From Reclinomonas americana ATCC 50394 (lineage: Eukaryota): DNA of 51,026 nt. Positions 1 through 51,026 of the stretch are shown in pieces. The translations under genes and the position numbers were made by a program. The notes beneath the pieces were generated by a model. That model made no database searches. It saw only the letters and a list, made by a program, of their open reading frames with translations, and had not been told where the DNA came from. Positions within the stretch are counted from its first letter, which is position 1. Every line of letters begins with the position of its first letter. The stretch is taken from positions 74,173 through 125,198 of the forward strand of contig PS015536.1 of NCBI GenBank assembly GCA_048213135.1, written 5' to 3'.

Positions 1-52
1 TTGTGTGTGTGAGTGAGGGAAGCGGTGCGTCTGCTGAGTCGTGTGTTTGCAG

Positions 53-228
53 TCAAGGCTGCGGTCGGTGGCAAGCTCAAAGACGGCGAGCTGGCCCGCG
101 AGGTGCTGCGGCTGAGCTGGGAGATGCTGGTTGAGGTATGGCGCGCAAGGAGGCAGGGAGAGAGAGGCTTCTTCCCTCCATCTCACTTCCTGTCGCCCAA
201 CAGAACGACGAGACCATTGTTGAGCGAC
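53..228 (+). CDS. Exon fragments of GT77-like paralog 1 on a probably mis-oriented contig
   Basis: Exon 53-135 (VKAAVGGKLKDGELAREVLRLSWEMLVE), GT-AG intron 136-203, then NDETIVER. Matches EALARDVLQQSWTMLVK|KDKWITDRR of the paralog at ~3520-3615(-). The phase-1 junction fits the last exon (STLWGA) before the gap at 745. Confidence 0.7.
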
Positions 229-744
229 NNNNNNNNNNNNNNNNNNNNNNNNNNNNNNNNNNNNNNNNNNNNNNNNNNNNNNNNNNNNNNNNNNNNNNNN
301 NNNNNNNNNNNNNNNNNNNNNNNNNNNNNNNNNNNNNNNNNNNNNNNNNNNNNNNNNNNNNNNNNNNNNNNNNNNNNNNNNNNNNNNNNNNNNNNNNNNN
401 NNNNNNNNNNNNNNNNNNNNNNNNNNNNNNNNNNNNNNNNNNNNNNNNNNNNNNNNNNNNNNNNNNNNNNNNNNNNNNNNNNNNNNNNNNNNNNNNNNNN
501 NNNNNNNNNNNNNNNNNNNNNNNNNNNNNNNNNNNNNNNNNNNNNNNNNNNNNNNNNNNNNNNNNNNNNNNNNNNNNNNNNNNNNNNNNNNNNNNNNNNN
601 NNNNNNNNNNNNNNNNNNNNNNNNNNNNNNNNNNNNNNNNNNNNNNNNNNNNNNNNNNNNNNNNNNNNNNNNNNNNNNNNNNNNNNNNNNNNNNNNNNNN
701 NNNNNNNNNNNNNNNNNNNNNNNNNNNNNNNNNNNNNNNNNNNN
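229..744. other. Assembly gap (others at 5206-5987, 10920-10945, 11563-12052, 25015-25689, 29677-30277)
   Basis: Runs of N. Confidence 1.
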
Positions 745-753
745 CGCCACGCA

Positions 754-1459
754 CCAGCACCCCACAACGTGGACGCGGAGTGCGTATCCACATGCACCAC
801 CACCGTCTGCGGTGACACGCCGGGCAAACTCGCCGACACACTCCAACTCTGCTGCGGATACAACACAAAGCGCGGCGCATCCATGGCATATATGCGGTTC
901 TGCGTCTCGTCGGCACTCAGCGGCGCAAGAAAGCCACAGCCGACGCGCCTGACCTCGGCCGACTGCGCGGGAAAGAGGCGAGAGCGTGTGAGCGAGAGAA
1001 TAGAGAGAGTGAGGCAAACACGTGGGCGAACCAACAATGCCACCAGCGCGCTGTGTGCGACTTGCTCCACGAGAACTTCAGTGACCGTCAGAGAGGCAGT
1101 ACTCTTCGCCAGTGCCTCTCTTACTGCGGTGGAAGGGGAGAGAGAAACGGATTTGAATCAATGCACACACATACTCTCTGTGTGTGCACACACACACCAG
1201 CATCGCCCACAGTGGCGTGTGTATCGTTGACAGTGACCACCACTTCTCCGCCAGTGTCGAGCGGCACGACCACGTGTTGCGCAGGCAGTGCAGGATCGCG
1301 CGCACGCAGTGGAGAGGCAAGTCGCGGGTCGTCTCTGGCTGGCTCACCGCGACACACAACGAGGAGAGAGAGGAGGAGGAGAAGAAGGAGGACAGAGAGC
1401 GAGTGCGAGGAAGGCGGTGGCCATTGACGCGGTGGTAGCAGAGGTCTGTGTCGTCTCAT
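754..1459 (-). CDS. Nucleotide-diphospho-sugar transferase-like paralog 1, 5' part (runs into gap)
   Basis: Signal/anchor peptide LLLLLLLSLLVVCRGEPARDDPRLASP. Exons are colinear with 3663-4374(-): RRVGCG, MDAPRFV, VDTHSASTLWGA. Confidence 0.75.
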
Positions 1460-1507
1460 GATGCAAGGATTGATATTTAATTGATTTATTTGTCCCCCCG
1501 CCTCTCT

Positions 1508-4374
1508 CTAGTTTGGCAGCTTCCACAGCCTGTTGATCATGCGGAGCTTGTGTGGGATAGTGTAGTCACCACAGGCGTGCACCTGCATGTGTGTGTGCGT
1601 GTTGTTTCGTGAGTACACATTGTGTACAAGAAAGGAGAAACCGACGTGCGACGCACAATGATAAAGTCCATCTCCTCCGGTTTGTCCTTCATCTGCTGTC
1701 GCGACACAAGCAGCGTTATTCCGGGCAGTGAGTTGACCTGCTGCAGATTGAACCAGTCCATGCGTAGGCGGCCGAGTCGCACGTGCGTGTCCACCAGCGC
1801 GTTCATGAACTGCTGATCCTGCAGTTGCGACCAGCGCAGGTTCATCTGCCCCAGCGCGGCCGCGAACAAGCGCAGCGCGTACACGGTTGGGCGAGCCGTC
1901 CACACTCCCGTGTTGATGCTCAGTGTGTACTGATGGGAGGCGCACACGTGGCCCGGTGCACTTTTCTGTGCGCAGGAACGATGCAGTCTCGAGTGAGATG
2001 CGCGTCGAACACAAGAAGAGACCTGGTCATGCTTACTCACCGGGCCAAAGTCCGACACGCTGTTGGGAATGGTGTGGGACCAAGGATTGCGTGTTCGCTC
2101 CCTGGGTGTAGCCGCCAGCATCAGTGACGCATCGTGCTCGAATGAGCTAAAGAGGTCAGCCTGGAAGATGACGTCGGGCGGAATGTCGTACAGCTCCGAC
2201 GTTGACGACACTTGCGGCAGATCCCACACTGGTCGCACGAACATGGCATCCATGTCGACGTAGAACGGCTGCACACCACATCGCAGTAGCAGGTAGCCGT
2301 ACATGTAGCGCAGGTTGACGACCGGCGGGTACTTGATGATGTCGGGCTCGCGGTCCACCAGCCTGTGCAGTTGGTCGTGATCAGTCACTGCCCCTCGTAA
2401 TTCTCTCTCCCACTCCCTGCCTCACCAGCCCGACTCGTCCAGCACCACTGCAGCATCGGTTTCCTTCGACTCCAACAACCCCCTGACAGCCGTCACAGTC
2501 GTCTCGTCAGCGCACACAATGAGGGGGCGCAGTCGGTCGCCGTGCGTAGCATGGAAGCGAGACAGCCACATTCGGATCAACTCCAGGTACTGCTCCGAGT
2601 TCTTCGGTGCCAGCTGCACGGCTGTGAACACCACCAGCTGGTGTGGCGAGTCGCCGGGCCGCACAGACATGCGCGGTTGCGCCAACACAGTCGCCAGCTT
2701 CTCCAACATCTCCCGGCTCTCGTGCACCGGTGGTCCCTCTTGGGGAAACAGCGACTGCGGAGTGGGGGCGCGGCTGTCTCCAAGTGCCGCCGTCGCCTCC
2801 TCGAGTGCTGTCTTGTCTGCGAGTACGCGCCACATCTCGCTCTCTAACTCGCGACAGAGGTCGGCGGGATAGAACTCGATGCGCGGAAACTCTGCCGTAC
2901 GCTTGTGGGCGCGCAGTGCGGCGGAGAAGGTGTGCACGGGTGGGTGAGAGCGATCGGGCAGCGGCGCTGGCACCATGGTCAGGCTGCGTTGTGCGAACTG
3001 CGGACCGAGGTACTCGCACTCTTGCTCGTCCACCACCACCTTTTTTGCTGCGCCTGGATGCATGTGCATGCGACGAGTTGGTGAGCGAGAGTGTGTTGGA
3101 GAGAGCGCGTTAGCACGAAGAATATCTTTGTGCTCCGCCACAAACCGTGCAGAGAGAGGCAGAGGAGATCAGTGGGTGTCACTCGGGCTGTCGACAGCGC
3201 CAGGAACTGTGTGGCGAATCTCCACTCGGCGAGCATTGGAAGCTTCCGAGCTGCGGCGAGCTTGTTCACCACTGGTGTCTGAGCCAGCGGTGTCTGCCAC
3301 TGCACGGTGGATGTGCCGCAGCGGTCAGTGAGCGAAACAGGTCGCCGTTGGTGAGTGGTGTGTGTCTACGCAACGCTCCAGTCATTCACAAACTCGCAAA
3401 ACACCTTGCGTCGATCGGTGATCCACTTGTCTTTCTGTGTGACATGAAGAAAGCTGTGGTGAGATACGGGCAAAGAGAGAGAATGAACAAAATGCTTTGA
3501 CAGCCCGCCACCCTCCCTCGCACCTTCACCAACATGGTCCAGCTCTGTTGCAGCACGTCGCGCGCCAGCGCTTCGTCTCCACCAGCGGCAACCAAGGCTG
3601 CACCGTCAAGATCAGCTGCGTGAGAGCACTCTTTCCGTTTCAGAAAAGCCCGCTGCGCTCACTCACCCGCGCCCCACAGCGTTGATGCCGAATACGTGTC
3701 CACTTGCACATACTTCTGCTGCTGTGCGCCTCTCAGCGTCACCGACACTGTCCACGTTCGTGCAGGGTGCATGACAAAGCGCGGCATATCCATGTGATAG
3801 ACGCGATTCATTTCGCTGTCGGTAGTCGGCGATGCGAGAGCGCCGCAACCGACGCGCCTGAGATGGTCCGGCTACAGAGAGAGAAGCGCTGTGAGGAAGG
3901 CCGAGGTGGCGAGGGAGGGAGCTCGAGGGCGGGAGAACAAATAAATATACTCAGTACAAATATCTACGTAGGGTACGAACCAGCAGTGATGCAAACACAT
4001 TGGTGGCGACTCGGTGGACGAGGTCCTCCGTGAATGGGAGGGAGAGTGCCTTCTTTGACAACGTCTCTCTCACTGCAAAAAAGCATGTTCGGACCGCTTA
4101 TGATCAAAAAGTTGTGGTGCACTCGAATAACACTGCACTCACCTGCATGGCCGATCGTGGTGTGTGTGTGACTGACAGTCACCGCCACCACTTGTCCATC
4201 GGCAGCGTCGAGTGGCACAATCACTTCGTGCGCAGACAACGCAGGATCAAGCACACGCTGCGGGCTTGCAAGTCGCGGGTTGTCTCCTGCTGGTTCTCCG
4301 CGGCACACAGCAGCGAGGTGCAGGAGACAGAGAAGGAACGTGAGAGCGACACGACACGACGGCGGCCACCGCAT
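1508..4374 (-). CDS. Nucleotide-diphospho-sugar transferase (GT77/Nucleotid_trans-like) with long N-terminal extension, multi-exon
   Basis: N-terminal signal, DxD motif (FYVDMDAMF), INTGVW, QDQQFMN and the C-terminal H motif (IVHACG) typical of the family. Introns restore frame. Confidence 0.7.
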
Positions 4375-5196
4375 GGTGCCGGCGCTGCCCCTTGTGGAAA
4401 AACGACCGTTACGTTGGCACTGAAAATTCTGTTCATGAACGCGCAACGTTCGAATTCGTTCCCCAAGGTCACGCACAGCCACAAGGCGTGTGTGCCGACA
4501 TGAAAGTTGGCCAAGTCTTCGTGGATGCGGCGTGTTAGATTTCGTGCTTGGATTCGAACAATCGCAAGTGCACAGTATCGATATCGAACCACTCAAGCGC
4601 GTGCAAGTGCTGCAATGGTCTCCTGCCAGGCGTCCATGTGCAGGGAGTACCTTGCATACTTCGCAGCCAGTCTCTTCTGGAATTAGCGGCCTTGATCGCC
4701 GACGTGCATGCGTGTAGAATAGAAAAACACTTTATTCACCAAATTTCGATATGCGACAAATGTCTACAAATCCCTTGCCGACAATGACCAACCACCTGCC
4801 GCTCCTACAGCGCACACAAGGAAAGTTTGCGTGCTCCTCGTCGCACTATAACTTGCCTCAGGTTTGGCGTCGCATGCGACGATCACTGCGTGCAATTCCG
4901 AATCGATCCCGCTCCCGACGTCGACGTCAATATCGAAAGGCGCTGCTTGCGTGCAGGCACGGTAATCGAGTGGTACTCTTCGCCGCAGTCACAGCTAGTA
5001 TATTTACCCACGCACCGCTGCAGCAGTTGGATCTCATGGCCACCCAACTCAATTTGCTACGTCCGAAAGCGTCGCCGTGACACAATCTGTCCGGTCTTCG
5101 TTCATCCCTCCGTCGGCGTCGGTGTTCACGAGCAGGCACTCTCTCACACACTCGCACACACATACACACTCGAGAGAGAGAGAGAGTAACGCCATC

Positions 5197-8100
5197 ATGT
5201 CAGGANNNNNNNNNNNNNNNNNNNNNNNNNNNNNNNNNNNNNNNNNNNNNNNNNNNNNNNNNNNNNNNNNNNNNNNNNNNNNNNNNNNNNNNNNNNNNNN
5301 NNNNNNNNNNNNNNNNNNNNNNNNNNNNNNNNNNNNNNNNNNNNNNNNNNNNNNNNNNNNNNNNNNNNNNNNNNNNNNNNNNNNNNNNNNNNNNNNNNNN
5401 NNNNNNNNNNNNNNNNNNNNNNNNNNNNNNNNNNNNNNNNNNNNNNNNNNNNNNNNNNNNNNNNNNNNNNNNNNNNNNNNNNNNNNNNNNNNNNNNNNNN
5501 NNNNNNNNNNNNNNNNNNNNNNNNNNNNNNNNNNNNNNNNNNNNNNNNNNNNNNNNNNNNNNNNNNNNNNNNNNNNNNNNNNNNNNNNNNNNNNNNNNNN
5601 NNNNNNNNNNNNNNNNNNNNNNNNNNNNNNNNNNNNNNNNNNNNNNNNNNNNNNNNNNNNNNNNNNNNNNNNNNNNNNNNNNNNNNNNNNNNNNNNNNNN
5701 NNNNNNNNNNNNNNNNNNNNNNNNNNNNNNNNNNNNNNNNNNNNNNNNNNNNNNNNNNNNNNNNNNNNNNNNNNNNNNNNNNNNNNNNNNNNNNNNNNNN
5801 NNNNNNNNNNNNNNNNNNNNNNNNNNNNNNNNNNNNNNNNNNNNNNNNNNNNNNNNNNNNNNNNNNNNNNNNNNNNNNNNNNNNNNNNNNNNNNNNNNNN
5901 NNNNNNNNNNNNNNNNNNNNNNNNNNNNNNNNNNNNNNNNNNNNNNNNNNNNNNNNNNNNNNNNNNNNNNNNNNNNNNNNNNNNNNNTTCTTCCTCTCTC
6001 TCTCTCTCTCTCTCTCTCTGTGCAACAGCTTCGTCAATGGCGAACGACGATTGTGCTGGTCATTGCGCCGCTGATCTTCACGATCATTCTCATCATCTTG
6101 CAAGCGGGTCTGTCGAATCAAGCCGGCACCAATGGCGAAGTCGGTGAGGCTTACCACTCTCTCTCGCCACACGTCTCTCTCTGTGCTCACTCTCGCTCTG
6201 CCAGTTCGCTCATTCCCCGTCACGACCGTGCCCAAAATCCCCAACTGCTATCCCAATCCAACCACCGGTCGCTGCACGACAATCGCCTACGCGCCCAACA
6301 ACGATGCCGAGCTGACGCAGGCCATTCTGAACATTGTGGCGGAGCACGGCATTCGTGACACGCCTGTGGCCTTCGAGTCTGGCGATGTCATCAACACGTA
6401 CCTCATCAACAACCGCAACACGACGCAGGCGGCGTACATTTTCAATTCCGCCTTCACCTCCAACGCCGTCGACTACACCATCCAGTACAACACGACGCAG
6501 TACTGCCGCGACATTTTGTGTAATAACCCGCAGCAGGACATTGTGGTGCGTGATGGGGCAGAGGTGGTGTGGTGTGGTGGTTGATCTTGTCCAACACACT
6601 CATCATGCCATGCAGTTGCCGATGCAAGTCGCCATGAACAATCAGGTACGCTCGTGTATTTTTTCTTTTTCTGGTGGTTGTCGCACACTCGCTCACTCTG
6701 CGAAAACGTAAACTCACAGCTCTGGTTGCGTCACTTTGGTCGCTCCAAGGCACGGCACTTCATTTTTTGTCTCTTTCCCCCCGTTTCATGCGCGTCTCAT
6801 CATGATCTCCACTGCGCAGACGACTTCCATGGCTCAGTACCCGCGTGCGGAACTGTACCGCGTGGATGGTACGCGACAGGTCGCCTGTTTCTCTCGCGCT
6901 GCGGAATCGCTCACACGCGTGCGCACAGTGATTGCCAACTTTGGCATCTTCTTCTACTTCCTGGCCTACATGTTCATCTTTATCGTCACTCTCGGACAAA
7001 TCGTGCTGGAGAAAGAGAACAAGCTGCGCGAGGCACTCAAGCTGGCGGGCCTCGGAGTTGCGTGTGTGTGTAGACCCCATGCTGTGTTATTGAATGAGCT
7101 CACCGCCTGCTGTGCAGAATGGCTCCTTCTGGACGTCGTGGCTTTTGCAGCAAATGATTCTGGTGACGCTGACCACGTTTATCATTATCGCCGCCGGTGC
7201 CGCCTTCCAGTTCCAGTTCTTCCTGAAGAACAACTTTGGCACGTACTTTTTCCTGTTCGAGCTCTTCGGCCTCAGCATTGTCATGCTCAGCTTCACGCTG
7301 TCGACCATCATCAACCAGTCGCGCATTGCCAGTTGCGGACCGCCGACAGCCACCAGTCATGAGACTCGACCTCACTCAGTTCTGTTTCGCAGCTCCAATC
7401 GGCTTTGTGCTCTTTATCGTGTTCTACTTTTTCGCATCGGTCGCCGGCAACATCTACCCGATTGTGTCAGAAGGTGACGCGGAGAACGTGGGGGGAACAG
7501 TCACAGCTCGAACTGTAGTTGCTTATCTATGTTTGCACCGCGCATCAGGCTGGCGTCAACTGTTTGCTTTTTGCCCCCCAATCTTGTTTGCCAAGGTCTG
7601 TTTCCGCAGAGGCGCGAGGCTGCCCGATTGCTCGTCTCACTCGCTGCTGCGCCGCAGGGTCTGAGCGACCTCGGCACGGCCGCCACCAGCGGACTGAGCA
7701 GTGGCATCTCGTTCAGCCGCGTCGCGTCATACACCGAGTGCGTAGCATGCTTGGGCACTCCATCTCTGCATTGGCTGACGTAAAGTGTTACCGCGCAGCA
7801 TCTGGCCTCTGAGCAAGATCTACGGCTGGCTGATTATTGACACTATCATCATGGGCATCATTTGCTGGTTTGTTTGCGAGTCGCCGCTCCTTGTGTGCAT
7901 TCTCTGCTCACCATGTCTCTTTTCTCCTCACTTGCAGGTACCTGGACCACGTCGTGGCATGTGCGTTGTGTGGCACATCGTTTGTCGGAGTCTGGTGTGT
8001 GGTACTGACACACTTTTGTCGTGTGTGGCGCAGCACCCTCTGGTGCCAGTGACCGCTGGTACTTTTTGTTCACCAAGTCGTACTGGACCGGCCGAGCGTC

Positions 8101-10008
8101 GTCGCACAAGCGCGAAGTGGAACGCGAGCGCCCGGGCCTGCCAGTCTCCGATGCGGTTTGTCTCCTTTTCTAAATTTTGCAGCATGCCTTGTCACCACCA
8201 CCTGGACTCATCGTGCTCGTGTGTCGCAGATGCGTGAAGACGAAGATGTGCGCGAGCTGCGACAGCGCTTGATGCGCGAGCCGCGTGCCAATGAGGCCAA
8301 CGCGCCGCCACTGTATGCTGTGCGCGTGGAGAACCTCATCAAGCAGTTCGGCAGCGGCCGCACTGGCTACGCTGTTAAGCGCCTGTACATGGCAGTGCAG
8401 CCGAATTCCCTATTCTGCTTGCTGGGTCCAAATGGCGCCGGCAAGGTATGTCTCTTACGTGTCTCTGTGTTCACGTGTTCGTGAGCTGACTTTCCCTCCA
8501 GACCACCACTATCTCCATGATTACGGGCCAGATGCCACCGACAGCTGGCTCGATTGAGGTCGACGGTTACGATATCTACATGCAGCTGCCGGAGATTCGT
8601 CGCACCATTGGCGTGTGCCCGCAATGTTGCGTCTCTGCTCCCGTGCTTTTCAAGCATAGACATGGCACTGACTGGCGTGGTCTGGCCCGCTGCAGTTGAC
8701 ATTTTGTGGGAAGAAATGTCGGCGCGTGAGCATCTCGAGCTGTTTGCGGGACTGCGTGGAATGTCAAAGAAGCGCATCCCCGATGAGGTGCGCGAGCGAC
8801 TGGAGCAAGTCGGTCTGTTCGATGTGCAAAACGATCGTGCCAGCTCGTTTAGTGGTGGCATGAAGCGTCGATTGTCGGTGGCCATTTGTTGCGTTGTTGT
8901 ACTTGCTCACTTCCCCTTTCCTCGGCGAATGCTTACTTTGGTGTGCTCCCTCACAGCGCTCATCGGCAATCCGACTGTCGTGGTGCTGGTGCGTCCCCCT
9001 TTCGTCTTTATTTTTGCTTTTCGTGCTCTCTGCTTTGCCTCACACCTCACATTGTAGGATGAGCCGACGACTGGCATGGACCCTGTCATGCGCCGCAAGG
9101 TGTGGGACATGATCGAGGAGGCCAAGCAGGATCGCACAATTATCTTGTTGCGTTTATACGCCGTGGCATTCATTGGTTGCACGCATGGCGTGCGCTCACA
9201 TTGTCTTCTTCTTCATCCGTTCACAGGACCACCCACAGCATGGAGGAGGCCGACATTCTCGGCGACTCCATCGGCATCATGGCACAAGGCCGTCTGCGAT
9301 GTGTTGGTCCATCGCTGCGCTTGAAGAACAAGTTCGGCGCCGGCTACCAGATCACACTGCACTGCGAACTCACTCGCATCCACGATGTGCGCGGACTCAT
9401 GCATCACATCTTGCCGGAGGCGCGGCTGGTGCAGGAGCTGAGTGGCTTCTTGACGTACAACGTTCCGCGTGCATGCACGTCTCGTCTGCCTCAGGTGTTC
9501 CGCACTCTCGACGAGTACACGGCGCAGTACGGACTGCGTGACATCTCAGTGCGCCTGACCACACTCGAGGAGGTGTTCTTGGCCATTGTGGCGCGCGCCA
9601 ACGCCGATGAGGCAGTGGTCGGCCCAAGCGCAGCACCGCAAGCCGTGATTATGGGACCCGATGGACAGGCCATTCGCACCACCATCCAGTTCGACGTGGA
9701 CGGCAACCCACAATTGGTGCCGGAGAACGGCGGGCCCGCCATCACTGGACATCTCGCCGCACAAGGTATAGTCACACTTACCCGAATGCGTCTTTTGGTG
9801 GCATGATCCTCTTTGCTGACTCAGCTGTGCCCCGCTAGCCGCCGCCGCTATTGGATTGAGTCCACCACAGCCGGCTGTTGCAGCAGGACCACAGCAGGTA
9901 GCACCATATCCAGGGCCTCAGCCGAATTCTCGTCCTCAATTTGCACCCTCGCCCTCGCCCTCGTCGGCGTCCGCTGCCGCACCACCATCACCAGCCGCAC
10001 GGCCATAA
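5197..10008 (+). CDS. ABCA-subfamily half transporter (one TMD + one NBD), ~16 introns, gap near 5' end
   Basis: [21 protein letters not shown] (Walker A), [23 protein letters not shown] (signature), [10 protein letters not shown] (Walker B), [29 protein letters not shown]. Pro-rich tail ends at TAA 10006-10008. The start at 5197 is tentative because it abuts the gap. Confidence 0.92.
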
Positions 10009-10202
10009 AAAAATAGATATGCAGCAGTGTACACATAGACGAATGAGATGTATCCGGGGGGAGACGAAAAACAACCACCACCCAACCACTTGGTTTACTC
10101 ACACTCCCATCACTGCAGTCGCCACTATCGTCGTCATCATGATCAACAACCAAAAAAAAGGAACGCAAAATCACGTGCACACTGTCCTCCTGCTCCCGAC
10201 GC

Positions 10203-12740
10203 TTATTTGAACGGATATGCGCGCACACGGAACAACTGCGACGTGCCACGAATCGTGCCGTTCGAGACAAACTGGTGCAGCTGCTCCAGGGACAGCCGAT
10301 CCTTGCCGCCCATGCGCTCGACGAGGTCGCGAGTGCCACGATCGAGGGACTCGGGCGTCACGTCCTCACCCTTCAGCCTCTTGCCGGCGGCCACAATCGC
10401 CTTGATGTCCTGGCGATCGAGAGTACCGTCGCCTGCCGATTTGCGCAACATGGACATGTCAGCTTGTCTTGCGCGCACGTGCAAGAGTGAGAGAGAGAGA
10501 CGAAATCACGCACTCTTCTTGTTGTAAAAGGCGAAAATGTAGCCGAGACGGACCTGGAACGGCACACCACCAATGTTGTGGGCCGTGCCTGGATCGGCCG
10601 CAGCAAAGCCCAACACGGCTTGGCGCAGATCCACAAAGCCAGCACGGTCCCTGTCCATGGCGCGGAACCACTGCGCGTGCATGATTGATTGTGAGGCAAC
10701 ACAGTGGCAGACGCGGAGGAATGGCAGAAAAATCACGCAACAGCCTCGGCGTTGTCGGCCGCATCGGCCACACCCAGACGAGCGAGCAGGCGCAGCAGAG
10801 TCTCCTGGGTGTAGTGAGTGGCACCGCGACCGGCAGTGACCACGAAGCGCTTCCAGAACTACACACACAGACACACCATGTGCGTTGGTCATTGACGAGA
10901 AAAGAAAAGGCAGGCGACANNNNNNNNNNNNNNNNNNNNNNNNNNTTGTTTCACAGGCGACAAGCTCCTCAACCCCGCCGAGATGAAGGAGATCCTCAAG
11001 CACGGCCGTCTGACTCGTGGCCAGGAGGTGAACGATCAGATTCTGGAGGATGCGTACCGCGAGTTGGAGCGCGGCATCAGCAGCCCGGCTCCCGACACGC
11101 CGCTGCCGTTCCCCACCTTCTGCAAGGCGGTGTACGAGGGCAAGCTGCGTGGCACCAGCACTCTCTTCCGCACCCGCTACAGCTGCGATCAGGCACTCGC
11201 CAACCTCAAGTCTGGCGACGCAGGCTCCGGCTCCGGCTCTGGTGAGGTCAGTGCGGCGGCCGGCGGTGTGCCCGCCCCCGCGCACGGTCGCGCTGGAGCG
11301 TCGGGCAGTGGTGGTGCTTCGTCGTCTGCCGGTGCCTCGGCAGCGGCGCCAGCAGCAGCACCTGCCAAGGTGTGGCACTCATATGACCGTGCGTATTTAT
11401 AGTGCGCACGTGGCAACTCACTCGCACACAGTCGCAAGCCCCCGATGTGGATCCGATGAGCAGCACTGCGCTGGCGGAGCTCAAGGCCAGCTTCAAGCCG
11501 CACGAGGCTGATTTCCTCTCCGAGTGCAGGGTTGGCGACGAGGAGCTGCAGAATGTGCGTTGNNNNNNNNNNNNNNNNNNNNNNNNNNNNNNNNNNNNNN
11601 NNNNNNNNNNNNNNNNNNNNNNNNNNNNNNNNNNNNNNNNNNNNNNNNNNNNNNNNNNNNNNNNNNNNNNNNNNNNNNNNNNNNNNNNNNNNNNNNNNNN
11701 NNNNNNNNNNNNNNNNNNNNNNNNNNNNNNNNNNNNNNNNNNNNNNNNNNNNNNNNNNNNNNNNNNNNNNNNNNNNNNNNNNNNNNNNNNNNNNNNNNNN
11801 NNNNNNNNNNNNNNNNNNNNNNNNNNNNNNNNNNNNNNNNNNNNNNNNNNNNNNNNNNNNNNNNNNNNNNNNNNNNNNNNNNNNNNNNNNNNNNNNNNNN
11901 NNNNNNNNNNNNNNNNNNNNNNNNNNNNNNNNNNNNNNNNNNNNNNNNNNNNNNNNNNNNNNNNNNNNNNNNNNNNNNNNNNNNNNNNNNNNNNNNNNNN
12001 NNNNNNNNNNNNNNNNNNNNNNNNNNNNNNNNNNNNNNNNNNNNNNNNNNNNGAGGCGTGTTGAGAAGCATGGAGGGCGAGATTGAGAGATACAGTCTCT
12101 CTCTCTCTCACACACACACCATCCTTGTCGTAGAACGCAAACATGTACTTCAGGCGCACGTTGCAGGCCATCTCGCCCAGGTTGTGCGGTGTCGACGGGT
12201 CCATGGCCACCATGCCCATCACCGCCGAGCGGAAATCAATCGGACGACCACGAGAGAGCGCTTGGTAGAACTGCGCACTGGTGTGAGCGACGAGAGCATC
12301 TACGCTGCATCGCAGCTGTGTCACACGGACTGCACCTGGCGCTTGAACGAGCTCGCCGGCACGCCCATGGCGTCAATCAGACGACCGACACCGTCCTCGT
12401 CGAGCAGGTGCTTGCCGTCCTTGGGCAGGCCAGCGCAGTGGACGAACAGCTCGGCGGCCTGCACGGAGAGACGAGGAGTCAGGGAGGAGGAGGGGGAGGG
12501 AGGTGGACAGGGGAATGGGAGGGGAAGGAGAGAGGGGAGAAGGGAGAAAGAAGGGAGGGAAAGAAGGGAGGGAGAGAAGGGATGGGAGAGAGAGGTGCAC
12601 ATGCAGCGGAAGATATGTGTGCCTCGACAGGCGAAAGATGGTAAGCACGACGAAAGCACGACGATCGGCATGCTCAGATTGCATGCAATGTGCAAAAGAG
12701 GAAGAATCGCATGATGATCGCTCTCTCTTCCTTCTCCTCT

Positions 12741-12789
<49 letters not shown>

Positions 12790-12938
12790 ACTCACTCACT
12801 CACACTCTGCTCTCCCTCCTTCCTCACCTTATCCATCTTCTTGCTGTCAAACTTGACCGTCTCAAACAGCGACAGCTCATCCTCCGTGAACTGCGGCTGC
12901 TCCGTCGACAAGAGCTGCGAAAACGTCGGCGATGCCAT
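10203..12938 (-). CDS. Protein with two tandem EF-hand (NCS/CBL-like) modules; middle exons lie on an inverted contig at 10946-11562
   Basis: Two homologous repeats: AMDPSTPHNLGEMACNVRLKYMFAFYDKDGDKLLNPAEM...GKLRGTSTLFR and AADPGTAHNIGGVPFQVRLGYIFAFYNK...GDGTLDRQDI...GTIRGTSQLFR. Confidence 0.7.
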
Positions 12939-13170
12939 TCCTAGAGAGAGTGACACGCGTGAGAGGTGCGTGTGCGTGCAAGGACATTTTCGTTCTCAAA
13001 CACACGCGCACACACACAAGCGCTCTGCTATCTCACACTGCAAGACATGCACGTGCTCTGCGTGGCGACTGACGTGAGTCTGTGTGTGCTCACCTGCACG
13101 TGCGTGTGTGTGTGTGTGTGTGTGAACGAATCTGCTGCAATCAATCGACTGCGTAATCACTCACTCAACG

Positions 13171-14988
13171 ATGGCAAACGAGCCTGCGGTGTACGGCCTC
13201 AAGTACCAGGTGCGTCCCTTCTCTCTGTCTCACACACAGTGAAACAATGGCTCACAACTGGTTGCAGGCGCGCGCACTGTGCAATGTGCCCGCGGACTCG
13301 GATGCACACACGTTCTTTGTGGCGACGCAGGTACACACACACAGAGGCACACAGAGGCACAAACAGCTGTGCTCACTCCTTCCCACTCTCTTATCTCTCA
13401 CATCACACAGGCTCTACTGTACGACAACGAGTTCTACGTGTTGGTGTACAACGAGGACGACAGACGCATGTTTGTGCAGGTTGGTGGTGTGCATTCTCTG
13501 TTCATGACTTGTCATCGATCTGACTCTTGCTCGCAGAGCATTTACACCCACAAACCCGAAGTCTGGGCACTGGCCTCGGCTCCCTGGCGCAAGTCCGTCT
13601 TCTGCTCGGCCTACAACCTCGGCTCCAGCGGCTTCCACGCCTCTCTCTGGCGTCTCCCTTGCGTTTCGTGGCTTTCCCGCGTGTGCTTTTTTTTCGTCGC
13701 TGTGGCGTGCTCACTGTCGCCACAGATGGAGGACGATGCGTCGGCCGGTAGCACGATGAAGGAACTGACGCGTCTTGGTGGCGATCCGGGTGAGACGGCC
13801 TCGATTCACGAGGGCTCCATCAAGTCGCTGCTGTTCGGCCCGGTCGGTTATCGGGACTCGCTGGTGACGGTGGACGACACCACAGTGCATCTGTGGACGG
13901 TGGAGGACGCGGGCGCGCATGCCATTGAGAAGCAGCATTTCCAGCTTGGCATGCAGCGGTTAGTGATGGCCGCGTGGGATACGCAGCACACGGATCGCAT
14001 TGTGGTCGGCAGCGAGAAGGCTGTGGATTTGCTGGACATTCGCACCGGAAAGTTGCGTTTGCGCGTGTGTATGCTGCCTCATCGGCCTCATATTTGTGCA
14101 CGAGCTGACGCACACACACACTCAGGTCGATGTTGAGCTTCCAACCGCACACGTTGCCACTGAGGTGTCTCGACTGCAACCCGAATGTGCCCGAGCAGAT
14201 TTGCACGGCGGGCGAGGATCAGGTTTTGTTGTTGCCCGGGGTGTGTGTGAGCGGCCTTTCGTGTGGAAATTGACTCGTTGGTGCCGCCGCAGCGCATCAG
14301 CATATGGGATGTGAGGAATACGGACAAGCCCATTGTTTCCAAGATCAGTCACAGCCACTGGTGCGGATTGTGGCTGAGGAGAGGGCGTTGTGGTCTCGCG
14401 CATGTACCCACTGACAGCGATGATTGTGTTGCGCAGGATCACAAGTGTCACCTACAACCCCTTTTACGGTGTGTGCACTGTCGGTCATTGCGCTGCGATC
14501 GCATTGAACTCATTGTCGTACTCGTGGCCTGCAGATCAATTGTTGCTCACCGCGTCCACCGACACGTTGGTGCAACTGTGGGGAGTTGAGTGGCGGCGTC
14601 ATGCGTCACCCTGTCTACATCATGATTGACTGTATATACGACCTGCAGATCGAAACAATCAGCTCTGCCGCTCGCCCTGAATCGTTACATGCACAACGCG
14701 AGTGCATGTCAGCAGAGCACCGTATCTCACACATATGCTTCTCATGCAGAACACCACAACCACCGACGCTGGTGGCACGAGTGGACAAGCACGAGGATAG
14801 TGTCACTGCTGCGTGCTGGTCAGCCGCGGGCCCGTGGGTGTTTGCAAGCTTGTCGTATGATGGTGCGCATGTGGACTTGGTTGTCACGTCTCGCGTCGAT
14901 CTGGACACTCATCTCTCTCGTCACAGGTCGCGTGCTGCTTCACAACGTCCCACAAGGCGAAAAGTACAAGATCCTGCTGGTTGAGTGA
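13171..14988 (+). CDS. EIPR1: EARP/GARP-interacting WD40 protein (TSSC1/EIPR1), ~11 introns
   Basis: N-terminus VYGLKYQARAL...[64 protein letters not shown] and C-terminus EKYKILL match the family. Confidence 0.9.
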
Positions 14989-15100
14989 TCAGCATTTGAC
15001 CCATGACTCCACTCACAGTGAATCCACGCTGCTACTTTCGTGTAATTGCTGTTGATTTCTTTTTCACTCGGTGCGGTTGGCGTTCAAGAGGGACGAATAC

Positions 15101-18100
15101 TTAAATCTCACGACCCTCGTCGTCCAAGTTGCGCGTTGCGAATCTAAAGAGGGAGCCCGCATTGGTGGTTGTCGAGCTGGGTGGACTCTGCGTCGTGCGC
15201 GGACTCTGCGTCGTGCGCGGACTCTGCGTCGCGGGTGGACTCTGCGTCGGCGGTGCCGCGGCAGTGGCAGGGGCCGAGCCGAAGCGTTCCACTGGCGGTG
15301 TTGGTGAAGGTGTTGGTGACGGCGATGACGCCTCACTGGCGGCGAGAATGCTGGACGCCTTGCGCAGATCGACCGATTGCACCGCGCGTCGCGACGACGG
15401 CGCGGCAGTGAGGTCGCCGAACGGATTGGAGCTGCGGGTACTGCTGTGGCTGCTCGGTGGCGTCACCTGCATGCTGGCGTGGTGCGCGCGCATACCGAGT
15501 CGCTGAGACGACGTTTCCGACGGCACCAAGAGTGGCGGAGGGGCGCGCGTGGTTGGTGGTGACCGTGGCATGCTGCCCGTGGCAGAGAGGCGTGAGCTGT
15601 TTCGCGTGTGCACCAGTGGTGGCGGGGTCGCTGGTGGCATCTGGCCGGGACTGTCGGATCGTGCCTACCAGACAGAATATGAGTATGGAGGGAGCAACAG
15701 ACGCAGCAGAGAGCACCCACGCACCCATCCACCACCAAGCAGTGCACCCTCTTCGTCGTCTTGCGAGTTGGTCGACATGCGTCGATCGCCGAGACCAGTC
15801 GTCGTCGAAGACGGTGGCGGGCACACAACTGGGTCGGTGGAGGCCGAGATGCTGGAGGCGCCGTGGGCAGCCATCTGCGAGCACGTGTCAGTCACCGTAC
15901 GTGCGTGTGTTCGTGATCGATGGCAATGAGTGAACGAACAGCTTCCGCCACGTAGGAGGCTGGCAGCTGCACTTGCACGACGAGGTTCGTCGGGGTCTTT
16001 GCCGCCGTGCCAACGTCCGCAGTGCCGGCACCAGCGACCACGCCAGTGGCGCCCGGTGCGGCGCTGGAGAGGTCGTCGAGGGTGATGGACTGCACAGCAT
16101 CGCAGAGTGAGGAGAGGCAACCGTCAAAACCGTCACGTGCAGAACGCAACCGATGGGAGACCACCGTGGTGGTCATCGATGCTGCTGATGCGCGTGGCCT
16201 TGCCCTCGCTGTCCACCACTGACCAGGTGAGCTTGGCGCGGCGCTTCTGACGCTTCTGGACCTGTGGCGATGAACGGAAGAGAATGAGTACGCAGGCGAA
16301 AGAGTGACAGAAAGGTGCAAGTGCACACACCAGGCGGATGAGGAACTGTACTGCGACTAGACCGCCGATACACAAGAGCAGTAGCGGGGCGACAACGGTC
16401 TGTGAACGAAACGAAAGTCAGAAAAACACTGGCGACAGCGGTGGACCGAGTACGAGAGTCGCACAAGTGGGATCCTGAGTCTGCGATGAGAGGGCGGAGG
16501 AGTGAGAACAGCGGAGCGAGATTAGTAGCAAGACTTGACGCAAAGAAACGAAACAGTCTGCGCACAGAACGAGGACACGTGAGAAGCCGGGGATGAGAGC
16601 CAAGAGAGAGCAAAGAGAGAGAGACAAAGAGTAGGACTCACCCGTATGGAATCGGTGCAATGAACCACACCATCCATTCGGCACGGCGCTGCAGCTTGTC
16701 GACCAGCTCCGATTGTTGTTTCTGCGAAGAGGCGGAGAGAAGTGAGCCACGCCGCACTGTAAAGAAATCAAAGAATGTGGCGAACCATCATCAGTGTAGA
16801 AACCAAAATGTACCACACCAGCCTGCGCCAGAAGAATCAGCACCACTTTCCAAACTTGATTCTCTCCACTGCCAACACACGCAACGTGGTCAACGTGATA
16901 AAGTACGAGATGAGCATGAAACGATCGGCAAATGTCTGCTCGCAGGTGAGCAAAGTGCATGCGACATGAACTCATGCGAGGCGCTCACCATGGTGCCCGA
17001 TGGCACGCCCAAGTTGTCTGTCGATAGAGGGGATGGGGTGAGAGTGTGTAGATCAAATTTCGTTGACGAACATTCACGAAACAATGATACATGACGAGGG
17101 CCTGCGAAGAGGCGGAGAAGTGAGCATGAAGCGCATGTGACATGCGACGGCGATCACGACAGCACGCAACGACAAAGGAGTTGGTGACGAGACCAAACGA
17201 CGTGGACAGGTAGTCCTTGTAGGAGAGCGAGAACGACGACAACACAATCAACTGTCGTGCGCTCATACAGTGAGCAGCAGCGACACTTGGAAGGAAGAAG
17301 GGCGAAACGCACAACAATGAATATCGGCGGTAGAAGAGTCTGCAGAAGCGAGAGTTAGTTGTGGAGGAGAGGATTTGTACACGCCATCCACTTGCCTTGG
17401 AGAAGCACTTGAAATCTGCGACAGCGAGCGAGTGTGTGAGTGGCTTCTCATCGGGAAAACACAGCAACACGAGAATGGCGACGACTCACATGGTCTGTTG
17501 ATGGGCATAATGTACTCGAGCATGGGCGTGGTGGCCAGACCGCGCTTGTACATGGTCATGCCTTTGAACTGGACCAGTGGGTCGTCAAACTCCCAACCAG
17601 GAATGACTGGTAATGCTCCGTGAGCACTCTGACGAAAGCGATCTCCCTCTCATCGCCTCACGCAACTGATATCATCAGCGTATCCACTGGCCTCGGGTAT
17701 GAACTCCATATGCGTGACGCCATTCACCCAAAAGCGAATGTTGAGTCGCTCCACCTGCGTCACACGCAAGCAAAATCAGGCACTGGCATCAGTCACCAGT
17801 CACCGCAGTGCCGCAACATCAAACGGAAAGTCTTGAGCTTCCAGCGGCCAGTTGAGCGTCGTGCGACAGATGGTGTAGCAGTCGGAGGGAAAGTACGTGC
17901 CTTCATGGACGATCATGAGCCGCTACGAAGACAACTGCAAGTGCTGCAGTGGAGACGCAACATCGCACCCACAAGCCCGCATTGTCGACCCACGGGTCCT
18001 GTGACCCATCCGCGGCCGGCATCCAGCAGGCGTTCTCCGGTTGCGGAGTGCGAAAGGTGAAGACGAGAGTGGCGTCAAAGGCGCCCGTGTCGACCACCAC

Positions 18101-18284
18101 ATTCGCAATCTTCAAGAGAACGAGACAGTGAGACAACAAGAGAGAGCAGCAAGTGTCGTGCGCTCGTAACTTTGGAGACAAAGAGGCCCACGCGGAGAGA
18201 CGAGGGAGGTGATGCCGCGTGAGTGGTGCAGGCAGTGAGCAGCAGAAGGAGGAGGAGAAGGAGAAGGGGACGAGAAGCGTGCAT
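15101..18284 (-). CDS. Cys-less (Pro-loop) pentameric ligand-gated ion channel subunit A, with extra TM helix and long S/P/T-rich tail, ~16 introns
   Basis: Signal peptide MHASRPLLLLLLLLLL; RVGLFVSKIANVVVDTGAFDATLVF; QDFPFD Pro-loop; IPGWEF; M1 TLLPPIFIVLIVLSSF; M2-M3 NLGVPSGTMTFADRFMLISY; M4 WMVWFIAPIPY; further helix TVVAPLLLLCIGGLVAVQFLIRL. Confidence 0.75.
15181..15250. repeat. 18-bp coding tandem repeat (~4 copies) encoding TQSP(P/R)(A/T)
   Basis: GGACTCTGCGTCG recurs every 18 nt and translates on (-) as PTQSPPATQSPRTTQSPRTTQSPP. Confidence 0.9.
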
Positions 18285-18604
18285 GTTGGTGTGTGTGAGA
18301 GTGAGAGAGTGTGCAGCCACCCGCTCACTCCAAGGTGGAGGAGAAGATCGATGGCCAACTGACTGACTGAGTGTTTTTTCGCAACAAGGGCGCAGCGAAT
18401 GCTTTTCACTCTTTCGGAGTTGCATCTGAGGCATGACAGCTGCTGCATTCGTGCTTGCATCGGCCACGACACGTACAGCAGAATCGCAGCACGTCGTGCC
18501 TGCTGAATCTTTCTGCTGCTCAACTCGTCTCACCCCGACACCACCTCTGTCACGCGCGTGTGTGTACGTGTGCATCCTTTCCCACCTCAAGAACACCTCC
18601 TGAC

Positions 18605-19615
18605 ATGCATTCCAGCTTTGCTCGACTGGCGGTATACACCTGTCATTGTCGTCGCCTTCCCTCAGTCAGTCATTCACTCAGTTGTCGACAGATCCCGTGT
18701 CGATCGTTGGTGACGGCCGCCGTTTGTCGCATTCTACGCGTTGTCGGTCACACTCCGACTGCGCCGAGCATTCTTCCGCAGTCGACGTTCGCCACGCGGT
18801 TGCGTTTCCTGCTTGCTGGCTGCGGCACTCTTTTTATTTGTTATTTTCCTTCTTTCCGTTCCTCCTCCTGACCTGTCGCGAAGAGAATTCTCGGTTTCGA
18901 GGAATCGATTCGCGTGGTGGTGCTCACACGCGGAAGCAGGTCGTCGTATTCCTTCCCGTTGTTTATCACCGCTTCTACGAGAGCATTTGCCACCACCTCG
19001 AAGGCTCAACAGTCTGTCACCAGCACCAGCACCACCGCCAACAAGATGTCGATGCAGGCCTCGCAGCAACCCGACGTGGTCGACTTTATCATCACCGACC
19101 ACCAGGTGATGAAGGACAAGCTGTCGGAGCTGAAGAATGCCGCCAGGGAGCAGCGCCAGTTGCTGCTGGAGCAAGCGGGCGCCATGCTGCGCGCGCATCA
19201 GCGAGCCGAGGAGCAGCACGTGTACCCGGGCCTGGCCAATCAGGGCTCGGTGGAGAAGGGCCTGGTCCAGCACGCTTTCGACGAGCACCGCGAGGCCGAG
19301 GCGCTGCTGATGCAGCTCGAGGCGTGTTCGATCGACTCGGCCGAGTTCGACAAGGTGCTGGGCGAGCTCGAAAAGGGCGTGCTGCACCACATGAACGAGG
19401 AGGAGACGAAGGTGCTGCCGACGATGCGACGCGAGCTGGAGCGCCAGCGGCTGCTGGACATGGGTGTCAAGTTTGAGCGCCAACGCTTGGCCGAGATGGC
19501 CGCGGAGGCGCCGTCGGCCTCCAAGTTGTCGGCCGCCTCCACCGCCACCGCAGCGCTCGGCGGAACAGCAACAACGACATCATCGACCACGACCTCCTCT
19601 CGCGGAACCGCCTAG
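18605..19615 (+). CDS. Hemerythrin-like (HHE) domain protein with predicted mitochondrial presequence
   Basis: DH...AHQRAEEQHVYP...EH...HHMNEEETKVLP di-iron motifs. Inferred introns 18632-18691 and 18799-18939 join an R/S/A-rich, acid-free N-terminus. Confidence 0.8.
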
Positions 19616-19728
19616 TGAGAGAGCACAGCTGTAGGAAAAATAGCAAGACCTTGTTAGAGGGCAGGGCAGACAGAGTGTATCTGCGGAAGTTGTCCCACTC
19701 TCTTCTCCGTGCTCGAGTGGAGACGGGG

Positions 19729-20946
19729 ATGCGTCCGTCCAGCGTGAAGGCCGTGAATGCGACACTTGCCGTTGTGCGAGCCAAGCAGGGTGAGCTGCTC
19801 TCATCCTTTGTCTGTGGCCGACTCACGCACTGAAGAAGAGACACAGCTGTGAGTCGGAAGACGCGATGGATGTACATTGTGTTTCACACGATTGTCTTTC
19901 TCGCCGCCAGTGCCGTGCTCATCTGCACGGTCTACGATGACGCCGAGAATGCAGAGATGCGGTGCGTCTCTCATGATCACACTCACATCAAATCACTCAT
20001 TCCCACACTCATCAGGGGACTGGTGGAGCGCGCACGACAGTCGTTCAAGCAGGCCACATCGCTGCTGATGCAGCCGCATGTGGCCTTGTTTGTCATTGCA
20101 GCAGTTGCGGGCGGAACGACAAGAGTTGTCTTTCATCATCATTGTCGCAGAGTCACTGACTCGCAGAGATCCGCACCCTGCAGTACGCACTGTGGATTGT
20201 CTCTGCCGCCACCAAGCAGTTTGTGCTGTCACAGGTGGGCGTTACTCGCGTTGTTCTATGTCATGGCGGGCACTTCTCACTGTGTTTATCCTTGTAGCCG
20301 TGGAAGAGCGTCCTCGGCAAGTCACCCAAGGTCTGCTCCTCAGACATCTTCCACTGTCACTTGTTCGCTTACTCCCTCCTTGCCGGAAACCAACAGTCGG
20401 AAGTGGAGCGCGTGGCGCACGGCATCTCGCTCTTCGTGTACGCCATCGGCCTCATCTTCGTGCTCAGCAACTTTGGTCTCGACACCACCGTGTTGACCTC
20501 CTCGATGGGCATCACCGCCGTGGCCGCGGGCTTTGCGTTGCGCGAGTTTGCCATGAATGTGATTTGCGGACTCTTCCTGTTGGCGTACGACCAGTACCTG
20601 CCGTTGCGTCCATCTCGCTGTTTATTGTGCGTTCTCCATGTGCTCACGGTGTGCACGTGTGTGGGGCAGAGGCGATCGCATCAAAGTCAAGGATTTCGAG
20701 GGCATCGTGTCGAAAGTGGTGCGTGACAGCAGTCCATCGCCACCCCCCCGCACTCTCACAACGCTGACTCCCGTCGTGCAGCATCTGCGCTACACAGTGG
20801 TACAAGGCGTCGACGCCAAGGACGGCCAGCTCTTCTACATCCCCAATCGCGACATGACCGAGTCCATCGTGACCCTCATCAGCCGCGCTCCCGACGCCGA
20901 GCCTGCGCCCTCTCCCTCCAGCGACGAAGGCAGCCCATCACAGTAA
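19729..20946 (+). CDS. Small-conductance mechanosensitive channel (MscS family), ~7 introns
   Basis: LSNFGLDTTVLTSSMGITAVAAGFALREFAMNVICGLFLL, YLPGDRIKVKDFEGIVSKVHLRYT, FYIPN. Confidence 0.85.
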
Positions 20947-20958
20947 ACAAAAAAAGAC

Positions 20959-21519
20959 TCACAGCTTGGTACGCGTCAACAGCGGTGGATCCAGTGCCAT
21001 CAGCAACGCCGACGAGAACACCGCCGACGCCGCTCCCACATCGCCCCACCGCAGAATCGCCTCACACACCGCCTCCGCCTCCTCCACCACCATCAAGTCA
21101 CACACAAAACGTCGCACACTGCTGCAGTCCTCGCCCTCCAACGGCAACGCCAGCAGGTCGCTGCTCTCATCGCCCGCTCGTCGATGCGTAAACACCACTG
21201 CCTGCACGCGCGACGACGACGACGACAAGCGCAGCATTGCCTCCACATCTACGCTCTTGGCGGCAGACACGGGCACCAGAAGCACCAGTGCATCGCAGGC
21301 AACCAGATCATCCACGACACTCTCACGCGTGTGACTGACAGCAACGCGCAGTGAGTCACAGAGAGAGAGAGTGTGTGTTGTGTGTGTGTGTGTGTACAAG
21401 TGACAACGCAACAGCACCAGTGGCAATGGGGGTTGGAACCTGCTCACAGCCGCACTCGTACATCGCTCACAGAACGTGCGTTTGCCGCTGCCGGGTGCAC
21501 CACACACGACAACGCGCAT
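20959..21519 (-). CDS. Small P-loop GTPase-like protein, probable CENP-M homolog
   Basis: VVVCGAPGSGKRT P-loop. DALVLLV and the C-terminal FVCDLMV...ILRWG...SSALLMAL resemble the CENP-M LLYCDLEV...GVSALNLL region (from memory). One intron. Confidence 0.45.
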   Translation of the reverse strand: MRVVVCGAPGSGKRTFCERCTSAAVSRFQPPLPLVLLRCHLYTHTHTTHTLSLCDSLRVAVSHTRESVVDDLVACDALVLLVPVSAAKSVDVEAMLRLSSSSSRVQAVVFTHRRAGDESSDLLALPLEGEDCSSVRRFVCDLMVVEEAEAVCEAILRWGDVGAASAVFSSALLMALDPPLLTRTKL

Positions 21520-21630
21520 TGTGAGTGAGGGGTTACCGCAGGTGGCTGCGGCGGGGAAAGTGCCGCGCGGTAACCCACATTCACTTTCTTTGCGCCACTT
21601 GTTTTGTGTGCTATCCTCGCTTCCGTTATC

Positions 21631-23124
21631 ATGTCGTTCGGCATCAAGGGTTGCGTTGCGGGTAGAGGAGAAGAGGGGGAGGAGCGATAGAGTGCAATGC
21701 AGTTTGTTTTTGTGTTGTTTGGTGTGAAATGGCGCTCTCTCTCTCACAACTTTGTGTCTGTCTGTGTGTGCATTAGTTCTGGGCACTCGCGGTGCGGTGC
21801 AGGCCGAGTCTGCGCAGTTCACAGTCGGCTCTGCGCGTCAGAAGGCCTTCTGGGGTCAAGTGGTGACGCTGTTGCGTGAGGAGTGCCATGCTCATGACGC
21901 ACACACCTCTCTCTGTCTCCCTCTCTCTCTTTCTCGCACCCAACTGACACACACACGCACGCACACACGTTGCATGTCTTTGGTGCTGTCTCTCTCTCTC
22001 ACACACTGTGTGCAGGCCAATGGGTGACGGCGCACTGCTGGTGCAGTTGTTTGACGATGACGATCAGGAGGCTGGTGAGTGTGTGTCTCTCTCTCTCTTG
22101 TGCATCAGTGTCAGAGCAAGTGAGGGATGAGAAAGGAGAGAGAGAGAAGAGAAAGAGAGAAGTGTAATGTTGCATGGTGATCGTATTTGAAGTGCATTGC
22201 ATCGCGTGGTGCGTGTATGTGTGTGTCGTGTCTTTATGTGCGTGCGTGTGTGTGTGTATGTGTGTGCGTGTGTGTGTATGTGCATCGTATGCTCAGCCTT
22301 CGTCCTCTTCTTCTTTCTCGTTCTTTTGTCGCAGCTCGCGTGACCATTGACCTGCACACTGTGGCTCCCAACTCGAGCGACTGGTTCGACCTGAGCAACG
22401 GCTCTGGCGCTGTGCAGCTGAACTTTGAGGCCGTCGGCGGTTGCGTCCTCTTTCTCTTGATGATGATGATGATGATCGCGCACCTCTCATGACTCGTCTG
22501 GCTAATGTAATAGGTGCCGTGGCCATGGACGACGATCCGTTTGGCGCACCGGCGGCCTCGGGCTCTGGCTTCCAGCAGGTCGACTCCGAGGAGGAGGAGG
22601 AAGAGGAGGAGAGCGAGGAGGAGGAGGAGGAGCACCACAGCTCGGAGCCAACGCCGCTCATGTTGTGGCAGGAGAAGCACAACGCGGAGCTCATTGAGCG
22701 CGCCACTGCCGCGCGTGCCAAGCGCGACGAGCGCAAGACCGGTGCCCGTGACTGGTTGAAGAAGTTCTACGAGGATCGCGACGGCAAGCTGTCTGCCAAG
22801 CAGAAGCTCAACCGGTGCGCTTGACATTTTCATTAACCACTCATCCCTTCCTTACCGCCCTTCTCAACCCCGCCCCGCATGTGCAGCCAACAAAACCAGG
22901 CTCTGGTGGAGAAGATCAATGCCAACCTCGGCGTTGGTCAGATCTGGGAGCGTGTCAGCAACCTCATCAACATGGGCGCCAACTCGGCCGGTCGCAAGGA
23001 CGTGGCTCGCATGCGCTCTGTCCTGCTGCAGGTGAAGAACTCGACTCCGGCTCACTTGGCGCGTCACGACGCCGTCGCTGCTGGCGGCCGTGGCGGTGCT
23101 TCGGGCTCGGCCGATCTGTTCTAA
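21631..23124 (+). CDS. Clathrin light chain with N-terminal C2-like beta domain
   Basis: CLC motifs LMLWQEK, WLKKFYEDR, WERVSNLI, KDVARMRSVLLQVK and an acidic tract. Upstream exons (21631-21649, 21777-21870, ~22016-22074, ~22335-22439) splice in frame. Confidence 0.8.
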
Positions 23125-23310
23125 GCTCTTTCTCTCTGTTTCTCTGTGTGTGTGTTTTTGTGGCAAATATGGTCTTTTTTAAGCGCTGTCTCGTCGTGTG
23201 CGTGTTCTCCTCCTCCTCTTGTTCTTCTTTCATTTTTACGTGAGTACACTTGTGCACAACAGACTGTGGTTACCTCCTCCTTTCTCCTCCCTCTACTGTG
23301 TCAATTGTCT

Positions 23311-24975
23311 TTACTTTATCTTTGAGTATCGCGCCAGGTCGTCGAGACTTCCGTAGCGCCGCTTGACCAGATTGCGATGCGCGGACTCCAAGAAGCGCGC
23401 CTTGCGGTCAAAGTCAAGCGATGTGCGGCTGCGTGGCAGGCCGTCGTGCACGCCTGGCGAACTGCGGCCACTACTGTTGCCGCCGGTCTCGGTCTGTGAG
23501 CCGGCGCGCGCACTCGTCTCCGACGGCGGATCAGCTGGCTCCGGCGTCTCGGCGCGCTCCTGCTCCGGTGTCGGTCGGGGCACGAAGAAGAGCTGCAGAC
23601 GACCGCGGGCACTCTGTCCACGCGGCAGACTCCACAGCAGGTGGCCGAAAACCAGCGACACCAAAATGACGCACACCGAGACGACGGCGGCGCGCCACGG
23701 CAGCGAGAGGATCGCCACCAGAATCGGCACGCACACCCACACGGCACCGGAGGAGATGCGCTGGAGGCGACGCGCCAGTGGCGTGCGATTGACCTTGGTC
23801 AGTGAGCCCACGTAGCGGTACCACGCAAAGCTGGTGTGACAAAAGAAGTGAGCAGCCGCACCGAGTTAGGGGAGAGAAAGCGAAGCAGTGCACGCACCAC
23901 AACGCAATGAGCAGGTACACGCCGAGCACGAAGCGATCAATGTAGGAGATGTTGCTCGACGGCACGTCGAGGTTCCAGTGGAACAAGATGAGACCCCTGC
24001 CGCAAGAGAACCAGGCGGTCAGCATGCTGCAAGAAGCCGGCCGACAATCGTCATGTGTGCGCGTGTACGCAACAACAGCGAGGCACTGCACACCGAACTG
24101 CCGACGCGCACGTAGCTCTCCGGCGGCAACGTAAACGGCGCGGTGACGATAATGACCAGTGCGATCGGTGGCAGGAAGAACTTGATCATGGCCTTGAACA
24201 GCGGTCGGGTCACCGGTACGGCAAAGGTGATGGCTGAGATGGTGTCGGCGCCCCGATACAGGCCACTCGGCCCGCTGATCGACACCGCGTCCCGATCAAT
24301 GTCAAAGGTCGGCAGATACACCTGTGGCAAGCCAAGAAGAAGAGCTCAGGCGCCGCGGAATGGGTGGAAACGCACGGCCAGCTACTGTACCTCGTCGGCC
24401 ACGCCAGAGGCCTCCGGGAACGGAAGCAGGCGAACATTGGGCATCGGCAGCGAGAAGGTCACGGTAATGCTCTCGTCGTTGAAAGGGAAGGAGCCCGAGG
24501 ACAGCACCGGCCAGAACTGCATGACTGCAATCAGTACCTCCCTCTCTCTTTCTGTGAATGTGTACTCTCCACTCGCTTGCGCACCACCGTCGTCTTGCAC
24601 TCAATGAAGCACAACGTGGGCTGCTCGAATCGCTGGCAGATGGCTCTCGGATGTGCATTGTCGATCCACGGAAGCACATCGGGAGGAGGCAACCAGCATT
24701 CATCTCCTCCACCATCTGCTGCCTCGCGACGAAACGAAAACACAATGGTCACATCCGCTCGCGCAGTCTCCAACTTGACATCAGCAATCTGCGCGCTTTT
24801 CGCTGCTCAGCTGGCTGCTGCTGCAATTCACTCATTCACGAGACAGAGAGAGACTGACCCTGCTGATCCACACGCCGGCCTTCACGTCGATCACATCGCT
24901 ACTCTGCGCCTCCGCCACAATCACCGCGACTGTGCACAGAAGAAGCACGAGGCACGCTATTCTCCGCAGTGTCAT
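23311..24975 (-). CDS. Cys-less pentameric ligand-gated ion channel subunit B, with extra TM helix, 5 introns
   Basis: Signal peptide; VKAGVWISRIADVKLE; SFPFND; PEASGVADE; M1 FFLPPIALVIIV; NLDVPSSNISYIDRFVLGVY; M4 AVWVCVPILVAILSLPW; extra helix AAVVSVCVILVSLVFGHLLW. Paralog of 15101-18284. Confidence 0.75.
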
Positions 24976-25689
24976 TGCGGAAAGAAGAGTCGGAAAGAAA
25001 GGGAGTTGTCAAATNNNNNNNNNNNNNNNNNNNNNNNNNNNNNNNNNNNNNNNNNNNNNNNNNNNNNNNNNNNNNNNNNNNNNNNNNNNNNNNNNNNNNN
25101 NNNNNNNNNNNNNNNNNNNNNNNNNNNNNNNNNNNNNNNNNNNNNNNNNNNNNNNNNNNNNNNNNNNNNNNNNNNNNNNNNNNNNNNNNNNNNNNNNNNN
25201 NNNNNNNNNNNNNNNNNNNNNNNNNNNNNNNNNNNNNNNNNNNNNNNNNNNNNNNNNNNNNNNNNNNNNNNNNNNNNNNNNNNNNNNNNNNNNNNNNNNN
25301 NNNNNNNNNNNNNNNNNNNNNNNNNNNNNNNNNNNNNNNNNNNNNNNNNNNNNNNNNNNNNNNNNNNNNNNNNNNNNNNNNNNNNNNNNNNNNNNNNNNN
25401 NNNNNNNNNNNNNNNNNNNNNNNNNNNNNNNNNNNNNNNNNNNNNNNNNNNNNNNNNNNNNNNNNNNNNNNNNNNNNNNNNNNNNNNNNNNNNNNNNNNN
25501 NNNNNNNNNNNNNNNNNNNNNNNNNNNNNNNNNNNNNNNNNNNNNNNNNNNNNNNNNNNNNNNNNNNNNNNNNNNNNNNNNNNNNNNNNNNNNNNNNNNN
25601 NNNNNNNNNNNNNNNNNNNNNNNNNNNNNNNNNNNNNNNNNNNNNNNNNNNNNNNNNNNNNNNNNNNNNNNNNNNNNNNNNNNNNNNNN

Positions 25690-26670
25690 TCCGGCGACAG
25701 CAACGGCACACCCGTGTACTCGGCCACTCGTCGCAACACATCGCTCGGCACCTGCGCCACCACTAGCACACCTGCCTCCTCGAACGCATGCAGCACCTTG
25801 TCTTCCACCTTGCCACCACACAGCAGCACATTGCATCGAGTGCGTGCCACCCACGCCTCGACCATCACTGCGACACGCGCCGGCAGCGCAAAGGCCACCA
25901 GCGTGGCGCGCACCGACGACACTAGTCGCGGCATCAAACGCGACGGTATGGCCCCCGTGTTGCGCCACACAGCACCCGGTTTCACCAAGTACGAGTCTGT
26001 CAACTGCCTGCCCGCTCTTCGCTGCACCACCGACAACGGTGCCGCGCCTGCAGTCACCACCGAGTCCACCGCCAACTGCGCAATGTGCGATCGTGCACTG
26101 GCCACAGCGCACTTGGAGGCCAGCACAGTGTTGGACATGGCACTCATCAGCAACGCAGCACTGGCTCCCTCTTCAGCATCCACAGAGAACGCCAGATGTT
26201 GCTGAACATGATCCACGGCCTCATCGCGCAGGCGAAACAGTGCTCCGAGAATGTCGGTGTTCGCCACGCCCTCAGTGTGCACCAGCCGCAGCACAGACGA
26301 CACGATCTCCACGGCCAGCACCACTGCACTGGTCGTTCCGTCACCCACACGCGACTGCGCGAGCGGTGTGAGTGACAACAGACAAGAGAGAAACAAGGGT
26401 GAGAGCGCGCAACATCCTGAGATGTGGCCAAGTCTGCGAGGATGCGACACACGGGGTTCTTGAGTCGAAAGTGTCGCAGAATGGTGGCACCATCGTTGCT
26501 CAGCACCACATGCCCGCTCTCATCGACCAGGCACTTGTCGCGACCCTGCATGCAACACTCACGTGAGTTGTCTCTGTGGAGAGCAAAGGGGGTGTGGCAG
26601 AAGCCGAAACTAGTGGACCGAGGGACGTGCGCAGAATGTCACGCAAAAGATAGCAGGCGTCAAAGCTCAT
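25690..26670 (-). CDS. Divergent group II chaperonin (CCT/BBS-like), 3' end in gap
   Basis: TSLGPLGRDKCLVD...SNDGATIL...QDSRVGDGTTSAVVLA ATP-binding motifs. The apical region is short and divergent. Confidence 0.8.
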
Positions 26671-26761
26671 GAGGCAAGACAAGAGGATGAGACGGACGAG
26701 GACACAGCTTGGTTTCGCTCATTTACGAATAATTTTTCCTTCTTCTGCCACACTTGTCTCC

Positions 26762-29534
26762 TCATTCGGGCTGCGTTGGTGTCGGTGCGGTGGCGGGTAC
26801 AGGTGTGGGAGTAGTGGGCGTGGTGGGCGTCGGAGTTGTCGACGTGGGTGCGGTGGTGGTGGTGGTGGGAGCTGGTGCGGCAGCAGCGGCGGCGGTGGGG
26901 GGTTTGATGGCCTCGTGAACGGCGACCTTTTGCCAGGAACCGTCGCGCATGTTCATCTGGAAGAGCACCTTCTCGCGGTAGGCTTGGTTGGTGCTCTCTA
27001 CCACCTTTTCCGACATGGACAGCGTCACGGTCATCATGCCGTCGCTGTTCGGATCCACAGCGCCTAGAGAAGGAGGAATCTGTCAAATGACGATGCGCTG
27101 TGCAGGCAACGCGGCCCACTGCACGCAACTGCGCTGGCCAGAGAGGAAGGCGTAAATGTAGTTGCGAATCTCGGTGGTGACCATGTTGCAGTCGGCGGTG
27201 AGCTTGTTGATGGTTGCCAGGATTTGCTGTTGCTGCAGGGCCAACTGCAGTTGCTGCTGCTGGTGTGGCGTCAGCTGTTGCATCTGCTGCGCCGCCTGCA
27301 TCTGCTGGTGTTGTGCGGTGTGCTGATCGGCATTCTGTGCAGCCGCCGGGAGAGATGCCGAGGGCACGCCGAATGGCGGCCGATACTGCTGCTGCAAAAA
27401 CGGATTCTGCCCGCCAGCAGCCGCAGCAGCAGCGGCGGCAGCAGCGGCGGCTGCAGTGGGCGCCTGAGCGGGTGTAGTCAGCTGGAACGGAGTCGGCGTC
27501 GGTCGCTGCATGAGCGAGCCGAACGGCGATGGCGTGGCCGAAGCGCCGGGTACGGCACCAAGCACAGCTGCGGCGGCGGCTGCGGCCGTCGCAGTGGCTG
27601 CCAGTGACGGAGCGAATGGAGACGCGCCGAGACCCTGAACGGCACATGGTGAGTGTGATGTGAGGGGGTGAGTGTGAGATGGGCACAAAAGCACTCACAG
27701 CTGCGGCGGCCGTCTCTGTGCGCGTGCGCGCGTGTGGTGAGGGTGAGCAACGAGAAACTGTGCGAAGCAGCCATATCGTGGCACGCAACTCTTCTTCTCC
27801 TCGCGTCGCTTCTCCTTGTCCTCTCGTTCCTTTTCTTTCCTCCTTTGCTTGGCCTCACGAGTGCGATCGGCCTGCTCCTCCTTTTCTCGCTTCCGTCGCT
27901 CCTTCAAGTCCTCGCGGGCGCGTTTCACTGCGAGCATGTGAGCAACACAACTGAGCTAGCAAGGGAAGAGAGTGAGAGAAAGACAGCAGCTCACCATCTT
28001 CCTTCTCCTTCTTGGCCATTTCTTCACGACGACGGTGAAGCGAGTCGGCCTCCTCGGCCGCCAGCAGCACCACACTGCCCTCTTGACCGGCCGTGAGCGG
28101 TGGTGAAGCCGCTCGTGCTACGCTGGCCTTGAGCATGCGATCAAACACCTCCTCGTCGCGTCGCGTCAGGAATGCCGAACCACCGCCGAGCGAGCTGCCG
28201 CTGGTAGTTGTCCGCGAGGCCGCCGTACGCTGTGCGGCGGCACGCAGAGCATCGAACCCGGACAGTCGTGGCGCGCCTGCCGTCGTCGTGAGACAGAGCG
28301 CGAATGTGGAGAATGTGGCAACAGACATTACCTGGTCGCACTCCTCCTCCACCACCAGCACTACCACCAGCGCCACCCAGCTGCGAGGATCCACCGGCCG
28401 ACGATGGTGCATCCGTGTCCATGGCACTGCTGCCGTCCTCGCCGCCAAAGGATTTTGCGTGCACCAGACTGCGGGGTTTTAACCGGAATGGCACTGAAGG
28501 GGAAGAGGTGAGGTGTGCGTGTGGGAGAGAGACGAGAGTGCGTCAATAGACGCAACGATGTGGCTCACGAATGGCCACCAACTCGGCTCCGTATTGCTCC
28601 TGCAACACGTCCTGGTCGATGTAGGCCCACACACGTGGAGGCACTGCAATGTAGCCGAAATTGTCTTGCCACACGGGTGCCAGCCGGTCGAGGGCGTCGT
28701 CGACCTCACGCAGTGAGGAGTTTGCCGACATGGTCATGAGGTCGTCAGCCGAGCCGTCATCGGAGGATGCCGATGGCGTGGCTGGCGGTGGTCCGTGCAC
28801 GTCGATGCGTGGCACTCCAGACGACGGCACGTCGCGCAGGATGCGCCCCATGACCTGTGTCCACTTGTCGTCGTCGTACTCGGCCACCTGTGGTTCGGGG
28901 GGTGAGTCGCTTACTTGCGCACACGCACGGGCTGCGCGCGCACACACACACACGCAACTCGAATGATTTCCGTCATCTCCTCGCGCACGTCGTTGACCGC
29001 CGCCTTCTTGAGCGTGAGGAAGCCGAGCAGTACACGAATACGGACCGAGGCCTCCAGGCTCGAGAAGTTGGTCGCAATGCGGCGCAGGTCGCTCTTCGAG
29101 ATGATGGAGGATAGTCTGGAAGGGGGGAGGGGGTGAGAAGGGGGGAGAGCGCAAACGAGACAAGTGCGCCAATGGCGCCATAAGTGCAGAAAGAACAATA
29201 ACGAGGCGAGCGAGAGTATGGGAGGAGAACAGGGCGCGCAGGAGGAAAGAGACAAGACAAGCGAGAATGATCAAGACGCAAGGGCAACGAGATGTGAGAG
29301 AGACACATGAGGTAAGACAAGAACGCATGCAATGCAAGCCGCAGCGAGAGGAAGACAAGCGGCGGGAATCGAAGAGACAAGACAAGCGAGAATGATCAAG
29401 GCACAGCGCACAGCATGGATGAGAGAGGCACACGAGAGAAGAGAACGCGAGAATGCATGCAATGCAAGGAGCACAGAGAGGAAGACAAGTGGCGGGAGTC
29501 GAAGAGACAAGCGAGAATGCTGAACACAAGAGCA

Positions 29535-29581
<47 letters not shown>

Positions 29582-30698
29582 TCTGCGACGACCACGGCCT
29601 GGCCAACACCAACCGCAGCTGATCCAACGTCTTCTGCACCTTCTGCTCATCATTCTCTCCATCTCCCACGCCCGACANNNNNNNNNNNNNNNNNNNNNNN
29701 NNNNNNNNNNNNNNNNNNNNNNNNNNNNNNNNNNNNNNNNNNNNNNNNNNNNNNNNNNNNNNNNNNNNNNNNNNNNNNNNNNNNNNNNNNNNNNNNNNNN
29801 NNNNNNNNNNNNNNNNNNNNNNNNNNNNNNNNNNNNNNNNNNNNNNNNNNNNNNNNNNNNNNNNNNNNNNNNNNNNNNNNNNNNNNNNNNNNNNNNNNNN
29901 NNNNNNNNNNNNNNNNNNNNNNNNNNNNNNNNNNNNNNNNNNNNNNNNNNNNNNNNNNNNNNNNNNNNNNNNNNNNNNNNNNNNNNNNNNNNNNNNNNNN
30001 NNNNNNNNNNNNNNNNNNNNNNNNNNNNNNNNNNNNNNNNNNNNNNNNNNNNNNNNNNNNNNNNNNNNNNNNNNNNNNNNNNNNNNNNNNNNNNNNNNNN
30101 NNNNNNNNNNNNNNNNNNNNNNNNNNNNNNNNNNNNNNNNNNNNNNNNNNNNNNNNNNNNNNNNNNNNNNNNNNNNNNNNNNNNNNNNNNNNNNNNNNNN
30201 NNNNNNNNNNNNNNNNNNNNNNNNNNNNNNNNNNNNNNNNNNNNNNNNNNNNNNNNNNNNNNNNNNNNNNNNNNNNNTTGCCACACCACTGCTCGCCGCC
30301 ATTGTCGATGACGACGTGCGCGCAGAAGGCGACATAACCATGGGTGCCGAGTATCGCGGAGGAGACCTTCCCTGCTCCTCCTCATCTTCATCTTCTTCCT
30401 CCTCCGCCTGCTGTTGATCGCGCATTCCCACATCTCCATCATCATCTGCATCTGCATCATCATCATCGTCGTACTGCTGATGTTGCTGCTCATAGTGAGC
30501 ATAGTGTGACGCGTACTGGTCGCCTTCCTCTCCCTCTGCATGTCGCTTGTCTTGGTGGTGGTGATGGTGGTCATCGTCGTCGTCGTATGCAGGCGCGTAC
30601 TCGGGAACGTATTGAGACTGGTCGTGTGAGACACCGTACTGCGGTTGTGAGGCCGCGGTGGGCGATGTGGCGTGTGCGTGCTCGTCGTCCACGTCCAT
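26762..30698 (-). CDS. NELFA: Negative elongation factor A, with acidic/His-rich N-extension (start uncertain, gap inside)
   Basis: PWSSQRLSSII...FSSLEASVRIRVLLGFL...DDKWTQVMGRIL matches the NELF-A N-domain. CNMVTTEIRNYIYAFLSGQR...VLFQMNMRDGSWQK matches the NELF-A C-domain. Confidence 0.85.
29240..29530. repeat. Degenerate ~130-bp intronic minisatellite (2-3 copies) next to a (CT)n tract
   Basis: GCATGCAATGCAAG...GAGAGGAAGACAAG.GGCGGGA.TCGAAGAGACAA at ~29325 and ~29455. GACAAGCGAGAATG at ~29256, ~29381 and ~29506. Confidence 0.8.
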
Positions 30699-30836
30699 TG
30701 TGATGTGCACTTGTCCTGCGAAGGCGGGGTTTTTGTGTGACCCTCTTCCTGGATCCCTACGGAGCTCATAGAGATTGCCAGTAGCTCGAGAAAGCGGGCT
30801 GATCGACGCTCTTTCTCTCGTGGTTTTTATTCATAA

Positions 30837-32039
30837 TCAGAATCCGACACCGCGAGCTCTGGCGAAGTCGCGGTTCGGCCATGCCGGCAACGGCAACGCA
30901 GCGCGATGAGCAATCAGTCGCGCGTCTTCGGCGATGAAACAGCGCAGCACGATCTCCACCAGACACCACACTGAATCATCGTCATCGTCTTCTGACACTG
31001 GTGGTTGCATTTCCCGCACAGCCTGCACCGCTGCTTGCGCGCACGCATACTCCAGTCGCGCGCAACCACACAACGTAGAATCTACATGAGCTGTCCAATA
31101 CGAACCCGACGAAACAAGGTGTTGACCGTCGGGGGACACACAGACAGTACCGTGGTCGGTATCATCCCAGCGGCCAACATCAATGGAATAATGATCTTCG
31201 CCGCTCGTTAACGACAACACTCGCACGTGACTAAAATATCTGCAAACGGCCCATTTGCTATCCGGCGTTGTGGTTATTGCCGTCAAACAGTACCCATCGC
31301 TTAAATATGGAGCGCTGCGAAGCCTCACGCCGCTTGCAAACTCCCACACACCGATTTTCAGACCGTCCCCACCCACAACATGCTTGCTGTCAGATGTAAC
31401 GGCCACAGCAACCACCTCAAGTCTGAGCCCCTCGAGTCGTCGGACTCGTTTCCCAGTCGCAAAGTTCAGCACGATAACGCAGCCGCGAGGAGTACCCACC
31501 ACAATGTGCTTCCCTTGTGGACATAGCGTCACCGTTGACAGTTTCTTACAACGACGTGCACGGAAGAGTCGCACGAATGCGCCAGTTGCAATCGACCACA
31601 CTCGCACCACCCCGTCAGAGCAGAGAGCAACAACCTCTTGACTGTCGGGAGTCACGATCAATACGTCTGCTGTGAATGACTCCTCCCATTGAATCACTCG
31701 CCCTCGTTCACCAGTGCACAGGGACCACAGTCGAATCGTCTCATCGCGGCTGCTTGACAGAATGAACTGCCCATCGGGAGTCACCGCCACCGATATGACT
31801 ACACCCATGTGTCCGTGGAGACAGTGGACCTGCCTGCCAGTCACGATCGACAACAGGGACACGCTATTGCTGTTGCTTCCACACACAATGTGCAGCCCAT
31901 CTGGAGTGAAACATACACACCCGTCGGGACAGCCACGACTCATCCTACGGTAGCGAAAAACCGGTGCGCGCTCCTGCGCTTGTGTTGTTGTTGGCAACGT
32001 TTCGAACCTGGGTTCGCTGTTTGTCGGCCAGAGACGCAT
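30837..32039 (-). CDS. Intronless WD40 repeat protein (400 aa)
   Basis: Uninterrupted ORF with repeated (V/F)TPDG/TPDS..W motifs, e.g. GHMGVVISVAVTPDGQFILSSSRDETIRLWS. Confidence 0.85.
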   Translation of the reverse strand: MRLWPTNSEPRFETLPTTTQAQERAPVFRYRRMSRGCPDGCVCFTPDGLHIVCGSNSNSVSLLSIVTGRQVHCLHGHMGVVISVAVTPDGQFILSSSRDETIRLWSLCTGERGRVIQWEESFTADVLIVTPDSQEVVALCSDGVVRVWSIATGAFVRLFRARRCKKLSTVTLCPQGKHIVVGTPRGCVIVLNFATGKRVRRLEGLRLEVVAVAVTSDSKHVVGGDGLKIGVWEFASGVRLRSAPYLSDGYCLTAITTTPDSKWAVCRYFSHVRVLSLTSGEDHYSIDVGRWDDTDHGTVCVSPDGQHLVSSGSYWTAHVDSTLCGCARLEYACAQAAVQAVREMQPPVSEDDDDDSVWCLVEIVLRCFIAEDARLIAHRAALPLPAWPNRDFARARGVGF

Positions 32040-32324
32040 CTCTGCTCACGTTTATGCAGATATAAGCCGCAACATTCACAGCGAAAGAAAGAAAGACAGC
32101 GGAGAGAGAGAGAAGCGCGACGGGGAGAGAATGTCATAAACCAACACACACACACAAACACACTCATATACACACGAATCCCTCCTCCCTCCCACGCAAC
32201 GGGCACTCATTCGTGGAAGCGCGCGCTCTCTCTCTCTCTCTCACAGATAACTCGCGGGGGTGCGTGAGAGCAAACGGGACAGATGCACTGCGCGAGCACA
32301 CGACTGATCGTTGAAAGACACAAA

Positions 32325-34190
32325 ATGGCGACTGCGCCTCCACCCGCCGACTCTGTGGGCCGCCTCGTCTCCGACGTACAACGCTCCCTGCATCGCATTC
32401 GACAGGTGTGACACTCGCACACACATACACACACACACGCGTTGTGCCTGTAGACACACACAACACTCACAAGAGATAATGTCCGTTATGTAGGCTCTGG
32501 CGCAGGAGGATCCACGCGTGGCCGCGCATGTGCAGGGTCTCATTGCCAGTGCAGAGACGGAGCTGAAGCTCAAGGTCTCACTCCTTTCACCACAGTGTGT
32601 GTCTCTCACTCAGTGCTCATTGTTAATTGCGTGCAGGCTGATGAGGTGATTCATGCGAGTCTGCATGGTGCGCCGACGAGCACCACTGGCTTCCTCAGTG
32701 CGACTGGTGAGTGAGTGAGTGAGTTGTGTGCGTCATTGTGCTCACTGGCGACTGACAATTGCTGGTAGCTCCGCCTTCGTTCCAAGCGGACTCGAGGCGC
32801 AAGGCGTTTGAGGCCGGGGCGGCACGAGCGACCGCCAAGGAACGCATGATGCGGGAGAGGAGAGAGAAGGTGCTGCGCAGAGGAAGAACGGAACGGACTC
32901 GAGAGCTGTGAACCGGACATGCCTCCTCACTCTCACCTGTTTGCGTAGGTTCTCGCCGCTCCCGATGTGTACGCTGGCAAGGCCCGCACGCTGCTGCAAG
33001 ACGAGTTTGGCATGCCAACACAGCGCTTCAATCGTCTGGATCGGACCGCCGGTCGTCGCACCAGTGGTCATTTGCACAGAGACAAGGTGCACGGACCGGG
33101 ATTCGTGTTGCCGAAGCAGAATCGCAACGACCCGCTGGCTCCACTGCCTCCAATCTCACCAGAGGAACTCAACAAGGTGTGTGTGCGATACCGTCAGTCG
33201 GAAGAGAGGAGTTGTGAGCTGAAACACGCTGCTGTGTGGTTCCAGGGCCTGCTGAACATGATCCAGAAGGGCATCATTCCCGCCCACGTGGACCTGACGC
33301 CCGCCATGGGCCAGAGCAGCTTCCCGCTGCACTACGAGCCGTCGCGCTTCTACCACCCAGACGAGTATCACATGCGGAGAGAGGTGGCTTCGGTGGCCGG
33401 ATTCAACGCGCAAAGCAATGTGAAGCTGGATCAGGAGGCGCTGCGTGCGCGTGTAGAGGTGCGCACTCGCCACGTCGTTGTTGGTGGGTGAGATCACTGA
33501 CGACGGCGAATGCAGATGACCGAGGAGGCCTACGCCCGGCAAAATGATGCCACCTACCTCGTGCCACAGCCGATTCAGGCACCGCCGCCCCCGCCGCAGC
33601 AACAGCCGACACAGCCACCGGTTTGTCAGCATGGAACCTCGTGTCCATCATCCCCACCGATTGTCTCACTCGCTTCTGTGCAGCCGGTCGACGCAGTCCA
33701 ACGCACCTACGAGCAACTGCTGGATGAATTCTCGCTCCACCACTTTGTCATTCGCAAGGGCCAGGCGTTGCGCGAATCACCCGAATTCTTCTCGTTCCAG
33801 CGCACCTTCCAGCGTGACTGGGGCAACATTTGCTCAATTATTGGCGAGCTGGAACGGCTGCTCACCGAGCTGTCCAGTTGCGCACGCGCGATCGTTTCCG
33901 CGACCGCCCCGCATGCCTTGTCTCATCCCCTTCCACTTGTGTATGCGAATCAGTTCCACTTGCATATATTGATGGTAAGCAGGTGGCGCGTCTCGCCGAG
34001 TCCATGCTGGATTTGCCGACTGTTGCCGAGCTGCTCTCGTGTATTGTGAATCGCGACAAGGTTTGTGTGCAAGCTGTGGATGGGGATTCTTGCTTTGTCG
34101 TTCCTTTCCCTGTTCACTTTTGCTCGCTGCGGAAGGTGTTCTTTGCTTCTGCATGTCACAAGCCAGTAGAAGTCTCACTCTCATTCTTTG

Positions 34191-34231
<41 letters not shown>

Positions 34232-37034
34232 TCTTCCATCAATTCCCTATCTTTGTCATTCTATTTATCTTCCCTCTCGGATCACGTACTTTGTTCTCTC
34301 TTCTTCGTATCGTCCCTCTTTAGCTCCCCCTCCCTTCTCCTCCCCTTCCCCTTCCCTCCCTTCCCTTCCCCTCTTTCCACTTCTCCTCCCCTTCCCCTTC
34401 TATCCCCTCCTCCTCCCTTCCCCTTCTATCCCCTCCTCCTCCCTTCCCCTCTTCTCACCCCCCTTTCCCTTCCCACACAGATCGAACCCTACGTGTACAA
34501 ACCCGGCGCACGCTTCCGCGGTGAGTCCCGTCGAGAGCTGGCGGCCACGAAAATCCAGGCTGTATTCCGCGGCCACATTATTCGTCGCGGTTTCGCTGTG
34601 CTGCGCGCCGCCGTGTACGCCAGCAAGATCATTCAGCGATTCTGGCGCCTGGTCAAACAGAAGCAGCAGACCATTGCTCGTGTGCATGTTTCGTCTCGCT
34701 GCGCCACTACCCCCGTGGTTTTCCTTTGCGCTCACACAGATTTCTCATTCTTGTCATGAACCAGGATATCTGGGATACCGAGTTTACTGCGTGGCAGCGC
34801 TTGCAGACGCAGTTCCTGAAGTCGTGGCGCGATGTGAAGAGTGGGCGACGGTGCGTTCTCAGGTTTCTCACGAGACTGTTTCCATTTCGCGCCTCACCCA
34901 TTTGTGCAGTGTGGAGTTGCATGTGCCGTCGTTGAGTATCGACCTGCAGCAGCGCCAGAACCTCGGCGAGTTTGTCGGCTGTCTCCAGAACGCACAACTC
35001 GGCCGGTGTGTGGTCCATTCGTCACGCGCTCCCTCGTTCCTTTTGTCTCATCCTCGCTGTGCCTCACAGAATCACATGGACCGACGATCAGACGGATGTG
35101 TTGTTTGTCTCCTCGTTCCCGCTGGACGACGAGTGCTTGCAGTATTACCAGAAGATTCTCATGGTGCGGTCCACCGTTGCTGCCGCGTTGCAGTGGTCGT
35201 GTGCTCAGCTCATGCGCGACGCACATACAGGTCAAGGGCGGTTATGCGCAATCACGTCGACCGCTGGAGTCTGCCATGTTTACCGTGTACCCCGACGCAC
35301 ACAAGTCTTTCCCCCCGTTCACCTCCCTCGACAAGCAAATCATGCTGTCTCGTCGCACCGTCGACCGCATCCGCAACATGACAGCCGGTCGGCAAGCGTA
35401 CCTGGTGCCGGGCTCTGTTGGCATCGACACGATCCGCCTGGCAGCGGTGAGTGGCCTTGGTACTCTCCGTGCCGACGATATGCTTGTCTCATCTCCTCTA
35501 TCCCAGAAACTGGAATTGCCGATCCTCGGCCCGATGCCCGACGTGGCCGCCGTGTACGGCTCCAAGTCGGGCGCCAAGCGCATTTTTGCGGCTGCTGATG
35601 TGCTGATCCCCACTGGTGAGTCTCCTTACAGTGCGTGCCTTTGCTGTGCTATGACTTACCTCGTGGTGTGTGGGGCAGGCGTGGCCGATCTGTACGACGA
35701 GGAAACCTTTGTGGAGCGTCTCGTGGGCCTGTTGATTGAGTTCCCCCGTGTGCAGCGGTGGGTGTTCAAGCTGGACAACGAGTTTGACAGCCGCGGTCTG
35801 GCGTATCTCGGTGAGTGCGCACTGCATCCTTCGTGTTAGGTCTCCAATCTCTCACCGTGCGTCGCAGATGTTGGCCGCCTCGGTAACTTGGATCACCTTC
35901 GCGATGTGTACACTTCCATGGACACGGACGAGGAGCTGCGCAACCGCACGTATCAGACGCTGGTGCAAATGGTTGGCGAGTCGCTGCCGACCATGGTCAC
36001 GATTGTGACGCGCCGTGCGTACAAGTCGTGGAAGGACTTTGCGGCGGCGATGAACGACTCGGGTGCTGTCATTGAGGCGTACCCCGCCAAGCCACTCGGT
36101 TCACCATCGGTTGGCATGCTGGTGGAGCCGGATGGCACTGTGCGCATCCACTCGGTACTCCTGCAAGTCCCCGATCCCGAGTGCCCCTTCCGTGTGCCTG
36201 CCAGCTTGATGGGCAACGGCGAGTGGCCGGTGCCGTTTTCAGCACTCAAGCAGGCTTCGCTGTCGATTGCGCAGCGCTGCTTCGAAAAGGGACTGATTGG
36301 CTACATTTCCGTCGACTTTGTGGCCTTTTCTGATCTCGTTGCGTCACATGGCCACCACCACGATTCGGCCTGTCTCTACAACGCAACTCATTAACTCTCG
36401 CCACAGTCGGAGGTGCGTTTGTGGGCTGTGGATTTGGACATTGGCTTGTCGTCGCGTCATGTGTGCTTCCATGTGGTGCGGACCATGACCAAGTTGCGTT
36501 GCATTGCGTCGTATCTCTTGCGTATGTCTGTATGCTTACCTGGTCACTGCAGTGCCACGCTTGACCTGGCCACCGGCGCCCTGATCGGCCCCGGCGGCTC
36601 TTTCACGTACCTCGATCTCGGCATGATGTTCCACCCGTACTTGAGCAGCATTCCGCACGCGCAGTTTTTCCAGCTGTGCCGCGAGAATCGCTTCGTGTTC
36701 GACACGGAAGAGGGCACGGGTCCCATTTTCCACTTGGTCAACACACTGCTCAGGGGCTGGATTGGCATCTCGTTGCGTGCACCTCTCCTCGTGTCGTCAC
36801 GCACTCAAGGGCGTTTCAGCTCATTTTCGCATTGCATACAGGTGTGTCGGCAAGTCGCTGAAGCAAGTGAGCTTGCAAGCCGCCGACCTGGTAGACTTTT
36901 TGGATGTGGAGCTCGCAGGTGTGACGGGCGAGCGGAAACTCGCTGCTACGAGCACCAACGTTCCTGTCATACGGCGAATCGCCTTTGCACTGGTGGAACA
37001 AGTGGTGCCGCTGAGTGCGCCACCAGCTCCATGA
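32325..37034 (+). CDS. IQCH: IQ domain-containing protein H-like, ~20 introns
   Basis: GLLNMIQKGIIPAHVDLTPA, LLDEFSLHHFVIRKG, IPLAYIDGK, IQ motif AATKIQAVFRGH, SKSGAKRIF, RWVFKLDNEFDSRGLAY, GYISVDFVAF, LWAVDLD. Confidence 0.9.
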
Positions 37035-37296
37035 ACAATGGCCGCGAGCATTTATTTAGATGGAGAACGGCAGATCGAAGCTGTTTTGCCAGGCGCACAC
37101 ACAACACGCTGGTGGAGGCCACTCGCCATTGCAGGCCAGGGAGCGCTCCTAGCTAGCGCGCAAATGATGACTTTTCTTCAATCATCAGACGTGGCTACCT
37201 CGCACAATGAGAGTAATACAAGTGTGCCGAGGAGAGGCTGTCGTACGGTTAAACAAAGATAAGCTTTTGTTATACATTCATTATTCGTGTTCCTAG

Positions 37297-40200
37297 CTAA
37301 TATGTGTACGAGTATTTCACCTGCGATGCGTGGCGGTGAGCGACAGAAATGTAGACCTGCGGCAACAAGGAGACGCTCACCTTGTACGGCCCACTGGCCT
37401 GCATACCGAGATGCTGGATGAGGGTGAACGCGCCAGGGAGGAGAGTGCGCGTGACCACGATTTCAGAGAGGTCACCGCCAACCACCACGTTGCTCGAGGC
37501 CTGAAAGTCCATGCAAATGTCCACCACGCGCCCTCCAACCACCTCCGCACCATAACTAAACGTGTGTCCACGCTTCGATTGGTACGTGTACAGCAGGATG
37601 CGCTGCGAGGCCTGCTGCACTCCGCGTTGGTGAATGAGAGCGGACCACGCTTGAACCATTAGCTGCGGCGCACAATAGTCAAATCACTGCCTCGCGCACG
37701 CAATGACATGTCGACAACGCACAGTCGGTTCTCGCGGCATGAGTGTGCACACAAACGGATCTGTGCTGTGCACAGACACCATGTAGCATCGACTGTGGAC
37801 CGAGCTGAACGAGTAGTCGTAGCCGAGGCGCGACAGGCACCACAAGACAACCCCCTGCACGTCACGCAGCTGGTGAGCAAGAGTGGCAGCAGAGGAACAT
37901 GAACGGAGGGGACTGACGCACTTCGCCTTGCTGCTCCAAGATGTTGCTGATGAACTGAATGAGTCCGCGCTCCGACAATCCGCGCCGAGTGCTGCAACAC
38001 CGCGGCAGTATGTGCTCCGCAAACTGCTGCTGCGAGAGAGGCTCGCCAATCATGCGCATGTACAGGCGCGAAAACTCGGCGTAATCCAACACCTCGTCCA
38101 TGTCCATGTCGTACGTGCGGAACACATCCTGCGACGCAAACTCGTGAGCGACACAGCAGAATGTGTGCTGCTGCTGTTGCTGTCACGCAACTCGAAGGGT
38201 CGACACGAGTTCGTGGCGCAGTGTCCGATCGTCGTGCTTCAGTGTCGGTGGCACATCGAGGCACGCATCGGGTATCTGTGAGCGCAACATGCATCCGGTG
38301 GTTCTGCGAGAAACAGTTCGTAAGTGAGTCGTAACTGCGGCGAGGCCGCGGTAATAATAGCAGGCACGCAACATGGGCACCACAGTGTACACGCCAGGCT
38401 CAAGGTCGCACTCCAGCTGCCACTGCCGCTCCCTGGCGGTGCCGTTCTCCGCCACCACGGTCAGCGATCCGTCGGCTTCTCGTCGGAAAACCACCAGGCC
38501 ACAATCGATATATGGCCGATGCACATCCACCCAAAACTCCCTCTCGTCCTCCTGATGGATCGTCAGGTAGACTCGCGACCGCTGCAGGATCTGTGTATCG
38601 GCACGGGAAAGTGCGAATGAGATCTCTGTCACCAAAGTCCAACTATGTGATGCACACAGTCACCTCGAGAGTGTACGACGAGCACGACACCGAGTGGTCG
38701 AGCTCGCGCTGAAACACGCCCTTTAACCTGCTCTCCTGCCACTCCGGTCGCACCCTGCTCGAAGAATCACATCATCAGCGCAGTGTGGACAGACAACAAT
38801 CCGCAATGCGATAGTGACACGCAACATGCAAAACGACATCTGAGAGAATTCGACGAAGAAGTCCTCAAAGCTCATGTAGAACTCTCCATTTTCCTCCTCC
38901 ACCGGCGCCAGCACCGAGCGCAATTCTGGCGTCCACAGCGGGGACGCTGATGACCAATCGCCGTTCCTGCAAGAGAATCACAACGAATGAGGAGACAAAT
39001 ACCACGCGCCTCGGTCAGGTGCAAAGTGTCACAAACCACCTGTCACGACACACAATGAGTTTCGTGTCTCTGACTCGACAAGAACGCACAAGGGAGACGC
39101 GTAACTCAAAGCGACCCCACGGATTGCGCAGTCGGAGGAGACGGTGACCCTCAATGTCGAACGCTGCCTGAATCGTGTACGAGTGGCCGGGGACAAGTCC
39201 ACTGCCCGAGCGCGGCGTGTCGCCTTCTTCGGTGAACGTGTCCACCCCTGCCCGACAAGCGACAAGAGTGAGCCTACACGCAAGTATTCGTGCTTCTGCG
39301 CCATCAGCCACCTTTGGTCTCCGCACAACATACATCGCCGTCGCACATGCGCGTGAGAATGTGCTGCCAGAGGGCGCCACTGGCCATCATCTCTTCCGTG
39401 TGCGGATGCTCGAGCACAATGTGCTCGAACGGTGCGCCAGTGAGATCAATCAGTGCGTCACGCGAGCAACCCCGTCGTAGCTGCCATCATGCATCATCGA
39501 TCAGACATGCGGATGAAAGGGGAAAACGGAATCGACGGGTCACTCGTGCACACCTGGTTGTAATTGCCGTGCAGTTTGGCATACGCCTTTTCCAGCAAAC
39601 TTACCCACAACTGATCGTTCTGGCAGCGTGAGAAGATGAAACCACCACCTGCGCAGTCGAGCAATGAGGCGGAAAGGCCAAGAGGCGATGTGAAGAGACG
39701 AATGCAGCGCCCCGACTTACCAACGCTGCACGGAAAGTAATCGTCCACTGTCACCGTTCGCCACTGTCCGTGTTTGGCGATTCGCATCTGCACACGCACA
39801 CACGCACACACAGATGCTCCAGTGAGCAGAACTGGAGGCGAGTGAGAGGTTGACACGCAGTCGCAAAGAGAGACCTTGTACACGCCGAGTGGATCGTACT
39901 CGTCGGTGACAAAGAGGCGTCGGATGCGCTCTGGCTTTTCCGCCAGCGCGGCCACGGCGCTGAGGAACCAGCTGCATGCGATATGGTGGAAGATGGTCAG
40001 CTCTTTGAATCAACAGATGCCTGTGCAACAAAGAATGAACGTCACCAGTCGGCGAGCTTGCCCTGAATAATGGTCGACGGCTCCATGCTGGCGCCCAGAA
40101 TCACCGGCTCACTGTCGCCCTTGCCCCGCGCTCGCATAATCTCCAGTGGTCTCTTCCACTCGATAGACGACATCTGTGTGCGTGCGACTCGGCCAATGAG

Positions 40201-41304
40201 CAACGAGTCACGTGGAAAAAAGGATGCCGGCGACCCACGCAACGCTCTTGTCACGCTCCGTGTCCGACTCAAAGATCGAAGTCATGAGCGGAGGAAAGTC
40301 AAGATCCACAAAGCTCAGCGGCTGTGCACGCTCGCGGGCCATATCGCTGCACGCGGCCTCCTGCAGGTACGAGCGGATGCGCTCCGCCGGCATGATGTCA
40401 CTCGGCAAGTCGCGCAGCAGCTGTCGCGCAGTGTCAGCGGTGAAGCAGCAGAGAAGGGAGGAAGAAGAGGTGTGTACCTGCTCGCCCAACGACACATGCT
40501 CAAGGACACGCGCCGCCGATTCAAGCGCCATCACTTCGGACTCGCGTCGCGACAGCTGTCGCGTTTGCACTCTGCACGACGAGGTGTGAGAGCGCTGTCG
40601 AGAGAGAGAGAGAGAGAGTGATCCAATAACAACCCGCCACACCTGTAGTGCACATGAAAGTACATCGGCTGCAGCGGATCCACACGATCCACACGCGTCA
40701 CAAACTTGGTCTCCCCAGCCATCACCGATGCATTCACCACCGTGCTGTCACTGCGCACCAGCTCTCGTCAACTCACCACCACCGTCACTCGCGACACAAA
40801 GACAGATCCACAAACGCAACGAGCTGGCACTCTGCACGCGCACATTACTGCAGTCCTTGAACGACAGCTCAATGTCCAGCGGCTGCCCCGACTCATTCTC
40901 CACATGATACGCAAAGTAGGCCGGCTGTGTCAGCGAATATCAGTCACAGATCTTCCGCACTCTGCGACAGCAGAGTTCCCTCGTTACCTGTTCCGTGCCC
41001 ACCATGAGGCTCAGCTCGCCCAACGGCTTCACCAGCACCTGCCGGATCCACACTCCCTCGCCCGCACAGATGCTCTCCACCGTGCTCGACTCCTCTTGCG
41101 CCTCTTCCTTTGCCTCTTGCGCCACTGTCTCTATCTCACCAGCGCGCTTCTTCGCACGCTGAAGTCGCCGACGAAGTATCTGATCAACATCATCGTCGTG
41201 GCCACGACTGCTCGACGCCTAAACATCATTGTCACATGTCAAACTCGGGACATTCTTTGGTGATCTTCTTTCTTGCACGCGCGCACACACGCAACTTGTG
41301 ACAT
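37297..41304 (-). CDS. Calpain cysteine protease (CysPc + C2-like + EF-hand, with beta domains at both ends), ~17 introns
   Basis: Intact triad QGKLADCWFL / GHSY / RNPWG, plus VDDYFPC, WVSLLEKAYAKLHG and EF-hand DMDMDEVLDYAEF. Confidence 0.92.
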
Positions 41305-41452
41305 TGCTCGTGCAGAGGTGGAAGAGGTGGATCACAGCAGAGTGCGCAGTGGCCAGACAGAGAGACAGAGAGCGAAGAGACGTCGCTTTGGCGCGCGCGG
41401 AGGAACAACAACAAAGGACAAAAGCTCTGCGCGAGTTGTGTGTTTGTTAGCG

Positions 41453-42546
41453 ATGGCTGAGGCTGCGGAGCTGGCGTTGTTGCGTCTCTTTCTCTGCGCT
41501 GTGAGTGAAAGTGACCAGTGTGCCTCTCTCACACACTCTTGCACACACACAGAGGATGGCAACGCTTTGATTTCCGTCCACTGGTGCCCGAAGACATGGA
41601 CGCGTTGCGCAGATTACACGAGGCGTGCTTCCCAGTGAGGTGACACACACACACACACATACACACTTTCTCTCTCTCTCTCTCTCTTCTCACTCGTGCA
41701 TAGATACGAGCAAGCGTTCTTTGACGACCTCGTGCACCATCGTTACTGGAGTGTGTGTGTGGTGGATCGCTCAGAGGCACCTGGTGCTGCACCTGCGCGA
41801 CTGGTGGGCGTGATCAGTGCGCGGTTTGAGTTGCTGGAGAACTGCGAGGTTTTTACTCTCTCTCTCATTGTTTCGTCTGTTCTCTGCCTGTGAGTTGGGG
41901 CCTGACTGCACTGTGCTGCAGCATCACGACATGGTGAAGGAGAGCTGGTGTGCGCGCGACGAAGTCATGTACATATTAACGCTGGGCGTCGATGAAAGTG
42001 TGCGCGGACACGGACTTGGTGTGTACACGTGTCTTGCTTTGCTGGTTGGATGCTCTTTCGATTGATTGGTGTCGAGCCGTGCAGGATCCACGCTGGTGGA
42101 GTATGCGGTGGCCAAGGCGGAGCGCAATCGCGCCTGTCGTGCCGTGTATCTGCACACGCTGCCGAGCAATACGACGGCGGTGCGGTTTTATCAGCGGAAT
42201 CGCTTCGTGGTGAAGTCGTCGCTGGAGGTGTGCTGGATCTTCCCCCCACACACACACTTCCCCCCGTCGTGTTGGGCTGACGACGACGAGCTGTGCGCAG
42301 AAATTTTATACGATAGACAATGAGCAGTTTGACGCGCTGCTGGTGGTGCTGTATGTTAATGGTGGCCGCCCAGCGAGCAGGTGACCCCCTAAACCTTACT
42401 CCGCCCTCTTCTACACGTCATCGCACTCACCGAATTCGCAACGCAGCTGGACGTTGACGAATGTGTTGAAAGAGTGCTGTCGATCCGTGTCGCGCATGTT
42501 GTCGGCCGACGATGCACCGTCACCTCCACCGAAAAGATATGAATAA
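41453..42546 (+). CDS. NAA60: N-alpha-acetyltransferase 60 (GNAT)
   Basis: CFPVRYEQAFF, YILTLGVDESVRGHGLGSTL, CRAVYLHTLPSNTTAVRFY, LYVNGGRP and a C-terminal amphipathic segment with CC. Confidence 0.85.
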
Positions 42547-42725
42547 CAATCGTTGTAACACACGAATTGAGGTGGAGTGGTTCATTGGAGAGTTGTCTTC
42601 GCGCAAAACACACGCACATGTACAGGCACGCGACTGCTGGCGCCTCACAGGCACGCAGCCAGTCGCGGGGGTAGGGAAATATGGAAAGGAGGGGGGGATT
42701 GTGTGGAGTGTGGTGGCATTGCCGA

Positions 42726-44000
42726 TTACTCTTCGCGCGAGAACACAACCTTGAGGATGGAATGCAGCAGCACTGGTGCCTCCTCCACATTCAGGTACAT
42801 GTCGCTCTTGAGGTATTCGGGAACGAGGACCGTGCTTGGCAGGCCAGGTGGACCGGCGTAGATGCGCAGCGGGTTGTATTCCAGGTCGCCCTCCATGGTC
42901 TCGTTCAACTCGAACACCATTTCTGGGAGCAAACACAAAGTGAGCACAGCTGGCAGGATTCTTCGCTTCTGCCACACGCACGCACCGCGCTTGGTCTGCG
43001 TGCTCTGGCACGTGCACACGACGCGCCCGTCGTCGTTAATGTCGACCGTGCACCCGGAGAACATGGTCATAAAGCTCAGCAGCCTTTGCTCGTGTCCACG
43101 AGCGCCCGACGATGATGATCCCACCGAAGCACGTGACATGCGCTCGGACGGCATGTTGGCGTGCGACTTCATAATCTCCACTGTGATAGAGCCGTACATG
43201 AGATCGTGTGACATGCGAAAGAGGCTGTGACGAGCACGCAACTCTCCGACTGCAGCTCGAGAATCGTGTTCTTCAGCTCAATGTTCTCGCGCTCCGCATC
43301 GCGGATGCGTGCCTGCAGCGAATCCGCCTCGCGAGTGCTCTGCAGCGTTCGTGCCAGCTCCGCACGCATGCTCTCAATCAGCTTGGTCGACGCTGCGAAG
43401 AAAAAATCAACAAAGGCACTGATGTCGAAGGGGGCAGGCGAGGCAAGACGCACCAGCTTCCAGCTTCTCGTACTTTTGACGCAGAGAGGCGGCCACACGT
43501 TCCGGCTCCGTCTGTCGCAGCACCATCAGCTCCTCGAGTCGCGTGCGCAGTGCAGAGTCAGGCACATTGGAGGCAGCAGCGGATTCCTGTCAACAACGAC
43601 GACATTCATGAGCACACTCATGAGCACTCGTCTCTCTATCTCCTTCTCTCTCTCTCTCTCTCTGAAACACACACGCACAGTCGCCGTCAGACGTGCCTTC
43701 AGACCCTCGCCGCTTGTCCGTCGCTTGCCGGACTTCTTGACGGGCTTGGCCGCGGCCGCCTTGTGCTCTGCCAGCACGGGCTTCTGCCGAACATGAGACG
43801 AGTGTGTGAGAACGAGGAGAGGTGCAGAGTGAGTGGAGTGTGCGTGTTCGCTCAACTTCATTCTCGGCACCGAGCGACGAGCGCCTGCGCGTCGACTGCC
43901 GCTTGAGTGGAGGCTCCGCGGGCGACTTGTTTCCCGCATCCTCCTCCTCCTCCTCGCTCATAATCTCCGCCACAGCGGTGCGCTTTCGACTGCGAGCCAT
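42726..44000 (-). CDS. Monopolin subunit Csm1/Pcs1/TITAN9-like (coiled coil + RWD)
   Basis: LRQTEPER coiled-coil motif and RWD-like C-terminus MVFELNE...LEYNP...VPEYLKSDMYL..EEAPVLL. Confidence 0.65.
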
Positions 44001-44107
44001 CGTCCTCTCTCTCGAAAGAAACAACAAAAAATCCAACGAGCGTCGTAACGGTCGAATTTCAATTGTTGGTTTACAGACACAGGGCTATGCAAGGCAACGT
44101 CGTGGCC

Positions 44108-45448
44108 TCAGTCGGTGCTCTTGAAGTGGTGGTCGTCGAGTGTGGAGTACACGTGGCCCTCGCTCTTCAGGAACTCAATTGCAGTTCTGGGAGGGAGAAA
44201 AAAGAACGAGAGTCAGCGATCTCGAGTTACGGCTGCATGTGCGGTGCCACAACTCACCGAATGTCACCGAGCGCCATTTGCGGCAGGTGCGTCTTGATGT
44301 CCTCCAGACTCACACCACGGTCGCCGCTGTTGCTGCCCATCTTCTTGATCGTGTGCAGCACAGACTCGGCGCTATTGCCACCGCTGCCGCCGCCCACCGG
44401 CATGGCTGCAGATGCAAGCAAACAATCAGAACTCGGACAGGAAGAGAGAGGGAGAAAGGGAGAGCGCGTGTGCATACCTCCATAGCCGTGTGCCGCCGAC
44501 GCGTGTCCGTAACCATTGCCGGTCGCCGCGCCACCATTCGCCACTGGCGCACCAGCAGCGGCGGCCTGCGTCGCTGGCGGGCCATGCATGCGGAACATGT
44601 GTGTGTGCATCACGTCGAGGAAGTGGAAGGTCATCTCGTTCAGGTCGTCCACCGTCTGCACTCGGAAGGCCACCACCGACCGTGTGCCCTCCCACGTGCG
44701 CAAATGACCAAACACTCGGAGATACACGCCCTCACTGCGCAGCACCCCGTGAGTCAACCAAGACAGAGAGGCAGAGGGAGAGACGTGGATGGATACACAC
44801 ACCGCCACGTGTGCTTTTGTGCTTGCAGTCCACCAGCTCCGTCGTCGCGATCAAACCAGACGCGCACGTCGATTTGACCCGTGCCGTCCTCCAGTGTGAG
44901 TGTGATGTGCGTCTGCTTCTCGTCCACCGTGCGGCAGCGGCCCATCAGCGTGATCTGTTGGAGAAAGAGAGGGGCGGGGGTGAGGAAGGCAGATGAGAGA
45001 AAATGAAGACAAGAGAAAGACCAGAAATGATGCTGAAGGATCTTTAACAATGTGGATGAGGAGATATAGAGAGACACACATGAGGCACAAGTGAACCTCT
45101 CTCTGTCTGTGCGTGTGTGTGATCAACACTCTCTTTCTCCAGTGTCTCACCTGCACCAACTCGACTCCATCCACTCGGAATGCCTCATCAGGGCCCTGCG
45201 ATGCCGTCAACAGCTGCTTGATCGTCAGCGGTGTCAGCGGCTTGTTGGGTCCGCGTTGCGACTGTGTGTGTGTAAGAAGAGCAAGAGAGTAAGAAAATGA
45301 TCACACACTCTCTCATTCTCCGCGCACTCTCTTCTCTCTCTCTCCCTCCCACACGCACCTTGCCCGGCGACTCTGACGCCACTCCCGCTGCTGGTTGCGA
45401 CGAGAAGAAGCCGCCGCCCTCTTGACCGTGGTCCATGCCCTCGTACAT
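44108..45448 (-). CDS. RPA2: Replication protein A 32 kDa subunit
   Basis: GGGF N-terminus, LTPLTIKQL, LEDGTGQIDVRVW, YLRVFGHL, NEMTFHFLDVMH and winged helix EGHVYSTLDDHHFKST. Confidence 0.95.
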
Positions 45449-45775
45449 CTCACACACACACACTCACTCAAACACACACACACTTCACGCACAAACAGAT
45501 GCTCACACAGCAGTAATCACACACACACAGAGAGAGAGGCACAAGTGATGTGCGCTCACAAACAGTAACACAGACAGGTTCAACCCGCCGGCAAACGCAA
45601 ACCCTGACAATCTCAGTGCGGGAGATGACGTCACTACTTCAGTCTGTCCCCGCTTGCATTCCCGGTCCCTTTCCTGCAGGCGAACCAGACTGCCCACGCG
45701 TTTGTTGTTTTTTGCTTCATACTCAATATTATACTTCTTGACCACCACTTCTGCAAGTTGGTCCCCCGACGGTCT

Positions 45776-47451
45776 CTATTCTTCACCCATCACCACCGCC
45801 CGGAGCACCTCCATGCAGCCGACCGCCGCCAGTCGCTGGTATTCCTCCTCTGAGATGGCGAACATGGAGCCGAGGAAGGCCATGGCGTTGCAGCCGAATC
45901 CAAAGGCCTCTTCGCGCTCACGAGGAATGACGAGAAGGTACTCTTTCGTCAGCAGAATATTGTACGACGGTGCGCCGTGATCAAAGTCCACTTCGATCGG
46001 CTCGTCTTCCTCGTCACGCGATTCGCCAGAGTCTGCGGGGCGTTTTCGTATCAAGAACAGTTGCGAGGAAATGGTTTGCTTGGCAGACACAAGACGCAAC
46101 GGCGAGCGGTGGGGTACACAGCGAGGCGTTCGACTCGCTTGTGGAAGCGCTTACCGCCCTCCTCTAGCCCCAACACATGCAACTCGGCCTTCAGCAGCTT
46201 ATGCAGCGCGCCTGCATAGCGCATCGTCACCGCGGCGTACTCTTCGCTGTTCGTCTCGCACGCCAGCACCTCGGCAGAGTAGGAGCCGATGAGGTCGGTG
46301 ACATCCAACAGCAGGTGGCGGAACTTGAGCGCCGGGCAGTGCAACACACGCGAGTGCGGCGGTCGCCACCGCGGCGACGCCAACACCCCATCCGAATCGC
46401 CATCCGAATCCGAACCGGACGCCGACGCACTCCCCGCTCCACGCGCCACACGATGCTGCCGCACAGCCTCGCAGATGAACACATGCAACGGGAAGGTCGA
46501 GTGATCCAGCGGAACCATTTGCAAGTGTCGATGCGGTTGACTGTGGCATTCGAAAGATTCATCGGTTCGCATATTTTTGCATGCATCATCTCGACATCAA
46601 AACAACAAGCGTACGAACCTCGGTCCCGCCTCCACGCCCTTGTTGTAAAAGATGAGCACATCGTTCGGCACGCCCTCATCGTACGCATATCGTGCAAGCG
46701 CGCTGGCAACAAAAACTTTCTTCAGCAAAAAAAACAAAGGGAATATGCAATCGCCTGCGAGTGACAGAGAGAAAAAGAGGGCACCTGATAGACGCCGCCG
46801 TGTCATTGACCGACAGTGGAGCACACTGCAACTCAAACTGTCGCGTAGTGATCAGCACGTGATAGGGCACCACATTGAACTTGTTCAACACGAGCGTGTG
46901 GTCCGGGAACGCCTCCTGCTCACACAAGTCAACAGAGAGACAACCACTCAGTGAGAGAGAGGGAGAGAGAGGCACTCAACTTCCTCCACTGTGAGCTCGG
47001 GGTCTGGAGGGAGGAACGGATCATACACTGCGCGTCGCTCTTCCACGAGAAGCCCATCGGAGGCGGGAGAACTTTGTGTGTGTCAGACAGACAGAGAGAG
47101 TGAGAGAGTGAGAGTGGACACTCACACACAATGCACTCTCACCCGTGTCGCGTGACATCGTGCTGGCGATCCAAGTTGCTTGTCTTGCGTGGTCGCTGCG
47201 TGGCCACAGACACATTCCACTGTGCGCAACATTGTGAGAGTGAGAGAGTGTGTGTGTCTTGTATGTGTGTGTCTCTGCTCACCTCCACGCCATCTTGCGA
47301 CAAGACGCGACGCTCACACGGAAGAGTGCACAGTGCACCAGTGCTCAACGCATGCTCTGCAACCTCACGCACTTGACACACACAAAGGCATCAGTGAGAA
47401 CATACTGTCTATGTGTGAGCGTGAGAGAGCGCACGCACCTCGCTTCCACAT
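45776..47451 (-). CDS. Ap4A phosphorylase / ATP adenylyltransferase (APA1/2-like)
   Basis: DPFLPPDPEL, HTLVLNKFNVVPYHVLITTRQFELQ, FYNKGVEAGPSQPHRHLQ (HxHxQ), SYNILLT...LVIPR, NAMAFLGSM. Confidence 0.9.
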
Positions 47452-47518
47452 GAGCGAGTAGAGTGAGACAACTTCGCACCTTGTCCTCTCATAGAGTGTC
47501 TCTTTTTCTCTCACAAAC

Positions 47519-47873
47519 ATGGCGACTGCATCACCTCCACCTCCGCTGTTTGTGACTGCGGGAGTGGTGTGGGGCTCGCCCACTACCCTGCACTCACAGT
47601 TTGATGTGCTCTTTGTTGGCCGCGCAGAGTTCATTGTTGCGTTTCTCTCTCTCACACTCACATCTCTCTTTCTTGTGCATGCACTTATGCTCTCTCTCTC
47701 TCTGTGCAGGCATATGGTCGTGGTCGCTCTGTGCTCGTCTTCTGTGATGGCTTTCATCGGTGGACACTGGAGGGACACGATGAACCAGTCACGTGTGTGG
47801 CCTGGTGCGGATCAGGCAAGGTGCGGAACACACACACTCCCCCGCATGCACACACACACACACACACACACAT

Positions 47874-47911
<38 letters not shown>

Positions 47912-50900
47912 ATTGCATGCATGCATGCTCCACAACAGATGATTGCATCGGGATCGCAAGGTCGCGTGGTCATTCACAAACTGGGAGCCAATGGAGCGGT
48001 GTGTGTCTCTCTCCCGCTCTCTCCCTCCCTCTCTCATTAACACACCACTGATACCCTGCACATTCCTCTCCTCTCTCTCAGTGGCTGGTGGATGCGGTGC
48101 TGATGCTGAACGAGGAGGAGGTGACATCGCTCTCGTGGAGTCTGGAGGGCACGAATCTGGTGGTGGGCGGCTCGGCGCTGTCGCTGTGGCGTGCCAGAGA
48201 GTCCATGCAGCAGGTAAGTACAGTGCGTGTGGAGAGAGAGAGAGAGCAATTCTCACTCGTTGGCGTAGGCGGAGGACGATGAAGCCGACAATGGCCTCGC
48301 GTACCGGCGAGTCTGGCGCGCGGACAGCGCATCGCGGATTCTCAAGGTCGCCTACTCGCCCGACGATCGCTACTTTGTGTCGATTGCGGAGAACTCGCGC
48401 ATTGCGCGCCTGTGGTACCTCAGTCAGGATGGTGTGCGGGATGCATTCCATGCTCCCAGATTCGCCAGAAATCTCACTTTCGTTTCTCCCAGCCTTCATG
48501 TTGGACGTGTTCCTCACGCATCCGCGTGCCGTGACAAGCGTCAGCTGGAAACTGGACGAGTTGTCGGACTCGCACAAGTTACGCTGCATCCGTGCTTCCC
48601 CACCGCAGAGAACCTGCTCAATTCTCGTGTGATGATGATTCCAGATGGCGACCTGCCTCACTGGTGACCGCTTGCCTCGACGGCACTGTGCGTGTGTGGT
48701 GCGAGTCTGGCAAGAGCGAGGATATGCTGTTCTTTGTCACTTGCGCCTTCCGCTCGAGTTCCGAAGTCGGTCGGCACGTGTCGTCCGTGGGCTTTTTGCA
48801 CAGTCTCGAAGCATTGCGGTGCATTTGAGGAATCGCATGTCTCTCTCTCTCTTTGTTTCTAGTGGATACTCATATTTGTGCAAATCAGGTCTGCGCGTCG
48901 CACATCGCGACTCGATCAAGTAGACGGCGGTCATGCCACGGCCTCCACCACTCTGCTCTCCAACGTCAAGGGTTGGTAGTCATCTTACTTTCCTCTCTCC
49001 GCTCCACCCCTCACTCTTCCTCTCCGCAGTGGCCGAGTCGCCGGTGTGCTGGCTGTACGCGGTGGATGACCGCGGAACCTTCTCGATCCACATTATCGAT
49101 GGGTTGTCGGACCGCCCGCGTCGGACACCGAAAGAGATGCTCTGGATGCGCATGGTGCGTCCGTGTGTATGCACACTTCACGCGCTACTTCTGTCCTCAC
49201 CATTCTCTCTTCTTTCCTTCATAGCCGGAGGCCTTTGACCGCGGTCTGGCGTGCTCCACGGGCTTCATGGCGCGCCTGTCGGCCAAGACCGCCGCCACCG
49301 AGGTCATCTTGTATGCCACAGAACCGCGCGGCCTGCTGAAACAGTATCGGCTGCTTACGGACAGCGCCAAGGACGCGCCCAACTCGTTGCGTCACTCGTC
49401 TCTTGCCTCACGCTGCCGCCGTCCTCGTGTGTGTGTGTACTCACGATGCGTCGCAGTGGCACGTCGGAGCTGTCGACGCAGCGCATCCATGCCGGCACGG
49501 TGGCGCATCCCCGTCGCATCCACGTGCATCGACTGGAACGCGTGTGTGCCATCATCTCGAAGCACGAGGCCATCATTGCGCACGTTCGCCAACTCAAGGT
49601 TACTCGCCACTCCTTTTGCGTCGTGACGCCCGCACTCATCGACCTCCGTCGCGCAGTTTGGCACCGCCGGCAACCTCATCAGCATCATTCAGAGCATTGG
49701 ACGACTGACCTCGTCGACATTCTGCTGGACTCCGCGCCTGGTCACCTTCCTGGCCGTCGTGCAAGATGCCATCACTCTCTTCCAGATCCACGCTCCGGAG
49801 AAAGACGGCATTGATCCCACGTCGCCGCAGCAGAACGTGGTGCTGCCCATCATGGCGATCCGTGAGTCGGCCGGCATGCGCATCGAGCACGTGCACTCGT
49901 TTGTGCGATACAATGGTCTCACACTGTGTGTCTTCTACCAAGCTCGTCTTCGTGCTGCTCATACTCTTTTCGTTGTGCAGCGCCGGATACGCAGTTGGTA
50001 GTGGTGGCCACCGGCGGCGACGACTCGTGTGAGGTGTACTGCTGGGTTCTGGACATGGAGGCTGGTGCGTTTGCTGTCGCCTTTTCCCCCTTAATGGGAA
50101 TCTCATGATGCGCGCGGCATGCAGATGGAGACCAGCGTGTGGTGCTGGAGTCGTCAGTGTACCTCGAGTCGCCGATTCTGTCGATTGATGGCATTGGCGA
50201 GAACCGCGTGTGTGTTGGATGCAAGGACGGCAAGGTGCGCTTCCTGCAGGCGAACGGACCCGGTGATTTTGCGCAAGTGGGCGACATGCAGATTGGTCAC
50301 GGCCCGGTGGTCGTCGTCAATGTTTTCGAGGCATTCATCTGCATTGGTAGGCAGGCGGTGTGTGGTGTTGAAAGTCGATTGGCATCAGTGCTCACTGCAC
50401 TTGCTACACAGTGTGCGACGATCGTCACGACACTGTGCAAGTGTGGGAATTCGAGTCCGAATATCCCACTTTGCGCAAGTCGTGGGAGCTGTCAGTCGGG
50501 TGCGCACACCGTGGGGCCATGGGCGCTTCACTTGGGGGAATCGTGTGTTCACTCCTTTCCCTCCTCTTGTCACAGTGGAGAGATTTTCCGCAGCGAGGGT
50601 CGCATGTCGCCTGGCGGCTCGGTGCAGATTTTGGTGGCCCACTCCGGTGGAGTGACGCTCGCCGAGCTCGATCGTGGTCAGTGGCTCGTCTCGGCAACGC
50701 TACCGACGTTGAGTTTGTCTGCTGCTCCAGCGTATCATGTGGGTCTGCGTCTCACCCTTGCTACGCCTGCACAGCGAGTACGCCGCATTGTGCGTGTCGG
50801 CGCTCCCCTCTTCGCACTTTATCATGAGCACCGCGGATCGTGTGTCTGTGAAGATGTGCACTGTCGATCGAGAGTACAGTTTTGTCGCCGCAACCATGTT

Positions 50901-51026
50901 CTGCTGCTGTCAGGAATGACTCAACTCGGTGCCATTCACAGACGCTGGCCTTCCCACCTACCATCCTCGTCTCCTCACCGAGTACCTCATGGAGGGCGCA
51001 TTTGCGCGTGTCGGAAAGGTCTCGTC
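47519..51026 (+). CDS. DmX-like/Rabconnectin-3alpha/Rav1 WD40 protein, 5' part (continues beyond window)
   Basis: LSWSLEGTNLVVGGSALSLW, YSPDDRYFVSI, FLTHPRAVTSVSWK, LVTACLDGTVRVWCES. Confidence 0.8.
47849..47908. repeat. (CA)n microsatellite in an intron, representative of many CA/GA tracts
   Basis: Long CA run. Similar (CT)n runs at ~5993-6019, 12750-12785, 29541-29578 and 34194-34229. Confidence 0.95.

Follow-up and report, generated by a model that had tools for sequence, protein, structure and literature searches.

Evidence for an abundant class of 5' splice sites with G at position +6 in a stretch of the Reclinomonas americana genome

Introduction

Can a genome whose donors usually carry G at position +5 also begin a large share of its introns with a motif that holds one extra T, so that the G falls at +6? 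This question is raised by a stretch of 51,026 nucleotides of Reclinomonas americana DNA (hereafter the window), in which a sequence-only reading had listed 45 donors of the forms GTTGCG, GTTGAG and GTTACG, and had proposed that donors with G at +6, elsewhere a rare exception read in a +1 shifted register, are a major mode of splicing there, which would imply shifted or bulged U1/U6 pairing or a variant snRNA. We asked whether these GTT-class sites are intron starts, how common they are, and how they might be recognized.

Results

The motif is present on the expected strand at 45 of 45 listed coordinates (39 GTTGCG, 3 GTTGAG and 3 GTTACG), and the next base after GTTGCG is T in 35 of the 39. 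The two strands of the window together contain 40 copies of the heptamer GTTGCGT, where dinucleotide-preserving shuffles (n = 100) predict 11.5 ± 3.6 copies and 0 of the 100 reached 40. Thirty-eight or 39 of these 40 heptamers are intron starts: 35 are listed sites, and three more are donors in our own gene parse (below), namely 6725-6731 (+ strand; intron of 95 nt to 6819, in a poorly conserved region where 16/37 HSPs are ungapped), 17955-17961 (- strand; 61 nt to 17901) and 21406-21412 (- strand; 78 nt to 21335). The copy at 32194-32200 (- strand) is neither listed nor in the parse, from which its gene is absent, and is a probable 5' splice site at a plausible first intron recognized by eye: an ATG and 7 further bases lead to GTTGCGT, which is followed some 155 nt later by CAG and a 402-codon open frame (30840-32045). 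The only copy that is no donor, at 36387 (- strand), lies antisense within an intron. A test made independently of any gene model found CTNAY...YAG at +40 to +160 after 33 of the 40 heptamers, compared with 33% for the full set of 6377 scorable GT sites. G precedes only 5 of the 40 copies in the window.

The gene finder we built is a Viterbi parse that was given nothing at the outset but coding potential and the GT..AG rule, so that every GT counted equally as a donor. GTTGCG was the top donor in this initial parse (8 of 52 introns, against a background of 76 in 6477 GT sites; binomial p = 2e-7). The gene finder was then self-trained on this window alone and converged at 153 introns, a denominator that is approximate because the parse errs among weak donors (a GTAAGT donor at 39720 on the - strand, for instance, was overlooked). 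GTT[GA][CA]G donors begin 48 of the 153 introns (31%), or 53 (35%) when five GTTTCG donors are added; the share is thus large, as had been claimed, and its value is nearer a third than the "very roughly a quarter" first suggested. GTACG had also been named as a usual donor of this genome, which our parse does not bear out: it is not common among the ordinary donors there. The self-trained parse recovered 42 of the 45 listed sites. The three that it missed carry the motif and are unconfirmed candidates: GTTGAGT at 14585-14591 (+ strand), GTTGCGT at 18799-18805 (+ strand; perhaps in a 5' leader) and GTTACGA at 18164-18170 (- strand; the gene start there is a downstream ATG in the parse).

All intron lengths given here for listed sites come from our own parse. 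Listed GTTGCGT donors on the + strand, with the intron length and last intron position in parentheses, include 21650-21656 (127 nt to 21776), 21871-21877 (145 nt to 22015), 22440-22446 (74 nt to 22513), 41479-41485 (74 nt to 41552), 47636-47642 (74 nt to 47709) and 49386-49392 (71 nt to 49456). Those on the - strand include 3368-3374 (75 nt to 3300), 16144-16150 (61 nt to 16090), 16879-16885 (63 nt to 16823), 27123-27129 (66 nt to 27064), 27783-27789 (74 nt to 27716), 28550-28556 (63 nt to 28494), 28952-28958 (71 nt to 28888), 38185-38191 (63 nt to 38129), 38366-38372 (69 nt to 38304), 40237-40243 (70 nt to 40174), 40814-40820 (70 nt to 40751), 41289-41295 (77 nt to 41219), 43236-43242 (62 nt to 43181) and 46094-46100 (68 nt to 46033). 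Listed sites with other heptamers include GTTGAGC at 43850-43856 (- strand; 73 nt to 43784), GTTGAGT at 46974-46980 (- strand; 65 nt to 46916) and GTTACGC at 48578-48584 (+ strand; 67 nt to 48644). Further parse donors that had not been listed, all on the + strand, are GTTGCGG at 20104-20110 (80 nt to 20183), GTTGCGC at 41604-41610 (100 nt to 41703) and GTTGAGT at 50708-50714 (67 nt to 50774). The variant GTTTCGT, which also has G at +6, begins parse introns at 13663-13669 (+ strand; 63 nt to 13725), 34688-34694 (+ strand; 77 nt to 34764; 63/72 HSPs ungapped) and 41870-41876 (+ strand; 52 nt to 41921); two more parse donors of this form are uncertain, 16548-16554 (- strand; among tiny exons) and 17076-17082 (- strand; 65 nt to 17018), the gene model being unreliable at both.

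Do proteins place the cut exactly at these sites? About a dozen junctions are residue-exact by continuity of Pfam profiles and by alignment with ABCA and IQCH homologues, which were fetched and scored as the fraction of HSPs with no gap in the 6 residues on either side of the junction. Among the ABCA junctions (all + strand) the ungapped fractions are 154/158 at 7057-7063 (GTTGCGT; 61 nt to 7117; Pfam ABC2_membrane_3 continuous), 226/228 at 8626-8632 (GTTGCGT; 70 nt to 8695; Pfam ABC_tran continuous), 231/232 at 8888-8894 (GTTGCGT; 69 nt to 8956), 207/237 at 9147-9153 (GTTGCGT; 80 nt to 9226) and only 95/164 at 7332-7338 (GTTGCGG; 61 nt to 7392). The IQCH junctions (all + strand) gave 68/68 orthologue HSPs at 33877-33883 (GTTGCGC; 77 nt to 33953), 60/65 at 36772-36778 (GTTGCGT; 70 nt to 36841), 69/99 at 36493-36499 (GTTGCGT; 60 nt to 36552) and 23/116 at 36338-36344 (GTTGCGT; 69 nt to 36406). 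Most alignments have a gap near this last junction, which falls in a loop that is longer in some orthologues than in others; some orthologues align gap-free.

Pfam profile numbering runs without a gap through 7057, 8626, 26413 and 39105. At 26407-26413 (- strand; GTTGCGC; 59 nt to 26355) the exon ends at Cpn60_TCP1 position 56 and position 58 is residue 2 of the next exon, and 39099-39105 (- strand; GTTACGC; 66 nt to 39040) fits both Pfam Peptidase_C2 and the numbering of solved calpain chains. At three GTTGCGT sites it is the upstream exon that fits: it reaches Peptidase_C2 profile position 296/297 at 38819-38825 (- strand; 71 nt to 38755; the downstream exon has no match), follows the EIPR1 propeller profile to its last residues at 14052-14058 (+ strand; 74 nt to 14125), and can be aligned with solved MscS chains as far as residue 100 of 101 at 20603-20609 (+ strand; 67 nt to 20669).

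Paralogues bear on further sites, all on the - strand. The GTTGCGT introns at 17164-17170 (69 nt to 17102) and 24067-24073 (77 nt to 23997) lie at most 1 base from each other's aligned place, and the gene with GTTGCGT at 10735-10741 (71 nt to 10671) has a neighbouring paralogue in which a GTGAGT intron occupies the corresponding position of the alignment. Paralogue alignment is ungapped at 17660-17666 (GTTGCGT; 60 nt to 17607), and at 17811-17817 (GTTGCGG; 63 nt to 17755) it is ungapped against the paralogue's uninterrupted exon. The invariant motifs said to be split by listed introns, CPQ-F-DIL, IIL-TTH, LS-I-PLAY, YLP-GD and QD-SRVGDG, are all present in our own spliced models. Homology, statistics and the independently built parse all support the proposal that G-at-+6 donors are a major mode. 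With the cut placed by protein homology and the GT-AG rule, we put at roughly 95% the probability that the GTT class is real.

The introns that these sites begin are ordinary U2-type GT-AG introns of 55-150 nt, which end in CAG and whose branch site is of the CTCAC type. In the window parse they resemble the ordinary introns in their interiors, branch motifs and CAG ends: median lengths are 70 nt (GTT class) and 67 nt (ordinary) and branch distances 18 and 17, with no difference in either, and CTCAC is the commonest branch motif in both. The two classes differ at the exon end, where G at -1 precedes 54/72 ordinary donors and only 4/53 GTT donors (p = 7e-15; 49/69 and 4/54, respectively, in a parse run without exon-side scoring). 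At -1, GTT donors have the base composition that ordinary donors have at -2 (p = 0.82) and differ from what ordinary donors have at -1 (p = 2e-13). Positions -2 and -3 do not discriminate between the registers. In the remainder of the motif GTT donors vary less than ordinary ones (C in 50/53, compared with 30/72 ordinary donors; T in 44/53, compared with 46/72). Among 58 donors with G at +6, 53 have T at +3, and the remaining 5 all have G at -1 (p = 3e-5).

Discussion

The scarcity of -1G before GTT donors suggests that G/GTGCGT and /GTTGCGT (slash, cut site) are a single seven-base motif cut at points one base apart, and this in turn favours U1 snRNA pairing that is shifted by one base over pairing with a bulged base. 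By hand count against the U1 5' end AUACUUACCUG, as printed in a passage of PMC4856993, GUUGCGU would form 2 Watson-Crick pairs and 1 wobble in the canonical register and 4 and 1 in the shifted register; these counts assume canonical U1, and that of this organism may differ. With canonical U1, pairing around a bulged base would give as many pairs as the shifted register, and one verified donor looks bulged and fits the shifted register poorly: GTGACGT at 40039-40045 (- strand), with G at +6, G at -1 and no T at +3, splits the calpain active-site Cys codon (gac tg/GTGACGT...gcag/c tgg ttc) between Pfam profile positions 57 and 59. A bulged U, however, does not predict that GTT donors should lack -1G, whereas a one-base shift of U1 does, and bulged pairing is for this reason the less favoured of the two. 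Canonical U1 does not account for why C is so strongly preferred at +5.

We lean towards one-base-shifted U1 pairing as the explanation of the GTT class, a reading that depends on snRNA pairing deduced from the DNA. The recognition motif of this genome would be the seven bases G-[G/U]-U-G-C-G-U. In an ordinary donor the first G of this motif would be the last base of the exon, with the cut before the second G (G/GUGCGU). In the GTT class base 2 is U, so the sole GU lies one base upstream and the cut would be made before the first G (/GUUGCGU), leaving the 5' splice site wholly intronic. U1 would pair with both forms in one register relative to the GCGU core, which in the GTT class lies a base further downstream than the canonical one: intron +1G would stand in for exon -1G, +3U for +2U, +6G for +5G and +7U for +6U. 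The later U6, U5 and Prp8 steps would then fix cleavage at the GU, and +3U would be a spare base separating the catalytic centre from the U6 pairing. The gain for a gene would be that its exon end is no longer forced to be G.

We found no published description of such a donor class in the literature. A shifted U1 register is, according to passages of PMC4856993, an established mode at rare human sites, and the Archamoebae provide a precedent that U1 need not be canonical. A form of intron recognition that is a rarity in humans thus appears to be routine in this piece of a protist genome.

Genes of the window and their relatives

The window is about 57% G+C, contains six assembly gaps and is nuclear DNA of a flagellated, intron-rich protist that is gene-dense on both strands, with many short introns. 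Gene identities were taken from Pfam matches of single exons, which gave an ABCA-type transporter (5988-9806, +), EIPR1 (13171-14988, +), an MscS-like channel (19870-20946, +), clathrin light chain (21631-23124, +), a chaperonin-like gene (25690-26670, -), IQCH (32325-37034, +), a calpain-like protease (37297-41304, -), a WD-repeat gene at the right end of the window, and a GNAT acetyltransferase, RPA2 and Ap4A phosphorylase. The window's own proteins are absent from protein collections, and the top matches are 47-58% identical. The best relatives of the ABCA protein, found in protosteloid amoebae and unnamed assemblies, are 47-52% identical; those of IQCH are about 30-35% identical across its full length. 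The chaperonin-like gene matches Cpn60_TCP1 in Pfam with an E value of 1e-20, but a word-based search among longer proteins gave no relative, so it may encode a divergent chaperonin-like protein and not a CCT subunit. A homologue search with a calpain exon as query, searches of solved structures with two short exons and a search of metagenomes with an IQCH exon all returned nothing.

Two groups of related genes have no confident Pfam match. One, at 10203-12938 on both strands, is a tandem family of three adjoining genes that are apparently related (40% and 29% identity); the other, at 15101-18170(-) and 23311-24522(-), encodes two membrane proteins with an FPFD motif that are 29% identical over about 210 residues. 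The region 30278-32210(-) received no gene in our gene models (the parse), and it contains a 402-codon open frame (30840-32045, -) that looks WD-repeat-like by eye and probably follows a short first exon and an intron beginning with GTTGCGT. (GA)n and (GT)n microsatellites supply the most frequent hexamers, at about 250-260 copies each; these repeats are mostly intronic (for example at 29540-29585(-)), and some lie directly after a donor (GTTGCGTGTGTG...).

Occurrence of GTT donors and their use in gene models

The sequence-only reading had listed 45 donors in which an extra T moves the conserved intron G from +5 to +6, and all 45 positions bear the motif on the strand assigned to them: 39 are GTTGCG (35 of them GTTGCGT), three are GTTGAG and three are GTTACG. 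The hexamer GTTGCG itself is not over-represented in the window (76 copies, compared with 65-84 for similar hexamers). The heptamer GTTGCGT is: it occurs 40 times, compared with 11.5 +- 3.6 times in shuffled sequence, and none of 100 shuffles reached 40. Thirty-five of these 40 heptamers are listed donors, three are further donors of the parse, one (32200, -) is a probable donor placed where the first intron of an unparsed gene would begin, and one is antisense inside an intron. The surroundings of the heptamers can be examined independently of any gene model as follows: a CTNAY...YAG pattern lies 40-160 nt downstream of 33 of the 40, compared with 33% of all GT sites, and the 50 nt downstream are 8 percentage points more pyrimidine-rich than the 50 nt upstream.

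Gene models were built with a Viterbi gene finder whose frame-specific Markov scores for coding sequence were derived from the long open frames of the window. It permits GT..AG introns only, so the GT-AG ends outside the homology-tested junctions (below) hold by construction. In the first pass, where its knowledge of donors was GT alone, it found 52 introns, and the commonest donor hexamer was GTTGCG (eight introns, with no other hexamer used more than three times); the background frequency is 76 of 6477 GT sites (p 2e-7). Self-training converged on 151 introns, or on 153 with leave-one-out donor counts. Among the 153 are 53 GTT donors (introns that start with GTT[GA][CA]G or GTTTCG and have G at +6), made up of 43 GTTGCG, three GTTGAG, two GTTACG and five GTTTCG. 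The remaining donors are led by 21 GTGCGT and 11 GTGAGT and continue in a tail of weaker ones; 72 donors are ordinary, with G at +5. The trained parses kept 42 of the 45 listed sites (14585+, 18799+ and 18170- were missed) and added six GTT[GA][CA]G donors beyond them, and for 36 of the 45 no other donor with G at +5 lies in frame at a distance of up to 15 nt. The GTT class makes up 31-35% of the introns in the window parse, a share that is only approximate because the parse picks some wrong weak donors: GTCATAC was taken in the first parse though GTGCGT lies 12 nt downstream in frame, GTCTCTT was taken though GTAAGT lies 21 nt upstream, and the middle of the gene model at 16300-17450(-) is unreliable.

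Continuity of conserved proteins across GTT junctions

Single exons were searched and the profile or chain numbering was compared over the junctions, and spliced models were aligned locally to their homologues. Removal of the intron from GT to AG restores the frame with residue-exact continuity at four GTT donors by Pfam numbering: at 8626 the exon ends at ABC_tran position 66 and, after a split codon and three residues, the match resumes at 71; at 7057 ABC2_membrane_3 position 201 falls at residue 78 of the 79 in one exon and position 205 at residue 3 of the following exon; at 26413 Cpn60_TCP1 positions 56 and 58 stand on either side and the numbering is continuous; and at 39105 the Peptidase_C2 numbering is likewise continuous. 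Homologue alignments restore the frame in the same way at 8626, 8888, 9147, 7057, 33877, 36772 and 36493. For the ABCA gene, 120 relatives gave 241 alignments, and the fractions that were ungapped (no gap within six residues of the junction) were 226/228 at 8626, 231/232 at 8888, 207/237 at 9147, 154/158 at 7057 and 95/164 at 7332. The spliced IQCH model aligned nearly end to end with 150 relatives (E down to 1e-177), and the ungapped fractions were 68/68 at 33877, 60/65 at 36772, 69/99 at 36493 and, for the variant donor GTTTCGT at 34688, 63/72. At 36338, in a loop of variable length in the orthologues, 23 of 116 alignments were ungapped, and several orthologues are gap-free there. In a channel-like gene, 17817(-) and 17666(-) align without gaps to a paralogue in the window. 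Since the Pfam numbering and the homologue and paralogue alignments are continuous at these places, about a dozen GTT donors are pinned independently of the gene finder.

Could the class nevertheless consist of chance GTTGCG hexamers drawn into wrong gene models, or is the true cut one base away (G|TT)? The listed sites were found by eye, the parse was self-trained and the hexamer is not in excess, all of which would suit an artefact. Chance origin is contradicted by the heptamer excess, by the model-free downstream signals and by a first pass that had no donor bias, and the residue-exact continuity in Pfam profiles and in 120 ABCA and 150 IQCH relatives speaks against misplaced junctions. If the cut fell after the G and the acceptor stayed as it is, the reading frame would shift, and in the chaperonin-like gene a stop would follow within seven codons. 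If both ends are moved by one base the mRNA is mostly different, because only 19 of the 53 downstream exons start with G, and so such a move cannot preserve the mRNA in most cases. We consider the artefact explanation to be largely refuted and give it hardly any weight.

Type of the GTT introns

The GTT introns resemble the ordinary ones in the following respects. Median lengths are 70 nt (GTT) and 67 nt (ordinary), which is no difference, and interior composition is the same. Branch-like motifs rank alike in both classes (CTCAC first, then CTCAT and CTGAC); CTNAY is found in 48 of 53 GTT introns and 62 of 67 ordinary introns, at a median distance from the 3' end of 18 and 17 nt, respectively. 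The two donor classes are mixed within the same genes. From these features the GTT introns are best described as U2-type GT-AG introns with a different 5' signal. Over both classes CTCAC occurs in 57 of the 110 introns with CTNAY, with a median spacing of 17-18 nt to the 3' end (for example in 26355-26413(-)), and thus the base before the presumed branch A is mostly C, rather than that of CTAAC or CTGAC.

U12-type introns have the donor RTATCCTT and the branch sequence TCCTTAAC. They resemble the GTT class in being a second, sharply conserved donor class within the same genes. They differ in that the GTT introns have ordinary branch and 3' signals and are far too frequent; RTATCCTT and TCCTTAAC are absent, the donors being GTTGCGT and the branch motifs CTCAC, CTCAT or CTGAC, and a U12 type was rejected.

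Several other introns of the window deserve description. Two paralogues have an intron at a common place, with GTTGCGT in one (10741, -) and GTGAGT in the other (12803, -), which suggests that the donor class can switch while the exon end stays unmoved. In a second paralogous pair (17170(-) and 24073(-)) both donors are GTTGCGT and their places are one base apart in the alignment. The calpain domain contains very weak donors, AAG|GTCTCT at 39874(-) and AAG|GTGGCT at 39311(-), that are confirmed or supported by Pfam numbering; the 27 donors outside the two main classes have G at -1 in 16 cases and A at -2 in 12, as if their signal were on the exon side. Introns 39105-39040 and 39036-38967 flank a probable 3-nt micro-exon, GTG, at 39037-39039(-). 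If this exon is included, the calpain-like protein has the sequence RNPWGRF-E-W-NGDW, and if it is left out the protein is one residue short; its inclusion fills the numbering exactly (Peptidase_C2 245-248, 1mdw_A 273 to 276 and 1ziv_A 275 to 278).

Introners are known across diverse protists (PMC9860276), and insertion of one element that brings its own 5' end could give a fixed heptamer at which the exon base is irrelevant and an exon-side consensus is lacking. Beyond the first 7-8 bases, however, the GTT introns resemble one another no more than they resemble ordinary introns (mean best match 21.4 and 20.5 bits, respectively). An all-against-all comparison of the interiors of the window's 53 GTT introns gave no excess of extended similarity, the top-matching pairs are CT-rich low complexity, and inspection by eye revealed no terminal repeats. 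In length and branch site they equal ordinary introns, and the paralogues with GTTGCGT and GTGAGT at one aligned place also argue against an inserted family. The lack of likeness past the first bases indicates that the GTT introns do not form a mobile family of recent origin. Were they copies so old that all similarity has faded, selection must have preserved the heptamer, and the question would again be one of recognition. An introner origin is very improbable.

Register of U1 pairing

The exon base that precedes the intron separates the two classes sharply: G is at -1 in 54 of 72 ordinary donors and in only 4 of 53 GTT donors (p 7e-15). In a parse without exon-side scoring the values are 49/69 and 4/54, and G precedes 5 of the window's 40 GTTGCGT heptamers. 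The ordinary consensus read from the last exon base is GGTGCGT, and the GTT consensus read from the first intron base is GTTGCGT, so that, by their sequence, the two classes share one heptamer whose second base is either G or T. At -1, GTT donors have the base distribution found at -2 of ordinary donors (p 0.82), which differs from that at -1 of ordinary donors (p 2e-13); at positions further upstream the signal is too small to discriminate registers. Within the heptamer the GTT class is the stricter one, with the C in 50/53 compared with 30/72 and the final T in 44/53 compared with 46/72. Fifty-eight donors have G at +6 without G at +5, and T is at +3 in 53 of them. The other five all keep G at -1 (p 3e-5), among them GTGACGT at 40045(-), which interrupts the codon for the active-site cysteine of the calpain; these few look bulged or exon-anchored. 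A signal that lies wholly within the intron may have the benefit that the last exon base need no longer be G; the phases lean in this direction, with phase 0 at 35/72 ordinary and 20/53 GTT donors, but the difference is not significant.

How might U1 pair with such a donor? Pairs were counted by hand against the U1 5' end AUACUUACCUG taken from PMC4856993, as a stand-in for that of this organism. With this end, GUUGCGU would make two Watson-Crick pairs and one wobble pair in the canonical register, four and one when pairing is shifted one base downstream, and also four and one when one U is bulged. In the shifted register the cut is still at GU and the intron +1G would lie opposite C9, the usual place of the exon -1G. 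Such registers are established for rare human sites, as described in PMC4856993. For GTT donors we think this register the likelier one, because -1G is lost and T at +3 is near-fixed; the loss (4/53 versus 54/72) is what the shifted model predicts, a prediction derived from the model itself and not a published criterion.

The bulged alternative supposes that U1, and later U6, pair canonically with G+1 and U+2, that one U of +2/+3 is looped out and that GCGU then pairs as it does in GUGCGU. Its pair count equals that of the shifted register with the same U1 end, a +3 (or +2) bulge is described for human sites in PMC4856993, and a bulge would suit GTGACGT at 40045(-), a verified donor. But a bulge leaves C9 free for -1G and allows any bulged base, which does not match the GTT pattern: the preference for -1G should persist or grow and instead falls to 4/53, and any base at +3 should do, yet it is T in 53 of the 58 +6G donors and the other five are those that keep -1G. 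The features of bulged registers, with the canonical -1G, +1G and +2U kept and one base looped out, are thus not those of the GTT class, and we think that bulging is rather unlikely to be the general explanation. It is nevertheless expected in some form under any model at the U6 stage: G+6 and U+7 would come within reach of the U6 box only with +3U as a spare base, which would imply some looping out of +3U at the catalytic stage. Diversity in U1 registers need not carry over to U6 pairing according to PMC4856993.

The shifted register takes the U1 arm as given; might the class instead have a cognate RNA of its own, dedicated or co-evolved, namely U1, a U1 variant or U6 with a changed 5' arm directly complementary to GUUGCGU? 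The GTT class is more uniform than the ordinary class (43/53 are exactly GTTGCG and +5 is C in 50/53), as an optimal site would be, and C at +4/+5 is not explained by canonical U1. There is precedent in Entamoeba, whose U1 ACAAAC matches its GUUUGU donors, and in Mastigamoeba, which has a U1 candidate ACGUAC and GUGCGC donors, as these are reported in bioRxiv 10.1101/2022.06.08.495308, and the window's best ABCA homologues are amoebozoan. On the other hand, the window contains no snRNA gene (Rfam gave 0 matches at gathering scores and, at E up to 1, only sub-threshold miRNA/scaRNA-like matches), the same preprint gives a standard U1 for Thecamonas and Micromonas despite their +4C, and a single RNA can read the seven-base motif common to both classes. 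By analogy, the preference for C beside the G may point to a changed U1 arm, and a changed arm and a shifted register are compatible and not mutually exclusive. As the explanation by itself, an altered or second snRNA seems to us unlikely.

In the most far-reaching form of the argument the two are joined: U1 binding would be routinely uncoupled from the cut site genome-wide, GUUGCGU being read by an altered or second U1 together with a U6 that tolerates a spare +3U, and a third of exons would not need any splice signal at their ends. We give this joint reading roughly one chance in four. If it is true, this protist would offer a natural case of the U1-to-U6 hand-over placing the cut one base from the U1 register.

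Studies of cut-site choice under out-of-register U1 have used a few dozen exceptional human sites and reporters. A genome with such donors, sharp in consensus and clearly marked on the exon side, in about one third of its introns would give hundreds to thousands of natural test cases, and its two donor classes within the same genes would allow direct comparison. These cases would be informative on the separability of U1 register, U6 pairing and the place of cleavage, on the co-evolution of splice signals and snRNAs, and on the question of whether signals confined to the intron ease the coding constraint on the ends of exons. Gene predictors trained with a single position-weight matrix for donors would get the splicing of a large fraction of this lineage's genes wrong.

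Comparison with known systems

Human shifted-register sites are rare, scattered exceptions. We found no description of a GTTGCG/GUUGCG donor class in the open-access papers searched, nor of such a class there under shifted registers or unusual donor consensus in protists. The human sites (Roca and Krainer 2009, as described in PMC4856993), in which every U1 pair is moved by one position, are like the GTT donors in their poor canonical fit, their G at +6 and their cut at GU. The GTT class differs from them in that it comprises about one third of the window's introns, has a near-fixed GUUGCGU and a marked lack of -1G, and has the core GCGU, not AAGU; its U1 pairing is a prediction from sequence. 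Bulged registers (Roca et al. 2012, as described in PMC4856993 and PMC9311317) share the extra base at +2/+3 and a downstream G/U that pairs normally, but they leave C9 free for -1G, whereas here -1G is present in 4/53 and the extra base is nearly always U.

Among lineage-wide cases, the Archamoebae also depart from GUAAGU, with +4C in Mastigamoeba and a matching G in its U1 candidate, and with T-rich GUUUGU donors in Entamoeba at which U is preferred at +7. In the account of bioRxiv 10.1101/2022.06.08.495308 these have one consensus, in the canonical register and with +5G, whereas here there are two classes, one of them with +6G. A further case is Eurytemora affinis, in which GA/GG donors occur in about 12% of introns and form, as in this window, a lineage-specific donor class frequent enough to affect annotation; by the description in PMC5714493 it is the GT itself that is altered in that species, whereas in this window the GT stays and the register downstream of it is displaced. 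The nearest known system is the human shifted-register donor, followed by the bulged registers, and what sets the GTT class apart from both is its scale and sharpness, a fixed heptamer in about one third of introns, together with its exon-side signature.

Follow-up and report, generated by a model that had tools for sequence, protein, structure and literature searches.

A frequent class of predicted 5′ splice sites with a one-base displaced consensus rarely follows an exon-end G in Reclinomonas americana

Human atypical 5′ splice sites at which U1 pairs in a register shifted by +1 were described by Roca and Krainer (2009), as reported by Tan et al. (2016, PMC4856993). According to the accessible portions of the latter article, both the +1 register and cleavage uncoupled from the register of U1 have been established at a small number of human sites; shifted and bulged registers are rare exceptions that were shown site by site with minigenes, and all validated non-canonical registers together make up about 1.5% of 201,541 human donors. 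At the human +1 sites an extra base follows the GU, the consensus lies one position deeper in the intron, and cleavage occurs at the GU. The oligonucleotide used to test the +1 register carries the exon end ...ACA before GUCAAGUAUA and has a base other than G at position −1 (PMC4856993). In the bulge +2/+3 register, which was proven in human cells, the extra U also sits directly after the GU and the exonic −1 G remains paired (PMC4856993). Furthermore, two classes of 5′ splice sites that depend in opposite ways on exon and intron positions have been reported in animals and plants (PMC11842720), the exon-leaning and intron-leaning donors of these two-handed classes being governed by LUC7; in its accessible portions, that article does not describe a one-base displacement of the consensus.

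The DNA analyzed here (the window) is a stretch of 51,026 nucleotides from Reclinomonas americana ATCC 50394 (assembly GCA_048213135.1, contig PS015536.1, positions 74,173 to 125,198), and all coordinates are given relative to its first nucleotide. All introns are predictions within this one 51-kb window. They were made with our own Viterbi gene finder (intron penalty −15, two donor matrices), the donor model of which uses intronic letters only and is blind to the exonic −1 base. Overall, a total of 148 introns were predicted across 21 gene models. The parse has gaps: a WD40 gene with Pfam support (30840-32045, minus strand) was missed, and the models contain local errors where the ABCA gene is variable. 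Donors with a G at +5 were defined as normal (N5, 71 introns) and GTT..G donors with the G at +6 as shifted (S6, 52 introns, about one-third of the total). The S6 hexamers are GTTGCG (39), GTTTCG (6), GTTGAG (4), GTTACG (2), and GTTGTG (1). The extra base is T only, and the consensus is tight: of the 52 donors, 47 carry a C at +5 and 41 a T at +7. When the donor model was limited to GT, the commonest donor hexamer was again GTTGCG (12 out of 76), and the heptamer GTTGCGT occurs 40 times in the window compared with 11.1 expected occurrences.

The shifted donors resemble the human +1 sites, as far as these are described in the accessible text, in the extra base after the GU, the deeper consensus, the cleavage at the GU, and the non-G at −1 (PMC4856993). 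They differ in frequency, 52 of the 148 predicted introns as against about 1.5% for all human non-canonical registers, in their tight consensus of their own (GUUGCGU) that is nearly exclusive to non-G exon ends, and in that canonical U1 forms almost no predicted helix with them. The position of the extra U agrees with the bulge +2/+3 register as outlined there, whereas the paired −1 G of that register is absent or depleted here. An exon-leaning and an intron-leaning donor class are shared with the LUC7-governed system, and the one-base displacement is seen only on the R. americana side of that comparison, judging from the available text of PMC11842720. Among the matches listed in the literature searches, no paper describing such a GTTGCG donor class was found.

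The association between the −1 base and the donor class is confirmed. The preliminary description of this DNA had claimed that normal donors mostly follow G and that shifted donors rarely do, and had proposed a contingency test, which was run on the predicted introns and supports both statements: a G at −1 is present at 54 of 71 N5 donors and 5 of 52 S6 donors (Fisher test, p = 4e-14). The contrast is found on the plus strand (p = 2e-6) and on the minus strand (p = 1.7e-8), among the 63 introns with strong 3′ signals (28/32 N5, 1/22 S6), across all 170 parsed introns (61/82 N5, 5/56 S6), and at the 25 junctions fixed by homology (12/13 N5, 0/12 S6, p = 2.7e-6). It is also present when the intronic strength is matched, with a preceding G at 13 of 21 GTGCGT and 4 of 34 GTTGCGT donors (p = 1.8e-4). 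Viewed from the exon, 47 of the 78 introns at junctions without an exon-end G are S6 and 17 are N5, compared with 5 S6 introns among the 70 junctions with G, which fits the earlier suggestion that the shifted form lets introns sit where a proto-splice G is missing. A model-free count of heptamers showed no significant difference (G before 5/40 GTTGCGT and 23/86 GTGCGT, p = 0.11), the effect being diluted by copies that are not donors.

Entamoeba donors read GUUUGU, and their introns thus start with GTT. In the window, GTTTGT belongs to the normal register (G at +5), outside the shifted class, and provides an internal control: 6 out of 7 GTTTGT donors follow a G compared with 0 out of 6 GTTTCG donors (G at +6), indicating that the position of the G matters and not the GTT as such. 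The assertion that GTTTCG donors follow bases other than G was accordingly correct for 34688 (plus strand), 17082 (minus strand), 26610 (minus strand), and the class as a whole, and the coordinate that had been given as 13673 is actually 13663.

It is certain that S6 donors have no preference for a −1 G. An active depletion is moderately supported: about 10% of S6 donors follow a G compared with a background of 21–32%, the difference being larger against the codon-position-matched coding background (0.32, one-sided p = 1.4e-4) than against the frequency of G before any GT in the window (1360/6476, 0.21, one-sided p = 0.025). The automatic parse contains five S6 donors after G (6725, 14980, 16150, 18799, and 22440), of which the first two seem to be parse errors; for the predictions at 6656, 6725, and 6887, g/GTACGC donors at 6646 and 6869 (the slash marks the exon–intron border) offer a better account. 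With these two discounted and 21650 added, about 4 out of 52 shifted donors follow a G in this independent parse, much as in the earlier count of 4 out of 45. The four donors named in that count are all present, each as g/GTTGCGT:

16090..16150, minus strand: S6 intron in a low-complexity C-terminal region, predicted from the parse
18799..18883, plus strand: S6 intron with a weak AAG acceptor, predicted from the parse
21650..21776, plus strand: S6 intron, first intron of a gene with its ATG at 21631, from a hand-built model outside the automatic models
22440..22513, plus strand: S6 intron with a TAG acceptor in the same gene as 21650, found in the parse and in the hand-built model

The hand-built merged model that includes the 21650 intron stays open in a single frame over 21631–23124 and has a coding score of 75.3. 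The normal donors that had been cited as following G were likewise found at 6646 (cag/GTACGC), 8446 (aag/GTATGT), 8989 (ctg/GTGCGT), and 14361 (ctg/GTGCGG).

Alignment with protein homologues fixes the exact intron borders at 12 S6 junctions, which are gap-free, three of them inside invariant ABC motifs. The S6 introns are thus true GT-AG introns that are cut at the GU. At 8626 and 8888, the conserved residues are restored solely by the GT-AG borders. The S6 junctions, a control with a GTT donor in the normal register, and four N5 junctions are as follows (gap-free homologues out of those aligned):

7057..7117, plus strand: S6 a/GTTGCGT, ABCA gene, 28/30
7332..7392, plus strand: S6 a/GTTGCGG, ABCA gene, 30/30
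8626..8695, plus strand: S6 t/GTTGCGT, phase 1, in the conserved ABC-domain motif CPQ/FDILW, 34/35, mean identity 0.48
8888..8956, plus strand: S6 t/GTTGCGT, in the ABC signature region RRLSVAI/SLIG, 35/35, mean identity 0.64
9147..9226, plus strand: S6 t/GTTGCGT, 39/40, mean identity 0.63
33877..33953, plus strand: S6 a/GTTGCGC, IQCH-like gene, 43/43
34688..34764, plus strand: S6 t/GTTTCGT, IQCH-like gene, 43/43 in a low-identity stretch (0.12)
36772..36841, plus strand: S6 c/GTTGCGT, IQCH-like gene, 36/40
39040..39105, minus strand: S6 a/GTTACGC, calpain gene, directly before a 3-nt micro-exon, 35/36, mean identity 0.66
38304..38372, minus strand: S6 t/GTTGCGT, calpain gene, 31/35
38129..38191, minus strand: S6 a/GTTGCGT, calpain gene, 34/35
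40751..40820, minus strand: S6 c/GTTGCGT, calpain gene, 24/25 in a low-identity stretch (0.14)
7868..7937, plus strand: control, g/GTTTGTT, a normal-register GTT donor (G at +5), 33/34
8446..8501, plus strand: N5 g/GTATGTC, after the Walker A motif GPNGAGK/T, 34/34
8989..9057, plus strand: N5 g/GTGCGTC, before DEPTTGMDP, 35/38
39649..39720, minus strand: N5 g/GTAAGTC, calpain gene, 35/36
35447..35506, plus strand: N5 g/GTGAGTG, IQCH-like gene, 43/43

The closest ABCA protein match is 47–52% identical and the protein searches returned no close relative. The IQCH-like homologues were recovered by an exhaustive search, a word search with the IQCH exon having given none. Among 80 loci in a metagenome scan, none exceeded 46% identity except over short segments, and none carried the GTTGCGT signature.

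Apart from the donor, the introns of the two classes are alike. They agree in length (67 and 69 nt for the two classes), in composition and phase distribution, and in the branch motif CTCAC, which lies 19–20 nt from the 3′ splice site in both. U12-type introns have a distinct and highly conserved donor and branch-site consensus. The S6 introns do not match this type, their donor being GTTGCGT and their branch motif (CTCAC/CTCAT) and acceptor distance being those of normal introns. An all-against-all blastn comparison of the 148 intron bodies returned low-complexity matches only, that is, no common intron body and no introner-like family among the S6 introns.

Compared with that of normal donors, the S6 consensus sits exactly one base deeper in the intron: a one-base shift aligns the letter profiles of S6 with those of N5 at slots +3, +6, +7, and +8. 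The S6 profile at −1 (A17 C14 G5 T16) is indistinguishable from the N5 profile at −2 (A15 C24 G10 T22, chi-square p = 0.48) and strongly different from the N5 profile at −1 (p = 8e-12). This slot equivalence stops short of identity, since a C is present at +5 in S6 far more often than at the corresponding +4 of N5 (47/52 vs. 28/71, p = 3.6e-9), a stricter requirement which indicates that S6 is not merely N5 moved by one base. In addition, slot −2 of N5 has no clear preference for A, so that a reading of this slot by U1 is not obvious.

A +1 register reading of the shifted donors is partly supported, and we consider it somewhat probable that the GTT..G donors are the normal signal displaced by one base and recognized by the same U1-like reader in the +1 register. 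In the GT-AG introns with GUUGCGU donors, an extra U would have pushed the normal signal G/GUGCGU one base inward. As we infer, the 5′ end of U1 snRNA most likely acts as the reader, and it would bind one common core, G-N-U-G-C-G-U, in the two classes, the first G of the core being supplied by the last exon base in normal donors and by the intron's own +1 G in shifted donors. The exon base before a shifted donor would fall into slot −2, which is weakly read and G-poor in normal donors too. Cleavage would remain at the GU, which is probably settled at the later hand-over to U6 and U5. The outcome would be a conditional code in which an exon-end G goes with a normal donor and A, C, or U goes mostly with a shifted donor.

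The duplex energies do not help this reading. For S6 donors paired with the canonical 5′ end of U1, the nearest-neighbour energy averages −0.26 kcal/mol in the canonical, −0.80 in the shifted, and −0.80 in the bulged register, compared with −5.9 for N5, and no real helix is formed with S6 donors in any of the three. The comparison of both registers that the preliminary description had called for therefore yields negligible pairing in each. The shifted register is the best one for 25 of the 52 S6 donors with this canonical end, which is not necessarily the organism's own. The idea that the +1 G of the intron fills the −1 G slot agrees with the slot profiles and the match between −1 and −2 and is weakened by the energies with canonical U1, by the strict +5 C, and by the moderate support for an active depletion of G. 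Because shifted donors nearly always have C at slot +4 of the common core, the U1 of this organism is predicted, with low to moderate confidence, to carry a G opposite this slot in place of the usual pseudouridine. A search with Rfam (gathering scores and E up to 1) found no snRNA gene in the window. If hypothetical G/C-adapted U1 ends are used instead, the energies are −7.7 for N5 donors that lack a −1 G and −5.9 for S6 donors; the former pair better, and the predominance of S6 at non-G junctions (47 vs. 17) is therefore not accounted for by pairing strength.

The shifted class could also have a dedicated reader, such as a second U1 snRNA with a variant 5′ end, that is fully complementary to GUUGCGU, the −1 preference being that of the variant's next base. 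Such a reader would fit the near absence of a duplex with canonical U1 in any register, the very tight consensus, the constant T as the extra base, and a frequency of −1 G that lies under the background and does not just equal it. We nevertheless regard it as unlikely, because the profiles downstream of the extra U equal those of normal donors, for which a single reader is simpler, and because a strict C suits a helix with one mismatch whereas a perfectly matched variant should tolerate more. It is less plausible still that the extra U is bulged out of a normal U1 register and that the preference for a −1 G was lost by compensation through a strong intronic half, as in a "right-handed" donor. 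Both elements have precedents in the accessible parts of the articles cited above, the bulge +2/+3 register in human cells (PMC4856993) and the two donor classes with opposite exon and intron reliance in animals and plants (PMC11842720), and C at +4 tends to be more frequent in N5 donors that lack a −1 G than in those that have one (10/17 vs. 18/54, p = 0.09). However, a −1 G would contribute one more pair and about 3 kcal/mol to a bulged duplex and should hence be favored, yet it is found at 5 of 52 S6 donors and at none of the 12 validated junctions. A mere relaxation would leave −1 G at 21–32% rather than 10%, again at odds with the validated junctions, and the contrast survives matching for intronic strength.

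A historical origin of the S6 introns in a distinct wave of intron gain, introner-like or by another kind of insertion with its own target-site preference, is very improbable. The first base of the downstream exon is C after 3 of 52 S6 and 19 of 71 N5 introns (p = 0.0035, uncorrected for the many positions inspected), as a target-site preference might produce, but the exon starts carry no fixed duplicated motif, the intron bodies share nothing beyond low complexity, and length, composition, branch site, and phase are alike. Moreover, the gain or loss of a single intronic T switches the class with the coding frame intact, so that a trace of such a history would be expected to fade. It is hardly credible that the shifted donors stem from miscalled borders or from false introns. 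The introns are predicted and the parse does contain errors, such as those at 6656, 6725, and 6887, but homologues independently place the borders of 12 S6 introns, including those in the ABC motifs, the donor model could not see the −1 base, and false introns in exons would dilute the association, not produce it.

If the displaced-signal reading is true, a third or so of the introns, with a displaced consensus and an almost all-or-none link to the final exon base, would form a natural experiment on a genome scale that bears on 5′ splice site recognition and on the separation of the cut site from the U1 register. It would show how introns persist at, or enter, codon contexts without an exon-end G. 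Annotation is affected as well: a gene finder trained on a single donor matrix will score one-third of the donors wrongly. We also entertain, with rather less than even confidence, a rule for the lineage as a whole: a two-register donor code in which the reader, probably a U1 with a G/C-adapted 5′ end, needs a G in one fixed slot, which either the exon end or the first intron base supplies, with about one-third of the introns using the latter and the cut site being independent of the U1 register.

The comparison of related introns was limited to two paralogous pairs inside the window. In one pair, 10741 t/GTTGCGT and 12326 c/GTGTGAC, the classes differ and the −1 base is not G in either. The other pair occupies the same alignment column in the same phase:

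16823..16885, minus strand: S6 c/GTTGCGT, phase 2, alignment column 261, paralogous to 23831..23897
23831..23897, minus strand: N5 g/GTGCGTG, phase 2, alignment column 261, paralogous to 16823..16885

Between these two donors, at 16885 and 23897, the class changes along with the −1 base, as predicted.

Introns were predicted with a purpose-written Viterbi gene finder. It scored codons by log-odds from Pfam-supported frames, allowed GT...AG introns between 35 and 450 nt long, and weighed these by matrices for acceptor and branch site, a prior on length and a penalty for each intron. The donor model was limited to intronic positions +1 to +9, leaving the last exon base (-1) invisible to the gene finder. 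When this model was reduced to GT in a first pass, GTTGCG was already the top donor hexamer (12 out of 76 introns). The calibrated parse contained 170 introns, with GTTGCG (41), GTGCGT (22), GTGTGT (12), GTGAGT (11), GTTTGT (7), GTTTCG (7) and GTTGAG (5) among the donor hexamers. The main set comprises 148 introns, all in the 21 gene models that score well for coding; the 22 introns left out belong to models that are short, low-scoring or antisense-overlapping. Donors were classified from the intronic letters alone into normal donors with G at +5 (N5), shifted donors with T at +3, non-G at +5 and G at +6 (S6), and the remainder ("other").

The -1 base and the donor class are associated far beyond chance: G precedes 54 out of 71 N5 donors but only 5 out of 52 S6 donors (Fisher p = 4e-14, 148 predicted introns), with 17 A, 14 C and 16 T before the remaining S6 donors, and 11 out of 25 donors of the other class. 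Viewed from the exon side, junctions with A, C or T at -1 hold 17 N5, 47 S6 and 14 other donors. The individual hexamers are distributed as follows.

Bases at -1 by donor hexamer
GTTGCG: A12, C11, G4, T12
GTGCGT: A4, C1, G13, T3
GTGAGT: G9, T2
GTGTGT: A1, G7, T1
GTTTGT: C1, G6
GTTTCG: A1, C2, T3
GTTGAG: A2, C1, G1
GTTACG: A2

The contrast between N5 and S6 survives every subset tried and is distributed across the gene models that have S6 donors. A -1 G was found in 61/82 N5 versus 5/56 S6 donors among all 170 introns, in 30/37 versus 4/23 on the + strand, in 24/34 versus 1/29 on the - strand, in 28/32 versus 1/22 among the 63 introns that are 50-100 nt long and score above the median in their 3' signals, and in 52/68 versus 4/49 when introns beside micro-exons were excluded. 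A hand-curated table gives about 56/71 versus 4/52. The preliminary description had reported G before 4 of 45 shifted donors (about 4/52 in the curated parse) and before most normal donors; both statements hold, and the four donors cited for each class are all located where it had placed them. GTTTCG donors likewise follow a non-G base as it had proposed (0/6 follow G), with one donor corrected from 13673 to 13663.

Two S6 calls after G look erroneous: 6725 is probably false, as a single intron 6646-6819 with cag/GTACGC (exon bases in lower case) is in frame, and at 14980 the C-terminus that follows is meaningless. Donor 21650 is absent from the automatic parse, which splits the gene 21631-23124 (+) in two, but fits a hand-built model with one open frame from ATG 21631 to the stop at 23124 (introns 21650-21776, 21871-22015, 22075-22334, 22440-22513 and 22815-22886). 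By eye, the product seems to begin with a C2-type region, then turns acidic and ends in a clathrin-light-chain-like tail. Two of the four shifted donors preceded by G lie in this gene, each with a weak acceptor (TAG). AAG acceptors were predicted at 17901 and 18110 (-) and at 18883 and 15128 (+), all in S6 introns (4/52 versus 0/71 for N5); these four may be weak or wrong calls.

The window (51,026 bases, including 3,089 N in six blocks) derives from an intron-dense eukaryote, with coding regions of about 55-60% G+C and A+T-rich spacers. Genes were identified by a Pfam run on the 150 longest stop-free frames.

Pfam-identified genes and N blocks
~6044-9806 (+): ABCA-type transporter
13171-15506 (+): EIPR1-like WD40 protein
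18605-19615 (+): hemerythrin-domain protein
from 19870 (+): MscS-like channel
25692-26670 (-): CCT chaperonin subunit
30840-32045 (-): WD40 protein
33510-37034 (+): IQCH-like protein
37297-41161 (-): calpain
229-744, 5206-5987, 10920-10945, 11563-12052, 25015-25689, 29678-30277: N blocks

The N blocks lie mostly within or beside the spacers, and they interrupt the ABCA gene in its 5' part and the CCT gene in its 3' part. The WD40 gene (30840-32210, -) has strong Pfam support and a codon usage atypical for the window, and was overlooked by the gene finder; its likely first intron, c/GTTGCGT at 32200, directly follows ATG AGT GCC C.

No close relative was found in protein collections (the top ABCA match is 47-52% identical), and metagenome loci with ABCA homologues reach at most 46% identity apart from short segments; the evidence for introns thus rests on the window and on distant protein homologues. 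Spliced translations were aligned with such homologues, and a junction was accepted if the 17 residues around it were gap-free in at least 80% of them.

Gap-free junctions in homologue alignments (donor position and -1 base)
ABCA (+), S6: 7057a, 7332a, 8626t, 8888t, 9147t
ABCA (+), N5: 6546g, 7868g, 7961t, 8446g, 8989g
Calpain (-), S6: 40820c, 39105a, 38372t, 38191a
Calpain (-), N5: 40045g, 39720g, 39553g, 39036g
IQCH-like (+), S6: 33877a, 34688t, 36772c
IQCH-like (+), N5: 34061g, 34851g, 35447g, 35811g

Among these validated junctions a -1 G is present in 12/13 N5 and 0/12 S6 donors (p = 2.7e-6); the remaining junctions of the three genes sit in variable regions, neither confirmed nor refuted, and are outside this count. 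One additional validated junction (39874, g/GTCTCTC) is of the other class. Three ABCA S6 introns interrupt invariant ABC-domain motifs (CPQ/FDILW, RRLSVAI/SLIG and RTII/LTTH), and a one-base shift of both borders at 8626 and 8888 would yield a junction residue that misfits these motifs. In the calpain gene, a 3-nt micro-exon (GTG, 39037-39039, -) separates introns 39105-39040 and 39036-38967, the first with a shifted (a/GTTACGC) and the second with a normal donor (g/GTTTGTG). The conserved RNPWGRFEWNGDW is obtained only with this micro-exon; a single 139-nt intron would lose the W.

S6 donors certainly have no preference for G at -1, and a real depletion of G is moderately supported. The 5/52 lie below the codon-position-matched G share of 0.32 in coding models (p = 1.4e-4, one-sided) and below the 21% (1360/6476) of G before any GT in the window (p = 0.025; p = 0.009 for 4/52). 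Copies of GTT[GTA]CG follow G in 13/56 cases when unused as donors versus 4/50 when used (p = 0.037). For raw heptamers without gene models the effect is too diluted to be visible (GTTGCGT 5/40 versus GTGCGT 23/86 after G, p = 0.11). The codon before phase-0 S6 introns ends in A in 8/23 cases against a background of 10%, indicating a positive pull to A and T as well.

The preliminary description had attributed the pattern to a +1 register, and the letter profiles agree with this after S6 donors are moved by one base: slot +3 reads G59 T9 A3 in N5 and G44 T6 A2 in S6, slot +6 T52 C9 A6 G4 and T41 C6 G4 A1, and slot +7 G29 C22 A10 T10 and G25 C13 T10 A4. The -2 profile of N5 equals the -1 profile of S6 (p = 0.48) and is itself G-poor (10/71 versus 0.29 expected, p = 0.0055). 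The GTT start is not the cause of the missing G, since GTTTGT, with G at +5, keeps the preference (6/7, versus 0/6 for GTTTCG with G at +6, p = 0.005). Plain compensation, in which a strong intronic half makes the -1 G dispensable, is a poorer explanation than displacement because the contrast remains at matched intronic strength (GTGCGT 13/21 versus GTTGCGT 4/34, p = 1.8e-4). So is a bulged U, where a -1 G would add a pair, yet S6 donors show no favour for G. Displacement of the donor core by one base thus explains the letter statistics well and better than either alternative; as a pairing model with a putative partner it is partly supported, as canonical U1 forms no stable helix with S6 donors.

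Two small paralogous families are present in the window, a membrane protein pair (15101-18284 and 23311-24522, both -) and an EF-hand-like trio (10203-10879, -; 10983-11511, +; 12115-12671, -), with some intron positions in common. An intron shared by the membrane pair in alignment column and phase displays the predicted switch of class with the -1 base (c/GTTGCGT versus g/GTGCGTG). A second shared intron, in the genes at 10203 (-) and 12115 (-), differs in class with non-G at both junctions (t/GTTGCGT versus c/GTGTGAC), which is compatible with the statistics, yet no switch. Introns 17170 and 24073 of the membrane pair are positioned one base apart and both have shifted donors.

Duplex energies were calculated with the 11-nt U1 5' end as printed in PMC4856993, taking the best sub-helix per fixed register. 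The mean for N5 donors is -5.9 kcal/mol when they pair canonically. For S6 donors the means are -0.26 in the canonical, -0.80 in the shifted and -0.80 kcal/mol in the bulged register, none of which amounts to a stable helix. A dedicated U1 variant is accordingly a possible reader of S6 donors; no snRNA gene was found in the 51,026-base window. C occupies +5 in 47/52 S6 donors (e.g., 7061, 8630 and 8892) versus +4 in 28/71 N5 donors (p = 3.6e-9), where G occurs at +4 in one donor only, and among N5 donors the C is present in 10/17 without and 18/54 with a -1 G (p = 0.09). As a compensating base should itself pair, these frequencies suggest that the U1 of this organism would carry G, not the usual pseudouridine, opposite slot +4. 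With hypothetical U1 ends that have this G, shifted pairing of S6 donors comes to between -4.5 and -5.9, and N5 donors without -1 G come to between -5.4 and -7.7. Since the latter still pair strongly, helix energy alone fails to explain the preference for S6 at non-G junctions; either a paired G in slot -1 has a special role (e.g., protein contact or U6/U5 hand-over) or there is a second reader.

N5 and S6 introns have the branch motifs CTCAC, CTCAT and CTGAC in common. They also agree in how far the branch lies from the acceptor (20 and 19 nt), in their median length (67 and 69 nt) and in body composition, with a similar phase distribution. The common branch motif, distance and length disfavour a minor-spliceosome class. 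An introner family is disfavoured by the same length and composition as in N5 and because no sequence family was found among the bodies of the 148 introns. GTTGCGT occurs at 0.417 per kb-strand in the window versus 0.031 in 80 unrelated metagenomic ABCA loci (492 kb), which makes the signature a feature of this organism. For human U1, +1 shifted and bulged registers are established, with all validated non-canonical registers together at about 1.5% of 201,541 donors (PMC4856993); the displaced class here comprises 52 of 148 predicted introns and combines a tight consensus of its own with an almost all-or-none reliance on the last exon base. No description of such a class was found among the leading matches of a literature search. 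At the other end of the intron, the first downstream exon base is C in 3/52 S6 (e.g., 7118 and 8696) versus 19/71 N5 introns (p = 0.0035, uncorrected and one of many looks).
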